Source: Psammoneis japonica
Taxonomy: Eukaryota
Assembly (NCBI GenBank): GCA_008632985.1
Contig: QPGO01000071.1
Span: forward strand, 235,516 to 299,515
DNA length: 64,000 nucleotides
Direction of reading: 5' to 3'
Shown here: in pieces, positions 1 to 64,000 of the stretch
Layout: every line of letters starts with the position of its first letter
Position numbering within the stretch: the first letter of the stretch is position 1
Translations under genes and position numbers: made by a program
Notes under the pieces: generated by a model
Database searches by the model: none
The model's input: only the letters and a program-made list of their open reading frames with translations
What the model was told of the DNA's origin: nothing

Positions 1-199
1 TGTTTGTTGTTGCACTTTGACCCACCATGAGATCATGGACGGGTCATCTGACATCACCACGCTCCACAGACACAGCTGTGTGACAACAACAACAGCTTAG
101 AAGCATGTGCCATGCTGCTCTGCAGAGTGTCAGAACAAATTTCTCATGCAGAAAAAGTTCTTGAAGTGACCATTCATTGCTGGTGTTTCATGTCTCATT

Positions 200-930
200 C
201 TAACTTGCATGTTCCCACAGCTGTTGTTGATCAGTGCTTGCCATCATGCCTGGGCACTTGACATGCACTGGAGCCTTGCCCATGCAGCCATCATCTGCTT
301 CAATGCATTCCCCTTCCTCCAGTTGATGGAGCAATCTGTCTTGGAGAAAGATCATCACATTCTCTGCAGAGAAATGGCCCTGAAATCCAAACAATGTTGG
401 AAGTGCAAATGGCAGCTGCAGCTTCATGCCAGAGACCAGAATGCTTGAACATGAGCACAGAAGCATCCATCTTGTTCTCCAATCAGAAGCAACCTGTTTT
501 TCACAACAAAGTCAGTGCCATCATCCACAGACACAAGGCAATCATTGCCGGTGTCATCTGTCTTGCAACTCTCCCAAATGATCTCATTTGAAGATGAGTT
601 CAACAGAAAAGATTGGGTGAGAGCTTGCCAGCTCTTGTTGTCAAGCAAGAAACAACAAGCAGACAAACAAACATCACTGCCCTTCAGACAGGAGATCTCC
701 TTGAAGATCCAGCAGATCCAAGATCTGTGGGTTGCCTCATCCACACCTTCAACACAGGAAGCAAGAAACAACAAGCAGACAAACAAACATCACCACCCCC
801 TCCAGACAGGAGATCTCCTTGAAGAGCCAGCAGACCCAAGATCTGTGAGTTGCCTCATCCACACCTCCAACACAGGAAGCGCCCAAAAAAGCTCAGTGTT
901 TCAGGCCCAGAGCCTCAGCTTCTGCCAACT
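200..930 (-). pseudogene. PIF/Harbinger-like (DDE_Tnp_4-type) transposase remnant, frameshifted
   Basis: Fragments GVDEATHRSW, IIWES..DCLVSVDDGTDF, FKHSGLWHE..IVWISGPF and CIEADDGCMG align with the transposase at 14475-15543. Confidence 0.75.
643..880 (+). repeat. Tandem duplication of about 116 bp inside the transposase remnant
   Basis: aagcaagaaacaacaagcagacaaacaaacatcac...aacacaggaagc starts at 643 and again at 759. Confidence 0.9.
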
Positions 931-1744
931 GGCAATGATGACAGGCACCTTCTTCAAACTCTTCTTTTTGCAATGTGTTTTGAATGCAACATTTCAAATG
1001 TGACAGCAATGTCTGTCAGGGTGATGCAAACAAGCCAAGCCCTCCTGGCTTGAACTTTCAGCACAAACTTGCCCTCCAAAGAAGAAAGATGATCACCGGA
1101 AGGCGCAAGCACCAGCTCTCTTGCAGCATTTTCTGCTGTGAAGCAGCTGCAACTCTCACTTCCACACTGTTGCAACCAGGATGTGGACAAGTCTCCCATT
1201 CTGGAAAGACCAAATCTGGGGCAGTTGGGCTGGCATGCTGCCAGACCAGCCACAGAAGCAACTTCTTGGTGCAATCCAGAAATCAGCTTGCAACACAGGC
1301 TGTTTTTGATGTTTTGCGGGGATGCACCAAAACAATGACAGAGACAATGGGCACCCTGGCAGAGCATTGTGTGTTGTCGAGGAAAAACTCGTCCATGTCG
1401 AGGTGGCAATCTGCAGAGAAAAGGCCATCGGCGGAGAGAACTGGTGTTACTCACTGTACAACGATTTGGCACTGAGCACAGGACCAGCTCCTCAGTCACG
1501 GATTGATTCATCTTAAATTCGGAATCTTCATAGATGTATAAATGCGTATGTACAGATATTTGTGAATGAAAATTTGCTGCCAACACAAAAATCTGAAATA
1601 GGCTTCCTTAATCTTCTATTTTAAAAAATCATGCTCCACGCGTCATCGTCCATCGTCGCATCGTCCATCGTCCCCACACCCGATCGTCAAGATGACACGC
1701 AAAGTAACACAAATAGATGTAGATAGAGGCGGCTTGGCAACATA

Positions 1745-2787
1745 ATGACGTCTACCATGTTGGTTTCACTCTTGTGTTGTCTGATTATCAGAAACTTGAA
1801 CGCTTTTGTGCTTCCTCTTCCTCGCTGTCCTGTGGCAAAATCAAACGATTTGTTGTTCCCTCGCTTTGCAGTTTCATCCTCACGAGGGGCGATTGATTGG
1901 CTAAAGAAGGAACCTGTGGAGTCCTTACTGCCCAAGGAGGATGCACTCGAGATTATTTCAGAACTCCTTTCCAACGATGAACTCATAAACGACAGCGAAG
2001 AAGTGGTGACGACCAATTGGGAAAAGCTGGAGACTAGACTGCGGGACGAGACTAGATCGGCAAAGGAGATTCTCGGTCAGGAAATTACAGATCGAGTTCT
2101 CACTTCGGTAGAAAATGTTGAAGGATACGATCCGGATGCCGTGCGTGCCTTTCTAACAAGTGATGCAGTTAATTCTCTCTTTGCTCGTATTCTCTATGAT
2201 GGGATCTTTGAATTCTTTCAGGTAGGTGATCGTCGCACGCGCTGTGGTTGCCTGATCACCCATCTTCTTCTTACACTTCCCTCTTTTCTCCACTTGTTTT
2301 GCAGGTAATCGATGTTTTTGGAAATATTGTAAATTCTCTTCCTATTATTGGTCCAATTCGTAAACAAATCGTCACAGAGACAAAGCGACAGCTAGATAAA
2401 TCCTTGGGTCCGCTTGTGCAGAACTTTTTACAAACCTACACAAAGATTGCAGTGGTACAAGCTAGCGAATTCATCTTGTCGCCCGCCAATCAAAAGGCAT
2501 TTGGTGGCGCCAATGCTCGTCTCGTATCGAGTCTTTTGGAACGACCCTTAAACACCCTCCTCCCGCCTTCGGACATGAGTGAAAAGCTGATTGACGATGC
2601 TTATGGCTACTTGCGAAATGCCAACATGACAGAGGTGGAGCGTTACCTTGGCTTTGTGTACGATTTCGTGGGCGACAAGAGCGTGGAAAGCTTTACAGAT
2701 GTAGATCGAGTGCTTGATGCTTCCCCTACGTTGCAGAAGACGGTTGATAGGATATGGGATGGAGTAACCAATGCCAAATCAAGCTGA
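1745..2787 (+). CDS. Hypothetical protein, probably plastid-targeted; 2 exons (intron 2222-2304)
   Basis: GT..AG intron joins FFQ|VIDVFGN in frame; hydrophobic signal peptide followed by NAF (ASAFAP-like) motif. Confidence 0.8.
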
Positions 2788-3122
2788 CCAGAGCAAAGCT
2801 AGCTGGAGGACACCTGCTGGTTTAATCCTGCGCGACAAAACACATCCGGGCATGGTTGACATCAGGCTAGCCATTGTTTGTGCTTCATTGTCTGAGCTCA
2901 AGACCGATGCCAGGTAACCAGCTCATCGAACCGGCTCTGGATTGTTGCACAAAAACTAGAGAGGGTTACTCTTCATTTCCGTAAAAACGGAACCCAGAGA
3001 AGATAAAACAGTTTCGCCTCTCTGGCTAGCTAACAATAAGCGTTGTTTCGTTTCACAAGAGTCCTCAGGTATTCTCTCTACTAGAGAGTAGATTGATGAG
3101 TCGTTGATCGGTGCTTTGGAGT

Positions 3123-3320
3123 CGTGACCGGCCACTCCGACAACCTGTGTGATGCGTATTGCTTCATGAAAATCATTTGAAGTCGTTTTTTAGCGTTCGA
3201 TCGAAGCTCGATATTTCGGTGTAGATTCATTATAAAACTTACATTTTGATTCGTGCTCCCCGCCCACGCAAAATATTTAAAAATAAAGAAGAAGCCAAAA
3301 CTGAGGGAGTTCGGAGTGAG
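3123..3320. mobile_element. Short non-autonomous (MITE-like) relative of the element at 11901-13889, with TpA retained
   Basis: 3184-3318 aligns with 13750-13879; inverted cactccga (3133-3140) / tcggagtg (3311-3318); left end cgtgaccgg also occurs at 11903. Confidence 0.55.
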
Positions 3321-3457
3321 GGCAGGGAGTCGCGGCATGTTGGATGTTGCTTGTTTTCAACATAGTAGGTATTGCGCTATCGTCCTCTGTCCTCTTGCTT
3401 GGATACCAAACAACGGTGTTACACGCTCTCCTTCGACTCTCGGAGAAAACGAATCCG

Positions 3458-5719
3458 ATGGATCCTCAACAACCACCAATACAAACCTGTAACAGAACAA
3501 GAAGTCGTGCGCCGGTAGGTTACTCCGTACCCGAACGTGGGCAGCATTACCGGTACAAGAACAGGAGTGGATGGAAACCTGCCAACTTTGATGATTCACT
3601 TCCACCAATCGCGTGGAGGTCGAAATACCAACAACTCTGGGACGTTGTGCACAATTTCGTCAGGTTCGTGACCGGAACAAGACTCGTCAATTGGTTCCGT
3701 GACAGACAATGGGACACTGTCCCAAAAATGGTATACAAGTCTACTAGCGAAGATTCGGACTATGCAGCAACTGTCATTTTAATGGTCTTAGGTAGGTGGA
3801 CAGAAGGTCTCAATCTCCTGTTGCGATCTCTTTTCATTCTTTGGTCGGTCCTTGTGGTAGACTCCGTCGAGGTGGTGGGACGGACGTGGTGCATGCCATG
3901 GAGGGCTATAATCCAACCCAAAGGGTCCCTCCTTAAACTGTTGAGACCATGGAAATGGCTGTTGGGAGGAGGCTGGCATTCAGGGAGTTTGAGCTTTAAA
4001 GTGGGTAACCCCATGAACGCGGTTTACGTGTATCTGGTAGCGCCCGGGCGTGTTAACGGCCTTGGTAACGAAATATGGGCCGAAGGAGATGTGGGCATGT
4101 TAGCCATCTTCACGTTGCACCTCGCCTTTGGTTTGGCGTTTTTACAAAATCTGACTCTCGCGATGATGGGCGAAGTTCTACAATTTGACAAACGTTGGGT
4201 TGTGATTTCTGTACTTTTCACAGTACACGGATGCTATGGGGAAAAGATACGGAGCGATGTGCCAAAACTGGCGGGCGAAGTCTATTTTGTCTTGAACAAG
4301 AAGGAGAGGGCGGCCGCGATGATTAATTCCCTCACTAGCGCTGAAAGAGTGGGTTTGAGGTTAACGCAACGCGAGGGAGTTGCGATTTCTTACTATCAAA
4401 GGAGGCCAGCAAGTACTGACTGGGTTTGTCCGACTGAGTTAGGTGCCTTTTTAGCCAGCTATGATGGGAGGATTTGGCTGGACAGGGTTGCCAAGATTTA
4501 TGGTGTCCAAGACACCGAGTGGGCCCACTACGGTTTATTGCCTTATGTAGAATACCCGGTGATATTAATTGTACCGGAAACCACTTGGGGTGACATGTTG
4601 TTACGTCTTGGGGTGCAAATCGACACAACAGAACTGGGGCAGAGCGTCATCTGCGCAGACTTAGTCGCTTTGTCACGCTCCTGGTTAGTTGCTGAGCGGA
4701 TGGCGGGTGCATCCGGCAGGGGTGTACGAACCTGGGACAATCGACACTACGGACTGCTAAGCAGGACTCTTAAAATGATGGTCAAACTGAGTGGCCAACC
4801 ATGCACTGGTGAAGAGTTCTGCCGTTTCTTGCACATGCAGTTGCCGACTTACACTTGGGTCCGAGACTATAGCGTGTTGCCGATAGGGACGAAGCTGTGG
4901 GATAGCGGCAGTCCATTGTGGAATGAGGGACTATTAAGGCTCCATACTTCCCATCGTACTGTCAAGGCATTCCTCGCCTCAGATTGTTACGAACCTAGAG
5001 ACAAGACCGGCTTGGTACTGCGAATGTCGTGGAAAACAGGTACGCCGTTCTGTAGGAGGGCAGTATACGACCTATTTTGCCGGTTCAACAAACCATCCGG
5101 GAGATTGAGTCCGTTGGAAGCCACTGAGATCAGCTTTGCCCTATCACAGCCACCACCCAAGGAAATGTGCTATGGCTATTACCCCTTGGCCCCAGCTCTG
5201 TCCTTAGACTCTCTTCAGGCTTGGTTGGGAGAAGAATTTGACATAATGGATGTTGTGGATGGCATACAGTGGAGACAGATCCCCGACAAAAGACCGGGGT
5301 ATGTGCTGACACGAAAACATGCGCTCGGCCGTGAGGTTGTAAAGGCAGCCGGGAACCGAGCGGGGATTAACCGCTGCGAGGGGAGGGTTCTGCTTCAAAC
5401 AATTTCTGAGTGGGGTTTTCATGCTATTTCGGTCAACTTCGATAAGGAAACCAGAGCAGGACAACTCAGTGGTGAATTCTTCCAGTTCGACGACAATATT
5501 CTTCGGTGGAAGGCATTGGAAGCTTCAAGAGACTTCATCACAGAAAGGGATGTATGTGCAGCAGTACGCGACGTAATATTGGACACGTTGCACGGAAGGG
5601 CTAGACCGTGCAACATTCTCTTGGAAGGGGTTGAACTTGAGGACGGTGATTGGCCGCAGGTCCCGAGCGCAGTAGTTGTCCGCTTAGATGGGCCTGTGGA
5701 GGAAAACTCAAGATTCTGA
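3458..5719 (+). CDS. Intronless orphan protein of about 750 aa with several hydrophobic segments in the N-terminal half
   Basis: Long uninterrupted ORF (track start 3344; the ATG at 3458 begins MDPQQPP); normal Tyr and TpA content; no motif recognised. Confidence 0.6.
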   Translation: MDPQQPPIQTCNRTRSRAPVGYSVPERGQHYRYKNRSGWKPANFDDSLPPIAWRSKYQQLWDVVHNFVRFVTGTRLVNWFRDRQWDTVPKMVYKSTSEDSDYAATVILMVLGRWTEGLNLLLRSLFILWSVLVVDSVEVVGRTWCMPWRAIIQPKGSLLKLLRPWKWLLGGGWHSGSLSFKVGNPMNAVYVYLVAPGRVNGLGNEIWAEGDVGMLAIFTLHLAFGLAFLQNLTLAMMGEVLQFDKRWVVISVLFTVHGCYGEKIRSDVPKLAGEVYFVLNKKERAAAMINSLTSAERVGLRLTQREGVAISYYQRRPASTDWVCPTELGAFLASYDGRIWLDRVAKIYGVQDTEWAHYGLLPYVEYPVILIVPETTWGDMLLRLGVQIDTTELGQSVICADLVALSRSWLVAERMAGASGRGVRTWDNRHYGLLSRTLKMMVKLSGQPCTGEEFCRFLHMQLPTYTWVRDYSVLPIGTKLWDSGSPLWNEGLLRLHTSHRTVKAFLASDCYEPRDKTGLVLRMSWKTGTPFCRRAVYDLFCRFNKPSGRLSPLEATEISFALSQPPPKEMCYGYYPLAPALSLDSLQAWLGEEFDIMDVVDGIQWRQIPDKRPGYVLTRKHALGREVVKAAGNRAGINRCEGRVLLQTISEWGFHAISVNFDKETRAGQLSGEFFQFDDNILRWKALEASRDFITERDVCAAVRDVILDTLHGRARPCNILLEGVELEDGDWPQVPSAVVVRLDGPVEENSRF

Positions 5720-6089
5720 GGGATTAAGCTGGTTAGATGTGTGCACAATCGCCTTTGCCTTTTAAGGTAGTCAATAGACCTTTCTTCATTTCAAGATTTT
5801 TGCCTGGGTACGGACAGACTGTACGTCAAGCGGAAATTGTATTGGGCAGAAAAGGGGCAATCGTCCAGCTACGTAGGTAGCTCTTTATAAACTGTGTAGG
5901 AAATGTACCAGGGTTTGTGTAGAATTTGATAACGACACAATTCCATTTTGATAGCGACAAGTAGAAATTTACATAATTTTTCAGTACAAATTTGACAGCG
6001 ACGTCAAAGACGGAATCCATCCATCAACATGCCAATTACTGCATGAATGAGCATTCGTCTCCGTAACACAGTAACACACAGTGTCGACA

Positions 6090-9000
6090 ATGGCAACGTC
6101 AAAATCAACTGATTCCTCGGTGCCACATCCACCTACACAGGAACATGTGTCAAATGACGAGATGCCACCGTCATCTCAATTAAACCAAGTGCAGCAGCAA
6201 GGAATCCGAGTGGAGGACGAGTCGTTGGAGCCAGCAAACTCGCGTCTCCTGACACACGCCGTGCCAAATCCATGCGCTGTACCAAATCCATATGCGAGAA
6301 GACCTGAGGCAGAACAACAGAAGAAAAAAGGGCGTGGACAAGCCAAAGGAAGCACGTGCAAGCGAAGGACCAATGCACAGATTGAAAGAGACAAACGAAA
6401 AGAGGAAAAGGAGCAGAAGGAGCGGGAACGGAGAGAAGCCCGAGAGCGCGATCGGATGGGGCAGCAAGAGGCAGATCAAGCCAAGGCCAGGGCCCCACAA
6501 AATTTCTTTTTACCACAAGTGGCTCATTCACGTGCAACAGCAGATGAGATTGATGCAAGCGCCGTTTTGGCAGCAGCTCAGCCTGGTGCAGACGGCCCCG
6601 ACTCTGTGGCAGGTCATGCTCCAGTCGCAGATGATGGAGTCGCCACTGCTCCAGTCGAAGAAAACAATTTCAATCAAGAAGATGCTGTCCCTCTGGCAGA
6701 GCTGGCACAACCACAGCCACCATCAACTGCAAAAGAGCCAACTGATGCAGACCCGCTGCCTGGCATCAATCTGGAGCAGATTCCCCCCATGTTCAGGAGA
6801 ATTGCAGGCAGCACAATGCATCAGCTCTGCGCTGATGTGAAAAGGAAAACGAAACAGTCGAACCAACATGTTCGGCATTCAACTGGGGCCAAGGATTTTC
6901 CATGGAAGTCAGAAGAATGTGAATGGGTGAGGCCTTTTGAGCTTCAGAGACCGGCAACTTTGGCGGACATGCTGGTTGAGCACTTCTGTCGCATCATGTT
7001 CTTTTCTCCAGACAGAACCGCTCCACACCTGCTGCCCACAGGTCAAATGCCATGTAAATGGCATGGCTTTGGATGTGATCCGGAGACCAAGCAGCCTTGC
7101 ACATGCCGAGATCTATTTTTCAATGACTTTGTTCGTTCATTTGTTGATGAAGACGGGTCAGTTGGCAGCACATTTTCCGGGCAATGCTGCTGCAGCATTC
7201 GGGCGCCAAGGGACGTCAAAGATGCAGCCCATGACAAATTCCGTGTCACTGGCAATGATTGTGGGGACGATGTCAACAACCATTCTTGTTGTTTCGCAGG
7301 CCACTGTGATGAGGTGCTTGCTCATCTCACAGCGGATGTACGAGGAATTCTGAGTGTGGTCATGACAAAACGTCGTGCGGTGACGGTCCAGTTGTCCAAC
7401 CACATTTTCAAAGCAGTGTCTTTGAAGAGGAGCTTAAATGCGATTCACAATGAGCTTGTTGCAAAGCAAAAGAACAAGTTTTACGAAATGAAGGAGCAGT
7501 TCCAAGCTGTGCATTTCAACCCAAAATTGCGAGGCACTGTGCAGAGTGTGCAGAAGCTGTTGTTTGAAGCGGCTGTGACGACAAAGTTTGAAGCAGCCAT
7601 CAAACATGATCCTCCATCCAGGCAGCATCTCCAAAGTGTCTTCATGAACCGTGTGCTTTCAAAGTTGCCACATTTCGAGAGATGCCTTGAAATGGTGTCG
7701 GGGAAGGTTCTTTGTGTGGCGACAAATCACACAAGGTCGTAAAGTTTGCATTCGTTGCTGCCACTTCCGCTGGGAGCGTGAGAGCATGTGATTCAGTCTA
7801 CATGGTTGTGAATGAATGCAACCAGGTGGCAGACATTCGCTTCGTTCGCAGCGGGGACCATGATGAGGTTGAAAATGTCTTGAAGGCGATCCAGCATCGA
7901 CACAAGGCACATGCCTGCGATGAAGTAGAGTCATTCTACACAGACAACTGCTGCCATGAGTGCCCCATGATCATCAGGGCGATTCCATCCTTGGGAAAGT
8001 CTGACAGAAGCAATGCAATGGAAGCTGTCATTCCTCCATTGGCTGCCTTGCCCGACGGCAGCACTCCAGCAGTGACAGAGACCTGCGAACAACTGAAGGA
8101 CTTTTGTCTCCCGATCTTGACGGCTGTTGACACAGTTGCTGAAGAGAAAGTGTGCATCGGTTTCGATGTGGAGTGGGACAGCTTGACTGATGAAGAATTG
8201 CGCAACCAAGTGCCAGTTGTCATGCAGATTGCCACTGACAACCCTTGTCCTCAATCCATTGGCGTTGTCAAATTGTGGAGCATCTTTCCCAACATGACCC
8301 GAGACAGCAACGGTCAGTGTGGCATCTTGGACGTCAGCAACTGGTGCGCAACAAACAGTGCATTGCGTCAATTGCTGGCACATGCAAAGGTGCACTTGGT
8401 GGGCGTTGATGTCAAAGGTGACATGACGAGACTCCGGAACCATTGTCCAGAACAGCTGTTTGGTGTCGACTCCATCAAAACCCTGGACTGCCGGGAGCTG
8501 GCTGACAGACATGGATTGTTCCAGTGAGGCGAACAGAGGAAAATGGAAACAATGGTCAAAAAGCTCTTGGGCAAATGTGTTGACAAAAGCCTTGCTAGAT
8601 CCAAATGGAGTGCCCGTCAATTGTGCCCGGAGCTGGCAGTTTGCGCTGCACTTGATGCGTGGCTCTCGCTCCTCCTTTGGAACGAGCTACAGAGACTGGC
8701 TGCAATGCACCGAAAGCCGAACAGAGATGAATTGATGCCTGGGCTTCCTGTTCATCTCTTCTCTCTAACATCAAACACAGTTGTTGCGCATGGGAAGATG
8801 CATGATGTCAATTTGAAAGTGGAGGAGGCAGTTGACGGAAAGCCAAGAACGTTCGAGGACATTAAGGTCACAGCAGCCGCGGTGGCAAATCTGAGTGCAA
8901 AAGTTCCCCATCTTGTGTTCAACAGAGCCGACGATGCACTCCATGCACTCAGAGACTCCATGGCCGGGGACAATTGCATTGCACAGTGGAAGAGATCCCG

Positions 9001-11267
9001 AATGGTTGTGTCGACCGAGAGGCTGATGTGTCAAGCACTGCAGGTCGACACAAATTTTCAGACGACATGCAAAGCAACAATGAGGTCGAGGGTTCCAGTG
9101 AAGCTGGAGGCAGCCTGGATGAAATGGCCCCAATTGATCACCAAGATGACAGCAACGGAAGCAATCATGCCACTGGCGCCGGCAGCAGCAATCACAACAG
9201 TGTCAGTGTAACCGAGGAAGATGCAATCGACCAGGATGTCAGCGGCGCCGTGAACACCACAAGCAATCATGCTGGCAACGGATCATTCGAAGACGAAAGC
9301 ACAACCTGCAGTCATGCTGCTGGTTCCAGCTCACCAAGTGGAGACCTCAGCCAACAAAGAAGAAATGAGGCACCTGCCAGAAGGAAGCAGCCTGAGTGAG
9401 TTCCCAGACTCACATGGCTCTCGGCTCTCGAAACGAACACGATGATGATGAGCTCCAGCATGATCATGAGGACGGCGACATTGAGTCACTTGCTGGGGAT
9501 GAAGCAGCTGCCGAGGTGTTTGCACGAAACTGTGTGAAAGGGGATTGCTTCCATTTTCTCAAGGACATCAAAAGCACTTGGAAAAAGAAGCATGGTTTTT
9601 ATGAAGAAGTGTCGGGACTGCTTCGCGACTCCATGCTGCTGATCAATCAGGAGCGGCTAGACCTTGAAGTCAAGAAGCTGGTGGCAAAGCTCACAAACCA
9701 TGTGCAGGGCAGGTGGTGCAACAATCACAAGGAAGCAAAGAAGGAGGCGCAAAGGAGGATGAATCGGCCGTCGTCCAAGACCTTGGCGGACACAGAGAGA
9801 ACAACACCCCAACCCAGCGATCTTTTGGTGCGAATCAAGAGAACGGTTTGATTCATCGCCAATGTCAAGTGCGCCAAGTCCGGGGAACCACTCTTTTCAA
9901 AGGAAACCTGGAAAGTTCATTTCAACTTTGTCAAACATGTCCAAAAAGGATGTGTGAGCAACAGACCAGGCTTTGACTGCTGCTGCATCCGAGCCGATCC
10001 GTCGAGTGGGAAAACAACCATGCATTGCATTTGTGGCACTTCGCAGCTCGAAGGCTTTCACAAGCACCCAAAAGAAGCTCTAGTGGCACATCATTCATCC
10101 CCCTTGCTAGCGGTTTGTCTTTTGGCCACATTTGCACACCGATGGAACCATGATCGCGCAGCAGAAAGGGGACTTGCACCTTCCGAGTGCTCGCAATTCT
10201 ACAATCACAAAACAGTCCACAACATGCAAACCACAAACTATGAGCACGGAGTGCATCAGTGCCAAGGTGACCTTGTAAACCCCAATGACTTTGGACATGC
10301 CGGAGGAGGTGCACACATGCCGATTGAGGACCGGTGCATGGCAACAATCAATGCAGAGGATTCCAAGTCACCTGCAGCAACAGTGGAAAACGCCATGTCC
10401 GAAGCTTTGGAATTCCTGGCCGAACGAGATGGAAGGGATGGTGTTCCAGTTGCTCAGGTCACCGGCCATGAAGCTGAATTGTTTCAGGAAGCACTCCCAA
10501 GATTCGCGAAAGCAGCACGAAACAACCAAAACCAGCGCAGTTTGCATGACTTTGCACGCATGAATGCGTGCTGGGATGATCTGGTAGATGCTGAATGGCA
10601 AAAACCGCTTGGCGAGCATCGTCAGACATTCCGGAAGACAGCACCTGTTCTCTCGGCACATTGTAAAAAGGTCGAGAGACAGAAACTCAAAGCTCGCACC
10701 ATGCGGCAAACTGCAACCACTTGTGACAGCACTGGTGTAGAGAGAACAGTCATTGTGAGTGGGGAGACAGACAGAATCCGAGCAGACATTCAAGAAACAG
10801 CTCGTGTGCAAACCTTTTGTGCTCCTCTTCCAAACCCACCAGAAAGGTCTGAGCCATTTGGGGTTGCAGGAGAGTGCCAGCCGTGAATTTGCCGCCAGTG
10901 AACACAAGCAGATCGGCTTGAAATGCAGCTGTGTTGGAATCGGCAGCTAACAGGTGACACATCCGAATGCCTGATCCTCCACCACATCAAGAAAACAGGA
11001 AAAGAAAAGCTTCCACTTGCAGTGCAGCGCTGCTTCCGTTGTGGCTTGACCCGAAATGGTCCACGTCACAACCGCAGGGCAAAGCCCAACAGCACTGAAT
11101 GCTGCGCCGTGCCGGCTGAGGACAGGGTGCCACACTGGGAAGTGCCAGATGGCTGCAATGCTGGAGATGATCTCAGAGCAGTAGACTCAAACATTGCAAA
11201 GCGAAAATGGAAGAAGATCCGATTGGACAACAACATTGGTGTCGACCCTGAGTTTCCAAATTGGTGA
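6090..11267 (+). pseudogene. Large DDE transposase of the C/DxxH group (Mutator-like) with an embedded WRN-type DEDDy 3'-5' exonuclease; disrupted
   Basis: Putative D1 CGDKSHK (7721), D2 FYTDNCC (7943), DxxH KGDCFH (9543), E GTSQLEGFH (10050); exonuclease motifs IGFDVEW, LVGVDVKGD and CAALDA; frameshift near 7713 and TGA stops at 8525 and 9849. Confidence 0.7.
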
Positions 11268-11900
11268 CGATGGATGAGAACTCGGCAATGACAAAATAAA
11301 TGCACAACCCAGTGATCAACACTTGCAGCTTCATTGTTGTCATTCAACACAGTTGAAGAAGACGGCATTCATCACTGCTGACACCACCTGCGCCACTCCA
11401 ACACTGCGTGCAATTGCCGTGCCACAAAGTGTGTCACGCATCTGGGCGTCGTGCGTGATCATTGAACATAGAGCCCTCTCTCTCGCCTCCTCCTTTTCCT
11501 CCTCAAGTGAGACCAAAAAAATCAAAGACTGACATCATGACGTTTTCTTGCCAAACAGCTCGAAATCTACTCAATCTACTTCTGCTTGCCTGAAAACCAC
11601 TCATTTGTCAGAAAACGAGCTCCTGGTCACAAGAAAATCCAGGTGGTCATGCGCGCTTTCACGCGAACAAGACCCCATGCAGAACAGGTTGTGTGTGCTT
11701 TTCATCATTCTTCGGAGTGACATGCAGACTGTGCTGAGATTTCCTGTAGAAAGCCAGCAGAAACAAGTAAAAAATCTGCTTCATTTTTCTCGTAAAATGG
11801 CCAAAATCTGCTTTACCCACCCGACATGATGTCAGTTTTTGAGTTTTTCGGTGGCACTTGTCCTCCTCTTTTTTTCATAAAATCGGAGCTACCTGCTGTG

Positions 11901-13889
11901 CACGTGACCGGACACATGCCGAATTTTTTGTTGGAACTCTCCCTGTGCCTGCCATCAAATTGCGTGACACTCTGGCAATGGACATCAACAACACATCTAT
12001 CTCGAAGACCAATCACCGCCTTGCCACAGAACACATTGCACACAACAACACGTCTTTGTGTGTTGCAAATGAGCGTTGTCAACTTCAGCTCCGTTGGGTC
12101 TCATGCAGAGCTGGCAAAAGCTCTTGGTGTGCCTGAAGGTGCACTGGACTTGGTGTCATTCAGCGAGTCCCCTTGCAAGGGCACGAGAGGCAACAGCAAT
12201 TGCATTCACCCGGCGGTCTGTCAAAATCAGGGACACTGTGTTGTTCATGGCCATTCTTGGCATCCTCGTTTGACCGACAGGAAAGGAAAGCCGAAAGAAG
12301 GGGCAATGCGGCCATCCACTTCTTGGGCCCGAGTTCCTGCCATGACACAACGGCCAATCCGCACCCGCCGCTTGCTGCTGTGAGAACCCAATCTGTGAGG
12401 GCATTGGGTGCTCTCATTTTGGTGTGTTTGTCTTCCTGCCGGCCTTGCAGACAAAAAGCTGTTCTTGCAAAAGATGGGAGTTTTAAACAAAACCATCAAA
12501 AAGTTGCTGGAGAATGGAGAATGCAGATGCGTTGCAACATGCCCCTTGGCACCTGCACCACCACAACCGGCATCGTGGAGAAGATGGGAGATGGAAGATT
12601 CAGGACCGTAAAGAATGTTGAGATGGAGACAAATTTGTGCATCTGCTCCCGCCTCCAATTTGTGATCTGCAAGAATGCATCAACAAAGTGAGGAACCCAT
12701 CACTCGGTCATGGAAGGAGCTGCGCTGCCACAGGCAATGCATTGCCGGGTCGGGCATCCAAGATGGCAGCCACACAAGCAGGAAATGGGCAGCCACTCCG
12801 TGCAATTAATGATGCCAAAAGTCAGGATGCAAAATGAACTCTGACAACCGGCAATGACAACCAACGGCACAAACGTCAGGTGGTTGACCCAGAAGAGCAT
12901 GAGCGCATCAAGGAGGAACTCCGGCTTGTAAAGGCAAAGCTTGAAAGTGCATTGACAAGGAACAAGGAGGCAGAAGCTGTGATGGAGATCAAGTGTGGTG
13001 AACTCCGAATTGCACTTGAACATCAGATGGGGAGAAAGAGAACTGTGAGAAGCAAGCCATCGAGAACATGGAGAATCTCATGGCGACAAAAGCAATTCTC
13101 TCTTGTGATGATCTAAAGCCTGGAGGCTCATTGGGGGGGTTTGTTGGGGACTGTGCCTGCTTTCCCACATTTAAATGCAACGAAGCCTTCCTGGAGTTTC
13201 TCAATTGTGGCGAAGCATGCAATCCTGGCGACGGCTTGTGTGAGAATGTCAGACGGTGCTCCAGGGTCGGCTGGGAAGAAAGGAGCGCAAATCGTGAGAG
13301 AGATGGAGCAGTGCGGGAGAGTGGCAATGAGTCAGATTTCTGTGTGCCGCTGGACGATTCAATGGGCAATGGTGAAAATTTTGAGAACTCAACCAGAAAG
13401 ATTTAAAATTATGACACAATCAACAGCTGGAACATCATCTGTGGAACGAGAGCTTTCTGATGATGTTGCTTTTATTTCCATGCCCCTGACAGATCCAAAT
13501 TCTCGTCCACATGTCCTGCCGACCCCGCACTTGCGCGCCACAAAATCCCAGTGCGTTTTGCTTGAGCAGGCGTTGCTTCAGCAAAAACTGGAATTACAGC
13601 ACAATCAATGGCAACAACATCATCTGCAGAACGAGAGCTTTCCAATGATGTCATTTTTATTTCCACACCCCTGACAGATCCGAATTCTCGTCCACACATC
13701 CTGCCGACCCCGCACTTGCTCACCACAAAATCCCAGTGCGCAATCGCACTTTTTTAGCATTCAATCGAAGCTCGACATTTCTGCATGGATGATTCAGTGT
13801 AAAACTTGCATGTGATCACATGTGCTCCACAAAACATTAAAAACACAGAAGAAACCAAAACTGATCGGTGTTCGGAGTGTCGGCACATG
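11901..13889 (+). mobile_element. Internally deleted DNA transposon with fragments resembling a transposase N-terminus
   Basis: Imperfect inverted ends cacgtgaccggacac..ccga (11901) and tcggagtgtcggcacatg (13872-13889); broken ORFs 12070-13400 (coiled coil, FPTFKCNEAFLEFLN..GDGLCEN); subterminal repeats. Confidence 0.45.
13416..13740 (+). repeat. Direct repeat of about 140 bp, period 185 (13416-13555 and 13601-13740)
   Basis: Shared aacatcatctg..gaacgagagctttc..ctgacagatc..aattctcgtccaca..ctgccgaccccgcacttgc..ccacaaaatcccagtgcg. Confidence 0.9.
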
Positions 13890-14474
13890 TTGTTTGTTGT
13901 TCTGCAGCGAGAGACAGACCCTGTGTGTCTGAGACAGTTGTCATTTTCATTGCATGAGGGGTGAACCTCGGTGGAGACGACACCGGAACGAAGCTGCGGG
14001 AAAGTCAGGTTATGAGCCAAAACCAGTGCTCTGATGCTGTCGTGAAACAAGACTGTGTCGTGCGCCCACGACCCCATGTTGGCGGAAACAGTCTGCATGC
14101 GGTTCACGTGAAAGACGGCAAGACCGTCGATTTTTTCAAGAGAACAAGACGATTTTGGCCCTCTAGTTCAAGTTTAAGCCTGGGACCAGATTTGATTCTT
14201 GGTGGGGCACTGCCACCACAATTGAGAGCCATTGAGCAGCCAGTTTGCATGATGGCAGTGACACAGAAATCTGATGGAAAGAAAACGCAAAAATGAGTGC
14301 GGCACGGTGCTGCATTTTTGTCCGCGTTTGGAATCCCTGTCGCAGGCTCCAGCAGCTTGCAACAGATGTGTCATGCTGCAGCATCTAAATGCATGTCATG
14401 ACTGATGAAAAGAAACAGTTTGCCATCCATTGCAAATGGAGCTGGTGCAGATTGCAGCAGTGTGCTGTTGCGAT

Positions 14475-15543
14475 TCAATCCCTGCGAAATTGCAACCCTG
14501 ACTGAACCTTGTCCGGCTTTGGCAATGGAACGTCTTTCGGACTCGGCTTCAGATTTCCATGCAAATCTTCTGTGCTAAAAAGACCTTCACCACACTCAAA
14601 TGACAATTGTGTCACAACAGTGCAGGCACGGAAACATTGGCTGTGCAGGTGGATGTCGTGACGAAAGCGTTGCGAAAGACACCCAAACAGCTTGAGACGA
14701 TCATTTGCCATCTCTTGTTTGTTGCGCACAGCCCCTCTCACCTTGGCGACAACTTTTGGCTCCACACAGTGAATCCCACTCGTGCTCTTTACATGCTCTG
14801 GGTCCTCCGCTCCGTAGCCATCATCGGCTTCGACCCTCTTGTTCTCTCCCAAATGGTGCTTGACAGAGTGACGGAAGATTTTGAGATCGGGCCAATCTCC
14901 ACAAGGAAACGGCCCATTGATCCACACAATGTCACCGGTCAAAATGCACACACAAACTTCACACCAGAGGCCAGCCTTTTTGAACTTGAAAGAATAAAAT
15001 GCCTTTGGGTTTTTCCCTTGGCTGGTCGTTTGACAATCGGCACAATCGACTGTCACCAAGCAGTCGAGGCCCTTGTCTCCAATGAGACGATTCGACCACA
15101 CAATCTGTGAAACCCGCAGAGGAAAAGGTTAGACTGAGCATCATTCACGTGACACAATCAGGCTGAAAACTCACCACTTCGAACTCCAAACACGAAACTC
15201 GGTCAATGAAGAACCAACTCCACTTGCGAAACATCTGTTCGTCAACTCCGCCACATTTGCAAGCAAGGTCTTCTTCGGTTTTGCATGTTTTCACCAAAAG
15301 CAACGCCCAGAGTAGATGAACTGGCTTTGCACATTTCTCATCTTTATCTGGCTCTGATTCTGGGTCGGGAACGCCAATCCTCAGCCCAATCCAGATGTCG
15401 ACACAGACAGCGGGCTCAACAGCAAAGTGAGACATCCACCGTCGGTTGAACACCACTTCGCTCCCAGTCCACGGGCAGTGGTTCATGATTTCACTGCCAA
15501 GTTCAATGAATGTGTCGTGGTTGGGACCCGGCATCTTCTTCAT
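14475..15543 (-). CDS. PIF/Harbinger-like DDE_Tnp_4-type transposase, 2 exons (intron 15174-15105); frame open but heavily substituted
   Basis: GTGAGT donor, CTAAC branch point, CAG acceptor; motifs VTVDCADC, IVWINGPFPCG.WPD, EADDGY and KQEMANDRLKLF. Confidence 0.8.
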
Positions 15544-15911
15544 GGGGGGTCCTGCCGCGGCATCGCCCTGTGGGCGTCATCGAGTCAACGACATCGTGGG
15601 GTGTCGTTTTCTCCGCAAAACTGGGCACGCCAAGATGGATGCAACATCAATGATTCTCACACAGTCTCAAATGTGTGTTTTTTGACGAGCCGTTAAAAGT
15701 CATGCGTTGATGCAGTGCGGTTGTACGACAACACAGGCAAACACTTTCGAACTGCTTCGCACAGCACCGTGATGTACGACGCCAAACAGCTGTGATTTGA
15801 GTTGGAGTTCTCAATCCATTGAGGTCACATGATAAAATGCAATGTTGCAGCTTGTGTGTGTGTGTGAAGTGTAATTTTTGCATCTGCAGATGTGTGATTT
15901 TTCAGAATCTG

Positions 15912-16016
15912 GAATTTTGACCGGACTTTTCGATTTTGACCGAAAAAAGAAAGTCCGGTCAAAATTCAAATTTTCGGTCAAAATGAGCCGAAAAAAAGAG
16001 GCGCATTTTCGGCTCA
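15912..16016. repeat. Cluster of three perfect inverted repeats (18, 14 and 11 bp)
   Basis: 15912-15929/15950-15967; 15933-15946/15971-15984; 15984-15994/16006-16016. Confidence 0.9.
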
Positions 16017-16468
16017 CTTCACACAACTCTTTGACAGTGTGTCATTGTGTTGTCCAACGGCCTTTCGCTTGAAGACAGGACAGATTGAAGTGACCGGAAA
16101 ATGAAAAAGACCCATTTGAAATTTCGGGCCGAATTCGATTTTTCCGGTCGGATTAATCGGATGTCCGTTGCTTGGCCAGAATTCTCTCAACAGACCGGAA
16201 ACTGGTCGTTGATGTCCAATGATCATGTTCAGTTTTAAAGCTGTCATTGTCAATGTTGCTGTCAAAGCTTGAATGTGATTTAATCATGTGTCTCTGCGTC
16301 ACCTGCACAACGAAAACGTGGCATGGTGCGCGCAGGCAGCCCAAACGAAGGCTCTCGATGGCTTTCGAAGAACAAAGCCGAGGCTCCATGCTCGCTCAGA
16401 AGCCAAGACGCAGACGCATCCACTCGCACTTCTGAGCTCTGATCATCGTTGTTTGCTTTCTCCTGTCA

Positions 16469-17736
16469 ATGGGACCGCGTTGGGGAACAAAGCAATGTCA
16501 CGAGTGCACGAAGCACTTTAACTTGTTCCATGCCAGCAAAGGCAAAGAGGGCTGGGACCCCAACAACACCGAGGAGGCACATGTCAAGTCCAAGACCGCG
16601 ATGTTGGATGTCATCCGTCCTTTTCTGCATCGCAACCTTGGTGGTCACAAAGATCACAAATTGTCTGACAAGGCTCTTGGTGGCTGCAAAAGAGCCTCCA
16701 GTGAGCATTTCGTTGAGTTGGCCATTGACGGAACCCGTCGAAGTGTGTGAATTGTCGCTTCACCCTGTTGGTTGTTGTTCATGCTCACATTTGCCACGAC
16801 TCACGATGATCTTTTTTTTCCTTGACAGAAGCACACCTGGCAGATGAGGAGAAAACAGGCGCACGGGCAACTCAAGCAACAGCAGGACAAGGGGTCACAC
16901 GGCTGCCGCAAGGAGGAGACGACGACGACAACTGCGACAGTGCCAACGACAGCAACTGTGAGTTTGAGGAGCAAGAAGACAAATCTGAGGAGGAGGCAGA
17001 TGATGAAGGCAACAGCGACGAGCAACAAGAACCCAGGAGCACTGGCAGTGTGAAGACCCCCAGTGCTGCACCAAGCAAGAAGTCCAAGACGAAGAGGACT
17101 CCCAAGAGCTCCTCAAAAAAGAAGTCGGGCGCAGAAGACTCTCGTCTCACAAGAGACATGCAGGAGAAGCTGAACATCTCCGGCTGCGCGCGCCATGTCC
17201 GAGACGATATTTTGCCATGCTCCCTTTGTGTCTGGACGGAGCCGGACTCGGGGATCAACCACGTCACGATCGAAATCGAGCTCCTTGGCACGATGGTGGC
17301 GCAGGACTGCAAGCCGAGCATCGCGCGCGATGGTGCAGAGGCAACTGTGGAGTGCAAGTTCCCAAATGGCGGGGACCTGATGGACCCAGCACACCTTTTG
17401 TTGACTCACAAGGATCACATTGATTTTTCAGACCAGCATCCGAAGCATTCAGCTGAGCAGAAAGCAATGAGGGCCTTGAAAGAGTTGAGTTTTGACAAAG
17501 AAGAAGACAGGAAGCTCCATGTTGAGCTTCCTTTCCCTTGCAATTTGAGTGGATTCTATGATCCACTCAAGGATGAGGATAACCAGCATCCAGCGGTCAA
17601 CCTGTGTCCGATTCATCCACGGGAGAGTGTCCCTGAAGGTGCGCCGAAAGCATCCATGAAGAAACTCGAGCTGACCCTGGAGAGCTTGGAAAAACCCAGG
17701 TGCACGCAAGAGGTTGTGTTGGCTAGTTTCTTCTAG
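16469..17736 (+). pseudogene. Transposon-associated second ORF, divergent from the transposase; probably 2 exons; acidic and Lys/Ser-rich tracts
   Basis: ORFs 16469-16750 and 16822-17736 lie inside the TpA-poor island and are almost Tyr-free; a two-ORF layout is typical of Harbinger elements, but no Myb motif was recognised. Confidence 0.45.
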
Positions 17737-19768
17737 GCAGTGGCACACAATGTAGTTGTAATCTAGATTGCATTGTTTGGGGCACTTTTGTCTGGCTCTA
17801 ATTTTTCCATCGGATGTTTTTCAAATCTAGCTCTTGCTTGTGCAAGGCACTTGCTTGCGACCAGCATGTGCTGGGCCGACTGATGGGGTCTAGCACTCCT
17901 AAATGAAATCAGAATAAGAACATCAGCCTGGCGAGACGTCTGGACAAACTCCTTTCACATCGTAATTGACCTGCCGTTCACGGCAGTGGTCTTCTTCCCG
18001 TGTGGATCCGCAGCTGACCTGAATGCGCAGACGACTGATCTGTGCGCCGAATCCCCGTTTCGCGTTTGCGGAATAGGTATCCAAACTTTACGCGTCAGAA
18101 CATGACTTCACTGCGTGAAACAGGGGTCACTAGAGCCGTAGGCCTGGTATGTTGACGTCATGCGTACATTTTGTACCACAACACTGTGTAAAAAATAACG
18201 TCACAAGCCGTCATCACTCTCGAAACTCGATGCGCCGAAGAAGTTGTGGACGACCATGATGAATACGCAACGATTCTGACGGTAACAAGTAAGTTTATTC
18301 TCAACGGTACATTATAGAGCTCCTGTATATTCTTTTCTTCATTGAATGATGTAAGATTTTTGGTTGAAAACAGTGTAAAATATCTTGTAATCGGCTTGCA
18401 AACATGAAGGACTAATGCAAATCAAAATTCGAAGGCCTCTCCCTGCCAGTAATTAGCACCACTTTCTAAGATAAACCCACTCAAGAGCCCTAGATGACTA
18501 GCTTAGATACACATTGCATCAACAATGGATCTCTAAGAGATGCTTAATAACTTAGATACTTTCTTCTGCTGCTTTAGTCGGACAAGCCAGGTTCGTCACA
18601 ATCTCCAGCACAACAGCTTCCGGCGTCTCAAGCACTTGTTAAACGTTTCTGCTGATTCATATCACCCACAATCATTGCAAAAGAGGACTCATGGTAAGAC
18701 ATAGATGACATGACGACCATTCATAACGATTCTTGCTGCAGTCCGAGTCGATTTGGTTGTCAAGTTGGGCGACTGGCAAACAACTTCCAGGCGGATCTGT
18801 GATTTTTCTGCTCATATAAAACCACCCCGATAAGCCAGACACCTCAGCCTATCATCTTCTATGTATATACGAGTGAATAGACGTGATTGTATCCAATGCA
18901 CTCCGACTTCGACGTTGGAAACGGCGTTGTCGGTCGATGCACCTGCGGCAGAAATTTTGACAGACAGCAAAAAATGAGTTAGTAAAAGTGTGATAATTGA
19001 CAGTTTGAGTGGTACTCACCCACTAGTATCCTTCCTATAGGCTCGATGAAGACATTCCACTTGTGATTACCACTCAAATTTAAATGTTGACGACGTCGCA
19101 ACCGACTAGTCACCACGCTCGACGTCAAGTTCGTGCCACCCAAAAACACGAAGCACGGCGGTGCTTGACCAACAAGCACGAATATCCATGAGTAACTCCA
19201 TCCACACCACCACTTTTATTGAATCGTTCAAAGAATGTATGTAACCTTTGATGTGCTTCGGTCATAGAGGCATTCGCAAGCTTCGATTAGGTGGAGGCAA
19301 CAACAGCGAAAATGCATGAGAAGTGGTAGATGGGAAAAAAAAGCATCTAAAGGAAAAAATTGAGCAGGAATCTCTATGTCATGTGCTCCCAATATGGTAT
19401 GGAAGGACTCTCCAGACGAGATTCCTGCTCAATTTTCAATGTTAACGCCGCCGTCAACGATTTTCTTACCATGGTCGATGTCTTTTTTTCTCGTGTAAAA
19501 AGCACGGAGATTTTCGGATGGCGGACGAACGTGCAAAAAAATATTTTAGTCGAATCACTCATCTATAAGGTCCCTCCACGTAGAAACTTTCACGCAGTGA
19601 CTTGCTTTCCCGCAGCTTCAACAAGCTTTACTGAAGAAATAGGCTTTGGCTTTGGAACAAACAAATTATTTCCTTCTTTCCGAAGTTCTGCAACAGCAGT
19701 TGGAACAAACTCAACGGTCATCACACCGTAACACATACCGCCGCAAGCAGCAGTCTCTGTTATCGAAC

Positions 19769-21826
19769 ATGTCAGGTCCCTTTGTCGAGTCTTGTAACGT
19801 GAGGCGTCGGCAGATTGCTTCGACGAAGCAGCTGTTTGCTGCTGCTTCTGCATCGCCAGAGGCTGTGTCATGGGATAATGACTTTGTTGTACGGGCAGTC
19901 ACTCCATCGGAAATCAGCACACTTCGTGGACCATGTCGTTGCAAGTGTCAAGACTGGAGTAAAATCCGTTTAATGCTACGAAAGGAAGTTGTCGCGACCG
20001 ACCAAAGTGTTCAGTTACAAACGTTTGTGACTGACAACACCTTTGCAGGACTAGTAGTTTTGGGTTTGCCTGCTGAACGAGAGGGAAGCAACGAAATTCC
20101 ACCCGGAGTCCATTCGAACATTCTTATTGCCGACTGCATCTTGGAACCCAATTGCCGCGTCTATCGAAACACAACGATGCGCCAAACACACGTGTGTAGT
20201 CATGCGTTTGTGATGAATTGTGGCGAAGTCTCAGCAGATAAAGCACAGAATTATGACTCTATGGATGTGATGGTTGGGGCTGAGAGCGGAGGAGGAAGAA
20301 AGCTCACAGTCACTGTAGAGGGTACAATGATTGACGTCTGCGATGAGCTGATAAATTTATCAAAGAAGGACGATATCCCCGCTCCAGGGATTCTCAAACA
20401 AGACGAGTTTATGTGCGACTTGAACATTTTGAGCTCGTACGCCACAGTACGAGACACTCCAACCATTCAGAACGTGTATGTAGCATCGCATTCGTCCATC
20501 GAATCGGCCACATCTGTCAAGAATGCCGTGCTTCTGTCGGATTCTAAAATATCAAACTCATCGACGGCATCGAACGTCTTTTTGCAGTGGAATGCGGCGA
20601 TTTCTGATCAATCCAACGTTGTTGATACCCTCTTGATGGAGCACGCACACGCAGGTCCACACTCAACATGCGCTTCATCTATACTTGGCCCGGACGTTCA
20701 TATTTCCACCGGTGAAGTCCATGCTTCCGTGCTTGGCCCCAACACAAATGCTCATCACCAATCACTCGTAATTAGCGTCCTCTGGCCGTTGGGTAGGGGC
20801 AATGTCGGGTACGGCGCGAACGTCGGGTCCAATCACACTGGACGAATACCGGACCAAGAAACATGCGCCGGAGAAGGAACCTTTTGGGGCCTGAGCTGTG
20901 TTGTGAAATTTCCCGTCAATTTGTTGGAGTCACCCTATTCGCTTGTCGCAGCAGGAACCACTCTGATACCACAGCGTATCTGTATGCCATTCTCGTTGCT
21001 GGTGGATGGCGAGGATGGCATGTGCCAAATAATGCCAGGGTGGGTGCTTTCCAGTTCTCCTTATACTCTATTACGGTCTGAACAGAAGTTTGCCAAACGA
21101 CGAAAGGCAAAACGGCACTTGTTCTACACTGGCTATAAGATTATGAGGCCTGACATTATCAACATGTGCTTGGCGGCGAGGAACTCGTTATCTAGGGTTG
21201 CCTCAAAGGATTCAAAGTACAAGACCGAGAGAGAAGTAGCCGGAATCGGCAAGTGTTATCTCACGGAAAAGGCAAGACAAGCAGGAATCGATTCTTATTC
21301 TAGGTGCATTCAACGTTACGTCCTTCATGGCTTGCTGGGGCATATCTTTTCGTTGGAAGCGTCAGGGAACGACATACTGACTATCCTCAATGGTGAACTA
21401 TCCTCACCCCAAGCAGCTTTAGCTAGCACTACTGACTCAAAGAGCGTGTCGTGGTCGGCTCTTCCATGGAAAGAGGTAAGCTCCGAACTTTGGAGCCATC
21501 AACGGTCTATTCTGTTGACGGAGTTTCCGAATCTGGGAAGTTCCAACGTGGGTCCGTCGCTGATTACCGAAATGCTGCTCAAACTCGTCAACCTCGAGAA
21601 CGACTATGCTCATGCCGTTCATCAGTGCAAGCAGCGTGATGATGTTCGCGGTGGCAAGACCATCCCGGGTTACCAGGAGTCTCATGTTTCGGCGGACAAC
21701 GATTCTGTCATTGTTTTAGCGCGGCAAGAAGCACAAAGGGTGGAGGAGACCGTCCGCGGAATACTTGCTGGTTTTCAAAACAATCACAATACAAACTACA
21801 GCATAGACGCGAGAAGCAGGCTTTAA
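19769..21826 (+). CDS. DUF4954-like protein with a beta-helix-like repeat region
   Basis: Motif HHQSLVISVLWPLGRGNVGYGANVGSNHTGRIPDQE..GEGTFWGL; ORF is open from 19646, first ATG at 19769. Confidence 0.7.
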   Translation: MSGPFVESCNVRRRQIASTKQLFAAASASPEAVSWDNDFVVRAVTPSEISTLRGPCRCKCQDWSKIRLMLRKEVVATDQSVQLQTFVTDNTFAGLVVLGLPAEREGSNEIPPGVHSNILIADCILEPNCRVYRNTTMRQTHVCSHAFVMNCGEVSADKAQNYDSMDVMVGAESGGGRKLTVTVEGTMIDVCDELINLSKKDDIPAPGILKQDEFMCDLNILSSYATVRDTPTIQNVYVASHSSIESATSVKNAVLLSDSKISNSSTASNVFLQWNAAISDQSNVVDTLLMEHAHAGPHSTCASSILGPDVHISTGEVHASVLGPNTNAHHQSLVISVLWPLGRGNVGYGANVGSNHTGRIPDQETCAGEGTFWGLSCVVKFPVNLLESPYSLVAAGTTLIPQRICMPFSLLVDGEDGMCQIMPGWVLSSSPYTLLRSEQKFAKRRKAKRHLFYTGYKIMRPDIINMCLAARNSLSRVASKDSKYKTEREVAGIGKCYLTEKARQAGIDSYSRCIQRYVLHGLLGHIFSLEASGNDILTILNGELSSPQAALASTTDSKSVSWSALPWKEVSSELWSHQRSILLTEFPNLGSSNVGPSLITEMLLKLVNLENDYAHAVHQCKQRDDVRGGKTIPGYQESHVSADNDSVIVLARQEAQRVEETVRGILAGFQNNHNTNYSIDARSRL

Positions 21827-21884
21827 CTTTCCAAGTCTTGGGTATGAAAGGTGGCAGTCAGGATGTGACACGAAATCAACGTCG

Positions 21885-22967
21885 TCACTTTTCCTGGCGT
21901 TTTGGCACTGAGCGTCGTCGGCTTCCTTGGATCGAATAAGTTCTTCGTACCTTTTTGCGGGGACCGGGATAGAGAGGGGGCCTTTTCACAACTTTGACAC
22001 TGGGGGGCAATGCTCGCAGCGGTTTGCCGCAGTAAATGTTGAAGGAATCTTCTTCTCTAGTATAACTAGGCCGTCCCAACTCGTACGCCTTTTTTCTGGC
22101 TGGTGTCCATTCCTTGTTGCGAGTCTCTTCAAGCCACTCATTAACGAAATCAATTTCGAATCCGGTTGCTTCAGATATGGCAAGGAGCTCCGCTTCATCT
22201 GCAACAGGATCGTTCCAGTGGATACGAAGCCATTCTCTCATGTACGCTTCAAACCTCGTTTCCATGAACATATTCTCAAGTGCCCTGCTTTTGTTTGAAC
22301 TACTGTGAACCCCATTACGTAGGCTTTCAGCTTTGAAGTACTCGTACGTTTCTCGAAACAGCGTGTCGTAGGGTGGCATGAACCGCATATATGGCCCGAT
22401 GCCCAAAACTTCCAAGTCTTCAGGCATTTCGGCAAGATGAACGAGCTTTCTCGTTCGCTTGATCATTCTCTCGTAGAGCTCATCCAACTCTTGCGTTTTC
22501 TCTAGTGACCAATTACGGCGGTGTAATTCTCTGCAAGAGCAAAAGAGGTCCTCACGGAGAGCGATGAATCTCGTTTGAAACTTTTTCCGGTGACGAGTTG
22601 CTTTGAATATCGCGATGAGATCGCTTAGTTTGCGAATTCGTTCGAATGCACAAGGGTCTTGGTGTAGTAATGTCGATGGATTCCATGAAACTGATCGAGA
22701 CAACCCGCCATCATTGACGATCTTCGATTGGATCGCATTGGTCGTTTCATCCTCACTCCGTGGTAGCTTCTTTTCTTTGGGGTATTCCAGTTTCGTCTCA
22801 TCAGCGCCCTTGGCATTTGGTGTTGGTTTACACAGTACCGTCGAGACAAAATTGGGCTTCTTATCAGGATCGTCAATACAGGAAGAGAAAATTCCTTTCG
22901 AAAATAAATGAGAGAGACTGAAGGGCTTCGACAAAGTGTTGCTTTCGTTTTGACCAGAAACATTCAT
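21885..22967 (-). CDS. Protein with a divergent TALE/KN-type homeodomain
   Basis: YMREWLRIHWNDPVADEAELLAISEATGFEIDFVNEWLEETRNKEWTP matches the helix spacing of KN homeodomains. Confidence 0.65.
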   Translation of the reverse strand: MNVSGQNESNTLSKPFSLSHLFSKGIFSSCIDDPDKKPNFVSTVLCKPTPNAKGADETKLEYPKEKKLPRSEDETTNAIQSKIVNDGGLSRSVSWNPSTLLHQDPCAFERIRKLSDLIAIFKATRHRKKFQTRFIALREDLFCSCRELHRRNWSLEKTQELDELYERMIKRTRKLVHLAEMPEDLEVLGIGPYMRFMPPYDTLFRETYEYFKAESLRNGVHSSSNKSRALENMFMETRFEAYMREWLRIHWNDPVADEAELLAISEATGFEIDFVNEWLEETRNKEWTPARKKAYELGRPSYTREEDSFNIYCGKPLRALPPSVKVVKRPPLYPGPRKKVRRTYSIQGSRRRSVPKRQEK

Positions 22968-23650
22968 GTTGCTTCGTGAGCGATTAGCGTGTGGATGTGG
23001 CTTCAATGGTCGATATCAGTTTTGACACAAGAATATGGTGGACAAGTCCAAAGTGCTTTATCTGTAATCCGCATTTCTTGGAACCGTTCGCAAAGTGTTT
23101 GAGTTTGAAAGTACAGTAGCCGTTGCGTGGGACTTTTAAGTCAAACGAATCGAAGATATCGTGAAACGAGCTCTCAAATATAACCTCGCGCTCCCAAATT
23201 TGTGGACCATGACATCAGCCGAATGCTACTACTGTATGTCGCCTGTCTTGAATGAATTTGAACGAATGATGAGTTCGAGGCACAAAGCGAAACGAGCGTG
23301 AGATGTACTTGTACGACGAGAAGAGTTTCACATACAAAGAATCGACCATGGGTTCCATGTTCCATGACCGACCATGACTTTCATTAGCCACCAGCTACTG
23401 GACTGCAACATGACGAACGGGGCTTCTTCCACAATTATCAACTACGAGAAGAAAATTTTAGCACACACCAAGCTCGTAAAATTCTTCTTAATGACCTAAT
23501 AGTTAGGCAAAAGACCTTATCGTCGGCTACTCACTGCGGTCGTCAGCGCGCCAACTCTAGTGCTACCCCTCTTCAAAACGAGACCCCGCGGGCGTGAACC
23601 ACTCTCTGCATCATTGTTGATGCAGCTTCTGGCACGTGTCATACATGTGT

Positions 23651-24447
23651 TTATATTGCGTCCTCGTCGGACTTTGTCGTCCGTTCAATGTTATCATTTT
23701 TAGATACTTCCCCGGATATGATGCCTCGTTGAAGTGCAGTTGAAAAGGCTCGCTTCACATAATCACGTTTTACTGCCTCGTTCAAATTTACAGATTCGAC
23801 ATTCGCTGCAATAGAGTTCCATTTTTGACTAAAAGATGATAAGGAGCCGATCTTTAAAGTGCGCCCTGGCTCCTTCAAAGAAGGTAGGGGAAAGGACCGT
23901 GGGCCGGAGCAAGACCTTGATCGTAACACCCTCTCTTTCGGACGTAGTCGTTGTTCAGAGCGGTGTGTGCTTTTACGTTTCTTGAGTGGGCCAGATTGAT
24001 CTTGACATCTAGTAGAGCTTGAACGTTTCCTTTCATGTCTCTCATAAGCAATGAACCAAGCGGTTGTTCCGCAGCACTCAAATGCCTTTGTCCAGCCAAT
24101 GGCATGGTAGCAATTGTGGATGGAAGAATCCTAGCATTGTGAAGATATTGCATTCTCAAACAGTCTTCCATGGCCAGGCGCTGTTGAAATATAGAGGGCT
24201 GATAGGTGTTATGCAATGTCGGAAGGAATGGGTTTGTCGCTAGAGGTAACGCAAGCTGATTAAGTTGGAGGAGAGCCCTTTCATTTTGATTGGCTTGCTG
24301 CATCATTCTTGCTGCGCGAAGGAGTGAATCTGACCTGCTAATTCGAGACGATTCTTGTTGATCATTCTGTGCGGTAAGTAGCCTTTGGTGCTCCCCATCT
24401 TTCTTCGAATCCATGGCCATAAAACGATCACCTTTGCATCGTTGCAT
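23651..24447 (-). CDS. Low-complexity hypothetical protein split over two frames (frameshift or unrecognised intron near 23900)
   Basis: Overlapping ORFs 23875-24465 and 23651-23929; Gln/Leu-rich, with an FPLPSL..LSSFSQKW tail. Confidence 0.4.
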
Positions 24448-25467
24448 ACTTCGATAGGTAGCCAACTTTTTGCCTCACACGTTTGTACTCCGAGCTAGCT
24501 ACTCTACTAGAGCTCCGAGAAAGCAAAACTCTGTGCAGTTTTCACGAGAGTTCTCAACCTACGTACAGTCAGTACGGACAAAGCTGTAGCTTCGACGGAC
24601 GTGGCGGGGTCGAATATCGGAAATTTGGCAAAAGACCGCGGGTTTAGATCTAAATAGAAGATGTCTTTTGATGTCAACTATGTTAAATAGAAATCGATAT
24701 TACTTCACTGTCATTTATTGAAACAAGATTGGAGTAGTTAATCAGTTAAGTAATCGATATTCTCAGTGATGGTCGACATTCCTGAACAAGAATTGTCTTA
24801 TGAAATGTGCGGTCAATGCCATGTCTTCTATATGTACTTCAGAGCAATGTTGATTAGGATATGGCGTTTAGGACGTATCTTGGTCATCGAGATCAAGGTC
24901 GCTTGGTATGCAGATACACGTGAAACTCTGCGCAGTGCCGTTTCTTTGACACTTCTGACCGCACGCGTCTTTGTCTGGCGAATGGCAAGATTTGTACAGT
25001 AGAGACCAGAGGAATGCTGCGACGCATCGCATGCGCTCGAGCTTGCTGAGCGCTGCAACTGTGGGGCCCCATTCCAACCACGTCCGTGACGCTGTTTGCG
25101 CTGTCATCGAAAACCTCCGCCTCCTCCTCAGTGGTCTGCACCAATCCTGCCACTCATGTCTTCCTCTTGAGCCCTCCAGGTTCCTCCCTGAGTGCCGTCC
25201 TCCCTCAAATGTCCCATGAAAGCTCACTTCCTTGTTGTCAAAGTTTCTGCCCCTCCAGCTTTCTTTGCCTGCCCCTGCCTTCTGGCACCTTTGTTGCCAA
25301 GGCTGGCCTCAGCAGCACCTCCTGACACAACAACAAGCTCTTGGCTGGGCCACAACAGGCCTGCCTCCAACCTCCAACAGCTCGTCCACCACCCGCTGCT
25401 GCCGCCGCCAACAATGCCGGCCTCTTTCTCTTCTCCCTTTTGCTTTTGACCATCTTGGCAGCACTGG

Positions 25468-26205
25468 CTGCCACTTCCCTGCTCTTTCTTTTTCAGCCAT
25501 CTTGCCACTTTTGGGCTGGTGCCCCCATGACTTTTCTGACTCCCGCTCTTCTTTCTCTGCCTGCCAAGCCCCCCCTCTCTCTCCTCTCGCTGCCACAACC
25601 CGCTCTTTGCTCAGACCAATGCCACCTGGAAAGAGACTTCCTCTGAGGGCCTTGGCTTTTCCCATGCCACCACTCCTCAGCCTCCCAGTTCCAGGCCTCC
25701 TGTCAGAGCTTTGATTGTGCTCTCTCTCCAGTCATCTGTCTTCCTGTGCAGCGTCTCCTCCTCCACAACTGTGCCCCGCCACCTGTCGTTCTCTTTGCCT
25801 TTGGCCCATGCTGGTGCCAGCCCCCTTTTTTGCCTCTGCCCCTGCTGCTCTTGGCTTCACTCACCTGCCATTCATTTCTCCTGTGCATGCATGCTGCCAA
25901 CACCTGGCTCTCCCTGTTCTCTGTTCAACCGCCATTGGAGCAGAGACAAGGGCAATGTGGTGTTGAGAGCTGCTTGCTCTGTTGAGCCATCTCAAACTTT
26001 GGTCTTTGTCCAAAGAGGCTTCTTTGTGCCCCTGTCTTGCCACCTTTCACACACCAAAATGGCAGCCAAAATTGAACAAGACATGCACTCCCACCTCCTG
26101 GGCAAGAAGAGCTTTTTGGCAAATGTGCTGCCTGCACCTGCAAGATTCACCACCACTGGTGCTGCTGCTTGTGCCACACAAATCAACAGATTTGTGCCAT
26201 GTGGA
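25468..26205 (+). repeat. Long direct repeat, copy A (LTR-like)
   Basis: Aligns with 30659-31665, e.g. gtggtgttgagagctgcttgctc and gagccatctcaaactttgg. Confidence 0.8.
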
Positions 26206-26299
26206 GTTCATGGAGAGTTGTTCCTTGCTTCAAAGTTTTTTCATGCAAAATGTGTTCCACCGTTGACTCAAAGTCTGGACCACCAAAATGTTTGAAATC

Positions 26300-29100
26300 A
26301 GGTGGATCAGCAACTCTCCAATGTTGTTGGTCAAGCGTGCCATCACATTGGCTGGGCCAATGAGCAAGAGATTTGGGCTCAGCAAAGGTGGCATTTGCAA
26401 GCCAGCATCTGTCATGGAAACTGAGCAGTGTAAAGGATCTGGCACAGTGGGGATGCTTTCCCACAAATGGTCTGGAGCCAAGCAACTTGGCAGTCCACAG
26501 CCTTGTTCTTGAGTGGCAAGAAATGTGTTTTCCAACGCACACCCCTCCTGAACAAATTGTTTTTGCACTCATTTTGCAGTGCTGGAAGGAAGTTAGGTGG
26601 CACTTCTTTCAGAACCCAAACAGTCAGTTCATCTGGTGGATGGCAGTTGGAAGCACTCAAGTTCCTGTGGCACGTTGCATTGCGTGACCCTTGTTGCAGC
26701 TTGGTCCTGCCATGCACGGTGGACAGATTTTCATTCCGAAGTCAACTCAAGTGAGCATGTTCTGGCACACTTCTTCACTCTCATTGAACAGACAACATGT
26801 TCATCTAAATGTTGCTTCTTCCTGTTGCTGGGCATGGCTCACAAACCCACTCCAATGCACTTCTTCTCATGTTGGAACTCCACCACACAGGCATGCAGTG
26901 GCAAACAGGTTGATGCCAGTCAAAGAGGGAGAGAGACAAGATGTTGGGTGTGGAGCCCAAGATCTCCTCCTCAGGTGCATGTCCTCCCACATCCAATGTG
27001 TTGGAAGCTGTCAAGTGTCAAATTGCACATGTCCACTGGGCACAGCAGGACCACAATTGTCGAGGTGCACATGTCTTGCGTGGAGTCCCATGGACTCTCT
27101 TCTTCAACTCACGAATGGATGCTTCTTGGTGGATCCTGCCATTCCTTGCAAACATCCTTCATCTGGCCATTGGTCATCTCCAGCACGCCATTCAAAGCAA
27201 GGGTCTGAGGTGCACCCGCATCATGAACAAATGACATGACGGTGTCTGGGTGGTCCTGCTTCCTCTTCCAAGGACAGAACCTGTTGCACCCTCTTCTGTT
27301 GGTGAATGTGCTGCCTCCCATTTCACCATGCATTGATTTGACCTTCAAAAACACTTGGTCTGAGCTGAAGCATCCCTTGACAGCAGGGAACTTAAGCCAA
27401 GGGGCTTTCTTCCACACTTTCCATTCAGAAGGTGCACATGTGTTGCAGACCCCTGCCTGGGTTGTCACTCCAAGTGTGTTCTTTGCAGCCATCACACCAA
27501 CATTCCACCTCTTGTCAGAGAGTGTTTTGGGTGTGAGACAGTCAATGCACAACTCAAGTTGACAGTGCATGGACCCATTTCTGTTCGGCACAGTCCGGGT
27601 GCACGTCTGGGTTGCACCCGTCAAGTGGCCTGTGTCCCTTGGCATCATTGTGGGAGACATTAACTTGGGCAACTGAGCAGTGACACAGCAAGTCATCATC
27701 AGTCTCCATGATTGTGTTGTTGTCATAATGCAAGGTTTGGTGAGATCGGATCAAAGCAATGCACCTGGTCATGTTCATCAAGGTTGCCAGTCCGTCAGAC
27801 TTGGCTGATCTTTGGTGCACACCAGCGCATGCCAACTCAACCTCCCTTTGCGCCAAAGCATCAGCAAGAGGCTCCCATTTGGCGGGAAGTGTCAACTCCA
27901 ATCAAGGAAGACCATCTGGGCCCCCCAGGGCAGGCTTGTGGGAGTCAAAAACCAAGACAACACCATGCAGGCACAATGGAGTCCTGACTTTTGAGTCAGG
28001 AAAGGGATGAAGTGTGTGCTGGCGGCATCAAACTGATGAGGAGTGTTGTGGACAGTCAGTCCATTTGCTCACAGTTGGTTGGGGCACAGCAATGAGTTCT
28101 TCATTCGGTCCCCAAAAAACATGGCCTCGTGGACTGATGGCAAGTGTGGCTGGCCACTGGTTGGGTCAACCCACACAGCAGCAGCTGTGAAAACAGGTGT
28201 GTCCTTAACAGGTTCACACTCTTTGGAGTGTGGATGTACAACAACGGTGTGGTTGGCACTTGAGCACACAACAAAGTTGGATCCGACATTGCAAGTGTCA
28301 GCACGCGAGTCCAGATCATTTGTCATGTCAGCATCTGGGTTTCCAGCAGATGACACCAAGACAAGCAAGTCTTTCAGGAATCAACTGGACAAATGCACAG
28401 TGCCAGCAGGTCCAGAGATGTTTGATCCCATGCCATTTGGTGCTGGCACAACTGTTCATTCCTCAGCCTGAGGTTTCCTGTGAGCAGCGGGCTTCTTGTC
28501 TGACTCATCCGAGTCCTTCTTTTTATCATCAGGTTTTGATTCTGGCTCAGCAATGGCCACATTCTTGATTGCACAAGTTGCTTCAGCTGTGCTCTCTTCT
28601 TTGGAGAAGACAGATCCCGCCTTGTGCTTCTTTGCGGCTTTCTTGGCATCTCATGGAGCTTCTTGACTTGCTTGCTCCTGTTCTGGGCTGTCCAGAGCCT
28701 TCCACTTGTCAAGGGGACAGCGACCTGCCCCAATCCGGGGCTGTCCTTCTTGGCTCCAGGTTTTGCCATGGCAGTTGTCAGGGCAACATCCGACAGCAGC
28801 AACATTGCAGGCATCTGCACTCCAACTCTTGGCATTTTCAACCAGAGTTTTGATTGCTGCTGGCATGTCTCAAAATTGGCAAGCTCAGTGGGGTCTCCAT
28901 CCACTGCACTCTTCCTGGTCTCCAACCTGGGGTCAGAAATGCTCTTGAGAAAGTCAGAGACCTTCTTGGTTTCAGCCACTGGCTTGTCCAATTCCAGGAG
29001 ATCATTGCAAGCTTTCTGATGGTGTTGAACACAATGGGGACTTGTGGCTCAGCTCATCACAACAGTGGCACATCACTGCCCCACTCTGACTTCCCTTTTG
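26300..29100 (-). pseudogene. Copia gag end, protease and integrase remnant; no RT/RNaseH seen
   Basis: KKVSDFLKSISDPRLET (gag); DLDSRADTC..NSLLCPNQL (aspartic protease, 28069-28368); RWNVGVMAAKNTLGVTTQAGV and SFVHDAGAPQTL (pre-integrase and integrase). Confidence 0.8.
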
Positions 29101-29109
29101 GGCATGGCT

Positions 29110-30242
29110 CTAGTCCTTTGAGTTGCTGGGCCTGTCATTCTCACTCTCATTGTTGGTCTTGTTCACACACTCATCATTCTTCCTCTTGTTGTGTTGTTTG
29201 AGAGGGTTGTTGTCCTTCAGATGGTTTGGTGGTGCATCCATTGCCTCATCAAGGGTTTTCAAATGGGTGTCCTTGCCCAGGCTGCAGTCTCTGGCAAAGC
29301 TCTTCTTTGAGCTCTTGCTTGTGGCAGCAGTGTCATTGCTGTTCTCTGTGAGTGGGAATGCTGTCCACTTCTCATGTGCTGTCTCTTGCAGCTCATCCTT
29401 GTCTGCCAGATCTGTGTTCTTGCACTCTTTGGTGTTGGCAACAAAGCCATCTGGCACCCTGCATTGTGTCTCCCATTCCTTCACTGGCAGCATCTTGCTG
29501 ACTCTTGAATCTTGACAGGTGGTCATTCAGTGGCTCACTCTCTTGTTGTCTCACATCCAGCATGTTCTGCAAAGACTTCTTGGCAAGTGTGTGGAATGGG
29601 TGTCAACCTCTCATTGAGTCAAGCACAAGTGCCTGTGTCAACTTTAAGTGGCTCAATCAGGCCATCCCCATTGTCTGTGCAATTGAGATCCCCTTGCACT
29701 CTCTTTTTCATCTGCTTTGTGCACCAATCATCACTCCATGATCTTGGTGAATGCAGCTGTCTTGTTCTCTTCAAACTGCCTCAATCTGTCATCACACTCA
29801 TGCAGCCCAACTTTCCACTGGTGCTCCAGAAGTTCTTTTTCTTCTCAATGTCTCTTTTCCAGGCTGCTCTGACATTCTGGATCATTCTCGACTGGAACAG
29901 GAGTTGTTGTGGCCTCACCTGAAGTGGGTCTCTTGGAGCCAAAATCTCACATTTAACATCCTCTGTGGATCTTGCTGGGTGCATGCCTTGAGTGTGATCC
30001 TTTTGCATGTGACAGATGATCTTCTCCTTGATGTGCTCACATGCAGCATGGCAACTGTTGTCTTTCAGTGATGAAAGATGAAACTTCATCTCAGGCTGAA
30101 AGTGCTTCTTGTTGTTGGTCTTCTTCAGGTTGGAAAACCCATGGCTTTTGTCACTTCTTCCACTGCAACCACATCTTTGGCCTTGGTTGTTTGACACACC
30201 ACTTCCTTTGCCACTCTCATCATGTGGGTCTTCAGGACTCAA
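29110..30242 (-). pseudogene. Gag-like remnant of a second copia family
   Basis: EMKFH..HAACEHIKEKIICHMQK and HLKTLDEAMDA resemble CoDi gag segments. Confidence 0.5.
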
Positions 30243-30658
30243 TTGTCCGCAAGTGTGACAGCATCTTCAAGCACCAAATGCAGTGCCAGCAATTCTTTTT
30301 GGAGCAAATGTTGTTGAGTCAGCAAGTCAATGTTGCCAAAAAGGAGTCCTGTGAGATTTCCTGTGCCATCCATTGCACTTGTTGCCTTGGTTGCTTGCAG
30401 TGACTGTGGGTTGCCAAGAAGCTCTCAAGCAAACTTCAAACTTGCAATGCAGCAGGTGTCTGTTGATGCCAGTGACAAAATTGCACAAACCAAATGACTT
30501 GCTCCAAAGGATGAGATGAGCTGACAGGCAAGAGAGATTGGCAACAATGACATCTTGATCACAAATGAGAAAATGAATCTTCAACATCAAGAGCAACAGT
30601 GTCTTTTCTTCAATGCACCTGGGCTCTTCACTTTTCCCATCTGCAGCATGTTCCAACA

Positions 30659-31665
30659 CTGCCACTTCCCCACTCTTTCTTTTTCTGCCTCCTTGCCCTC
30701 CACCACCCCTTCCTCCATCCTGCCCAAGCCACACCTTGGGCTGGTGCCCCTCTGACTTTTCTGACTCCTGCCATTCCTTTGCCACCCGCCAAACCTTCCC
30801 CTCTCTCTCTCTCCCACCAAACTCCTTGCTCAGGCCAACACCACATGGAAGCAGACTTCCACTGAGTGCCTTGGCTCTTCCCATGCTGCTGCTCCTTTGC
30901 CTCCCAGCCCCAGGCCTCCCAGAGCCTCACTGCTCTCTCCAGTCATCTGTCTTCCTGCCAGCCTTTCCTCCTCCACAACTTTGCTCCTGCTGTCTCCTCT
31001 TCTTTTCTCCATTGGCCCACACTGCCAGAGCCCCCTTTTTTCTTCTCCTCTGCCCCTGCTGATCTCCACTTCACCAACCTGCCCTCCATTTCTCCCACAC
31101 ACGCACACTGCCAAGAATGCCTGGCTCTCCTTGTTCTCTGTTCAACCATCAGAGTGGGGAGGCGCAGTGTGGTGTTGAGAGCTGCTTGCTCCATTGAGCC
31201 ATCTCAAACTTTGGCCTCTGCCCAAAGACACTTTTTTGTGCCCCTTTCTTGCCACCTTTTACACACACAAAAAGAGCAGCCCAAATTGAACAAGAGATGC
31301 ACTCCCACCCTCCTGGGCAAGAAGAACTTTTTGGCAAATTTGCTGCCTGTCAGTGACATGGAAAATTGGACACAAAGACAAGTTGGCAACTTTTTTGTTT
31401 TTCACGTGTGGGAGAAGCACAAATGAAAATTTTTCTTCTTTTGTCAGTGCACTTCAATCTGACCTGCTGCCTCTGACATGTGCACACGAGCAACAATGGC
31501 CAGACCTCATTGCCCATGTCATTTGCACACAAGTGCAAGCTGTCATTTGCTTCAATTGACCACAAATCATTTGTGGCTGGTTTTCCAAGTTGCTGGCCTG
31601 CACTTGCAAGATTCACCACTGCCGCTGCTGTTTGTGCCACACAAATCATTGGATTTGCACCATGT
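30659..31665 (+). repeat. Long direct repeat, copy B (LTR-like), interrupted by a 245-bp insertion
   Basis: Colinear with copy A on both sides of 31351-31595. Confidence 0.8.
31351..31595. mobile_element. MITE-like insertion with imperfect TIRs of about 26 bp and a 6-bp target-site duplication
   Basis: Absent from copy A; left TIR cagtgacatggaaaattggacacaaa vs reverse complement of the right end cagcaacttggaaaaccagccacaaa (19/26); flanks gcctgt / gcctgc. Confidence 0.7.
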
Positions 31666-33686
31666 GGTGGGGCTGTCAAAGTTGAAGGTTCCCAGCATGC
31701 AGCGCTGGTGTGCAAGGACTGGCTGAATGTGCAGGGTGCAGTTTTGAGTTTTTGGGGCTTGTTTTTTGCCAAATGCACAAAAATGTGCTGGTGTGTAGAA
31801 ACACACCAGGGTTCTGCATGGCATCACACCAAAATGTTGTGGCACATCTTGACAAGCTGGCTGTTGCAACAGAAGTGGCTGGAAACAAGTGACAGCCACA
31901 AAACTCACTGTTGCACACTTTTGCAGCCATCAGCACCCACTCAAGCAAGTGATGGCACACTTGCTGCTCAGTTGCTCAAACACATGGGCCTCAAGGGTGT
32001 CATGCAAGATCTCATGCTGTGAGTTCTCAAGATTCCTTTCAGACAAGAGAACTTGAGACTTCAGCCAATGCTGCCAAATGCACAGCAAGCTTCAGACAAG
32101 CAAACCTGAGAGGGTGCAATGGGCAATGAATTTTTGTGCACAGTTGTGTGTTGAAACTTGAAGTGCCAACAGCATCAGCATTGGAGGGAGGAGGCTGTGA
32201 TGCCGTCAATCAGTGCTGCATCTGTGCAACATGCATGCAGCCAGCTTCAGTGCATTGTTGAGCACAAAACCTCATCTCAACCAATGTGTTTGGCTGGTCC
32301 TTGGTGGTGTGTGCAGCTTGCTCAAGATGCCCATCATGCTGGTTGACAAATGTCTGCCAGTTTGTGGAAAACAAACAATCTTGCAAAAAATGAGAGTGTC
32401 AGCTCCCCCAGTTTTCCACACAAACAGGTCCAGTCAGATCAGAAGATTCTTCTCTTACACCTGAGCTCTTCACACTGTGCAAAGAACATGGGCACATCTT
32501 GCCAAAACAGTCAGATGCAGTGGGAAAAAAAAACAGAAAACAGCAGCTCATCAAAGAGGCAACCACAAAAAAGCCATGTGCAGAGTTGAGATTTTGCCTT
32601 TTTGTCACCAGCATCCTCAAAGCAATGAGAACAACAACAACACTGGCCAGCACTTCAGAGTGAACAGATCCAAGGGAAAAAGCAACAAAAATTGAGGGAA
32701 AGTCTGTCAGATTTGCTCGCACAAAGTGTGCAGCAATGGAAGAAAGGGAAAAGGCAAAGCTTTTGCTTTTGTTGTTGGCAGCACACCAGCTCTTTTTTCT
32801 GACAAGCCAAGGGCCAGTGGCTGAAAGTTGCCCCCCCCCCCCCCCTGCACACTTTTCTTGGCACAAGGAGGAGAGAGAGGCACAGCTCACTGGCCTCATG
32901 TTGAAAGTGGTGCAAAGTTAACAACATGGCTTGAAATTTGAACCAAAGTTGGAACCTTGCCACCACATGCAGCAGAGCACCCCACACATCTGCAAGCTGC
33001 CAGAGACATGAGCAAGGGCACCACCCAGCTGGGACAATGTCACTGCAGGAGAGGTGTGGCCTCAGCATGTGGCCATGCTGCTCTGTGCTGCTGCTGTTGT
33101 GTTGGTGTCTCCAAAGATGCAAAATGTGGCACAGCCCCCTCTCTTTTTTTCTTCTTCATTTTCTTGTTTTTTCTTTTTCATTTTCAGTTGCTCCAAACAC
33201 CAACAAGCTGTCCCAATGTTGCAGCATGGCCCCTGAAGGTCTGCAAGCAAAAAGCTGAGTCTGCTCCTGTTGGGCCACCAGTTGTTGTCTCCTCTCTCCC
33301 TTTTTTCTCCAGTGCCAGTGTGTGCATTCGCAGAGAAACCGGTCTGTCCTTTTGGGACGGAAGGCCAAATCTCCGTAAATTGTCTGGGACATGCGAAAAG
33401 GGATGTGGAGACTTGAAAAAAATGTTCGGGACACCGCTGAGACAAGATCGACGCGATTGACAGGCTGCCGGTAGATCACAGGCTGAGCCTCAGCTCGTCT
33501 GTCGTCCGTTTCGCCACCTGCAACGGGAGACTGACAGGAGACACAACGAACTGACTCACAAAAAGCATCATTACCATGCCGTTGAGGATTATTCGAGGGT
33601 GCAAAATAATAAGTTACTGTCCAACCTGAAACCTGTTCAAAAACAACATAAGGCAGGGAGTGGTTGACTGTGGAAAAGTAACAAGA

Positions 33687-34957
33687 ATGGCAAGCTTTGC
33701 TCTATTGTACTTTTCACTTGTTTCGTGGCTGTTGCAGTATGGTGGAGCCCTGTCACCATGTTCAAGATCCACTCAGAAATACCTTGCTCGTCCTAGCGTT
33801 GCAGCACTTGCATCTACTTTTTATGATGATTTTGAAGACTTTAAACAAAACAATGACGATGAAGACGACGAAGATGATGACGATGACGAGTATAATATGG
33901 ATGATGATGATGCCGTCATGGCCGACTTTCGTTCTCGCATGGGCAGTCTGTTTGGAGAAGGTGACGACGACTCGTCCGGCACAACAACTGACGACGAAGC
34001 AAAAGAAGAAATGACGGTTGATGACTTGATTAGTTTTGCAACGAAAAAAGGCAAAGCTTCAAAAGAAGAAGAAACGGATTGGGCAACAGCTACCGATAAA
34101 GTACAAGGTGGCGTGGTGCTGCTAGCAAATCCCGAAAAATTTTGTACCGACATGAGTGAAACGGGTGAATCCTACACGCCGAGTCCAGCCTTGTTGGCCA
34201 AGTTTGGTCTTACTTTACCACCACCATCTGATTTAGGTCCCGATCGTCGCGCTGATTTGCTGCCTGTTTTAGTCGTTTTGGAACGCCACCCGATTCGTGG
34301 TTCCCAAGCGCTATTGTTGAATCGACGAACTGGATACCTGTTGGGTGATTTGGAACAGCCACCGTCGGATGACGAAAACGGCGATAGTGCGTCAGTTGCT
34401 TCACCACCCAAACTAGGAGCATTCATGATTCAACCGCTTTGGTTTGGAGGCACATCTGCTGGCAGCAAGGAAGGCGCAGGAGAGGGTGGCTTGGATATGT
34501 TGCACGTGTGTCCTGCTGTGGAGGGTGCTAAACAGTTGACACAAGATGGCCTCTATTGGGGTGGGGATCCAGCACAAGCACAAGAAGCCATGAATGACAA
34601 ATCGCTTGATCGTATAATGACAGGGTTTGATTTTAAGTTCTTTGTGCAAAGTACAAGATGGTTTCCAACGCAGGTTCGTTAGTCCTCGACGAATATATCG
34701 CATCCTGTTGCCCTTTTGCCCTTGTGCATTAACTTTGTTGCCTCTCTTCTCTCGCAACTTAATATACACAGCTCGAGAAAGAAGTAAAGGACGGGACATG
34801 GTTTGTAGCAAGTACATCCAAGGAAGTTTTGTTCAAGAGTCGTGATCGAATGGGTACACGGAGAGCGAAACCATTGTGGACGGAAATCATGGAGCTTCTC
34901 GGCGGAGAATACAAGGAAGTTCGCGATAAGCTATATCGTGATGAAAATGATAGCTAG
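33687..34957 (+). CDS. AlgH/YqgE (DUF179)-like protein with signal peptide; 2 exons (intron 34674-34771)
   Basis: ALLLNRRTG, LWFGG, LYWGGD, FKFFV..W..TQ|LEKEV..GTW and LWTEIMELLGG. Confidence 0.8.
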
Positions 34958-35049
34958 GAAGTTTTTAAGATGAAAGTTAAAAGTAGCTCTCTATGGTAGG
35001 ATTCTATTTACTGCTGGTGCGTGTTGCCCAGGGGCATAAAAATACACAC

Positions 35050-37800
35050 AGACGGGATGAGCCATCGCGTGACACAAAAAAGGAGGGGGGTCGCCAAGCT
35101 CTGCATCTGATGCCGCAACACAACGAGACACGACGCGACGGCGAAGAGACTATGCCACAGGCAAGGAAAATGCTGCACCCTTCAAAGGGAACCATGGCTT
35201 GTCATCATTGTCAATGAAATTTCGCTGCTGGCTTTGAGCACAAGATGGCTGCACTGTCAAGCACAGGCGAGAAAACCAAACATGACATTTGCAAGGAAAC
35301 ACAACACCAATTCTCTTTTGATCCAGAGAAAGGTTCTCTCAACAAATGGTTGTTGATGCTCAATTGGCACAAAACTTGCCGGGCATCAAGAGGAGCTTGC
35401 CTTGTGCCATGCGCAGAAGTGATGTGCAGCACTGCAAACATGACTCCCCATGTGTGCTTCTTGACCACCTCAGGGGCATGCACAACATGCACAGTCACAC
35501 ACTGGGTTGTCAATCCATTCTGTTTTAACTGATTGCTCAGAGCATGCTTGACAAATGGACACACCAAATGCTCTTGTCATTCTAAAACATTGGCTTCTTG
35601 AAAGGTTGTCAAGAGGGCTGAGTCACAAACCAACCAAATCAGCTTCTTAGAGAGAAATGGCTGAGGCCAGCACACATTGAAGTTCAGCTCATCTTCTGAT
35701 GAAGGCAAGAGAATGCATTTCTCAAAGGAGAGCAACAACTCTTGATCTCCATGATCCATGGGGGGCAAAACACATTGAACAGCAGCAGGTGTTCTTTGAT
35801 TTTGAGCACAGAACCTTGTCCCTGACCAAGAGCCCAAAAAACTCTTTTCTGGCATGTTTCCACAGCATTGTTGCACCTCTTGGGCACTGTTTTCTTTAAT
35901 CTCTTTACCTGATCATGTGCCAATGACTCCAACACCAGCAGAAGATGAGCCACCTGTGCATGCGCCATCTGGCTGAGGCACACACATTGCTGCTTCAAGG
36001 TCTGGGGGTTCTTTGCAGGAACTTCATTTTGCTGACCCTTGTTTTTTGCCACAGCACAGACCCAAGCATCTCTTCCACTGGCAAAGAGCACTTTCTCTCT
36101 ACTTTCTACACTGAAGCTGAGTGCAAGAGTTTTGTCAATGCCTTGTGGTTGTTCACAAGCTTCTTTTTGCCGCCCTTTCTCATGCTGATTGTCTGCTGAT
36201 TCAGCAAATTTTCTGTGTGCAAGTTTTGGCACAAACTCCACATGCTCCAGCAACAATGTCTGCTGATGACTGCTCAGCCAAATCTCTGCACTGCTTTTGT
36301 CCATGCCCATTCACACTCAATGATCTTCATTTTCCTGCTCCTGTTTGCCAACAAAGTTTTTCACTGTGAGTGGTGAAAGTGCACTGCCTTGGTTGCAGCA
36401 CTCATGAGTGTGAGCTTGAGTCATCCTTTGGCATCATTTGATTGTCACTCATTTGCTGGAAGTGTGTCAGCATTTCTGCACAAGATCTGGTGTTGCTTCT
36501 GTGCATGATGAACTTTTCTTCTGATGATTGACTTGTCATGACATCAAAGCTTTCCATTTCACACACCCCAGTTCTGAACAAACCTTCTCTTGTTTGCTGG
36601 CACACATCAAGCTCTCTGCTCAATGTGGCAAACTTTCTGCTGCTGCCACAGTGATCAAAGGTGAGAAATTGAGTCTCTCTTTGATGAGGGCAAGTGGTTC
36701 AGAAGAAGCATTTCTGTCTCAGCTCTGATGCAGTTTGTGAGCCAAGTTCTGCTGGGTGCAACTGTCTTTTGCTGTTGTGGCATTGCTGCCACCATTCCAG
36801 CAAAAAAAAAGCAACAAATCCAGCAATGTGGTTTCTCACAATTCCCAGTTGCCTCAGGTGGTCTCCATTGCTGCAAGGTGGTGCCGACCTTGGCCAGTTC
36901 TCTCCTTGCATTTTTCTCCCACACACCAGTGCACTGGAAGCATGGGTTGTCAACCAACCATGCTGGCATTGCTGGCCAATGGCACACTGGCGCTTGGAAC
37001 CAGATTGGAGTTTCTTGAAACTGAGCACAAGACAGGAACAGCACTGCACGTGTGTTTGATGTGGGGACCTCTCTCACACCAGCCAGTGACGCACAACACT
37101 GAGAGAAAGGTCTCACAAAGACTCAACCCAGCAGCACTTGTGCAGGCTTGCCCCTGCAGCAAGAGACACAAAAATGCACCCTGCTCAGAAAAGCATCAGA
37201 GTCTGGTGATGCCATTTTTCTCCTGAACAGCTGCTGAGCCTGCTGCTGGGTGTTCTCAGCCACACCACAAAAACTGCAGCGAGAGTGCCACCCTTTGCCT
37301 CAGGAGTGGGGGCATCATGGCCATGCACTGCCTGGCTGGGTCAAGCTTGCAGCAGGTTTCTGTGGATTGCACAGCATGTTTCAGCATGAAAAAGGCAAAA
37401 TGTGGCTGTCACAATGTCAACAGTAAACTGCAGAGGGTGAGAAGGCAGTGAGGGGGCTTTGTGAACAACCCTTCCCCCTCTTTGGTGTGAAGACAAAAGG
37501 TGGCGCACAAAAAAAGATGAAGGCGCACATCATCATCTCAGTCTCACCCAAATCTTTAAAAAGCAATGCATTGTGAGAATGTTGCAGGTGTTTGCTGTTT
37601 GTCATTTGCTTGTGGTGTTTTGTGTTTGGGAGTGGAGCTGGCTTTTGCAGAGCACTTTTGTTTCAAGGGAAAGCAAAAAGGAGCAAAGGGGGGAGGGAAC
37701 AAAAAAAAGGAGCTCCGCTTCGTCAGTGAGGACAGCTCTGTGACTGACGCGAGGAACCTCTGCTTGCGACCCCAAACATTGTTGGGAACTTCGTGTGGCA
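35050..37800. mobile_element. TpA/CpG-depleted repeat island of unrecognised family
   Basis: Same dinucleotide signature as the recognisable transposon islands; no diagnostic protein motif seen. Confidence 0.55.
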
Positions 37801-38099
37801 TGGTGCTAGTCGTTTTGTGATTACAGCCGGAGCAGCGGACAACGACGCATCATGTCGAGTGCTGGCATTTTGCGACGCACGGACAAACCGATAGATGGAC
37901 GGACGGACAGCCTGCAACGCCGATAGATACATGTATGTTTTTGTGACTCTTTTTGTTTCCTCGCAATGACATTATTTTGCCGCACCATACCGGCACAGAA
38001 AGGCTACAACTATAAGCTCTATTGGCATGGCCGTTGAAGACGATACGCAACACGACTATAACAGTGACGACGACGACGACGAGGACGCAATGATGGATC

Positions 38100-40249
38100 A
38101 TGATGCCGCTCGCCGCCGGAGACGACGTGACGAAGAGAGCTATCGGTCGATCACGGAGGTCCTTCCATAATAACGAGGCATACAACAAGCCACGTCGATA
38201 TCGTCGAACGAAAAGCCACGAGGAACCCGAAACTATTTCACTTGTATTGATTTTTCAAGTGGGTGCTTCCCTGTTGGTTTTCTTTGGTGTCTTGTACATG
38301 ATTTTTCCAGGCATGATGCCAGCTCCTTTCTCAATGATTGAAAAGCAAGACGAAGCATTCACTAGAATTGTCTATACACCATCGCCAACGCCTGCACCCA
38401 AGAAAAATGCCAAGAAAGCAACAGCACCACCTCTACCAGTTTGGGAGCTGAGCTCCAATGCGAAATTCGATGCCTATGGCATTGCTGAATCCGTAAACAA
38501 TACATCAAGTCGGAAGGAATTTGGGACGAGGCTGCAGCACTGAGACGTGACTTTAGTGATCGGTATGGTGGAGAAAATGCAGCAAGAGCTGCGCTAGAGC
38601 GTGCCCTGTCTACGTTTGGGCTCCAAAACGACACGAAAAGAAAAAACGTTCCATCTGACTTGGAGCATACGGCTTGTCGCATTCAAGCTGCGGCTAACAA
38701 AAACTCGTCGTCCAAAACATTTTCCATGGCGTTTGGTGGATACTCTGTGACGGCGGGACGTGGTAACTTTTTCGAGCAATCCTATCCCTTTGTCATGGAG
38801 AATACATTGAAACGCGCCTTTCGACTCTTGGGAATCACACTGTCGGTTCGAAATGCTGCTATCGGTGGTGTTCCGAGTTTTCCATATGGTTGGTGCATGA
38901 AGGAATTCTGGGGCGCGACACCCAATGTTGTGTCGTGGGACTATGCAATGAATGAGGCCGGTGGAGTTCCTGGGGGCTTGGAAGCATATCTACGGCATGT
39001 TTCCGTGTTGGGACATAATCCTAAACTCATTGTCAAGGATACGCACTTGGCTAAAGAGAGACGTGACTTGCTGAAAAGGTGAGCTTTGACTTGACTGGCT
39101 ACTGCCTACCGATATGCTTTGAATGCCGGCATCCAACATACACTGTTTGTTTCTCTACATTTATACGGTAGATATGTCCATTCGGGCTCGATTTCAGATC
39201 CTGTTGTGATCCACACGGACCCCGCTGTCGAATATTTTTTGGATTTGGCAGAAGATTTTCGTCCACAGGGTTACCAAGAGTGGCGAGTTTTTGGAGCTCC
39301 AAAAGGTGTGCCTGGACAGAGTCGACACCATCCAGCAGTCAAGGAGCATGAATTTATTGCATGGATCTTGTCAATGCACTTTTTGAGTGCATTGGAACTT
39401 GTCGCTTCAAGGGATTTCAAAATGGATTGTAAAGAGAGTGCACCCACTCTCCCAGCACCCATGAATGTCACAAACGAACCGTGGTCATCTGTCCTGTTTG
39501 GAGAGCCATCAGAAAATGATCCGACTCTGTGGAAAGTGAATCCCACGCACTGCCGTACAACCTTTGAACCCATTCTTGACGGAGATTTAAGCTCCGTCAT
39601 TGTCGCTGGTGTTGCCGGCCAGGACGTGGACATTATGCTACCCAAGGGTTCCATGTATTACAACAAAGGTTGGGTGTTGGACATCAGTGATAAGGAAAAG
39701 AAGGCAAAGCGAGAACTTGACCGGTACGGTAGGTTGGGTTTTGTAGATAGCAAGAAAGCTTATTACGGAATTTACGCCTCTGGTCCACTGCGGCTCGTGT
39801 TGCCGTTCGAAAGCGCCGGAAAAGACAAACCCAAGGAAGGAGACAAGGCGCGGACATGGTTCAAGTCTATTGTCGTTTGTCAAGTCAACGAGAAGCGGGA
39901 TCCAGGCGAGTGTGTTCCCGAGAAGGACGTCAAGTTCGTTGTTGGTGGCAAGGAAGCGACAAACGCAAGCCTGATTGAATCCGATGGTACTCTGTACCTG
40001 GGAAAGAAGATTTGCATGCACGTACCAGTGCCGCCAGGTGCCACTCTTACTACCCCGAAGGCCATTATTAAAAACCTGACGGAAACGCAAGAAGATGACA
40101 TGACATTCATAATGGACCAAGAGGACGACGCGAAGCAAGAAGTGGTAGGTCTTCCGGTTGAGATCTCTGTCTCAGATATGCGCATTCATGAAAAACAGAA
40201 AGCGTGCTCTGTTTCTCACGTTGTATGGGAACAAGTTTCTGGACAATGA
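38100..40249 (+). CDS. Type II membrane SGNH-hydrolase-like protein; intron 39079-39171; apparent 1-nt frameshift near 38520
   Basis: N-terminal TM helix; MAFGGYSVTAGRGN, RNAAIGG, WDYAMNE and HHP blocks; splice restores KRYVHSG. Confidence 0.7.
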
Positions 40250-41025
40250 TGGAAGAAGAAAGGAAACATACGGCTGCGACGAGCTATCTTTTTTCCATGC
40301 ATGGTACAAGAATCGAGGCACCGCCGTAACCTGTTAAAATGCTGGGGCCTATTCCTCCTCTTCTCCTTCGAACTCGTACCCTGCACATTGACTTCGACAA
40401 TGTTGACCAGAAAGGATACACGGGTGCAAAGGTGGATGCAGTTAGCGTTGGTGCTATTCTTTGGTAGGCTAGCGCCCAACAGAAACTCAATCCAAACGGA
40501 ATCACACGAGCACTGCATCAACAGAAGCCGTTGGGTTTTGGAATTTAGCTACTGTACTGGTGTTCAGCACTGTTCTCAATGCCCCTTTCTTCTCCAATTT
40601 ACATCTCATAGTAGGCCCACAAGCACCACGAAACGACCGAGTTTCTGCTTTCCCGTGAACATGGTGTAGCACGAGTCATAACGAGGACGGCAAGCACACT
40701 GAATGCAATCGTGTTGAGGGTAGTAAGTAGTGTTGTAAGGCGTTCAGAACTCATTGTGAGAGATGGTGAAAGAGCATTTGTCGTGCCATAGGAAAAGCAC
40801 GACCGGGACAGCTACTTTATGTACCTCGCGGTATTGTACAGTATAAACAGAACTGCGTCAGCGTGGTAGGTTTTGCTTGTGCAAGATCACACCTTGACAC
40901 AACATGAATTGTCTTAAATTCCAGTGTCAGTATCAGCATACTCTAGCTTCGACGATGAGCCCATTGAACAGATCCGCTCATGGTTCCCACTGCGGTTAAA
41001 CAATGCAAAACGTTTTCTCACGCAT

Positions 41026-42411
41026 TCAACAATTTGGGTTCAGTTTCTTTGCAATGTCTTTGCCGTGTATAAGGCCTTCCTTGTCTGCCTCTTGAAGTGC
41101 ATCCCACAAAGCAAAGTCCATCCAATAAATATCTCGCACCCTCTTCATAAGCTTTCGAGTATAATACTTTTTGATCTTGCTTGTTGCACCAGTGTTGTGC
41201 CGATGCGCCGAGTCGGTTATCTTGTCAACCTGTTGCTGGAAACCCAATTCTGCCTCCTCGTCTTCTTGTTGCTCGGGTTCGGGAGGCCACTTTGCCCATG
41301 GTTCATTTTTTGAACTTGCTTCATCATTTGACAAACGGTAATGCCTTCCAAAAGCCTCCCACATATTTACTTGCTGCAGCAATGACTTTGTATGGAAGTC
41401 GACACGGTCCATTGACGCGACGTAATCAAACGTGTCCAGCTCCTCAGACAATCCGCACGCCCAAGCTTGTGGTCTAAAGTGTGGATCAGTTAGCCATGAC
41501 AACCCAGTGAACATGCCTGTCAATGGGCCATGTATAGAATCCTGTCTGGTAATGGTCTTCATTGCAAGAATATCGACGAACTCTGTGAAGGTCATATTCA
41601 CGTGTTGTTGCTTACCCTCAATCTTGTCGAGATAACCTGACAATAAACGTTCAGCGGGATTACGAATAAAGATCGCCTTCGTCCACGATTTGTCACTCCA
41701 AATTTCGTCTCTCACTTCTTCGGTCATAACGTCGAGCCTGGAATAGTCTGTGTCTGATTTGAAATATGGCACACTTAGGTAATCTTTTGCGCCATAGGTA
41801 AAGCGCAGAAACTGAAGCCACTGCGTGACTCCGGCTTTGGGGATCCCACAAAATGCCAGCTTTCCTTTCGGAAATATCAAAGCACGGTCATAAGGCCCTG
41901 AACCACCGCCCATGGAGAACATGCTACAACCCATAGGATACTTCTCATCTGTCGGCAATTTTTCTGACGTACACCACCGCGTAGGAGGAGGTTTTCTCTT
42001 CGCGTATTCACGACATTTTGGTCTCAACGACAGTAACTCGTTTTTGGTTGGTTCCCACTTTCGAAAGTAAGACGCCTCCTCCGGGGATGAAAATGGATAA
42101 TAGGAGACCTTGCATGCTTTCTCTGTTAAGCAAGTTGCATACCAATCCGATTTATGCCCACTGCAACAGCCTGAAAAAGTGACGGGTAAAAGAGCCTCTG
42201 GCAGTTCTGCTTCAGAAGCACTTTGGCGAGTGTCATCGCTGTCAAACAAATACCGGTACCTATATTGCGATTCAGTGATCTTTGGAATGAACGATTGGAA
42301 GAGGCTTACGCTTGTGTGGAGTAAATTAAAACAGAGACCAATCAAACTCGCAAACGTCAGCGCACGCCAATTCACGATCCCATTTCTTTGCCTGTTTTCA
42401 TCGTTCGTCAT
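41026..42411 (-). CDS. Carbohydrate sulfotransferase (Sulfotransfer_2 family), type II membrane
   Basis: 5'-PSB FCGIPKAGVTQW, 3'-PB FIRNPAERLLSGYLDK and DPHFRPQ. Confidence 0.9.
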   Translation of the reverse strand: MTNDENRQRNGIVNWRALTFASLIGLCFNLLHTSVSLFQSFIPKITESQYRYRYLFDSDDTRQSASEAELPEALLPVTFSGCCSGHKSDWYATCLTEKACKVSYYPFSSPEEASYFRKWEPTKNELLSLRPKCREYAKRKPPPTRWCTSEKLPTDEKYPMGCSMFSMGGGSGPYDRALIFPKGKLAFCGIPKAGVTQWLQFLRFTYGAKDYLSVPYFKSDTDYSRLDVMTEEVRDEIWSDKSWTKAIFIRNPAERLLSGYLDKIEGKQQHVNMTFTEFVDILAMKTITRQDSIHGPLTGMFTGLSWLTDPHFRPQAWACGLSEELDTFDYVASMDRVDFHTKSLLQQVNMWEAFGRHYRLSNDEASSKNEPWAKWPPEPEQQEDEEAELGFQQQVDKITDSAHRHNTGATSKIKKYYTRKLMKRVRDIYWMDFALWDALQEADKEGLIHGKDIAKKLNPNC

Positions 42412-42699
42412 GTCGCGATCTGCATCAAGCAATGGAAGGATATAGCTCTGGTAGTCTACTCAAAACACCGGTAGGAGTATGATTGAAGCTGTTGTCTACC
42501 TTCGACATCGGGTTCTGCCGTGAAAGACAGTGGAAGAATAAAGACGGCGGCTCTATCGATCATCGTTGCGTTATGAGAGTTTGCAGAGATCCATCCGTTC
42601 AGATAACGGTCATCGGCAACAGAGCAAACAAATCCGTTCAGATAACGGTCAACGGGGACGCAGGCTTGCATTCTTTGCGCTTTTTGATTATCACGATAC

Positions 42700-44330
42700 G
42701 ACAAGGTGGATCAACTGACCGGCTTGTCACGCACCGGAAGAATGGGCCGGCCGCCGGATCGTCGATTTGCGGCGACCGGGCAGACCTGTCCACAGCTCAT
42801 TGATGGACAGGTTGTGGCGACACTGGTGGCAGTGGCTGCCGCAACGACGTCGAAGTTTGCCATTGATCTGCGTCTTTTGGTCAATCTGAAAAAAAAGGGC
42901 AGGAAGATTCGTTTGGCGAGAACCAGATTGTTTCATCCACAATGTCTTGCAAGTGCAATCCAATGCAAAGCAAGTGCATCTGCAGGCTCAGTCAGCTTGT
43001 CAGTGGCCTGACCCAGATGTCAGCTTCACAAAGGCGCAGCACCAGCAAACAATGGATGGAGCACGTGCTCAATGACTCGAGAGTTGTTGGCTGCTGTCTC
43101 TGCCACCCAAGCCATTTGTTGCCATTGGTGGTGTCCTTGACCTGGCTGTCAATGTCATGTGAAGCCTTGTCATCCATGAGAGAAAACAGCCAAGGCCAGC
43201 CCAGCAGCAGAGTTTGCACTTTCATGGCAACAGAGAGCACACATTGACATGGCGGCGGTGCAAAAGGGGGCTGATCAACAGGAGTTTCATGAGGTCATTT
43301 TCCCGCACAGCCAGGCTGCTGCTGAATGGGTCAAATCAGAAAGACAACCCAATGATCTGCTTGGTCGACTGAAGAATGAGTTGGTTTCAGCAGGGGATTG
43401 ACACCTGGAAGCCTTTGCAGATCCTTCAAAGTTTGCGAACCATGTGGTGAAGCAAGTGTGGATCAGTTTGTGGTGAACATGGTCAAGAAGATTCACAGCC
43501 CAGAAGGTGCTGCCAAAGTTGTCAGGGGGGCACCATGAGTTGCCCTTGCCACCGGGGGCAGGCCATCAAGTTGGCCAGCTTCAGTGCCGCTTCAGTCATT
43601 GTGCAAGATGCAGATGATTGGCAAATGCTGGAGATGGTGCCAATTGAGAACATCAAGTGCAAGAACCTCAACATGGTTGAACACACCCAGGCATGCTGGA
43701 GAGGACTTTGTGACAGATTCAAGGCCATGACCAAGCAGCTCACCCAATGGTGGCTGGGAGAGACCGCCATGAATTGCCTGCACATTTTGGATCTGTCCAA
43801 CAAGATCACGAAACTGCTGGTGGCCAGATGGATCAGCACGGGGCATGCCAGGTGCACCACTGGTGCTGCAAACTGACAAGGCCAGTTGTCTGTGTCTGGC
43901 CTGTGCTGTGGCAACCAACGGGCTGTTGGCACACGATGCTCTGGAGGCAATGTCTCGACACACCAAATGCAGGCCTGTTGCTGTGCATGTGTTGAATGGG
44001 GCAGTCCAGCCCCAGCTCCTGGACAATGGCAGCACAGGACAAAAAGGGTGACGGATCGCCAGCAACACAACAGTGTGGGCGGATGGCTCGTTGGAGGCAG
44101 ATGCAGGCATGGCCAACACAGATGGGAAGCAGCACCATGGCGTTGAGGACAACAACTCTTAGAGAGACTTGCAGTCCAGGTGCTGAAGCAAAAAAATGAC
44201 AATTGAAGTGAAATGTTGGAAATCTCGGGACAGTCCTGTGTCCTGTCCCCACAGAAATTTCCAGACGTGGCAGTCAGTCCTTCTCCAGTCACGCAGCCAA
44301 TTGGGGGCCGTTGTGGCTTTTTACAACATT
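42700..44330. mobile_element. TpA-depleted repeat island with possible degenerate terminal inverted repeats
   Basis: Essentially no TA from 42700 to about 44320; weak inverted similarity between 42730-42791 and 44226-44295. Confidence 0.6.
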
Positions 44331-44481
44331 GGTGACTCACTCCTATCCTCCTCCGAAATGTGGGATCGAGCTATTCATATGGTGTCCGGATTGGTGTTCC
44401 AAGCTGATTGTGTAAACTTCCCGACAAAGTGTGAAGAGCACTCCACAGGTGCGTATGAACAGCCATGCTAGGTTTTCGACC

Positions 44482-45960
44482 TTAACTAAATTGCGGCAAG
44501 ACGATAACGTTCTCGTTCGCAAATCTCTCTAGGCACTGCAACGGTGACTCAACAAACAATTCGGGGCTACTGTTCTCAAGAACATATCTTCGGAGCTGTT
44601 CGTAATCAACTTCATTGAGATTGTTCGAGGAATCAAAGTTTGGCGGTAAAGAATCAAGATACGCCAGGGCTTCATCCACGCAAGGCTTGTCCTCTTTGAG
44701 CAACGAGATGATTGGGCGACACAGAGGTAAATTCGAGGAATCGACGATAAAAGCCCCTTGCGATCGGATTCCTTGAGAAACAGCATGAATGAGTAGAGGT
44801 TCGGCGCCGAGTAAGATTCCCTCTTCCTCCTTCCCAGGCAACAGGGTTGCCAAGAACAGCGGCAGTGCTTCCCCTGAGACAGACAGCGATTCCTCCACCG
44901 TCTTTCCAATCGTCCAATCATTTCCAGTGTCACTTGCTATTGCTGTCAGCTTCACATTGTGTTGCCTCGAGGCAATTGCGATATCAAAACAAGCACTCTT
45001 CATTTCACATACGGCAACAACTCCGCGATATTTGTGATAGACAACAAGATCAAGCTCGCCAACCTCCTGATTTTGATGCCAAAAATGAACGCTCCGATCA
45101 TACCAATAATCGTGATAAGCCCTTGAGCCATTGATCCCTTTTGCCTTTTCCAGCTGCGATACAATAATCGTAAAAATGGCGTCGCAGCTCGTTTCTTCAA
45201 ATCGTGTTCCTCGAGCGTTTCGATTTCTCGAGATTGCCAAGTCTATCTTCTTGTAGTTCTCCCAAATTAGTTTTCCTCCACACTCTTGCCAGATACGATT
45301 GGAATTGCAGAACCGCTGGTGTTCGGCGTCTGTCAGCAATTGCTTTTCCAACTCGACAACACACTGGCGATTCCGATCCAATCTTTTGGTTTTCTTTGCA
45401 GCTGCTTGGTCCACCATCTGATCCATCTCCTCTTTTGTGGGAGGTTTCTTTTTCTGCTTCCTCATCTTTCCATTGTAAATTCGATTTTTCAGTTCCTCCT
45501 TGGAGCATAAGGTTTGATCTCTTTTTAGTTGCTCTTTGATTTTTTGCAGACGCCAGTATAGTTTGCCTTGGGTCATGGTATCCATGCTCCGCCCTATGTC
45601 ATGCAAGGTGGCATCCGAATTTAACCCCAATAATTGTCTCAGTTCATCCAATCGAATTTGGACTTCGGCGCTCTTGTCGTCGTCGTCGTCGTCCTTGAGA
45701 GCGTTCTCCATAGCTTGTCGCAATATGGTGCGAGGCGAACGAGACAACAATTGACGGGCGCGTCGTGCAAAGAATGAAAAATCCTCTGGATTTTCGCCCG
45801 GATAGAGACCTGTTGGTATGGCTGCCTGGACCAAGAACCGATGGAGCGCTTGACGGAGGTGGTTCTGCTCTCGCAAAAGTGTCTCGGAGTGGAGGACCGG
45901 ACCTTTTAGCGCTTCCTCGAGGGAGGATGGTGATACAACGGTCTCTTCTTTTCTTGCCAT
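44482..45960 (-). CDS. Hypothetical protein: coiled-coil region followed by a PD-(D/E)XK nuclease-like motif
   Basis: RGTRFEE ... VGELDLVV ... VVAVCEMKS; intact 492-aa ORF. Confidence 0.65.
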   Translation of the reverse strand: MARKEETVVSPSSLEEALKGPVLHSETLLREQNHLRQALHRFLVQAAIPTGLYPGENPEDFSFFARRARQLLSRSPRTILRQAMENALKDDDDDDKSAEVQIRLDELRQLLGLNSDATLHDIGRSMDTMTQGKLYWRLQKIKEQLKRDQTLCSKEELKNRIYNGKMRKQKKKPPTKEEMDQMVDQAAAKKTKRLDRNRQCVVELEKQLLTDAEHQRFCNSNRIWQECGGKLIWENYKKIDLAISRNRNARGTRFEETSCDAIFTIIVSQLEKAKGINGSRAYHDYWYDRSVHFWHQNQEVGELDLVVYHKYRGVVAVCEMKSACFDIAIASRQHNVKLTAIASDTGNDWTIGKTVEESLSVSGEALPLFLATLLPGKEEEGILLGAEPLLIHAVSQGIRSQGAFIVDSSNLPLCRPIISLLKEDKPCVDEALAYLDSLPPNFDSSNNLNEVDYEQLRRYVLENSSPELFVESPLQCLERFANENVIVLPQFS

Positions 45961-46153
45961 AGCGAGGCTGTGTAGACTAAGGTTTTAGGTTCGCGGTCTT
46001 CTACTGTATTAGTCTATTAGCTCTTCGCGCTAATAAATACCGTAGAGCGCGGTACGAAGCACGACTCAGAACTCAGACGCGAGTTGGAGGGAGGGTCGCA
46101 TTATTCGCAATGGAATGCCGGTAGAGAGAACACACATGATCCGTTCCTGAGTA

Positions 46154-47986
46154 GTGAGTTCCTTACTGCCGCAAATGCCATATCCCAAAGACTTCCCAGT
46201 GGCAAAACATGATCTCTATGCGTGTGTTGGTGGCGAGAACAAGTTACCAATCATGCACAATGTTCAAGACATGGCGCGTGCTGTGAAAAGCGTGACTCAT
46301 CGACAACAAGAGCTTGTCTGTCCAGTATACACATACCGGGATGCACCGTCAACTCCGCTGCCTCGTAATTTGACTGTTCTGGGGTTCTTTTCGGTAATGG
46401 AGGGACGTGTACTTGAAGCAGACTCGATGCTTCAATTGTGTACGATTGCAGTAAAGAGACTGGACCGCAATGCAAGCGCTCTCAGCTCCATGGATGTTCG
46501 GAACTCACACCAATTTTGCAAACTCACACGGAAAATGAGAAATGAAGGCCTAGTAGCTCTCTGTACTCTGAATGACAAGAATCGTCGCTTGGGCATTCTT
46601 CAACCCATGGAATATGCCGCAGCTCCAAGAAATGCAGGGATTTATGTGGCAGAAGATTTTGCTGTCTGCTGTTTTATTGGAAAAGAGGAGAATGTTCTTG
46701 AAAAGATTTCTTTCCTGTTGGAAGTGACTAGAGAGCAATTGGATGGAACCAGAAAGCGCAAGGAACCTCCAAACCAGAACAATCATAATCTATTTGACAA
46801 AAAGCGGAACCATGCGCCCTCCTCTGTTGCATTTCGTATCGGCAAAGATTCCTGTTGCATCTCATTTCAACGGAACATTCTGCAAAGACTATTTAAGCCA
46901 ATGGACCATAACTGGTTTGGACTGGAATACTCCTTTATGCTCCGAGACGGTTCGGACCACGCCGCTGGAGTCGGAAACGCCGTGGACGTGCCGGAATGGC
47001 TCGTTCCATTGCCCCTTTTGGAGCAACTGGCGACCCAAGCTGGTCTCGAACTGGAATATGCTTGTAATTTTCATGAGTTTTATGCCCGGTGCTGCGACAA
47101 GGACAAGACATTGGTGGAACAAGCCATGACTACCCGAAAAGCTCTGAATCGGCGTGGATCCATCTCTAGGGACGAGTGGGACGTCGCACGTTTGTACATG
47201 GCTTTGAAGTTTCGAAAGGTTGGTGAATCGAAGCTTTCAGTGGAGAATGAAACACAAGATAAGACTGCCAACAATGCTGAGGATTTTTACAACGACCTCA
47301 AGCGCCATCGAAGTACTCGAGTAGATTCTCGTCTGTACCACTTGAGAAATTTCAATGGGTGGATAAAAGATACGCAAATCCAGGAACTAAGACCAGAGAC
47401 AGCAAGTGTCAGAGGACGTCAAGCGCAACCTCTCCGTGTCTTGGACCTTGCCTGTGGTAAAGGAGGTGATTTGAATAAATGGCTATAAAGGGGTGTATCG
47501 ACTTATGTGGGAATTGATGTGGCTTTGGAATCCCTCTCCGATGCTGCCAAACGGGCAATTGGTGCAGCTCGTTATCACCGAGGCTTCATGCCCCATTGCA
47601 GCTTTGTACACGCAGATCTAGGAGTAGATGTACCCGGCCGACCTCGAGTGCTGGGTGGACCGCTGCAAATTCTTTTATCATGGTCTTTACAAACGGAAGC
47701 ATCACCACATGTCCCATCAGGACACATGAAAAAGGATATCGACGAGCCGCAGTTCTCGTGGGTACAAGGAGGCGGCATCTCTGAGCATGAGTGCTTTGAT
47801 GTTGTTTCGATCCAATTTGCTCTTCACTACATGATGTCCTCGGAACAACGAGCCAAGAGATTTTTTCACACCGTTAGTGAGTTGCTCGACATCAACGGGA
47901 ACTTGATTGCAACCACAGTGGACGCCCGAATGGTCCTGGAGCATCTCATGGATACGGGTGCGGACTTTCATTCTTTCTTCGAATAA
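46154..47986 (+). pseudogene. mRNA cap guanine-N7 methyltransferase (RNMT/Abd1)-like sequence with permuted domain order and an in-frame TAA at 47486
   Basis: C-terminal motifs FGLEYSF, VPEWLVP, NFHEFY and EWDVARLY..FRK precede N-terminal motifs LRNFNGWIK, VLDLACGKGGDLNKW and FDVVSIQFALHY. Confidence 0.8.
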
Positions 47987-48391
47987 AATGGAGCTCTACT
48001 ACTTTGCTAGTCGATAAGCAAAGTATGGAATATTTGTGAGGAAGTTTCATTTCTTTGCATGCAGCTTCCTCGTTACTATTAGATGGACGGTGTGGGAAGC
48101 CTCGATGTGTTCAATATTGCTACGTGTCTCTCGCTAGGTCCCTCTCAATGTTGTACCCATTAGTTCTATCGTTGCTCTCCTGCTTTACGACAAGGCAAGC
48201 TTCAGACTTTCTCATATCCTTCCCTTCAAAGCCTTGGTCGATTGTGTGAGTGCCTCCTTTGCTCGGCTCTTCTACCAGAATTTCGAAGCTAACGTTGAAA
48301 AAATGAGCATGGCATCCAGGTAAACCTTGTTCTTGGGACATTGAACGCAACGTACATGGACATAAGTAGAACAGTCAAAGCTCTAAAGTTG

Positions 48392-50158
48392 TTACCGGTA
48401 TTCCTCCCCCTCCTCTTCGCTACTAGCGTCCTCGTTTTCTTCGTCCTCGTAGCTTGCAGTTGGCGCCGGAGTGTCGCCTGGTCGGGGATCCACATATTCG
48501 AACGTTACTCGATCATAGTCGACTCCCATCTTGTTCCTTCTCAAATGCTCCTTGAACATGGGCGTCATTTCATCCTCCACAAAGTCACAGAGATGACGCT
48601 CCACCGTTTGGTTCTTGGTGTGAATGCCAAACGTTCTAAAGAATTTTCCGCAGTTCGAATGTGACCCAATCCATAAACCTTTTCCTCCTTGCTGTAGTAG
48701 CTGTCTTTATCCTCGGGTCGTCCCATTCCGATAATTCCATTGAGCCGTTTCATGGATGTCGCTCCGGCTCCTAAAAAGTCTGCATCATGTTCCCAAAACT
48801 TTGGAGGCTTCACTTTGGGTTCGTACATGTGAAAGCACACGGACCGTTCGGGCGCGTAAAAGTCGTATCCATAGGTGAAAAGGCGCAAGCCCATGGATAT
48901 TTCCTCTCCTTGAAACACAAGTGGCAGGTACTGATCATAGGGGACTTGCACAACACAGTGGCCTCGTGCAAACGAAAAGCCAGCAGCCCAGAACGGGTGA
49001 AACTGGGGTTCTCCATGAATCGACGGAGGACCCTCGGGTTCTTGTCCGTGTCTCAAGTGCCGATGGACGCCTTCGCCCTCAAAGTCAGAGTCACACATGA
49101 GCGGCCGGCCTTCACGAATTGCCATGTGTGTCTCGGGATCAATGCTGGTATCAGTTTCCCAGAGCGATCGTCAGAAGCGCACAACAATAGTTAGAACGTT
49201 TCTGAACCACGAAAAACAAAGCCTTCTGTCCAACTTTATACGTACCTGTGTTTTAACTCTGACAAGTACACAGTCAATACACCGTATTCATTGTTTGCGG
49301 ATTCCCATTGCCCAATGAGATCTTCGTCCCAATCTTGTACAAAGCGCACGTGCGAATCGATTTGCATGGCAAAGTATTCTCCTCGATACATGCGATCACC
49401 CAAATGACGAGCAAAGACGGGCCCGACGGCAAATTTGGCGTCCATTTCATAAAACTCCATCAAGTAACGATACCGACAAAAGGCTTGTTGCGGATCTTCG
49501 TTGCAGGATTTCGGTGGATTGGAACACAAGCTATCCGACTCTGCAAACTTTTGATCAATAATGCCCACACGAATTCGTTCCGGGTATTTGCTCGAGCATA
49601 AATGGATTCCAACGTGGGAGCACACTGTGGATCACAATATGCCGCAATGGAAATAAAAATAGTGGGCATCTCCTTGCCATTGATGGTTGCATAGCTCCCC
49701 ACACTTTTTGCCTGCTTCATGGTCATGAGCCGCCTTCCATAATTTCCGAGATAGGCACGAATCCCCTTGTGCCCATACTCGGTGGGTGCCCAAAACTTTG
49801 GAACCGTCAAATTCAAGTGCATACCATACTTTTTTCGAGCAACTTTGGAAAATTCAATTCCCGGATGAGCAATCTCCTCCAGGTCCGTACCCACGTGTAG
49901 AGGAAAGGAATTGTGTTGAAGATTGTATATCTTCCCACCCCGAGTCTTGCCGTCCATGACTCGCATCATGACTCCGTCTTCTCCCACCATGACGTCGTTG
50001 GGCAGTTCTGGAAAGTTCCATACGGCAACAATTGTGACGACTGCAAACAAAACGGAAAAGACAATCAAGGCAAGAACTACTTGTCGATCGGTGGTGGAGA
50101 GCTTATAGGCAAAGGCTTGATTTTTTCGTCTACGTCGTTTTGTATTTACAGCAACCAT
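48392..50158 (-). CDS. GT60-family (Gnt1/OGNT-like) GlcNAc transferase, type II membrane; intron 49245-49145; two apparent 1-nt frameshifts
   Basis: IFISIAAYCDPQC, GPVFARH, MQIDSHVRF, FWAAGFSF and FQGEEISM. Confidence 0.85.
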
Positions 50159-50527
50159 TGTCGTGTGTTTCTCTGTCGAATGGTTGGTCACAACAATGTG
50201 GGTGTCGGTGGTATACTGTGTTGCTCTGCAGAGTTGCGTTCACTGCACAACATGGCCGTGAGGCATTTTTTGGCATTGTTTTTCGCAGACTTTTCTTCAC
50301 GCAGTGACATTTTCGATTTTGCATTGAAAGTTATTTAACCCCGAGGATACATGTATAGTGAATGTTCGCACTTGCCGATGGAGTTGTCCGATTTCGGCGG
50401 TCGTGCTACGCGCCTTTTGAGTTTTTGAAAAATTTGACGGGAAACCCAACAGTAAGCAGCGCAGTATAATGGACCTAACGCAACTCTTCTGCTGTTGTTA
50501 TTGTGCAACCAACCCGCTTCTCTTGTA

Positions 50528-51316
50528 ATGATGTTTCCGGAACGCACAATCAATCATCGAAAAGCTATAATTGCTGTATTGTTTCTTTTATTTCAATCCA
50601 ACGAGTGCTTTACAACGCCATCACTTGCAAACACCAAGCGACCAGCAGCACGTTTTCTGCAAGCCTTGCCCGAGTGGGTGGATGATTCCATGGTGGAGTC
50701 GGCAAAAGCACAGCTGTTGTGGGAACAGTTGGAAGAAAAACAAAATCGACCCGTGTTGAATCTATCGGCGGTTCGACGAGAAAATACTATCGAAGAAGGA
50801 GAGCAAGAAGAAGCCGTGCATGATGACGATGCCTGGATGGACGGGACGCGATGGAATGAAACCCGTTTTGGACTCGAAGAAAATATACTAAAGCAATCCC
50901 TTGACGATGAAAACGCCATGCAACTCATTAAATCCGCACCACAATTGATGCGATTACCTTCGGAAATGGTTTTGAAAACGGCGCAATTGTTGGTTACGGA
51001 ATACGACTTTGACCTGGATACGCTCAAACAACAACCTCAACTCTTGACATTTTCGTCTGACCACATAAAGTACGGAATTCAATTCTTATCAACCATGATG
51101 ATGATTCGTGATCCCGAAAAAACCATTCAAGCGTGTCGACAGTCTCCCGCCTTGCTGTTGGGTGGAATCGAGGGTGGTCTGCAAGAGCAAGCCGTCAAGA
51201 GTGCACTCGGAACGGCGGCCGAGGCAACCTCCAAGGCCAATCAACAAATTGCTAGCAATGCCATGAAGTCTCTTGACATGATACAAAACAAGCGCATGGG
51301 AAATAAAAAATTATAA
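50528..51316 (+). CDS. Hypothetical protein, probably plastid-targeted, with mTERF-like PxLL repeats
   Basis: Signal peptide followed by CF; APQLMRL, QPQLLTF and SPALLLG repeats. Confidence 0.6.
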   Translation: MMFPERTINHRKAIIAVLFLLFQSNECFTTPSLANTKRPAARFLQALPEWVDDSMVESAKAQLLWEQLEEKQNRPVLNLSAVRRENTIEEGEQEEAVHDDDAWMDGTRWNETRFGLEENILKQSLDDENAMQLIKSAPQLMRLPSEMVLKTAQLLVTEYDFDLDTLKQQPQLLTFSSDHIKYGIQFLSTMMMIRDPEKTIQACRQSPALLLGGIEGGLQEQAVKSALGTAAEATSKANQQIASNAMKSLDMIQNKRMGNKKL

Positions 51317-51741
51317 AACTCTCAGACGTGTTTGGCACGAACAATTGCTGACTTAAAAAGCCCTGGTGGCACAAAGCTTCACTGTTTTTATCTCTCTGTG
51401 GTCTATGGGCGGCTAGGGCATTTTAATGAAATGGTCCTATGATTGCTAATCTCATGGGCTCCGCGATGATGAACAACATTGGCAAAGATTTGATCGTACG
51501 CATGACAGACCGGACTCTCAGTTGGATGCGCGCGCGCGATGCACTAGCTAGCTGAGCCTGTGCGCTAGCGGCATTGTCGGATTGTCTGTGTCATGGTGCG
51601 TGTCATGCCTGACTGAGAAACGCGAACACGAAACATGCACCGCAAAGAAAAATCTGCAAAATGACAATGTCCCGCATTTCGGAAGGGTGATTGAAGACCG
51701 CGGATAAACCATCATTTACATCAGTAAAACACTAAACAACC

Positions 51742-53496
51742 ATGTCTAACGAATTATTAACCAATGGCCATGCCAAAAGAGAGCGAAAACGTAGCAGCAG
51801 AAAAAGAAGAAAAAGAATAAGCGAACGTAAAGTCATGTCGGCTGAGGATCGGCAACTCTTGAATGGCTTGGTTGTACTGGTTGCACTCTATGGCCTAATT
51901 ACAGTTGCTACCTACAAGTTTTTACCCTCTACATCAAACGACACTACAATAACGAGCAGCAGTGGTATTCGGGGTGTATCAGAAGAGCAGTCATTCGGTA
52001 TCAGCAACGATGCGATTGCAAAGTTGCGAGAAACATTTCCTGTCCACGTTGGTTCGGAACTGGAAGAAATTCCTCATCCCGGAATTGCCTTTTCGAAAAA
52101 GGCCCAATCCGTCTTTGGAGCTACCACAACTTTGAAGGTTCCCAAATTTTGGGCTCCGACCGAATACGGCCCCGACGGGATTCGTGCGTATTTGGGAAAT
52201 TACGGAAGTGTTCGCATGACCATGGAGCAAGCCAAGAGTGTGGGGAGTTTTGTCACTACCAAACAAGGCGAACGGTTGCCTACGATTTATGCGTCCATTG
52301 CCAATTATCGGGATTACGAGTGCGTCCCGACGGTCGAGTCGATTTATGCACGAGCCGAACATCCCGAACGGATTCGTGTCGCTGTGATTGATCAAGTGCG
52401 AGACGGAGATTCACTCTGTTCGACTCCAGCAGAACCCTGTGAACAAAGTCCAACACAAGCATTGTGCCAATACCGTCACTTGATGGATTTTTACAAAATG
52501 GATGCCCGATATGCGGTTGGTCCCGTCTTTGCGCGACATTTGGGGAACCGCATGTATCGAGGCGAGTACTTTGCCATGCAAGTCGATTCGCATGTTCGAT
52601 TTACAGAGCACTGGGACAGTGATATCATTGGACAATGGGAGTCGGCGAAAAATGAATACGGCGTCTTGTCCGTGTACTTATCGGATATTATTGGAAGGTG
52701 TGACGATTTGAATCAATGTTTCTGTTGTTTGTATTTGCTGTTAGCTTTGTTCTGATCCACCCTCGCTTCTACTCTCTTTGCGCACGCCATGTAGCATTGA
52801 TCCCGCAACCAACAAGAATATCCGTGGCATGAGACCCATCATGTGCGAAACCGATTATGAAGGTGTTGGCGTGAACAAGCACTTGCGTCATGGCCAACAA
52901 CCCGAGGGCAAACCCTACATTCACGGCGAACCCACGCTCCATCCCTTTTGGGCTGCCGGTTTTTCCTTTGCGCGGGGTCACTTTGTCGTGCAGGTCCCAT
53001 ACGATCAATGGTTGCCACTGGTGTTTCAGGGAGAGGAGATATCACTAGGACTACGCGGATTCTCATACGGATATGACTACTACACACCGGAACGTGCCGT
53101 TTGCTTTCACATGTACGCCAACAAGGAAAACAAGGAGGTACGAAAAAAGGTTCCACTCTTTTGGGAAAACACTCCCAACTATGCCAATGCCGGTGCGGAA
53201 GCCATGAAGCGATTGAATGGAATCATCAAAATGAGCAAGGACCCGTATTTTAACAAAGACGAAAACTGTATGGGTTGGGTCAAGTTCGATCGACGGAAAA
53301 GTTTTTTAGAACCTTTGGCATTCATACGGATACGCAAACAGTCGAACATCACCTGTGCCGATTTGTTGGACAACCCATGATGAAAAAGTTCAAACCGCAT
53401 TTAAGAAAGGATGGGTTGGGCATCAATTACGATGAGATTGACTTTGAATGGAAGGATCCAATTCCCGACAAGAAAAAGAGGAAAATTAATCGGTAA
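51742..53496 (+). CDS. GT60-family GlcNAc transferase paralog; intron 52698-52794; apparent 1-nt frameshift near 53265
   Basis: IYASIANYRDYEC, MQVDSHVRF, FWAAGFSF and FQGEEISL; same intron position and phase as 48392-50158. Confidence 0.85.
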
Positions 53497-53960
53497 TCTC
53501 TCTAGCTAGAAAGAGCTACGACAGTAAATACAGACTCCTGTATATGCTTGCATGTCCACGAACACACCTCAAATAAATAGCTTTCTAGCCATTGTTTGGC
53601 CACCGTCAAGCGATGACGTGGTACAGTCTCAGATGCGGCTCGACATGTTTTGATACAAACTTGACAGTACCTACTAGTACTGTACTTACTCCTCACCACA
53701 CCTAATGAGCAGGGGGTTGTCAAAAGCGTTTAAGAAAGGATGGGTTGGGTATCATTTACGATGAGATTGACTTTGAATGAAAGGATCCAAATCCCGAAAA
53801 GAAGAAAAGGCGGAAAAATCTCTCTAGCTAGAGAGAAAGTTACGACAGTACAGACTTTTGTATGCTTGTCCACGGACACACCTCAAAATAGCTTTCCAGC
53901 CATTGTTTGGCTACCGTCAAGCGGTGATGTGGGAGTCTCAAATGCGGTTCCACATGTTTG
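53400..53960 (+). repeat. Tandem duplication of about 240 bp covering the 3' ends of two convergent genes
   Basis: 53400-53650 vs 53729-53960, both starting ttaagaaaggatgggttggg. Confidence 0.9.
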
Positions 53961-54739
53961 CCTTCCAAGAGCGCGTCACAACCAAAGTGTATCGCCATTT
54001 TGTTTTTTAGAAATCTAGAACGATTGCAATCCTCTGGAGCCAGTAGTCCGTCTTGACTCAGAGCGCGTTGTCCAAACATGACCAAATCGCGCTTGTGTAT
54101 TCTAACTCTGTTTTCACGACTCACTTGAAGTAGTGCCAACGAATCAGTATAAAAGGTTTCCTTGTTTGCGTTTGTAGTAACGTGTTGCTTTGCACTCTCG
54201 AGCAAGGCCATGGCTGTTTGGTAGTATGACTCGGCCGATCCAGACACGAGTTGTGGCAAGAGTCGCTTGTCATACACCACCATTTGACCATTTTGGGGTA
54301 ATTCTGCCAATGTTTCAATTTTTCGTAACGCAAACACATCATAATCCGTCATCCATCCTCCTCCCATCGCCGCCATGGCTAGCCATCTCAAAAACATGAG
54401 CTTGTTGAATTCATCCAAACGAACGGCACTCAATTGTTTGTTAAACTCTGCATAGTTGGTATGAAGCTTGGCAGTATCATAAATGGACAGTATTCGCGGT
54501 TCCCACCCGGCCTTGTACCATGATTCAGACCAATACTCGAGCAGCAAAGCATCGTCTCTGTCCGACATGCCCGTCAAGCGAAGATCCGGGTCAATGCGCT
54601 GATAAAACGCATAAATAACCGGACGCTTCTTTTCATTATCAACAGTTGGTGTAGAATTATTGTAAGCTTGGGACCAACCAAAGGAGAGCAACACTAAGCT
54701 TAGAATATGAACAGCTAGCGGCGACGGCATTCCTGCCAT
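53840..54739 (-). CDS. Secreted protein with a DxD glycosyltransferase-like motif
   Basis: Signal peptide; W..SW.KAGWEPRIL and FLRWLAMAAMGGGWMTDYDV. Confidence 0.65.
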   Translation of the reverse strand: MAGMPSPLAVHILSLVLLSFGWSQAYNNSTPTVDNEKKRPVIYAFYQRIDPDLRLTGMSDRDDALLLEYWSESWYKAGWEPRILSIYDTAKLHTNYAEFNKQLSAVRLDEFNKLMFLRWLAMAAMGGGWMTDYDVFALRKIETLAELPQNGQMVVYDKRLLPQLVSGSAESYYQTAMALLESAKQHVTTNANKETFYTDSLALLQVSRENRVRIHKRDLVMFGQRALSQDGLLAPEDCNRSRFLKNKMAIHFGCDALLEGKHVEPHLRLPHHRLTVAKQWLESYFEVCPWTSIQKSVLS

Positions 54740-55113
54740 TTTCGTTTCAGAAACTTCAGAAGAAAAAAAATGACATCAGGATGTTTGATTCGCTGGACTG
54801 AAACCTCAACAAATTATTTTTATTCAATACTTCGTGTATGATGTAGGTGATCACAGAAATTGTCTGCCAGCGACGCGTTCGTTTTGTCATACCAAGTGGC
54901 TACGAGCAACGGAAAAAGTCATGGGTGGTTTGGGAACGCATGCTGTTGTTTTTGCCAAAGAGGGGAAGAGCAACGCGAAGACTTGCAACAACGTTGATTG
55001 TAAACATTGCACTGCGTTGCTTGCTGACAGAGGAACAGATTGTTGTTGTTGTGTACGTTTTTCTTAATCATCAGAGCAGTCCTGAATTGAAAAACGAAAT
55101 TTTAAAAAGCAGC

Positions 55114-57150
55114 ATGTCAGGACAACGCTCGTCAAGTAGTGGCGGAGCCGCAGCGTCCGTCGCTGCTGGTTGCGCCTTGCGCGAAACACCGTCACGGCGT
55201 GCATCGTCACAGTCGCAACAACAATTACAACCCCTCTCGTGTTCCGACGGTCTTGCCGTGTTTTCGTGGGGTCGTGGGGAAGACGGACAATTGGGACTGG
55301 GTGATACGAGCGATCAGGATGAACCCACCTATGTCGATGCTCTGCGGGGTGTGGGAGTGTCTCAAATTGCCTGCGGATCGGGTCATACCGTCGTCTTGAC
55401 GACCGAAGGAGAAGTGTATACCTGGGGCCGTGGCGATGATGGGAGGCTTGGGCACGGGGATAATGGATGGAAATATGTGCCGCGTATTACGCAGAGTCTC
55501 ACGGGACAAGTGGTGGTGCAAGTCACGTGTGGATCGGTATGTTTATGACGTGTTGTACTGATTTTGATGACTTGTGTGTTTCATACAGGCGATTGTCTTG
55601 TGGTTGCCTGTTGCGTTGGCTTGCGGTGCCTTGGCGTTTCAGAAGACGAGTGATTTCGATGAGCGTTGACTTACGATGGTTTTTTTGTAATTCATAAGTT
55701 GGTCGTGCTTGTTGCGTGTTGCAAAATCCCCCCCGCTCATTACTCTTTTTTGGCTTTGCGATTCTCGTAATTTTCACAGTATCACACTGCCGCAGTCACG
55801 GGAAATGGAGATTTGTTCACGTGGGGAGGTGGAATGTATGGTAAGTTGGGTCACGGCGATGAGACGGGCCACGCTATTCCAAAGCGAGTGGATGGATTGG
55901 CGGGTTTGGTGGTGTCTCAGATTGCCTGTGGGTCACGCCATACCGCGGTGATTACATCCAATGGTGCACTCTACACGTGGGGTGATAAAGAGAATGGTGT
56001 GGCGGGACACGGTGATACCGATGGGCATCAGTACACGCCAAAGTTGCTGGACAAGCTGGCTGCCAAGCGTGTGGTTCAGCTGAGTGCTTGTGGCTTTCAT
56101 ACGGGATGTTTAACGGATTCCGGGGAGCTATGGACTTGGGGAGAGGGCAAATTTGGGCGTTTGGGGCATTCGGCGGAACGCAATTGTCATTCTCCGAAAC
56201 TTGTTGAGGCTCTCAGGGGCAAGAGGCCACGGCAAGTGGCATGCGGAGGTTTTCATACGGCGGTCATTTCAGAGGATGGAAAAATGTACACCTTTGGCGG
56301 AGGAGAACACGGACAGTTGGGTCACGGTGATCGGGTTAACAAGGTGAAACCGACGCTAGTACAGGCCTTGGACGGAATTTTTATTTCACAAATTACGTGC
56401 GGCTGGTCTCATTCGGTTGCACTTACATCGCAAGGAAAGGTGTACACCTTTGGCAATGGCGATCACGGAAAGCTTGGACACAAGTCTAGTCGCAAGGTGT
56501 CTGTCCCTCATATTGTCGAAAAGCTAAAGGATCATAACGTTGTCCGCGTGGCATCCTACAATGAGCACACGGCAGCCTTGGTGGAACCCTTTGATCATGC
56601 TGGAGCAGGCTACAACTCGGTCCCCGTCACCACGGCCTATTCCTCTCAGATGCGCGCCTTGGTCAATGATGACGAATTCTCGGATGTCACCTTTGTCTTG
56701 GACGATGGACAATCCATTCATGCGCACCGAGCCATTTTGGCACAGCGGTGTGATCACTTTCGGGCCATGTTTCGATCGGGCATGAGAGAAAGTGTGGAAC
56801 GTACCATTAAGATCCCGAATTGCTCTCGAGAAGTCTTTCTATTGTTGTTGGAGTACATTTACACAGACTCGGTCAAGGTGGATGTGGAACACGCGGTGGA
56901 TCTGTACATTGCGTCCGACTTGTATCAGCTCGACCGATTGAGAGACATGTGCTGTACGGTCGTTCGTCGCAATCTCAATGCCGACAATGCTGCGCCGCTG
57001 CTACAAGCAGCATCCGATGCTCATTGTCAAGTGCTTAAAGAAGCGTGCATGGCCTTTATTGTGGAGAACTTTGATATTGTTTCAAAAACACAAGGCATCA
57101 AAGAAGTCAGTCACCCACTGCTGCTAGAAATCTTGGCCATGCGACCATAG
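55114..57150 (+). CDS. RCC1-repeat and BTB domain protein; intron 55537-55779
   Basis: Repeated xCGxxHT..G..yTWG.G..GxLGHG units; splice restores CGS|YHTAAV; BTB motif SDVTFVL..IHAHRAILA..FRAMF. Confidence 0.92.
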
Positions 57151-57473
57151 CAAGCGAGCGATTAGATTATGGAGGACGTTGATATTGCTCCAAAAGAGGC
57201 AAGACATGAAGGAATTAGCATCCACAGTTGCTAGGAATTTTGACCATGCGACAACACGCGAACTTGCTGTCTGCGTAAGCATCTTTATTATAAATATAAA
57301 AATACTAACTACCCACTGCATCGATTGAACATCGCGGTTTGCCAACCAAATGATGAATAGAAAAAGGGGACCAAACTTCGCTTGCGCTCCCTTTTTTGGA
57401 TATAGGAGTATGAAACACAGAGATTATAAGAAGTAGACTGTCTGCTTCTCACAGGTTAGGCACTACTGGCCGA

Positions 57474-59379
57474 TCATTCCAGTTGAACGAGAGCTTGGAG
57501 CATCCAGGATGGGGACCAATGGCAAATCGATTTTGCCTGTTTCTCCGCGTTTCTGCAACTTTTCATAAATGATGCTCTGCTTCTTGGCGGTCCTGTAACA
57601 CTCATCGTTGTAGGTACCGTAGTAATCAACTTGCACTCGCAGTAGCTCCTTAAAACACTATAAAGAGGGAAAGTATCAGGGGTCAGTAAACGCAAACCAA
57701 TAAAGGAAGACAGTCACACATGTCGCTGAGACTTACTGCAAATGCTTCGGGATAGTCCTTGCTCTTGGAAAGCGCATGGCCTAGATTATCCAACGTGGCA
57801 AAGAGACGTAGTTGATCTCCCTGCATCGTTAAGCGCTGGAGCTGCAAAACCAACAACACACAAGACGTTAGAAACGACGACGACCGTACAACACGTCCCA
57901 TGTAGAAAAAGACTTACATCAAGGGACTCTGAGAAAGAAGCAACAGCGCCAACGTAGTTCTTTTTCTTCATCTGGACTGACCCAACGTTGCACAGCATTT
58001 CCGTGACCGCCACCACAGCCTCGTCCGTATCAATCCCAGATGCCCAGAGCGTACGATAGATATCCAAGGAGTCTTCAAATGTAGCTTGCGCAGCCGCGTA
58101 TTCTCCAAGCTTGTGATACACACAACCAATGTGACTCTGAATTTGGCCCACACTGGCGTGCCCGTATCCCAAGTTCTTCCGTGTTATCCGGAGGGCTTCG
58201 CAAAACGCAGAGAGCGACTCCTCATGCTTCTGCAGTTCCAGTCGGACCGACCCGAGTTTGGTCAGAGATGCCTGATGGTCGTTTGAAAAGAACACAGTGT
58301 AAGCTATTCACAAAGAACACTCAAATCGGCGTTCCAAAGCGCTTTTGCAACTCACCGCAACATCCAAATGCTCGGGACCCAAAGCATTCTTACGCACAAT
58401 GACCGCTTGAAGAAAGATGGATTCCGCCATGTCGTAGCTTGCACTGTACAAGTACACCATGCCAATATTATGCAAGGCAATACCGACACTTGCGTGATAA
58501 TGACCATATCTCTTTTGATCCTCTTGGAGAATCTTATCGGATAATGCAAGTGCCGTCTCATAATCACCAGTCTTCGTAACAGCAACACGAAACAAGAGGG
58601 ATGAGAGACAAATCTTGGAGAGTGACATGTCTTAAAACAGAGATTATCCGAGATGCAGGCCTTACCTTGATACAGAGATTAACTCGCTGGTGAACCTCAG
58701 TCCGTGGCATGACGGTAGGTCTTGGTTTGGCATCCACGGCCCCCACTTTTTTCGAAAATCGAAGCGGTGGAGAGGCTTTCGGTGGTTTGCCACGGCGTGA
58801 TTTCAGCTCCCTGCGAACTCCCGGTTTCTTCCAGTCAGTACACAAGGTCCAGGTCCGCGGATCGCTACTTATCGAATCAGGTGAAGAGTCAGCGGACGAA
58901 GACGCTTCGGTTTCCAACGTGCAGGGAGTATCAGGCACTTTCTGAGTTTTGGTCGTCGTTGCCGGGTCCGGATGCAAGCCACCACCGTCCCACGAAAAGG
59001 ATCTACTACGACGGTGTGACTTTCGCCTCCTATGGGTGGGAGCTTTTCCATCTTTCTTTTCTTCGACTGGGGACTCTAGCGCTGATTCCAGCCATTTGAG
59101 ACTCAACGTTTCCTCGTCATGACCATCGTCCCCAATGCCATCATAAATTTTCACCCGAAGAGGAAGGCGGTCCTTGTCTTTGAGGTTTCCCTCGGCGTGA
59201 TGCTGTGTATGGAGCTGAGATATGGGCGCCGAAACGCTTCTCTTGAGTAATTCAGGCCTGGGAGGGTGCGATGTCGTCCCTGTTGGAGTCGCCGAGTTTG
59301 TCCTCATTGTTGTCTTCCCTCCCAATGAGTTTCTCGGTGACTTTGGAGGACGAGTCAAGGCCGCGGGTGTCACGTTCAT
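57474..59379 (-). CDS. Multi-exon TPR protein (kinesin light chain-like TPRs) with a disordered N-terminus; boundaries approximate
   Basis: YGHYHASVGIALHNIG, LGPEHLDVA and LGYGHASVGQIQSHIG repeats in successive ORFs; GT donors near 58665 and 58355. Confidence 0.75.
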
Positions 59380-60199
59380 GAGAGTTACAACAACAGTCTC
59401 GATCGTCTTGTGTGCCAAGGACTATCGTTGACGCAGCCTTTCCCATTCACAAACAAGAATGAGGCCGATGTTTTCTTCTTTGCGGGTCCACACTTTGCTG
59501 TGTGTGTCTTTGTGAGTTTTGTGTGTGACGACACTCCGAGGCGTCGCACAGTTCAACTCAAAATCTAACCACGTAGAACGCAGGTACAAAGCTACGGGTT
59601 AAATTTTCGCGGGAAAATTGGTTGCTGGGTCCGCCCTCGCAACAGAAGTATCTATTATTCATGTGTCATTATTTACAAAAGCCGAAAATGTTTAGACGAA
59701 ACCAAGACCGTTGACAAAAATATATGGTATTTAATATATTAATAGGCTTTCAAATAGTTCAACGGAGAAAATAAGACAGAAATCGCAGATTCTTAATTGC
59801 CCTCACACATGTATTTCGGCATTTCCAAGGAGTAACGGTGGTATGAATATCAGAACTCATGAGTAGTGTATTACCATAATAAACGACTCAACGTCCTTTA
59901 CTCAGTAATATACTATTAATGAATTAATATGTGATGTGAATCTCTGTCATAGGCGATGGAGGACGGACGGACGGTTCGGATTTCTGTTCGCGCTCGCTCG
60001 TCGCGCGCCTCGATCGGTGCGATCGAAGGAAGATTTTATGAGAACTCGTCTGCCCGCCGCCTGGTGCGAATCGTCATCACTAATCTCTCTATCACACCGA
60101 TGGCACTCTTAATTAAGAGAGTAGCTACCAGCTGCTACTGCTAGTAGCTAGAGCTAGTAGTAGCTGCTATAAGAGTGGCTAGCTGCTTCCTCCGGCAAG

Positions 60200-62150
60200 C
60201 GACAATTGTCCACAACGAAATGCCGTGTTGTTTTTTTGGGCCGCACATCGTGGTGCTGCTTCTGCACATTTTTTTTGTTCATGCGCCATTTCGCGCCACC
60301 ACTAAAACCTTCTAGATGGAGCTATTGAATCACATCTTTTGGCCCGACTGTGGCGTGAAATGCCAATTTGATGCAATGGTGGGAAAACGCAGAAATGCTC
60401 CAGCACCGATTCTAAGTGCATGCTGTCAATTGTCCAGAGATGGCACCTTCCAAAACAGCACTGCTCCATGTGTGCCTTGGCATCGAATGGCTCCTGACTC
60501 CATTCAAGCTCTGCTGTGAGACACACTTCAGCATCCTCACATGAGCAGTCCATGTCACTCACCAACATTGAGAAAGCTCGTTGTCACTCAGAAAATCTGG
60601 GCATTGTGCCCTTCCCCAATGACATCCGGCGTCAGAGGCACCGCACATTCTGTTCCACTGGATCAAGGTGCTCAATCTTCTCCACTCAGCTGGGATTCTG
60701 CATCTCTTCTGAGTTGCAAACACACTGAAAAAAATTCCGAATTCCACAGTGAAGCAATCATGAATCCTTTGCGAAATCATCCCTCCCATCACACTGAAAA
60801 ATGGCGTTCACCACTTGACTGTGGTGCACAAACGATGACCGGGCGATTGTTCCATCGGTTGCCCACAGTTGCTCTCCCTGCAAACATTGACCACCATTTT
60901 CAAGCCCTTGGTCTTCAGCGACCCTCTTGGCCATTGCTGGAAAGAAGTGTGCATCCTCAATGTTGGTGAGTGGGGAGTTTGGTGGTTGCGGTGCAAGCTC
61001 CCAACCGCACTGAGCAAATTCACAATCAACAAACAATGGCCAACAGAACCGAATCAATGTGTGGTGTTGCATTGTCCCGCTGGAGCCGAAGACATGCACT
61101 CATTTCCCCATGTCATTTTCCACCCTCTGAGCAACTGCTTCCATCTTCGCCATCAGAATGTTGCGGAAGTGATCCAACAGTGCAAATTTCGGATTTCGTT
61201 CTGTCCCAAATTCGATCCAGTGACCTCCCAATTCTGAAAGTGCTCCTTGCCTTTACAACACAACAAGTTCTCTGCAACCTTGGGACAATGGAATGTTCCA
61301 TCAGCTCTGTGCACACGGTGACGCGAATCCTTCTTCGCCTTCACCTTTCCACCGGCACGAGCACAATTGACCTTGTGTGGCCACCTCTCTGAAAATCATT
61401 GTTCTGTCATCAACATCAATGGCCGTTGAGTTTCATTTGGTGATCGCTGACAGGCACTTGCAACCAATGATGCAGGAGAGAGTCACCTCATGACAACATC
61501 AAAACTGAGTCTGTTGTTGACTGTGTGCCGCACATTCGCTCGCACATTGGCACCCCGTGGAAACCCATGACAAAGCCAACTCCACCTTCACTGTCGGGTC
61601 ATCCTGTGCAGTGTTCCGGTGCCACCTGCACCAGTGCACCAATTGAGTGGACACTTGGTGTGGGTGCATTGTTGCACGAAGTTGCAGTTGATGGCATGAG
61701 CAACATGTCTCATCGTCACTGTGGTGGCAGCGGTTCCGTGTGTTTTGATGATGTCGTGTCGTGGATGAACTCCCTCCGAGCCAATTTGCGCAGAAGCAGC
61801 ACCACGATGTGTGGCCCAAAAAAATGACATGGTGTTTCCTCGTGGACAGTTGTTGCTTGCCGGAGGAAGTGCTGGCTGGCAGCCACTGCTGATGGCTCAG
61901 CTGGAGAGCAGAGAGTGCTGCAGACTCCACTCTCCAGAGCTGGAGCCCTGCAACATCTGCCAGAGCAGAGAGTAAAATGCAGGCCCCACTCCAGAGCTGG
62001 CAGTGGCCCTCTGCCACTGCGGCAGAGCTGCTAGAGCAGAGAGCCAACTGATGACTTCCCTGTAAAAGCCAGACAGATGACATGCTCAAGTGCCGCATTT
62101 CCCGTGCAGGCACTTGCACCCACTGCATGTTCAACATGGCGTGCAGCTGT
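60200..62150 (-). mobile_element. TpA-depleted island with a Tc1/mariner (IS630-like) transposase remnant
   Basis: WELAPQPPNSPLTNIEDAHFFPAM (about 60910-61005) matches the QPPNSPDxN motif; frames are broken. Confidence 0.75.
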
Positions 62151-62737
62151 GAAGTGTAAAGGTCATCAAGCCAACACTTGTACTTCGTAACCACTAGATA
62201 TAACTATCCACACAATTTTGTAGCTCATGCTCTGGGTCAACAGGGAAAGTAACTCGTTTTAGATGGCCACAGTTAAAACGAATGACAACTGCTGCATCAG
62301 CAGGGAAGTGAGATAGTTTCTTCTATGCGTCTAGAGAGAAGGAGCCTAGCGGTGCGAGCTGTCAAATGCACCGTCCTAGAGAGCATCTCACTACAACGAA
62401 ACCGTGCTGATTTGACATCACTGTCTGTTGAACCAGTCTACCCGCACTTTCTGACTAGCTAGTAGCGTATCCATATAACAGGGACAGAGACGGCGCACAG
62501 AAGAAATCCAAGGTGACGTCTGTGTAACTATGCTTCTATACGTGAAAATAGTAACATCTGCATATCGCCCGAGCCGAGTGGTGACGAATGGTTATCTGTC
62601 GCTACTTCTCATAACGCCACGACCACCATCCTGCGCAAGTCTATGCTCCTCTTTCTTTCATACGCATTAAAAACAAAAGGATTAAAAAGAAAATTCTCCA
62701 CCCAAAACAACATAGCTTGCAGCAAATCACAACGTTG

Positions 62738-64000
62738 CTACTCGAAATAGTGCGCTCTGTTGCAAACCCACCCATCTTCGGAAGGATCCACAATTGCGCA
62801 CATTTTCCAGAGGTGACGCGAGCACAGGGTCTCCCAGCCAGAAACATGTTCCTTTGGCGATTCTCGTTCTTCCTCAGAATCGATCGAGTCACAGCTGCTC
62901 TGGCTTAGCGTGCTTGGAGTATCGTGGCTTGCACCATCGTCTCCAACGGGGTCGTCTTTGTAACACGCATTCCAGGATGTAAATCGTCTCTTTAGAAAGC
63001 GTTTGTTTTGGGAAATCGGAACTTGTACCTTTCTCGGAATGTCCTCTTGCCTTCGTTTCTTTGGCAATACGGATCGCTTGATCTGTGGAGGAAGGACCGG
63101 CAGTTCCTCGACATTCTTGTCGGGCTTGGACTCGATTGCATGAGAAAGCTCAGGAGCGGCGTCTACATGATCTTTCTTCTTGCTCGACAGGAGCTTCTTC
63201 TTTGACTTGCGAACGTCGGGCAGAACCTTGGTAATAGCGGCAGGCTTCTTGGCCGTTGGACTGTTCGGTTCATCGAGGGGAAAGGTACGAAACTTATGTT
63301 TGGAGTGGGAGGGGCGTAACGCGTTTGGAGAGAGGGAACGTCGCGTCTTCCTTCGTCGTTTGCCTTCCTTCATGTCCTCCGGATAAGGGTTGGTTTCGGG
63401 AAGAGGGTGGTACATTACGGCATTTCTCGAAGATTTCTCATTTTGGGGTTTTGTGAGGAGTTCCTTTTCTGGAGGCAGCACTGAACGCTTTGACAGCGTT
63501 TTTTTCGATGATTTTTTGGACTGCTTAACGGACCTCTTTTTGGAATGCGTTGGAAAGACGACAGCCTGAGGCTTTGGTCGACTGTCCCAATTTACTGAAG
63601 TGTTCGAACGGCCCTTGGTTTTCTTTGGGCTGGGGAGATCCTCCACTTCGTCCTCTTCAGCACATTCAGGGATAGGAGAAGACGCAATAACTACTTCTTG
63701 CTCCTCTTTTGGTCTCAGAGGGCTGCTTCTGGACAAGGCAAGCGAGGAACCGAGCGAGCCCTCGTCGAGATCTGGTGCGTAGGGGTCGTGCCGAATGGCT
63801 GCATCTGATGCAAAAGTTGCATCCGACTTTACGGCTGGGGTCTCATCTTCTTTCGTCTTTTCTGCAACGGGCTCTATTGCTGGCTCTTGCTTTGGACCCT
63901 CCGCTTCATCAAAGGGAGCAGGCACAGCAGGTGGCTCTCCAATAGCTGTTGCGGCGATGTGTTGATCATCGTGCCGATCATCGCTGATCGTTTTCTTCCA
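62738..64000 (-). CDS. Low-complexity Lys/Ser/Pro-rich hypothetical protein, 5' end outside the window
   Basis: Frame stays open from 62738 to the window edge. Confidence 0.6.
   Translation of the reverse strand, partial: WKKTISDDRHDDQHIAATAIGEPPAVPAPFDEAEGPKQEPAIEPVAEKTKEDETPAVKSDATFASDAAIRHDPYAPDLDEGSLGSSLALSRSSPLRPKEEQEVVIASSPIPECAEEDEVEDLPSPKKTKGRSNTSVNWDSRPKPQAVVFPTHSKKRSVKQSKKSSKKTLSKRSVLPPEKELLTKPQNEKSSRNAVMYHPLPETNPYPEDMKEGKRRRKTRRSLSPNALRPSHSKHKFRTFPLDEPNSPTAKKPAAITKVLPDVRKSKKKLLSSKKKDHVDAAPELSHAIESKPDKNVEELPVLPPQIKRSVLPKKRRQEDIPRKVQVPISQNKRFLKRRFTSWNACYKDDPVGDDGASHDTPSTLSQSSCDSIDSEEERESPKEHVSGWETLCSRHLWKMCAIVDPSEDGWVCNRAHYFE

Follow-up and report, generated by a model that had tools for sequence, protein, structure and literature searches.

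Homologous segments inside and outside a TpA-depleted tract of Psammoneis japonica DNA differ at TpA and CpG sites

Two homologous segments in the 64,000-nt stretch of Psammoneis japonica DNA analysed here (the window; contig QPGO01000071.1, positions 235,516 to 299,515) have met opposite fates. Copy A, in a spacer between two genes, retains its TpA and CpG dinucleotides, whereas copy B, inside a tract that has lost most of its TpA, carries CpA or TpG at corresponding sites. The best explanation overall, and one that we consider probable, is that TpA was erased and CpG decayed tract by tract, with copy A spared outside the tract. To our knowledge, DNA-level TpA rewriting of selected tracts has so far been described in one alga, in one 2026 preprint. 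Such a process could be aimed at foreignness, silence, repeats or length, and the simplest natural control for the question of aim is a homologous pair whose members fared differently inside and outside a tract. The window shows that local sequence is not sufficient, that a large domain is not necessary and that flanking bases matter. With five TA sites and an indirect polarity, the pair is a pointer to a genome-wide test and not a result in itself.

The homologous pair and its asymmetry

The original prediction had matched 3184-3318 to 13750-13879, and this homology is real. Sensitive blastn over the whole window returned a single non-self match for positions 2000-6200, namely 3186-3324 against 13750-13885 (75.2% over 145 columns, E 2e-18), and in a self-comparison of the whole window copy B was again the sole match of copy A. 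Local pairwise alignment extended the match to the full segments given in Table 1 (3186-3349 and 13750-13899). In that alignment 120 columns are identical and 26 contain a gap; the 24 mismatches comprise 11 transitions and 13 transversions. MAFFT agreed, and it also offered a leftward extension of 25-35 nt, for which the signal was too weak to claim. Comparison of the tandem unit or the flanks of copy B with the flanks of copy A gave no significant match, and the scores fell inside the shuffle range. The 13 transversions and the indels indicate that the duplication is old, and this great age leaves many histories compatible with the pair, which weighs against the explanation by tract.

The two copies differ strongly in dinucleotide content. 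The core of copy A (139 nt) holds nine TA and nine CG, with observed/expected (o/e) ratios of 0.71 for TpA and 1.67 for CpG, and the TpA ratio is close to that of the surrounding block (0.67). Copy B holds three TA, with o/e ratios of 0.25 for TpA, 0.93 for CpG and 1.6-1.7 for CA/TG. The proposal that the copy between genes keeps its TpA and the island copy does not is borne out by these TpA ratios (0.71 vs 0.25) and by the count of sites (5:0). All of the TA differences noticed earlier were recovered (T>C at 3212, 3274 and 3284; A>G at 3232 and 3241), as were both CG>CA differences (3195 and 3199), and the TTTAGC and TTAAAA sites are intact in both copies. Two further CpG losses in copy B (CG>TG at 3252 and CG>CA at 3268) and a third TA common to both copies, in TAAAAC (3233/13800), add to this earlier tally.

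Table 1. Features of the window to which the analysis refers (o/e, observed/expected)
Feature	Coordinates	Strand	Basis and remarks
Left TpA-depleted tract	1..1447	.	Dinucleotide profile; 2 TA; continues off the window
Genic block holding copy A	1448..6072 (4.6 kb)	.	TpA o/e 0.67, CpG 0.90; depleted tracts on both sides
Gene 1	1745..2787 (exons ~1745-2222, 2306-2787; intron GT..AG)	+	Borders read from sequence; TpA normal
Copy A	3186..3349 (core 3186-3324)	+	Alignment; sits between gene 1 and gene 2, in a 556-nt spacer
TATAAAA in copy A	3231..3237	+	113 nt 5' of gene 2 ATG (3344); putative TATA box
Gene 2	3344..5719	+	791-codon open frame directly after copy A; single-copy
TpA-depleted tract holding copy B	6073..17723 (11,651 nt)	.	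79 TA vs 712 expected, o/e 0.11; CpG 0.67
Broken gene copy, protein of ~1,570 aa with 3'-5' exonuclease domain	6090..11267	+	HMMER relatives, frame-segment alignment
Tandem duplication, 2 units	13394..13740 (13394-13555, 13579-13740)	+	83% alike; ends 9 nt before copy B
Copy B	13750..13899 (core 13750-13885)	+	Alignment; within the TpA-depleted tract 6073-17723
Other tracts nearly without TA	~25000-33400; 35100-37830; 42698-44159; 60414-61972	.	Dinucleotide profiles
Isolated TA-free tract	42698..44159 (1,462 nt)	.	0 TA; normal genes around
Inverted repeat pair	60150-60268, 61787-61905	.	~1.7 kb apart; interior TA-free

TA in copy A stands opposite CA or TG in copy B at five sites, and CG in copy A stands opposite CA or TG in copy B at four; the reverse was found at no site of either kind. 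This asymmetry exceeds chance. AT>GC transitions hit 5 of the 18 letters inside the TAs of copy A and 1 of its 72 A/T letters elsewhere (Fisher p 0.001), so that 5/6 of the AT>GC transitions of the pair fall in TpA, and GC>AT transitions hit 4 of the 16 letters inside CG and 1 of 38 outside (Fisher p 0.023). With only five informative TA sites, the sign test gives p 0.0625 for TA alone (5:0), and p 0.004 when CpG is added (9:0). A genic inverted duplicate in DNA of normal TpA (48486-49906 / 52036-53459; about 1.4 kb, 67% alike) was used as a control and was symmetric, with 11:11 for TA and 20:18 for CG. Beyond TpA, the pair shows four CpG transitions, two other transitions and 13 transversions, so that its footprint is mixed; these changes are old divergence plus CpG decay.

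TpA-depleted tracts and the aim of the process

The TpA-depleted tracts, or islands, were counted over the intervals 1-1447, 6073-17723, 25000-33400, 35100-37830, 42690-44165 and 60400-61980 (27,287 nt in all). Their o/e ratios are 0.07 for TpA, 0.41 for CpG, 1.64 for CpA and 1.68 for TpG, against 0.58, 0.98, 1.18 and 1.17 in the remaining 36,713 nt of the window, and their GC content is 0.50 against 0.47 elsewhere. The TpA and CpG ratios co-vary over the 64 one-kb windows (Spearman 0.72). At 1447/1448, 6072/6073 and 17723/17724 the tracts give way to normal DNA within tens of bases, and about 1.7 kb of normal sequence (33472-35151) separates depleted tracts. The tract at 60414-61972 (1,559 nt, one TA) lies among normal genes. 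The TA-free tract at 42698-44159 is the shortest fully erased tract of the window, with a sulfotransferase gene on one side and an open frame on the other, and the ORFs within it matched no Pfam family.

The TAs that survive in the islands differ in flanking context from those elsewhere (115 residual island TAs vs 1,482; chi-square p 1e-11), a comparison that takes genic DNA as a proxy for the ancestral mix of contexts. The island share of TTAA is 3.6 times that of the rest of the window, and those of CTAA/TTAG and GTAA/TTAC are 1.9 and 1.6 times, while the shares of ATAT and ATAC/GTAT are only 0.25 and 0.06 times those of the rest. The three enriched classes together make up 55% of island TAs and 26% of TAs elsewhere (p 4e-10). 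A 5' T neighbour accompanies 43% of island TAs vs 23% elsewhere, and a 5' A neighbour 10% vs 27%. Flanking bases would thus modulate the rate of loss within a tract, with TAs preceded by A erased most and those preceded by T least, and this would determine which TAs survive in copy B. Copy B lost 5/8 of its alignable TAs, together with four CpGs, and its retention of 3/8 is higher than the roughly 12% found tract-wide (binomial p 0.06), which weighs against the explanation by tract. The three retained TAs (TTAG, GTAA and TTAA) belong to exactly the three enriched classes and two of the five lost TAs are ATAT. The retained TAs of copy B are better explained by flanking context than by chance.

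Because copies A and B are homologous and in opposite states, the process is not drawn by local sequence alone. The original prediction, that targeting depends on domain context or size and not just on sequence, stood in this respect. A large domain is unnecessary, since TA-free tracts of no more than 1.46 and 1.56 kb stand alone among normal genes. We propose that the tract of copy B underwent two context-specific processes at the DNA level, each within sharply bounded tracts. The first would convert TpA to CpA or TpG (A:T to G:C) on both strands, and the second would be ordinary CpG decay of the kind that methylated DNA would show. Copy A, in front of a gene in the genic block, would never have been inside a tract and would have retained its TAs and CGs in consequence. 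Targeting would then be by place, that is by tract, without local sequence as the guide, and silent or methylated chromatin may be what marks a tract.

Since TpA loss co-varies with CpG loss, the data point to a chromatin mark. We tentatively suggest, as a possibility somewhat short of an even chance, that a TpA eraser is aimed by such a mark, and not by homology, at individual tracts as short as about 1.5 kb, with borders sharp to tens of bases, and that it strongly prefers TAs preceded by A over those preceded by T. If so, a sequence moved into a marked tract would be rewritten and the same sequence outside it would be safe, and pairs of this kind would be natural reporters of a genome defence by DNA adenine editing that distant algal lineages share.

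The pair itself does not separate context, size and selection on a working promoter, and evidence from elsewhere in the window was considered for each. Recognition triggered by length or homology, resembling repeat-induced point mutation (RIP), would have passed over copy A as too short or too diverged (about 150 nt, 75-83% identity) and would give chromatin no part. We regard this as unlikely, although several observations agree with it. The tract of copy B has multiple copies among the contigs (summed depth 125-1200 vs 56-76 for single-copy parts), copy A has no other contig at a likeness of at least 80%, the smallest depleted tracts (1.46-1.56 kb) are ten times as long as copy A, and the TA-rich, multi-copy stretch 5856-5967 (about 110 nt) at the tract border is unmutated too. 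However, TpA loss tracks CpG loss, as a chromatin mark would predict, and tract borders do not coincide with repeat borders at the inverted pair 60150/61905. The border there cuts through the left arm of the repeat. Where this arm extends beyond the TA-free tract, TA has been kept opposite CA/TG in the right arm (4:0), and the outermost 35 nt hold six TAs that are CA/TG or missing in the right arm. A trigger of this kind also sits poorly with the main hypermutable region of Bigelowiella natans, which is reported to be single-copy (Mettrop et al., bioRxiv 10.64898/2026.01.13.699255).

Selection is a less probable account still. It holds that the process reaches copy A as well and that mutated alleles are purged there, as copy A would be the working promoter and leader of gene 2. 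Copy A is CpG-rich (1.67) and places TATAAAA 113 nt 5' of the ATG of a single-copy frame of 791 codons, where copy B has TGTAAAA, and selection may be maintaining it as a functional promoter. The entire 4.6-kb block is nonetheless normal in TpA, including the non-coding stretch 5720-6072 with its 27 TAs, and constraint on every TA of the block is unlikely. The sharpness of the tract borders, to tens of bases, argues against selection in the same way.

Direction and site of the mutations

The tract that holds copy B also holds a broken gene copy, 2.5 kb from copy B, and this allowed the direction of change to be examined with outgroup proteins. The gene copy lies in three frame segments with at least two frame changes, and the aligned parts contain four in-frame stops. 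A full HMMER search with the ORF at 6090-7739 found 46 relatives among 1.84 billion representatives. The longest of these (P0001; 1,568 aa, DNA_pol_A_exo1 domain at 548-737) aligns to 6330-7715, 7712-9016 and 9429-11264 with 34-42% identity. When P0001 was compared with the tract, 37 Tyr residues were aligned, of which 16 stand opposite Cys, 10 opposite His and 3 opposite Tyr in the tract. A second relative (P0050) gave much the same result, with 41 Tyr aligned to 15 Cys, 8 His and 5 Tyr. Between P0001 and P0050 themselves (51% identical), 38 Tyr were aligned to 31 Tyr, 1 His and no Cys. Other aromatic residues of P0001 were retained more often in the tract (Phe 36/63, Trp 15/20). Since Tyr gave way to Cys and His in the tract and was kept between healthy relatives, TAY codons became TGY and CAY. 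Judged by the two outgroup proteins, TA is shown to be the ancestral state in the tract 6073-17723 and to have been changed to CA/TG. The original prediction had treated the TA-bearing copy as the unmutated one; this direction stands for the tract of copy B, and at the five sites of the pair itself TA would be ancestral by parsimony and by the example of the neighbouring gene copy.

The gene copy belongs to a rare protein family. Its full-length relatives sit on contigs of 5.3-5.7 kb and are called 'hypothetical protein' where they are named, and the NCBI member among them has no name. In the Atlas look-alikes of P0001, which occur in fungi and chordates, DUF6729 accompanies the exonuclease domain (score 0.97). 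HMMER searches up to E 5 did not find DUF6729 in P0001, P0050, P0002, P0003 or the island ORF, and we found no paper using the name; for these reasons we do not call the gene copy transposon-borne. No relatives among longer proteins were found for 7691-8524, and none for the ORF at 16810-17733.

The outgroup result speaks against a reversed polarity, in which CA/TG would be ancestral and copy A would have gained five TAs and four CGs. Copy B is rich in CA/TG (29 aligned steps), and ordinary C>T change could make some TA. Even so, we consider this history very improbable: CA/TG in the ancestor of copy A would have had to become TA at five sites and CG at four, with no such change in copy B, and TA-bearing Tyr codons are ancestral in the tract. 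Furthermore, the TpA content of copy A equals that of its surroundings, without a local excess. We know of no process that makes CpG preferentially.

Repeats within the tracts bear on where the mutations happened. If one copy loses an ancestral TA by a change on one strand and another copy loses it by a change on the other, an adjacent CA<>TG double difference is expected. The tandem units next to copy B (13394/13579) show seven such doubles in 162 columns, and the pair 25511/30736, which resembles long terminal repeats, shows 13; the genic pair shows four in 1,381 ungapped columns. An ancestral CpG is another possible source of doubles, which are therefore not specific to TA loss. The tandem pair has only two single CpG differences, and about 1/3 of the CpGs of the tract are lost; from the ratio of doubles to singles we estimate that few of the seven doubles derive from CpG and most from TA. 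On the evidence of these doubles, the DNA beside copy B appears to have been mutated in place. Among the 40 difference rows listed out of 1,625 between the contigs and the tract, six row pairs are CA<>TG doubles, and transitions occur at 1,156/1,620 places.

The direct repeats at 25511-26204 and 30736-31667, 79% alike and separated by 5.2 kb, have the appearance of an old LTR element. The tract around them is the most depleted of the window, with o/e ratios of 0.02-0.05 for TpA and 0.07-0.18 for CpG. No gag/pol domain was found in the ORFs of the element (25511-31667).

ADAR-like editing of an RNA that was then reverse transcribed and inserted would have delivered copy B already edited and made its place in the genome irrelevant, and ADAR does prefer a 5' U/T before the edited A (bioRxiv 10.64898/2026.01.13.699255), but this origin is hardly credible, as both strands are changed within one copy (16 Tyr>Cys and 10 Tyr>His in the gene copy, three T>C and two A>G in copy B), CA<>TG doubles distinguish tandem units that arose in place, and the depleted tract covers unrelated pieces (the gene copy, the tandem array and copy B).

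Known systems and the nature of the shared segment

Alteration of both strands within one copy argues for a process at the level of DNA. The most economical chemistry would be that adenine preceded by a 5' T is deaminated to hypoxanthine in the DNA itself, and adenine deamination in DNA is also what the B. natans authors propose (bioRxiv 10.64898/2026.01.13.699255). An identical footprint would result if the thymine of TpA were modified instead.

The closest likeness is to B. natans (Mettrop et al., bioRxiv 10.64898/2026.01.13.699255). Its mutation-accumulation lines show A>G/T>C hypermutation at TpA only, at a de novo rate about 1000-fold above background and confined to two silent integrated viral regions, the integrated DNA being of giant-virus and virophage origin, and the main target is silent as well as single-copy. 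Both systems change A>G/T>C at TpA to TpG/CpA on both strands, both affect particular regions and leave neighbouring genes untouched, and in both the long-term outcome is TpA depletion with an excess of CpA and TpG. The two differ in that de novo mutations were measured in B. natans, whereas we see a footprint after the fact. The targets described there are viral, while those seen here are a broken copy of an exonuclease-domain gene, tandem repeats and unclassified repeated DNA, and here CpG loss accompanies TpA loss. A comparison of the same sequence inside and outside a tract was not met in the accessible part of that preprint. The present analysis contributes this inside/outside pair, the second pair at 60150/61905, the outgroup test of polarity and the flanking-context preference. 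Among the literature matches listed, which concern fungal RIP and unrelated diatom work, there was no description of a TpA process in diatoms.

In Neurospora and other ascomycetes, RIP converts CpA to TpA, and the DNA turns AT-rich. The likeness lies in dinucleotide-specific transitions in tracts of repeated DNA, with genes inactivated and short duplicates spared. The direction is opposite, however: here CpA/TpG replace TpA, with a slight gain in GC (0.50 vs 0.47). RIP itself was rejected as the process, since it needs TpA enrichment and the islands are depleted of TpA, with CpA/TpG at 1.64/1.68 and Tyr replaced by Cys/His. Methylated transposons lose CpG by spontaneous deamination of 5-methylcytosine, and both the CpG ratio of the islands (0.41) and the four sites where the pair shows CG>CA/TG are consistent with this decay. 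As the main explanation CpG decay was discarded because it is incapable of removing TpA; it is a companion process here. ADAR hyper-editing in animals acts on double-stranded RNA derived from repeats and leaves genomic DNA unchanged. It shares the A>G change, the preferred 5' U/T and the clustering in repeats, whereas here the genome itself is altered, on both strands.

As for the shared segment, the original prediction called it a transposon end, and this description was not upheld. No transposon or viral Pfam domain was found in 44 different island ORFs, whose sole domain is the 3'-5' exonuclease. At a likeness of at least 80%, no second copy of A was found in 140.7 Mb of contigs, a search in which the power of the aligner at 140 nt is uncertain, and one contig only lies on 2002-5336 (depth 56.2). 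Degenerate pattern scans of the metagenome contigs gave 0 matches to further copies of the segment, and no second copy was found near A or B in direct or inverted orientation. The summed depths of the bins flanking that of copy B are similar (333 and 375) and so give no hint of an element end there, and a search for element ends around the genic block 1448-6072 found only short repeats at chance level.

The shared unit looks instead like a core promoter and leader of about 140-165 nt, as read from its sequence and its position. The TATAAAA of copy A may function as a TATA box; its counterpart in copy B (13798-13804) reads TGTAAAA. The segment could have been transferred in either direction, and the comparison of the two copies stays valid in both cases. 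Gene 2 matched no Pfam family, no relative of it was found, and tblastn of gene 2 showed no similarity to the rest of the window. Over the whole window there were 0 Rfam matches at the gathering score and 0 tRNAs.

Contigs of run X2, among the matches listed, are confined to genic sequence (1737-2193, 2302-2724, 2712-3019 and 3350-5716, plus four pieces inside 18524-20000), and the depth of this run is zero over 6004-12673 and 1-1334. One break falls near the intron of gene 1, and one contig begins at 3350, where the A/B homology stops. A transcript-derived library with silent tracts would fit these observations; the run had been guessed to be DNA.

Two further places in and near the tract of copy B stand out. 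The bin 11751-12000 is the least depleted 250 nt of the tract, with six TAs and a contig depth raised to 677, and could represent an insert that is younger or was treated differently. Contig alignment also suggested joints from 5809/5839 to 11921/12181, whose sides are just 20-25 letters long; we did not rely on them. The piece at 5856-5967 has 11 TAs, lies 100 nt outside the tract border and reaches a bin depth of 822, with loose contig ends at 5856 (10 contigs) and at 5967 (6 contigs). Together with the next 40 nt, it contains three TTTGAYARCGAC-like direct repeats.

Follow-up and report, generated by a model that had tools for sequence, protein, structure and literature searches.

About two-fifths of the analyzed stretch of Psammoneis japonica DNA (64,000 nt, hereafter the window) consists of dead DNA of mobile type, in sharply bounded blocks where TG or CA has replaced nearly every TA dinucleotide. 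The changes have a defined polarity and dinucleotide specificity, affected both strands, arose in place, are restricted to discrete domains, and are co-located with CpG decay. The host genes of the window place the DNA in diatoms. We consider it highly probable that silenced mobile-type or foreign DNA in the diatom nuclear genome was hit by a domain-targeted hypermutation, acting at the level of DNA, that turned TpA into TpG or CpA.

Extent, composition, and borders of the islands

A two-state HMM was run on the TA positions of the window and returned six island segments (1–1447, 6292–17723, 25001–33571, 35044–37806, 42698–44321, and 60324–61972) that sum to 27,486 nt and make up 42.9% of the window. 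An earlier sequence-only reading had placed six islands within 6080–62150; six exist, but only five lie inside that span, the sixth being the one at 1–1447. Composition was counted with hand-set island borders (27,141 nt inside and 36,859 nt outside). The near absence of TpA from discrete islands described in that reading was borne out, with 107 TA inside (observed/expected ratio 0.06; 3.9 per kb) versus 1,489 outside (0.58; 40 per kb), and its estimate of about 15 TA in 25001–33330 compares well with the 16 counted in 25001–33375. The reported enrichment in TG and CA was likewise found (observed/expected 1.68 and 1.64 in islands versus 1.17 and 1.18 outside), and the ratio for CG was 0.40 in islands versus 0.98 outside. 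Only TA and CG decreased, and only TG and CA increased, by more than 0.2 in observed/expected ratio between the outside and the islands; the next largest shifts were those of GC (+0.17) and AG (+0.16), and AA (1.23 versus 1.17 outside), TT, and AT were little changed. In total, the deficit of TA plus CG (66.8 per kb) is approximately matched by the excess of TG plus CA (62.9 per kb), in agreement with the proposed dinucleotide specificity. The balance holds in total and not by flanking context (r = −0.58), and the assumed ancestral composition is therefore only approximate. CpG is eroded in all six islands to a varying degree (observed/expected 0.13–0.66), a loss alongside that of TpA on which the sequence-only reading had laid little stress. 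The GC content of the islands is slightly raised.

The island borders are as sharp as had been claimed, being defined within about 10 to 200 nt; TA every 5 to 15 nt gives way within tens of bases to none for more than 1 kb. At the outside TA density, the TA-free gaps of 841 to 1463 nt have probabilities of 1e-15 to 1e-26. Non-ORF DNA outside the islands (16,375 nt) contains 47.9 TA per kb, with observed/expected ratios of 0.66 for TA and 1.0 for CG. Because the non-coding DNA adjoining the islands is TA-normal, the process is domain-targeted, as the earlier claim of restriction to discrete domains had held. In ORFs of at least 200 aa, Tyr accounts for 0.36% of residues inside the islands versus 2.9% outside.

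The sequencing runs found belong to one study only, which may be the assembly's own source. Contigs of run X1 (2.0–13.3 kb, plus three of 0.7–1.3 kb where island 3 is multi-copy) extend for kilobases across borders and through islands at flank depth with 0 to 2 differing letters, which speaks against an assembly quirk, and they cross the left border of island 3 at the same depth as its flank.

Contents of the individual islands

Island 1 (1–1447; 2 TA), which is cut by the window start, is erased of both TpA and CpG; its part at 202–1447 has no TA and observed/expected ratios of 0.14 for CG, 1.83 for TG, and 1.66 for CA, and the island gave no Pfam match. In island 2, the largest (6292–17723; 75 TA in 11,432 nt), TpA is nearly gone and CpG is only partly eroded (0.106 and 0.66, respectively, in 6292–17556). 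Both dinucleotides are almost erased from island 3 (25001–33571; TA 0.031 and CG 0.15 in 25001–33375). It includes a multi-copy part (26669–29336) with a summed contig word depth of 758 to 1013, compared with about 60 in the single-copy flanks (at least 90% likeness), and a putative LTR-like direct repeat (plus strand) whose left copy (25511–26204) lies about 5.2 kb from the right copy (30736–31667); self-BLAST aligned the left copy to 30736–31349 with 79% identity. Island 4 (35044–37806; 10 TA) is erased of TpA and CpG (0.05 and 0.13); its contig depth of 66 to 89 is that of single-copy DNA, and one 4,385-nt X1 contig covers 33096–37478. Island 5 (42698–44321; 1 TA in 1,624 nt) is erased of TpA and partly eroded in CpG (0.39), and the homologue search found no homologue of its ORF at 43525–44370 (minus strand). 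By contig depth, islands 4 and 5 look single-copy. Island 6 extends by eye over 60181–62156 around its HMM core at 60324–61972 (8 TA; TA 0.068 and CG 0.51) and carries an 83-nt inverted repeat (60186–60268 and 61787–61869) with arms that are 87% complementary and that differ, as judged by eye, partly by TG/CA and CG/CA. The dense TA run stops at 60180, 6 nt ahead of the first arm.

The islands had been labeled Harbinger-like, Mutator-like, copia, and Tc1/mariner, and these labels were not supported by Pfam: no transposase, integrase, or reverse-transcriptase domain was detected in 150 island stop-to-stop ORFs of at least 90 aa (E ≤ 0.01), in 18 further proteins (E ≤ 1), or in the six whole frames of 26000–31100 with X at stops (E ≤ 0.1). 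The description of the process as transposon-restricted, with named superfamilies, is not supported: the searches detected no transposase, and at 90% likeness some stretches of the islands occur in a single copy. The sole domain match in the islands is a 3′-5′ exonuclease at 7691–9208. No nucleotide or protein similarity was found between different islands, yet the signature is common to all of them, and no relatives of island sequences were found in the viral contigs searched. Most islands are candidate mobile elements.

Polarity and in-place origin of the changes

The exonuclease match belongs to a dead gene (6075–11264, plus strand) whose large, Cys-rich product has a WRN-like 3′-5′ exonuclease domain; the gene is present as ORF fragments at 6075–7739, 7691–8524, 8528–9208, 9396–9848, 9852–10883, and 10902–11264. 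The gene is collinear with three ORFs of a TA-normal metagenome locus (L001) and also with loci L003 and L008, and the Pfam family DNA_pol_A_exo1 was matched weakly in the window gene and more clearly in L001 and L008; WRN exonuclease was matched by sequence. At the 33 positions occupied by Tyr in L001, the window gene has Cys (11), His (10), Tyr (4), Phe (4), or another residue (4). Cys or His was found at 21 of 33 Tyr positions in the island gene versus 1 of 39 controls among TA-normal homologues (Fisher p = 8e-9). Five of the eight metagenome loci of this family are TA- and Tyr-normal, so the objection that homologues elsewhere might be equally TpA- and Tyr-poor, which the sequence-only reading had raised against itself, does not refute it; records L002, L005, and L006 bear the TA-erased signature and the other five are without it. 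A second hypermutated ORF (16810–17733, plus strand), of an unrelated family with no function assigned, has 37 relatives, all of which are Tyr-normal (0.9–4.3%), versus 1 Tyr in 308 residues of the window copy. Among 14 aligned relatives, five columns have Tyr in at least half of the sequences; the window copy has His (4) or Phe (1) in these columns. These comparisons indicate that conserved Tyr codons were turned into Cys or His codons and thus that the polarity is from TA to TG or CA, the direction proposed earlier.

Duplicated sequences within the islands provided an internal record of the changes. The tandem units at 13407–13740 (plus strand) of island 2, which were used as an internal clock for mutation in place, differ at 22 positions over 149 aligned nt; 16 of the 22 mismatches are at YpR, and seven dinucleotides are CA in one unit and TG in the other. 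The direct repeats of island 3 have 113 mismatches over 650 aligned nt and 12 such CA/TG exchanges, and a tandem pair outside the islands has none. That duplicates within islands differ in this way, with CA in one copy facing TG in the other, shows that the changes arose in place and at the level of DNA. A 140-nt repeat has a TA-normal copy outside the islands (3186–3324, plus strand) and an island copy at 13750–13885 (BLAST identity 74%); by eye, TA in the outside copy corresponds to CA (3) or TG (2) in the island copy of the printed alignment, and CG is opposed to CA or TG four times, the CG-keeping copy having been checked by eye in two of the four. TG and CA are similar in number and randomly interleaved in the islands (runs z −0.94 to +0.88), and Tyr-to-Cys and Tyr-to-His changes on the coding strand of the dead exonuclease gene number 11 and 10, respectively. 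The similar counts of TG and CA indicate that both strands were hit.

Candidate mechanisms and related systems

In the mechanism that we propose, A:T-to-G:C transitions would strike TpA on either strand until TpA is almost gone, and CpG would disappear from the same blocks at a slower pace, as methylated DNA would lead one to expect. The hypermutation acts in place on chromosomal DNA, after the within-block duplications had formed, and halts at block edges. Because changes of TpA to TpG or CpA cannot make in-frame stop codons, genes would be killed by missense (Tyr to Cys or His, and others), together with erasure of TA-containing signals, and long false ORFs would remain after hypermutation. 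We infer that this may be an enzymatic host defense of the type seen in Bigelowiella natans, perhaps with silent chromatin as its guide. Adenine-to-inosine deamination in TpA by a TadA/ADAT2-type deaminase is our preferred, if tentative, chemistry because such enzymes naturally edit A34 following the invariant U33 of tRNA. A tRNA adenosine deaminase fold of the ADAT2/TadA type is able to deaminate A, and also C, in DNA, as described for amphioxus BjADAT2 in excerpts of PMC10354150, and laboratory adenine base editors belong in the same group of ADAT2/TadA enzymes acting on DNA. In the same excerpts, the preferred contexts of BjADAT2 in E. coli are GAA when A is deaminated and TCG when C is, rather than TpA; as this is the only ADAT2 shown there to edit DNA, the specific choice of deaminase is weakened.

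The same targeting might operate through other chemistry, which we regard as unlikely: a TET/JBP-type enzyme could convert the T of TpA within silenced DNA to 5-hydroxymethyl- or 5-formyl-uracil, and the modified T would mispair with G to give T-to-C changes, seen as A to G on the opposite strand. Because TpA is palindromic, and TG and CA are similar in number, sequence alone cannot separate the two directions. Dinoflagellate 5hmU prefers TpA, and oxidized thymines mispair. In excerpts of PMC11572971, a dinoflagellate TET/JBP homologue makes 5hmU that is repeat-enriched and helps transposon silencing, but repeats with a high 5hmU density are mostly less, not more, diverged. Error-prone repair synthesis of the polymerase eta type in methylated chromatin, suggested by the sequence-only reading, would draw on TA being a WA hotspot motif but is very unlikely, as transitions to TG and CA match nearly all of the loss and AA is not depleted. 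Polymerase eta errors also strike AA, many of them as transversions. It is still more doubtful that an untargeted, genome-wide neutral bias against TpA and CpG became visible only in old dead DNA freed from selection: the islands are dead, and TA is scarcest in those that look older (lowest CpG), but the non-ORF DNA outside retains its TA and CG, and TA density switches within tens of bases at the borders.

ADAR-like editing of retroelement RNA before reverse transcription and integration could draw on the preference of ADARs for U before the edited A (discussion of preprint 10.64898/2026.01.13.699255); it is extremely improbable given the symmetric TG/CA pattern with no strand bias, the CA/TG differences between chromosomally formed duplicates, and the edited genes, which are not retroelement genes and are accompanied by no detected reverse transcriptase. 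An artefact of sequencing or base-calling on modified DNA, which the sequence-only reading had itself raised and for which the platforms of the assembly and of X1 are not on record, is to be doubted just as strongly. A base ambiguous on both strands would yield a mixture of TG and CA site by site and interrupt k-mer contigs, but the X1 contigs pass through the islands intact; the same signature occurs in three separate metagenome records; and the mutations of B. natans came from Illumina data of propagated lines (bioRxiv 10.64898/2026.01.13.699255). Least probable of all is that the composition is native to an imported TA-avoiding donor or virus, or reflects selection against TA. Tyr needs TA, yet conserved Tyr positions here are Cys or His, and this reading is contradicted also by the TA-normal homologues and by the signature shared among islands without mutual similarity.

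Fungal RIP resembles the present case as a dense, sharply bounded, transition-only chromosomal hypermutation of unwanted DNA with a dinucleotide footprint. RIP changes C to T, mainly CpA to TpA, and thereby makes TpA, lowers GC, and creates stops, and it needs duplicated sequence. Here, in contrast, TpA is destroyed, GC is slightly up, stop codons cannot be created, and the blocks hit include single-copy ones. The direction of RIP is given also in 10.64898/2026.01.13.699255. Decay driven by 5mC in methylated transposons accounts for the change of CpG to TpG or CpA but cannot remove TpA, and the earlier argument that neither 5mC decay nor RIP can yield TpA loss is upheld; diatom transposons bear DNA methylation and H3K9me2/3, according to excerpts of PMC4504042. 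The animal enzymes APOBEC3 (on DNA) and ADAR (on double-stranded RNA) share enzymatic deamination against invading nucleic acids, but APOBEC changes C to T and ADAR leaves a strand-biased footprint through RNA, whereas the footprint here shows strand symmetry and was made on chromosomal DNA.

The closest parallel comes from B. natans, where experiments showed TpA-specific hypermutation of integrated DNA from giant viruses and virophages (Mettrop et al., bioRxiv 10.64898/2026.01.13.699255). In mutation-accumulation lines of that alga, A-to-G or T-to-C changes made up 230 of the 231 new mutations gained in two integrated viral regions; the authors state that these changes are all on TpA. The B. 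natans genome holds 124 TpA-poor, CpA- and TpG-rich clusters. With the cut-offs of that study, 21 of the 64 1-kb windows here qualify and form three clusters of at least three. Both cases combine A:T-to-G:C change at TpA only, discrete non-host regions, and a long-term TpA-poor, CpA- and TpG-rich footprint. B. natans is a chlorarachniophyte in which integrated viral regions are the targets and de novo mutations were seen in lines, whereas the diatom process is known from its footprint in assembled sequence, and its targets have no viral relatives and resemble decayed genes and repeats of mobile type. The erasure of TpA has gone almost to completion here (observed/expected 0.06) versus 0.45 in the B. 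natans NCLDV region, and it co-occurs with CpG decay, CpG being never mentioned in the preprint. The sequence-only reading knew of no description in diatoms, and none was found in the literature searched; a process of this kind is not new, the TpA-erasing signature having been reported once so far, in 2026, in that unrelated alga. The observation is real, and the diatom case adds to a very recently described kind of process.

Extent and composition of the TpA-depleted islands

In sliding-window counts and in a list of TA-free gaps, the window proved to contain discrete stretches with almost no TpA. The two-state HMM that we ran on the TA positions delimited six such islands, located at 1-1447 (island 1), 6292-17723 (island 2), 25001-33571 (island 3), 35044-37806 (island 4), 42698-44321 (island 5), and 60324-61972 (island 6), which together cover 27,486 nt (42.9% of the full stretch). 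The sequence-only reading had also arrived at six islands, and that number stands, although the span it assigned to them contains five and the sixth lies at the window start; for the interval 25001-33330 it had estimated about 15 TA, in good agreement with our count of 16. Composition was calculated using hand-set island borders, which gave 27,141 nt inside and 36,859 nt outside. On this basis, the islands contain 107 TA (observed/expected 0.06) versus 1,489 in the outside DNA (0.58), with corresponding observed/expected values of 1.68 versus 1.17 for TG, 1.64 versus 1.18 for CA, and 0.40 versus 0.98 for CG. The other A/T dinucleotides are spared (AA, 1.23 versus 1.17; TT, 1.22 versus 1.16; AT, 0.82 versus 0.93), the biggest remaining shifts are those of GC (+0.17) and AG (+0.16), and the GC content is 0.50 in the islands versus 0.47 outside. 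At the outside TA density, the TA-free gaps of 841-1463 nt have probabilities of 1e-15 to 1e-26. The borders are sharp: near island 6, TA are spaced by just a few bases as far as position 60180, after which 1,976 nt contain only eight, and at the start of island 3 TA stands at 24995 and at 25000 but not again before 26431. DNA outside the islands that lacks any ORF of at least 200 aa (16,375 nt) has 47.9 TA per kb and a CG observed/expected of 1.0; weakly constrained DNA beside the islands is therefore untouched, and the process is targeted rather than global. We conclude that the TpA depletion of the islands is real and highly significant.

The few TA that survive in the islands depend on their neighbors. 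When contexts were symmetrized, none survived in ATAC/GTAT (among about 208 expected-scale sites), and survival was 1.3% for ATAT, 4.6% for GTAC, 14% for CTAG, and 36% for TTAA. An additive single-neighbor model, calculated by hand, fits the ten symmetrized classes reasonably, with the order T>C>G>A for the base that follows the A or, indistinguishably, A>G>C>T for the base that precedes the T. The loss also has consequences for annotation. We counted 151 stop-to-stop ORFs of at least 90 aa in six frames within ∼29 kb of islands (regions 1-1600, 6000-17800, 24900-33500, 35000-37900, 42500-44400, and 60300-62200); they are so numerous because the stop codons TAA and TAG have vanished and, by the genetic code, a change of TA to TG or CA never makes an in-frame stop. 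Gene finders will over-call in such DNA, which is full of long false ORFs, and decayed elements escape domain-based transposon annotation, as Pfam sees almost nothing in the islands.

Direction, strand symmetry, and in-place origin of the changes

Tyrosine is encoded by TAY only, so the polarity of the change was examined by scoring conserved Tyr positions for replacement by Cys (TGY) or His (CAY). The ORF at 6075-7739 (555 aa), at the start of island 2, has four homologues; in the 11 alignment columns with Tyr in two or more of three normal homologues, the window encodes Cys in six, His in two, and Tyr, Val, and Phe in one each. A larger comparison was provided by L001, a TA-normal metagenome locus of the same gene family, three ORFs of which are collinear with 6285-10875. 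At its 33 Tyr positions the window has Cys at 11, His at 10, Tyr at 4, Phe at 4, and other residues at 4. Cys or His thus occupies 21 of 33 positions in the window versus 1 of 39 among the TA-normal homologues (1/21 in L008, 0/14 in L003, and 0/4 in L004; Fisher p = 8e-9). In all ORFs of at least 200 aa, Tyr makes up 0.36% of residues inside the islands versus 2.9% outside, and Cys and His are approximately doubled inside. The bulk mass balance agrees, with TA and CG together short by 66.8 per kb and TG and CA together in surplus by 62.9 per kb; only this total was used, since the balance per flanking context fits poorly (r = -0.58), from which it follows that the ancestral composition of the islands was only approximately that of the flanks. 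The changes are almost exclusively A:T->G:C transitions, and both the composition of the islands and the Tyr replacements bear out the direction and dinucleotide specificity (TpA to TG/CA) that had been proposed from the sequence alone.

Repeats within the islands were used to ask where these changes arose. Finding CA in one copy and TG in the other at the same dinucleotide takes two adjacent changes by ordinary mutation; with separate resolution of an ancestral TA (or CG) in the two copies, half of the sites should show it. The direct repeats of island 3 have 12 such pairs (650 nt aligned, 113 mismatches), and the tandem units of island 2 have seven (149 nt, 22 mismatches, of which 16 are at YpR steps); differences of the CA/TG type were also seen by eye between the inverted-repeat arms of island 6. 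As a control, a tandem duplicate outside the islands (53397-53650 and 53726-53959, 81% identity) showed none among 23 mismatches. Because duplicates within islands differ in this manner, the changes must have arisen on chromosomal DNA after duplication. By eye, a 140-nt repeat has TA at 3186-3324, outside the islands, where its island 2 copy (13750-13885) has CA or TG. The islands contain 2,721 TG and 2,911 CA, in random order along the sequence (z of the runs tests, -0.94 to +0.88), and on the coding strand Tyr is replaced by Cys as often as by His. Both strands are therefore hit, with no bias from transcription or an RNA intermediate. The process operates at the DNA level, is specific to TpA, acts on both strands, and is restricted to domains.

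CpG is eroded alongside TpA, with observed/expected values of 0.14, 0.66, 0.15, 0.13, 0.39, and 0.51 for islands 1 through 6, and differences of CG versus TG or CA were seen between repeat copies. The table of 1-kb windows includes none that combines low CpG with normal TpA. In island 2 the loss of TpA is near complete although CpG is just mildly eroded, which suggests that TpA is lost rapidly or in a burst, on top of a slow decay of methyl-CpG.

Island contents, neighboring DNA, and environmental relatives

At the start of island 2 lies a dead gene of ∼1,700 codons (6075-11264, + strand), whose encoded protein is Cys-rich and contains a WRN-like 3'-5' exonuclease. The exonuclease gave the sole Pfam match in the islands, a weak one, and a PDB sequence search with this protein family recognized the WRN-like exonuclease and nothing else. 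Proteins that combine DUF6729 with an exonuclease, scattered in fungi and animals, were language-model look-alikes of the gene and serve as a lead only; the name DUF6729 was not found in the literature searched. Island 2 has a second gene, from an unrelated family (16810-17733); Tyr makes up 0.9-4.3% of residues in its 37 relatives, and the window copy retains one in 308 residues, with His at four of five conserved Tyr columns. Neither of these two families has relatives on viral contigs, and no homologues were found for the island 5 ORF at 43525-44370. The ORF at 3344-5719, considered as a member of the island 2 family, proved unrelated, though it adjoins the 140-nt repeat, whose short, unedited TA-normal copy sits just upstream of it.

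The islands had earlier been assigned to the Harbinger-like, Mutator-like, copia, and Tc1/mariner superfamilies. Pfam searches of the islands gave no domain in support of these names: no transposase or reverse-transcriptase domain was found in 150 island ORFs, 18 further proteins, or six read-through frames of 26000-31100. A search for terminal inverted repeats returned the pair in island 6 alone, and tRNA and Rfam scans had no matches. Part of island 3 (26669-29336) is multi-copy, with a summed contig depth of 758-1013 versus ∼60, and islands 4 and 5 are at single-copy contig depth at a likeness of at least 90%. Since BLASTN and TBLASTN found no similarity between different islands and some islands are at single-copy depth, the footprint is not tied to one family and is apparently independent of repetition as such. 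Most of the island DNA is putatively mobile or foreign.

The surrounding DNA includes a gene for a DUF4954/hexapeptide-repeat protein (19646-21826) with more than 400 relatives at E ≤ 1e-10; the named ones among the best 120 are all from diatoms, with identities of 45-49% for Cylindrotheca, Nitzschia, Seminavis, Fistulifera, and Mayamaea and 43% for Cyclotella. This gene places the window in a diatom or a very close relative rather than in Bigelowiella. An inverted duplication of ∼1.3 kb and 68% identity (48588-49906 and 52036-53357), also outside the islands, is TA-normal, and its right arm overlaps a GlcNAc-transferase-domain gene (51742-52755). A contig from sequencing run X2 omits 93 nt (39077-39169) inside the gene at 39119-40249; the segment ends in GT..AG if the cut is shifted by two bases. 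The omission probably reflects an intron, and X2 is probably derived from transcripts. No X2 contigs cover island interiors, an absence that counts as no evidence.

A second run, X1, bears on whether the pattern could come from misread bases. A modified base that is read ambiguously on the two strands would leave TG/CA mixtures at every former TA and shattered contigs. The k-mer contigs of X1 are instead intact and cross borders and islands at flank depth with zero to two differing letters (spans 24041-26570, 30081-32100, and 33096-37478, and a 13,251-nt contig over 42330-44000); X1 comes from the one study that contains the stretch, possibly the source of the assembly itself. At YpR steps in islands, the run differs from the window at 26431 (TA in the window, CA in the run), 25217 (TG, CG), and 43766 (CG, CA). 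Such differences may be alleles or strain variants produced by these same processes.

The exonuclease gene family is present as separate copies in eight metagenome loci, L001 to L008. The signature is carried by L002 and L005 (TA observed/expected 0.14, CG 0.24-0.33) and in part by L006 (TA 0.29); the other five, L001, L003, L004, L007, and L008, are TA-normal (0.53-0.62). L002, L005, and L006 are mutually 92-95% identical and also differ by TA versus TG or CA; the two comparisons with L002 show four and eight TG/CA pairs and that between L005 and L006 none, and a control pair of TA-normal loci has none among 81 mismatches. The signature in L002, L005, and partly L006 is evidence separate from the X1 contigs. 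In L008, the exonuclease-family gene (2995-7119, 1,374 aa) has direct repeats of ∼250 nt at 83% identity (838-1086 and 7905-8181) that may be the ends of an intact element.

Known systems, candidate mechanisms, and implications

Searches of the literature on the phenomenon and on diatoms returned no diatom report of TpA hypermutation, and a preprint on the chlorarachniophyte Bigelowiella natans was the only relevant match (Mettrop et al., 10.64898/2026.01.13.699255); a SPLASH preprint that also came up has no bearing on it. In mutation-accumulation lines of that alga, 231 of 302 new nuclear point mutations fell in integrated giant-virus and virophage regions, and 230 of the 231 were A->G or T->C, all on TpA according to the authors, at a de novo rate ∼1000-fold over background in the propagated lines. 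The genome has 124 TpA-poor, CpA+TpG-rich clusters enriched in transposon-type domains, and an ADAT2-type adenine deaminase is proposed as the agent (10.64898/2026.01.13.699255). We applied the same cut-offs (a Rho of at most 0.43 for TpA and of at least 1.52 for CpA+TpG in at least three consecutive 1-kb windows, with Rho computed as the usual observed/expected ratio); 21 of 64 windows pass, forming clusters at 7001-13000, 25001-33000, and 35001-38000. Judged at the sequence level, the window displays every feature of the B. natans process, including action on TpA only, TpG and CpA as products, and discrete regions within normal surroundings. It differs in its lineage, in the near-complete erasure, in the apparently non-viral targets, and in the CpG decay that accompanies the TpA loss; CpG goes unmentioned in that paper. 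The window adds a second lineage, in a more extreme state, to the kind of hypermutation first described in the 2026 preprint.

Several better-known processes fit less well. Fungal RIP converts C to T, raising TpA and lowering the GC content, and can be rejected as the cause on direction, since the islands show the opposite (TpA destroyed, GC 0.50 versus 0.47). RIP also acts only on duplicated sequence; at a likeness of at least 90%, the contig depth of islands 4 and 5 is that of single-copy DNA, and the outside copy of the 140-nt repeat is unmutated. Decay of CpG driven by 5mC, with its loss of CpG and gain of TpG/CpA, matches all six islands for the CpG part alone. ADAR-type hyperediting of RNA via retrotransposition, which would leave A->G changes on the sense strand that are older than the integration, is excluded by the strand symmetry and by the in-place, post-duplication origin of the changes. 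The marks on transposons of the diatom Phaeodactylum, namely H3K9me2/3, H3K27me3, and DNA methylation (PMC4504042), would fit silent chromatin as the common address of the TpA and CpG losses. That a single enzyme attacks both of these palindromic pyrimidine-purine steps seems very unlikely, and the flanking preferences of the two losses make no case for it, being weakly correlated (Spearman 0.44, p = 0.2).

As to the chemistry of the TpA change, we infer that adenine deamination by a TadA/ADAT2-type enzyme would be the first choice, with a chance approaching even. In tRNA, the natural target base of TadA and ADAT2 is A34, which follows the invariant U33. The ADAT2 fold can act on DNA, but the DNA-active ADAT2 described prefers GAA, with no match to the TpA seen here (PMC10354150). 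Oxidation of thymine is a serious rival, if on balance unlikely: TpA is palindromic, and in dinoflagellates 5hmU placed by a TET/JBP enzyme marks repeats and silences them (PMC11572971). Tentatively, and with less than even odds, the diatom and chlorarachniophyte footprints could reflect one homologous, ancient SAR-wide defense pathway. In such a pathway a chromatin-guided enzyme would edit either strand of double-stranded chromosomal DNA at TpA, the editing would be coupled to the silent state marked by 5mC and H3K9me, and invaders would be inactivated without the creation of stop codons. If this reading is true, the genetic tractability of diatoms means that the enzyme could be found through comparison of genomes with and without the footprint and through knockouts.

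TpA hypermutation of resident foreign DNA has a single earlier report, the 2026 preprint on one rhizarian alga (10.64898/2026.01.13.699255); the footprint in this diatom is much denser, covering 43% of 64 kb. Together with the three environmental contigs, it would make TpA hypermutation a widespread algal genome defense rather than an oddity. As diatoms dominate ecologically and are open to genetic work, a direct search can be made for the enzyme behind it, which might be a natural editor of adenine in DNA or an enzyme that modifies thymine, and transgenes or episomes integrated into island-type domains might themselves be edited.

What the first reader, a model, noticed from the sequence alone, without database searches (positions are those of the whole stretch)
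28069..28368. Conserved transposon tyrosines read as Cys or His
Seen: the copia protease has VVVHPHSKECEPVKD, where related elements as I recall them have V.PY..EY.P. The Harbinger-like transposase has GLWCEV (about 14960) and GLWHEA (first island) for GLRYEV. ADDGC in the first island pairs with ADDGY at 14820. The exonuclease III motif reads CAALDA for YAAxDA. The 553-aa ORF at 6081 has only two Tyr. TAY->TGY (Cys) and TAY->CAY (His) are exactly the two products of TpA transition on either strand, which gives the direction of change at protein level.
Basis: partly seen in the sequence, partly recalled or inferred. Interest (0 to 1): 0.85.

Follow-up and report, generated by a model that had tools for sequence, protein, structure and literature searches.

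The report
TpA-erasing hypermutation of diatom transposons
Six transposon-bearing stretches of this probably diatom genome have lost almost every TA dinucleotide to CA or TG, so conserved tyrosines now read Cys or His; this looks like a mirror image of fungal RIP that has so far been described only in a 2026 preprint on one unrelated alga.

Summary
All six peptide strings exist. Unmutated homologues carry Tyr where the window has Cys or His: Harbinger GLRYEV has Y in 118 of 119 and ADDGY in 120 of 120, and the WRN-exonuclease Tyr of YAAxDA is Cys here.

The cause lies in the DNA. Six sharply bounded islands (27,511 of 64,000 bp) have TpA o/e 0.07, CpG 0.41 and CpA/TpG 1.64/1.68. The rest has 0.59, 0.98 and 1.18/1.17.

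Reverting CA/TG to TA restores the homologue consensus at 31 of 210 non-synonymous sites in the copia-type element, against 18 of 526 for other transitions (p=2e-7). A host gene shows no such effect (3 of 131 vs 18 of 564). CpG decay runs alongside. Arms of repeats within one element differ mainly by CA versus TG, which points to mutation after insertion.

Named relatives of a host gene are all diatoms. The same TpA-specific hypermutation was reported in 2026 for the chlorarachniophyte Bigelowiella natans (bioRxiv 10.64898/2026.01.13.699255). This is therefore a new member of a very recently described kind, in a second lineage and near saturation. The enzyme is unknown.

The parts
1..1447 (.). 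TpA-depleted island 1, cut by the window edge. It holds Harbinger-like copy B (about 61-750, minus strand).
   Evidence: TA at 98 and 201 only, then dense from 1448. For 1-1500: TA o/e 0.04, CpG 0.16, CA 1.71, TG 1.84. tblastn of P0155, P0171 and P0200 maps to 750-61.
6135..17723 (.). TpA-depleted island 2. It holds several decayed elements and has only mild CpG loss.
   Evidence: For 6101-17800: TA o/e 0.12, CpG 0.66, CA 1.48, TG 1.59, with 85 TA left. Boundaries.
7691..9211 (+). WRN-like 3'-5' exonuclease (DEDDy) remnant inside island 2. It has one in-frame stop, and the catalytic-motif Tyr reads Cys (CAALDA, 8642-8659).
   Evidence: Pfam DNA_pol_A_exo1 scores 22.8 and 23.9 bits against a cut-off of 23.6. 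WRN exonuclease chains match at E 3e-6, with Y aligned to C.
14541..15627 (-). PIF/Harbinger-type transposase remnant, copy A. GLWCEV stands for GLRYEV; ADDGY is kept.
   Evidence: 194 homologues at E<=1e-3, best 2.8e-64 at 58% identity, several with precomputed PF13359. Column counts; extent. TA o/e 0.10 for 14478-15128.
25001..33571 (.). TpA-depleted island 3, around the copia-type element.
   Evidence: For 24901-33600: TA o/e 0.05, CpG 0.18, CA 1.77, TG 1.71, with 24 TA. No TA between 25000 and 26431. Stop triplets over six frames in 25000-33500: TGA 372, TAA 20, TAG 7.
26844..28356 (-). Remnant of a Ty1/copia-lineage polyprotein: an N-terminal conserved domain and an integrase-like core. 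The RT part is absent from the window.
   Evidence: HMMER gave 1,234 hits at E<=1e-3, best 4.6e-56. Long homologues carry RVT_2. tblastn covers homologue residues 3-548 only. The frame has 0 Tyr and 15 TGA + 1 TAA stops.
28069..28368 (-). The finding's own coordinates: the conserved N-terminal domain, which sits where the protease lies in copia polyproteins. H141, C145 and H169 stand at positions where many homologues have Tyr (Y in 38 of 123, 60 of 121 and 64 of 128).
   Evidence: No Pfam family matches ORF 28072-28380.
25511..26134 (+). Direct repeat, LTR-like, paired with 30736-31349.
   Evidence: Self-blast gives 78.8% over 638 columns. The arms differ by 13 adjacent CA/TG double mismatches, the largest class.
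30736..31349 (+). Direct repeat, LTR-like, paired with 25511-26134.
35152..37806 (.). TpA-depleted island 4, content unidentified.
   Evidence: For 35001-37900: TA o/e 0.09, CpG 0.24, CA 1.77, TG 1.73. No Pfam family in its ORFs.
42698..44159 (.). TpA-depleted island 5, content unidentified, lying between two host genes.
   Evidence: A 1,463-bp TA-free run, the longest in the window. For 42601-44400: TA o/e 0.09, CpG 0.45. No Pfam family.
60186..61972 (.). TpA-depleted island 6: a small element with 83-nt terminal inverted repeats (60186-60268 and 61787-61869).
   Evidence: The inverted repeat is 87% complementary. The last dense TA is at 60180, 6 bp before the left repeat. The arms differ by 2 CA/TG doubles and several CG/CA sites.

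Best explanation
The window comes from a stramenopile alga, most likely a diatom. Mobile-element DNA in it has been hit by two context-specific transition processes that spare the neighbouring host DNA.

The dominant process converts 5'-TA-3' to TG or CA, that is A:T>G:C at the A of TpA on either strand, and has run nearly to completion. The second is ordinary CpG>TpG/CpA decay. Both end in CpA/TpG, which is why that pair is in large excess.

At protein level, Tyr (TAY) becomes Cys or His. Ile ATA becomes Thr or Met, Leu CTA becomes Pro, Val GTA becomes Ala, and Arg CGN becomes Cys, His, Trp, Gln or a TGA stop. TAA and TAG stops vanish, so the dead elements keep long open frames.

Shown here: the dinucleotide shift, its sharp limits at element ends, its direction, and its absence from host genes and host intergenic DNA.

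Inferred: it acts on chromosomal DNA after insertion, as a silencing-linked genome defence like RIP but with opposite chemistry.

Not shown: the enzyme. The leading guess, taken from the B. natans preprint, is adenine deamination to inosine at TpA. A mispairing modified thymine such as 5-hydroxymethyluracil would give the same result.
For: 1. Composition. Islands (27,511 bp) have 112 TA (o/e 0.07), CpG 0.41, CA 1.64 and TG 1.68. The rest (36,489 bp) has 1,486 TA (0.59), CpG 0.98, CA 1.18 and TG 1.17. My rough estimate from these numbers is that about 1,600 TA+CG were lost and about 1,660 CA+TG gained.

2. Sharp limits. TA-free runs of up to 1,463 bp abut dense TA. Non-coding host stretches beside the islands have TA o/e 0.53-1.01, with one at 0.38.

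3. Direction.
- Reversion test on the copia-type element: 20 of 129 vs 12 of 330 (p=4e-5), and with a tblastn-built profile 31 of 210 vs 18 of 526 (p=2e-7).
- Nearest relative P0152: 16 of 60 vs 11 of 95 (p=0.028), and 5 of its 8 aligned Tyr read C or H.
- Host control: 3 of 131 vs 18 of 564 (p=0.78).
- Invariant Harbinger Tyr read C or H.
- Tyr-weighted columns go 18% to C and 12% to H with 0% kept. Six control homologues keep 36-46% as Y.

4. The family is not natively TA-free. Harbinger relatives in 40 metagenome loci (the top 40 of 80) have TA o/e with median 0.51 and range 0.13-0.80 in the matched part. The window copies have 0.10 and 0.00.

5. All element classes are affected: LTR retroelement, Harbinger, a TIR element and an exonuclease-bearing element.

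6. Change after insertion. 13 of 23 adjacent double-transition mismatches between the LTR-like arms are CA/TG (binomial p=6e-7). The TIR arms show 2 more.

7. The sequence is real. Contigs of run X1 match the islands with 0-2 differences (records 1-8), though X1 may be the assembly's own data.

8. Precedent. B. natans mutation-accumulation lines show 230 of 231 mutations in two integrated viral regions as A>G or T>C, all of these at TpA (preprint sections 4 and 12 read).
Against: - No new mutation was observed here; everything is inferred from end states.
- The reversion test is only borderline for Harbinger copy A (4 of 68 vs 3 of 231, p=0.049; 4 of 68 vs 4 of 233, p=0.08). It is null for copy B (10 of 167 vs 24 of 349, p=0.85).
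- About half of the lost conserved Tyr are not C or H.
- One change runs the other way: CGT (R) stands where 98 of 109 homologues have H.
- Ancestral TA and ancestral CG give the same CA/TG alternation, so the repeat-arm evidence does not by itself separate the two processes.
- The LTR-like pair is not proven to belong to one element: the RT is missing and no target-site duplication was sought.
- About 20 copies at 80% identity or more could mean that part of the depletion predates copy amplification.
- Islands 4 and 5 contain nothing recognisable as a transposon.
Confidence: 0.78

Rival explanations
1. The TpA loss happened off the chromosome, before or during transposition. Examples would be editing of element RNA, cDNA or excised DNA, so that copies arrive already mutated.
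For: Depletion stops at element ends. About 20 copies of the copia-type core are laid at 80% identity or more, and these may share the depleted state. The metagenome relative L002 is TA-poor yet keeps its Tyr motifs.
Against: DNA transposons, which have no RNA intermediate, are as depleted as the retroelement. The two arms of the LTR-like pair and of the TIR pair differ by CA versus TG at the same sites. The copies carry stops and lost catalytic residues, so they could not have kept transposing autonomously.
Confidence: 0.1
2. The elements evolved TpA avoidance under selection, as viruses avoid CpG, rather than being passively mutated.
For: L002 has 5 TA in 1,067 bp (o/e 0.08). Two of them are the invariant Tyr codons of an open transposase frame.
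Against: In the window, invariant Tyr, Arg and the exonuclease Tyr are lost, and 16 stops interrupt the frame. That is decay, not adaptive recoding. Avoidance would in any case presuppose a TpA-directed attack.
Confidence: 0.05
3. Old neutral DNA in this genome drifts to low TpA everywhere, and the islands are simply old.
For: Host DNA is itself moderately TpA-poor (o/e 0.59).
Against: Non-coding host stretches next to the islands have TA o/e 0.53-1.01 (11 of 12 stretches; one is 0.38). The change occurs within tens of bases.
Confidence: 0.03
4. Artefact: modified bases in silenced DNA were systematically miscalled during sequencing or assembly.
For: The affected dinucleotides are the two palindromic pyrimidine-purine steps, which are typical modification sites. 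From my own knowledge, not a call, long-read basecallers can err at methylated motifs.
Against: Contigs of run X1, at word depth about 60 with records up to 315 kb, match the islands with 0-2 differences. Homologous sites read CA in one repeat arm and TG in the other, which a systematic miscall would not produce. X1 may, however, be the data the assembly was built from.
Confidence: 0.02

Closest known systems
TpA-specific hypermutation of integrated viral DNA in Bigelowiella natans (Mettrop et al., bioRxiv 10.64898/2026.01.13.699255; outline and sections 4 and 12 read, plus term-search passages)
   Same: A:T>G:C only at TpA, giving TpG and CpA. It is confined to foreign or mobile DNA and forms clusters of TpA-poor, CpA+TpG-rich windows. 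TpA-poor coding sequences there are enriched for DDE and reverse-transcriptase domains.
   Different: A different supergroup branch: named relatives of a host gene here are diatoms, not a rhizarian. Depletion here is near saturation (o/e 0.07, against 0.45 for their NCLDV region). The targets identified here are transposons rather than giant-virus or virophage inserts. Strong CpG decay accompanies it. No mutation rate was measured here. A term search of the preprint text finds no mention of diatoms or stramenopiles.
Repeat-induced point mutation (RIP) of ascomycete fungi (from established knowledge)
   Same: Dinucleotide-specific transitions that riddle repeated mobile DNA, stop at its borders and kill its genes.
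   Different: The chemistry is opposite. RIP turns CpA into TpA and raises TpA and AT content. Here TpA is destroyed, CpA/TpG rise, and GC stays near 50%.
Deamination of 5-methylcytosine at CpG in methylated transposons (established knowledge)
   Same: CpG o/e is 0.41 in the islands with a gain of TpG/CpA, and Arg codons have become TGA, Trp, Cys, His or Gln.
   Different: It cannot remove TpA. Island 2 has nearly lost TpA (0.12) while keeping CpG at 0.66, so the two processes are separable.
ADAR hyper-editing or APOBEC3 editing of retroelements in animals (established knowledge)
   Same: A deaminase-type signature on repeats. ADAR prefers a 5' U next to the edited A, as the preprint also notes.
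   Different: Those enzymes act on RNA or on cDNA before integration, and only on retroelements. Here DNA transposons are equally affected and repeat arms have diverged after insertion.

Membership tests
TpA-directed hypermutation of foreign DNA (B. natans type) | Changes are A:T>G:C transitions at TpA, giving TpG or CpA | tested here: met
   TA o/e is 0.07 with CA 1.64 and TG 1.68. TA-reversion restores the consensus at 31 of 210 sites vs 18 of 526 for other transitions. This is inferred from end states, not from observed mutations.
TpA-directed hypermutation of foreign DNA (B. natans type) | [quoted passage not shown] | tested here: met
   Six islands of 1.4-11.6 kb pass both cut-offs, although the segments were called here with a stricter cut-off of my own (TA o/e <0.30 in 400-bp windows) and the preprint's 1-kb-window test was not run as such. 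The adjoining host genes and intergenic DNA do not pass. Islands 4 and 5 have no identified element.
TpA-directed hypermutation of foreign DNA (B. natans type) | Mutation rate raised by orders of magnitude in mutation-accumulation lines | not testable with these tools
   Only one study with three runs of one sample was listed.
RIP (fungal) | C>T at CpA, producing an excess of TpA and a fall in GC | tested here: not met
   TpA is depleted, CpA is in excess, and GC is 50.1% in the islands against 47.4% outside.
CpG methylation decay | CpG depletion with a gain of TpG/CpA in silenced repeats | tested here: met
   CpG o/e is 0.41 against 0.98. CpG-reversion restores the consensus at 31 of 186 sites vs 18 of 526 (p=1.4e-8). 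This does not explain the TpA loss.
Ty1/copia LTR retrotransposon | RVT_2 reverse transcriptase downstream of the integrase | tested here: not met
   The window copy matches homologue residues 3-548 only and has no RT. Of 9 homologues scanned, 4 carry RVT_2 above the cut-off and 1 just below it. The copy is thus a truncated relative, filed by homology only.
Ty1/copia LTR retrotransposon | Flanking long terminal repeats | tested here: inconclusive
   A direct repeat pair of 78.8% identity flanks the coding remnant. No target-site duplication, primer-binding site or polypurine tract was sought.
PIF/Harbinger transposase | DDE_Tnp_4 (PF13359) transposase domain | tested here: inconclusive
   Pfam finds no family in the window ORF at E<=0.01. 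However, 194 homologues match (best E 2.8e-64), and many have precomputed PF13359. Terminal repeats and the target site were not examined.
DEDDy 3'-5' exonuclease (WRN/RNase D type) | Exo III motif Y-x3-D with the catalytic Tyr | tested here: not met
   The domain is recognisable: Pfam gives 22.8 and 23.9 bits against a cut-off of 23.6, and WRN exonuclease matches at E 3e-6. The Tyr is Cys and an in-frame stop splits the domain, so it is a dead copy.

The most novel reading that the evidence does not exclude
Diatoms, like the rhizarian B. natans, run a chromatin-targeted DNA editor that converts adenine at 5'-TA-3' in double-stranded transposon DNA to a guanine-reading base. If so, this would be an ancient SAR-wide genome defence that mirrors RIP.

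Its context preference would be ATAT/ATAC most and TTAA least. Live elements would answer by purging TA everywhere except in essential Tyr codons, as the metagenome contig L002 suggests.
Probability: 0.4. Interest if true: 0.9.

Novelty: new member of a known kind. Interest (0 to 1): 0.7.

Why it matters
- **A second lineage.** TpA-directed hypermutation would then be a wider protist genome defence rather than a curiosity of one alga. That makes comparative hunts for the enzyme possible: look for genes shared by the affected lineages and absent from unaffected diatoms.
- **A possible natural editor.** No natural activity that makes A:T>G:C changes in chromosomal DNA at one specific dinucleotide is known to me as a genome defence. 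Such an activity would interest the base-editing field.
- **Practical effects on annotation.** Domain searches miss these elements: none of the 222 ORFs scanned, island and host, gave a transposon domain. The loss of TAA/TAG leaves many long spurious ORFs (219 of at least 75 aa over the islands). Element ages estimated from LTR divergence will be inflated.

Tried and rejected
- **Resources not available.** A genome-wide scan and family consensus building were therefore not possible.
- **Six-frame read-through.** I replaced it with stop-to-stop ORFs and two short read-throughs.
- **Pfam.** On 150 + 55 island ORFs plus the 17 ORFs, the only hit in the islands was a borderline exonuclease domain.
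- **Search for in-genome paralogues.** The word-indexed search with the integrase-like ORF gave 1 hit among 17 candidates, so no paralogue proteins from this genome were available.
- **Organism.** The Atlas search gave no usable taxonomy. The cluster look-up of 10 proteins gave no names or accessions. The diatom assignment rests only on the named hits (Amphora coffeaeformis, Stephanocyclus meneghinianus, a CCRYP model and an MMETSP 'Thalas...' entry, at 38-43% identity) and on one Coscinodiscus-labelled Harbinger relative.
- **Sequencing runs.** No RNA holder was listed.
- **Reads.** The tool printed 40 of 919 variant rows, so the spectrum among copies could not be tabulated by context. The 40 rows are mixed: many TG/CG, a few TA/TG and three CA/TG doubles.
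- **Rfam.** No family matched.
- **Negative or weak tests.** The reversion test is null for Harbinger copy B. I saw no consistent CA versus TG strand asymmetry relative to gene orientation.
- **Metagenome scan bias.** The patterns used contained Tyr (RVEADDGY, RYE), so fully mutated relatives were excluded by design.
- **Literature.** Six searches found TpA hypermutation only in the B. natans preprint and nothing for diatoms. PMC4504042 and PMC9258296 were checked by term search and are irrelevant. The preprint's supplements were not seen.
Full report
**What is in the sequence**

The window (GC 0.48) alternates between ordinary gene-bearing DNA and six islands. Within the islands TA dinucleotides have almost disappeared.

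In 2-kb bins, TpA o/e falls to 0.02-0.19 in the islands and is 0.53-0.77 elsewhere, apart from four mixed bins (0.25-0.47) that straddle island edges, and CpA/TpG rise to 1.4-2.1. With boundaries set from the TA positions, the totals are:

| | bp | TA count (o/e) | CpG o/e | CA o/e | TG o/e | GC |
|---|---|---|---|---|---|---|
| Islands | 27,511 | 112 (0.07) | 0.41 | 1.64 | 1.68 | 50.1% |
| Rest | 36,489 | 1,486 (0.59) | 0.98 | 1.18 | 1.17 | 47.4% |

The transitions are abrupt. TA-free runs of 1,463 bp (42697-44160), 1,431 bp (25000-26431), 1,317, 1,306 and 1,247 bp lie next to DNA with a TA every 20-30 bp. Twelve non-coding host stretches next to the islands have TA o/e 0.38-1.01, and eleven of them are at 0.53 or above. 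This is therefore not a property of all unconstrained DNA in this genome.

From the numbers I estimate, roughly, that about 1,600 TA+CG were lost and about 1,660 CA+TG were gained.

All six peptide strings are present at the stated places, and ORF 6081-7739 has 2 Tyr in 553 residues.

- *Harbinger.* The ORF 14478-15128 (-) has 194 homologues (best E 2.8e-64, 58% identity; several carry precomputed PF13359). In their alignment, GLRYEV has R in 115 of 118 and Y in 118 of 119. ADDGY has Y in 120 of 120. Copy A reads GLWCEV (TGG, TGT) and keeps ADDGY. Copy B reads GLWHEA and ADDGC.
- *Exonuclease.* The remnant aligns to the WRN exonuclease structures 2e6l and 2fbt (E 3e-6 and 4e-6), with their 'YaatDA' over the window's 'CaalDA'.
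- *Finding's own coordinates.* The stretch belongs to a frame that stays open, apart from 15 TGA and 1 TAA, for 806 codons. HMMER against 1.84 billion representatives gives 1,234 hits at E<=1e-3 (best 4.6e-56).
- *Family of that frame.* Of 9 homologues scanned, 4 long ones carry RVT_2 above the cut-off and 1 just below. The element is therefore of the Ty1/copia lineage. The window copy matches only homologue residues 3-548 and has no RT.
- *Individual positions.* H141 faces F83/Y38 of 123, C145 faces Y60 of 121, and H169 faces Y64 of 128. H139 faces S34/H30/Y15, so His is natural there.
- *The 'protease' label.* It is unverified. Pfam finds nothing, and the conserved motif in the homologues is D-S-H-A-D-T.

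**Direction of change**

The frame has 0 Tyr, 5.0% Cys, 3.1% Arg and 2.0% Ile. The homologues listed lie near 3%, 1.5%, 6.5% and 5.7% for these residues by my reading of that table; one search gives their median Tyr as 2.9%.

I weighted each column by the share of homologues that have Tyr there. By this measure the window puts C at 18% and H at 12% of the Tyr weight and keeps none. Six control homologues treated the same way keep 36-46% as Y, with C at 4% or less and H at 6% or less wherever they are listed.

As a blind test, I reverted every possible transition in silico. I then asked how often the new residue is at least four times commoner in the homologue column than the residue actually present.

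| Target | CA/TG>TA | CA/TG>CG | Other transitions | p (TA; CG) |
|---|---|---|---|---|
| Copia-type, phmmer profile | 20 of 129 | 17 of 111 | 12 of 330 | 4e-5; 7e-5 |
| Copia-type, tblastn profile | 31 of 210 | 31 of 186 | 18 of 526 | 2e-7; 1.4e-8 |
| Nearest relative P0152 (55% identity) | 16 of 60 | 21 of 67 | 11 of 95 | 0.028; 0.0025 |
| Host sulfotransferase (control) | 3 of 131 | 3 of 107 | 18 of 564 | 0.78; not computed |
| Harbinger copy A, phmmer profile | 4 of 68 | 6 of 67 | 3 of 231 | 0.049; 0.005 |
| Harbinger copy A, tblastn profile | 4 of 68 | 7 of 68 | 4 of 233 | 0.08; 0.0035 |
| Harbinger copy B | 10 of 167 | 14 of 155 | 24 of 349 | 0.85; 0.46 |

For P0152, the test asks whether the reverted residue equals the residue in P0152. 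Its 8 aligned Tyr read C, C, C, H, H, S, W and L in the window.

The test is thus weaker for Harbinger copy A and null for the very decayed copy B.

The individual sites are the predicted ones:
- TpA type: Y>C, Y>H, ATA>ACA/ATG, CTA>CCA (L in 115 of 128 homologues), GTA>GCA, and across codon borders T|ACT>T|GCT (T in 115 of 128).
- CpG type: CGA>TGA (R in 110 of 129), CGC>TGC (R in 65 of 73) and CGG>TGG (R in 65 of 72).

Stop triplets in the islands are almost all TGA (372 TGA, 20 TAA, 7 TAG in 25000-33500 over six frames). This is why so many long ORFs survive there (219 of at least 75 aa).

**The families are not natively TA-poor**

Eighty metagenome loci encoding Harbinger relatives were fetched. 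In the matched part of the top 40, TA o/e has a median of 0.51 (range 0.13-0.80). The window copies have 0.10 and 0.00.

**Where and when the changes happened**

An LTR retroelement, a Harbinger and a small element with 83-nt terminal inverted repeats all carry the signature, and so does the exonuclease-bearing element. Editing of an RNA intermediate therefore cannot explain it.

In island 6, the left inverted repeat begins 6 bp after the last dense TA.

The LTR-like direct repeats (25511-26134 and 30736-31349, 78.8% identical) differ at 132 of 654 aligned positions. Of the 23 adjacent double-transition mismatches, 13 are CA opposite TG (binomial p=6e-7). There are also 5 CG-versus-CA/TG pairs and no TA. 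The TIR arms add 2 CA/TG doubles and several CG/CA sites.

This is what independent resolution of one ancestral palindromic dinucleotide in two arms looks like, and it suggests change after insertion. Two limits apply. An ancestral CG gives the same picture. It is also not proven that the repeat pair belongs to one element.

Contigs of run X1 laid at 80% likeness or more show about 20-fold depth over 26.7-29.3 kb. Transitions predominate among the differing places (A>G 163, G>A 176, C>T 135, T>C 192; each transversion class 21-43). Only 40 of 919 rows were printed.

**Relation between the two processes**

TpA loss and CpG loss coincide in place but not in degree. Island 2 has TA 0.12 with CpG 0.66, while island 3 has 0.05 with 0.18. 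TpA loss is therefore not a by-product of CpG decay.

All NTAN contexts are depleted, though unequally. The island/host frequency ratios are 0.00 for ATAC/GTAT, 0.025 for ATAT, 0.06 for GTAC, 0.11 for CTAG and 0.37 for TTAA. CpG loss is strongest at ACGT (0.25) and weakest at CCGG (0.93).

**Organism**

The host sulfotransferase has no close match; the best hit is 53% identical. Every named relative is a diatom: Amphora coffeaeformis, Stephanocyclus meneghinianus, a Cyclotella cryptica-style CCRYP model and an MMETSP 'Thalas...' entry. Long intron-free host ORFs fit a diatom as well. This is an inference, not an identification.

**What is known**

Six full-text searches found one precedent: the 2026 preprint on Bigelowiella natans. 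I read its outline and sections 4 and 12 and ran a term search over its main text.

In its mutation-accumulation lines, 230 of the 231 mutations in an integrated giant virus and a virophage are A>G or T>C, all of these at TpA, at about 6e-7 per site per generation. The authors also report 324 TpA-poor coding sequences enriched for DDE and RT domains, and 124 TpA-poor clusters. They propose an ADAT2-like adenine deaminase. A term search of its main text finds no mention of diatoms or stramenopiles.

The present window shows the same signature in a second lineage. Here it is close to saturation, falls on transposons and occurs together with CpG decay. Fungal RIP is its chemical mirror image and is excluded as the cause.

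**Elsewhere**

Among the 80 metagenome loci, 4 have a 500-bp window with TA o/e below 0.15 and 2 have one below 0.10. L002 has 5 TA in 1,067 bp with CpG 0.82. Two of those TA are the invariant Tyr codons of an open transposase frame. This hints that live elements under this pressure keep TA only where it is needed. That rests on a single contig of unknown origin.

**Verdict**

The best explanation (confidence 0.78) is a TpA>CpA/TpG hypermutation that acts on chromosomal DNA, is restricted to transposons, and runs together with CpG decay. The enzyme and the way the targets are chosen remain unknown.

Noticed in passing
L002 (metagenome contig, 1,067 bp; match 464-1024): This Harbinger relative (53% identity) has only 5 TA (o/e 0.08), CpG 0.82 and an open frame. 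Two of its 5 TA are the invariant Tyr codons. It is either a partly hypermutated copy or a live element that avoids TA, in another organism.
   Followed up: partly
window 61870-62157 versus 60120-60185: The DNA just right of the TIR element stays TA-poor for about 100-300 bp and is rich in CTGG/CCAG/CAG. The left flank is a CTAG/TAG-rich low-complexity stretch. The right flank may be the same kind of sequence after TA>TG/CA, which would mean the process spread into flanking DNA.
   Followed up: partly
window islands, tetranucleotide contexts: Surviving TA sit mostly in TTAA, CTAA/TTAG and GTAA/TTAC. ATAC/GTAT is extinct: 0 left against 217 in host DNA. CpG loss is strongest at ACGT and nearly absent at CCGG and GCGC.
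   Followed up: partly
window 6075-11000 (+): A large unclassified element carries a 555-aa ORF without any Pfam family, followed by a WRN-like 3'-5' exonuclease remnant. Its transposon class is unknown.
   Followed up: partly
window 52036-53357 and 49906-48588: An inverted pair of host-like segments, 67.7% identical over 1,361 columns, with normal TA content. They are probably diverged paralogous genes.
   Followed up: no
window 18003-19336: The summed contig depth in run X1 is 283-507, against about 60 for unique DNA, yet TA content is normal (o/e 0.65 for 17724-19642). This is either a repeated sequence that is not hypermutated or contigs from other organisms.
   Followed up: no
window 44485-45960 (-): A host ORF of about 490 aa has no Pfam family. 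Its nearest Atlas clusters are unnamed or NERD-domain proteins (scores 0.87-0.91), which is a lead only.
   Followed up: no
copia-type homologues P0030, P0032, P0039, P0047, P0052: Some environmental relatives have very low Arg (0.6-1.5%) and raised Cys/His/Trp. Four of them keep about 2-3% Tyr (P0047 has 0.6%). This looks like CpG decay without TpA loss, so the two processes need not travel together in other organisms.
   Followed up: no

Follow-up and report, generated by a model that had tools for sequence, protein, structure and literature searches.

The window (our term for the whole 64,000-nt stretch of Psammoneis japonica DNA that was analysed) contains a gene whose sequence predicts a cap guanine-N7 methyltransferase with its catalytic domain in an unusual order. 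Two open reading frames on the forward strand (46154..47488 and 47507..47986) share one frame, and the single interruption is a TAA codon; if the frame is read through, with an X at the TAA, it gives 610 residues. The first-pass annotation had located these parts correctly to within about 30 nt, but it had also counted a GTG at the apparent start (46154) as a sign of decay or sequence error. This GTG is irrelevant: the gene starts at an ATG (MPYPKDF...KHDL) that aligns with the start of its orthologues, and P0002, P0045, P0012, and P0030 share this MPYP...KHD start. From the ATG, the 604-codon frame contains no frameshift and is open apart from the variable stop sites. The features of the gene are given in Table 1.

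Table 1. Features of the predicted methyltransferase gene, in window coordinates. HMM positions are those of a 740-position profile built from 120 listed diatom homologues; X1 and X2 are two runs of one sample.
Feature	Position	Strand	Remarks
Predicted permuted cap guanine-N7 methyltransferase, whole coding region	46175..47989	+	604 codons and terminal TAA; 1 variable in-frame TAA
Part A, diatom cap methyltransferase N-terminal domain	46175..46798	+	HMM 1-216, E = 2e-29
Variable site	46730		A in window and X1, G in X2; AGA to GGA (Arg to Gly)
Junction J1, basic linker DGTRKRKEPP...DKKRNHAPSS	46742..46825	+	In place of HMM 217-284
Part C, C-terminal third of methyltransferase domain, comes first	46793..47260	+	HMM 515-678, E = 7.4e-58; motifs FGLEYSF, VPEWLVP, NFHEFY, RLYMALKFRKV
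Junction J2, 21-residue linker GESKLSVENETQDKTANNAED	47222..47284	+	Old C-terminus to old N-terminus of the domain
Part B, N-terminal two-thirds of domain, comes last	47255..47983	+	HMM 285-361 and 366-514; motifs LRNFNGWIK, VLDLACGKGGD, GIDVA, FDVVSIQFALHY, GNLIATTVDA
SAM motif I, VLDLACGKGGD	47438..47470		Aligns to RNMT
GGA codon, Gly of GKGGD, variable	47462..47464	+	47462 is G in window and X2, T in X1 contig (G>T), giving TGA
In-frame TAA, loop after motif I, variable	47486..47488	+	47486 is T in window and X1, G in X2 contig, giving GAA (Glu)
GIDVA, acidic residue after the next strand	47510..47524		Aligns to RNMT
Terminal TAA	47987..47989	+	Four codons past HMM position 514

The N-terminal region that had been noted upstream of the catalytic core is a conserved diatom domain. 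This domain, Part A (about 205 residues), is found in 113 of the 120 listed diatom homologues; it has no match to any Pfam family at E ≤ 5 and no match in the Atlas. The linker that follows it at J1 contains what may be a nuclear-localisation-like basic cluster. At its other end, the window protein has a new C-terminus, just after ADFHSFFE.

Order of the catalytic domain

The first-pass annotation had proposed that the last third of the catalytic domain comes first and is fused to the first two-thirds, and an alignment to RNMT, a tblastn comparison with a diatom orthologue, and the diatom profile all confirm this order. The Pfam family for the mRNA guanine-N7 methyltransferase (PF03291) matches the window protein in three stretches at E = 2.6e-53, with a score of 181.6 bits where the cut-off is 26.6. 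RNMT chains match it at E = 7e-24, and in the alignment with human RNMT (8q69_A), residues 391-467 of the window protein correspond to positions 2-75 of the chain, residues 546-598 to positions 112-164, and residues 257-355 to positions 192-274. When the orthologue P0002 was compared to the DNA by tblastn, its residues 1-177 aligned to 46175-46681, 511-692 to 46793-47302, and 282-510 to 47255-47971, which puts the breakpoint at residue 510|511. Along the frame, the 740-position profile matches in the order 1-216, 515-678, 285-361, the TAA, and 366-514; the domain E-values range from 2e-29 to 4.7e-65, so the permuted order is far beyond chance. The core (HMM 285-678) is covered exactly once, with no overlap and no duplication: J2 joins HMM 678 to 285, and the new ends are at 514|515. 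The parts share one frame, and the earlier statement that both junctions are in frame is upheld.

Judging from its sequence and motifs, the window gene belongs to the RNMT/Abd1 family, yet it lacks the colinearity of that family: the motif order of PF03291 is broken, as HMM 515-678 precedes 285-514. Both SAM motif I and the GIDVA segment, which carries the acidic residue after the next strand, align to RNMT. We take RNFNNWIK, FD..S.QF..HY, PE.LV, and LY..F.F.K to be the cap-pocket motifs in Ecm1 and RNMT, and the window protein has a counterpart of each (LRNFNGWIK, FDVVSIQFALHY, VPEWLVP, and RLYMALKFRKV, respectively) that aligns to RNMT.

For two segments of the canonical proteins, the spacer (HMM 217-284) and the tail (HMM 679-740), nothing corresponding is present in the gene or in the rest of the 64-kb window. 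The profile from the 120 sequences has no further match in the window, whether to a canonical piece or to a relic of a second copy. A candidate relic of Part C in inverted orientation, suggested by a weak tblastn match of P0012 (residues 575-617 to 48368-48243 on the reverse strand, E = 0.034) together with an inverted repeat (47184-47209 and 48224-48249), was rejected as a chance match: the profile finds nothing there.

The site at which the domain was broken is a length-variable spot in the canonical proteins: in the 120 listed homologues, the B and C matches are separated by anywhere from 1 to 44 residues. No direct repeats or microhomology stand out at the junctions. Intron positions were considered as a cause of the breakpoints and rejected: the only three interrupted loci seen (L002, L003, and L005) break at around HMM 316 and 467, and not at 285, 514, or 678.

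Contigs across the junctions and variable stop codons

Both runs of the sample, X1 and X2, contain the window's stretch (shares of 0.98 and 0.97 of the sampled words, respectively). A contig of 13,251 nt from X1 spans all of the examined region (45900-48300) in the window's order, and a contig of 2,278 nt from X2 spans 46115-48300, also in the window's order. The two contigs cross J1, J2, and the end of the gene without joints, indels, or loose ends, and with just 1-2 base differences; this support is limited in that both runs are of a single sample and the assembly may itself have been made from X1.

The base differences affect the stop codons, so that the sample has a version of the gene that is free of in-frame stops (X2), a version with one (the window), and a version with two (X1). 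These versions are seen at the level of contigs, and they could be alleles or errors. The in-frame TAA lies in a loop, four codons beyond the end of VLDLACGKGGD, and at this position the related protein P0157 has an arginine. The first-pass annotation had read the TAA as a sign of decay or of sequence error. It is present in both the window and X1, but it is not fixed, as X2 has a glutamate codon instead. Taken together, this TAA and the TGA within GKGGD in X1 imply that some copies in the sample, at least, would be unable to make the full enzyme.

We considered two ways in which the TAA might be harmless, and rejected both. If TAA were a sense codon in this organism, the gene would not be expected to end with it, and its terminal codon is also TAA. 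Furthermore, the 25 single in-frame stops that we counted between long open stretches within the window comprise 21 TGA, 3 TAA, and 1 TAG; we read the excess of TGA as an effect of frames that are antisense to real genes. As for an intron around the TAA, both flanks align without gaps to RNMT and to the diatom homologues.

Two of the X2 contigs are roughly gene-sized: one runs from 46115 to about 48392 and the other ends at 45967, and no X2 contig lies over 45981-46061. Contigs of this extent would fit a transcriptome. X2 is not on record as RNA, so we did not count this as expression.

Relatives with the permuted order

Among the 120 listed homologues (291 at E ≤ 0.001), 113 have the order A-B-C and the other 7 have B-C; in none does C precede B. 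All 12 of the metagenome loci are colinear as well, so DNA from permuted relatives was not found among these 12 loci, and the viral scan returned 0 loci. In a search of representative proteins, we kept the best 150 of 3,026 matches at E ≤ 0.001; together with the word-based searches, this gave 383 proteins for comparison. Exactly three of the 383 are not colinear (the window protein, P0167, and P0239), and all three have the same C-to-B junction.

P0167 (245 amino acids, from a 27,188-nt contig) runs from FGLEYTF to KFRKVRES, continues through a 19-residue linker, and then resumes with FYDGL...VLDLACGKGGDLGK; HMM positions 515-555 are missing from its called open reading frame. P0239 (133 amino acids) runs from LPEWM to KFRKVRES and, after a linker, from FCTGL to HMRAFNG. 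J2 is at the same position in the window protein and in these two relatives, and the linkers are of similar length. A further protein, P0157 (203 amino acids), consists of a B-part and shares 67% identity with the window protein over Part B. It ends 10 residues past the FHS motif, just after HMM 515, as the window protein does, and the two proteins also have the same loop shortened by 2 residues (KWVRRGVS in P0157 versus KW.LH.RGV in canonical proteins). P0167, P0239, and P0157 are all fragments, and none of them contains the whole A-C-B layout.

The first-pass annotation had allowed that the permuted order might prove to be standard in the lineage. It appears to be shared by a small clade, but it occurs in 0 of the 120 listed homologues; by these comparisons, the permuted order is not unique to the window, yet it is not the standard order of diatoms.

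We also asked how well the permuted proteins retain the columns that are conserved (at least 95%) in the 120 listed canonical enzymes. P0157 keeps 82 of 85 such columns in Part B and does not cover Part C; P0167 keeps 39 of 43 in Part B and 40 of 42 in Part C; and P0239 keeps 17 of 20 and 27 of 28. Overall, these three relatives retain 85-98% of the conserved columns. The window protein keeps 95 of 109 in Part B and 37 of 45 in Part C, and its departures are mostly conservative (I/L, I/V, E/D, or L/V). In a MAFFT-based count, its divergence in Part B exceeds that of all 120 canonical proteins, and its divergence in Part C exceeds that of 119 of the 120, which fits relaxed constraint. The departures that are common to the window protein, P0167, and P0239 are at HMM 288 and 297, beside J2, as would be expected if a former N-terminal segment has turned into a linker. 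These counts make the window's copy, by sequence, the most diverged and fastest-evolving member of the permuted group, with a variable nonsense codon.

Identity between the window protein and its three relatives is 53-67%, and the catalytic motifs of the relatives are intact, so the arrangement appears to have outlived substantial divergence. With J2 in P0167 and P0239 and the new C-terminus in P0157, albeit all in fragments, the permuted order looks to be inherited and maintained rather than a one-off lesion.

It is less clear that the permutation arose just once. To build trees, we took the 174 of 299 proteins that covered 85% or more of the 395 core columns, thinned these at 80% identity to 108 rows, and added the 4 permuted sequences. 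In the FastTree tree, the window protein pairs with P0157 (support 99), and P0167 and P0239 are not resolved. The IQ-TREE analysis used a mixture model and 48 rows (the 4 permuted sequences, 4 outgroups, and 40 proteins that carry domain A and remained after thinning at 72%), with P0181 excluded by hand. It groups the window protein with P0157 and P0239 (SH-aLRT 93) and places P0167 elsewhere, with zero support. By raw identity too, and in the free trees, P0167 falls among canonical sequences, again without support: its identity reaches 76% with canonical C-parts and is 56% with the window protein. When all four permuted sequences were constrained to a single clade, the log-likelihood was 18.3 higher than that of the free quick-search tree, with p-AU of 0.80. 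A single origin of the permutation is compatible with these data, which favour it only slightly.

A probable circular permutant and its alternatives

We consider it likely that this is a nuclear gene whose product is a genuine circular permutant of the cap guanine-N7 methyltransferase, specific to one clade. The first-pass annotation had offered a natural circular permutant as one possible origin, beside a relic of duplication and deletion or of circular-DNA reintegration, and the permutant is the one that the evidence supports: no part is incomplete or overlaps another, the junctions are bridged in the contigs of two runs, two other sequences share the junction, and a third shares the new C-terminus. 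The permuted enzyme is probably functional. In the predicted protein, the N-terminal domain is followed by the basic linker, the C-part, a second linker, the B-part, and the stop. The native C-terminus (after ...KFRKV) is joined via the linker of about 20 residues to the native N-terminus (...FY.DL..., RNFNGWIK), and the chain is opened in the loop of variable length that separates the ...TTVDA... strand and the next helix from the hairpin before FGLEY. A length-variable cut site and native ends that are joined by a linker are the usual conditions under which permutants fold. Because parts B and C carry all of the motifs for the SAM and cap-guanine pockets, we expect that the protein would adopt the usual class I methyltransferase fold and would methylate GpppN-RNA as RNMT and Abd1 do. 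The N-terminal domain would presumably retain any recruiting function that it serves in other diatoms.

Structure prediction bears mainly on Part B. With alignment A2, which has no depth over Part C, AlphaFold2 (AF2) gave pLDDT of about 90 for Part B and of 25-70 for Part C, which was left unplaced. The modelled Part B is similar to RNMT, Abd1, and Ecm1 (Foldseek E = 5.6e-8, probability 1.00). A clean alignment of little depth (A4, 12 rows) gave a mean pLDDT of 51 and a pTM of 0.40, and again Part C had no confident placement.

We suggest a single origin of the permutation within a sub-lineage of diatoms. The textbook route to a circular permutation is an in-frame duplication followed by the loss of the outer halves, and a duplication of this domain with loss of its outer halves would be the likeliest route here as well. 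As three diverged relatives show the permuted order, it seems to have been kept by selection. Eukaryotes cannot do without N7 methylation of the cap. It is conceivable, although we hold this only tentatively, that some diatom sub-lineage relies on the permutant as its only, essential cap guanine-N7 methyltransferase, with the sequenced strain carrying nonsense alleles too.

The main rival is that the permutation is real but the gene in this genome is a pseudogene or a dispensable paralogue, while a canonical copy elsewhere does the capping. The stops in the window and in X1 would fit with this, as would the lower retention of conserved columns in the window protein than in its permuted relatives and the fact that, of 121 sequences, it has diverged the most in Part B. 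A decaying gene would not so readily explain why the frame is otherwise open over 604 codons with no frameshift, why the X2 contig has neither stop, or why the departures at conserved columns are mostly conservative. There is also no canonical piece within the 64-kb window, and the closest canonical protein among the matches listed is only 58% identical. On balance we consider a decaying or dispensable copy unlikely, while giving it more weight than any other alternative.

The two remaining alternatives concern the junctions themselves. P0167 and P0239 are fragments, and they might be the middle of a tandem B-C-B-C protein, or else the junction might have originated repeatedly, which would leave the window gene as an isolated late product; the greater similarity of P0167 to canonical C-parts than to the window protein, and its separation from it in the free trees, point in this direction. 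But the 53 residues ahead of the C-part of P0167 are basic and linker-like rather than Part B, the B-C-B-C order is found in 0 of the 383 proteins compared, J2 is placed identically and is of similar length in the three sequences, and the one-clade tree has the higher likelihood, all of which make this explanation improbable. That the assembler simply put the two halves in the wrong order is nearly excluded. A single sample lies behind both sets of contigs, one of which may be the source of the assembly, but the contigs that cross J1, J2, and the gene's end were built separately, all three junctions are in frame, and the junction and the new C-terminus recur in unrelated environmental sequences.

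The window gene can be compared directly with canonical diatom enzymes such as P0045 ("mRNA cap guanine-N7 methyltransferase [Seminavis robusta]" in its source), P0096 (a predicted protein of Thalassiosira pseudonana), and P0100 (annotated as "mRNA capping enzyme" in Nitzschia inconspicua). Like these, it has the N-terminal domain (HMM 1-216) with the MPYP start, and it shares the core, with a median identity to the 120 listed homologues of 54% in Part B and 48% in Part C. It differs from these in four ways: its order is A-C-B instead of A-B-C, it has a short basic linker where they have a long spacer that is acidic and rich in Trp (HMM 217-284), it lacks their conserved C-terminal tail (HMM 679-740), and its loop after motif I is shorter by 2 residues. 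The motifs of the SAM and cap pockets also align with those of human RNMT, yeast Abd1, and Ecm1 from Encephalitozoon cuniculi (8q69, 3bgv, 9mg5, and 1ri1), and the modelled B-part superposes on RNMT. In contrast to those enzymes, the chain order of the window protein is permuted, it has an extra N-terminal domain, and its activity is a prediction.

To our knowledge, the RNMT/Abd1 fold has been described to date solely in colinear form, and in a full-text search of the literature we found no description of a permuted cap N7 methyltransferase. There are precedents for natural circular permutation in the class I SAM-methyltransferase fold, as several groups of Rossmann-fold DNA and RNA methyltransferases are permuted; in the outline given by PMC1282579, the cut in these enzymes comes after motif II and leaves the fold unperturbed. 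The window protein differs from the groups in that outline in being cut late, at HMM 514|515, so that the last third alone moves.

If our interpretation is correct, this would be the first natural permutation within the RNMT/Abd1 family, with canonical sister lineages there for direct comparison. As a young permutation inside one algal group, with over 100 canonical relatives alongside, it would lend itself well to asking how permutations originate in an essential enzyme and how they are tolerated. It would also mark a loop at which the enzyme can be opened and re-joined, which could be of use in engineering. Finally, the gene carries a warning for annotation, as pipelines that rely on profiles and gene calling break permuted genes into fragments. 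The product of the window's own gene was absent among the protein-database matches returned, and the permuted relatives are on record as short pieces: one as a hypothetical protein, one as a methyltransferase of 203 amino acids, and one without a name.

Stop codons in the methyltransferase gene and across the window

Across about 2.2 kb, the window and the contigs from X1 and X2 (two sequencing runs of one sample) differ at just three sites. One is an Arg/Gly difference in the linker that follows the N-terminal domain. The other two are G/T differences, 24 nt apart, each of which creates or abolishes a stop codon, and they occur in three combinations among the three sequences. Two nonsense sites are odd among so few differences; they could reflect a null allele, DNA damage or polishing error.

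Throughout the window, we also found long open stretches that are broken by single stops alone, and the stop is TGA in 21 of 25 such cases. We take the TGA-broken stretches to be antisense frames, opposite real genes that seldom use TTA and CTA codons, and we set aside the recoding of TGA in favor of this explanation.

N-terminal domain and interrupted homologues

The N-terminal domain was found in 113 of 120 cap methyltransferase homologues among the matches listed, with the conserved pattern MPYP...KHDL...CTIAVKR...RFGIL.P in diatoms. A Pfam search (E ≤ 5) found no family for it, and an Atlas search gave no look-alike. A role in bringing the enzyme to the polymerase is purely conjectural.

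Loci L002, L003 and L005, canonical metagenome homologues that are almost identical to one another, are each in three pieces, split at about positions 316 and 467 of the homologue HMM, probably by two introns. Most of the other loci among the 12 from metagenomes are uninterrupted.

Neighboring genes

Features of the window and of the metagenome loci
Feature	Position	Strand	Remark
DUF4954/hexapeptide-repeat protein	19646-21826	+	
Open stretch broken just by single TGA codons (example)	25323-28851	+	
Sulfotransferase (PF03567)	41026-42432	-	
N-terminal domain of diatom cap methyltransferases	46175-46798	+	~200 residues; conserved among homologues
A>G in X2 contig	46730	+	AGA to GGA, Arg to Gly
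GGA/TGA	47462	+	window, X1, X2 compared
GAA/TAA	47486	+	window, X1, X2 compared
GlcNAc glycosyltransferase family (PF11397), first	48392-50191	-	several exons
GlcNAc glycosyltransferase family (PF11397), second	51742-52755	+	
RCC1-repeat plus BTB/BACK protein	55813-57150	+	
Split canonical homologue	L002 4209-6652		
Split canonical homologue	L003 432-2875		
Split canonical homologue	L005 486-2929		

The surroundings of the methyltransferase locus are ordinary nuclear genes (the sulfotransferase, RCC1-repeat plus BTB/BACK, and DUF4954/hexapeptide-repeat genes). Both PF11397 genes lie directly downstream of the methyltransferase gene, and the first is convergent with it, with stop codons about 400 nt apart.
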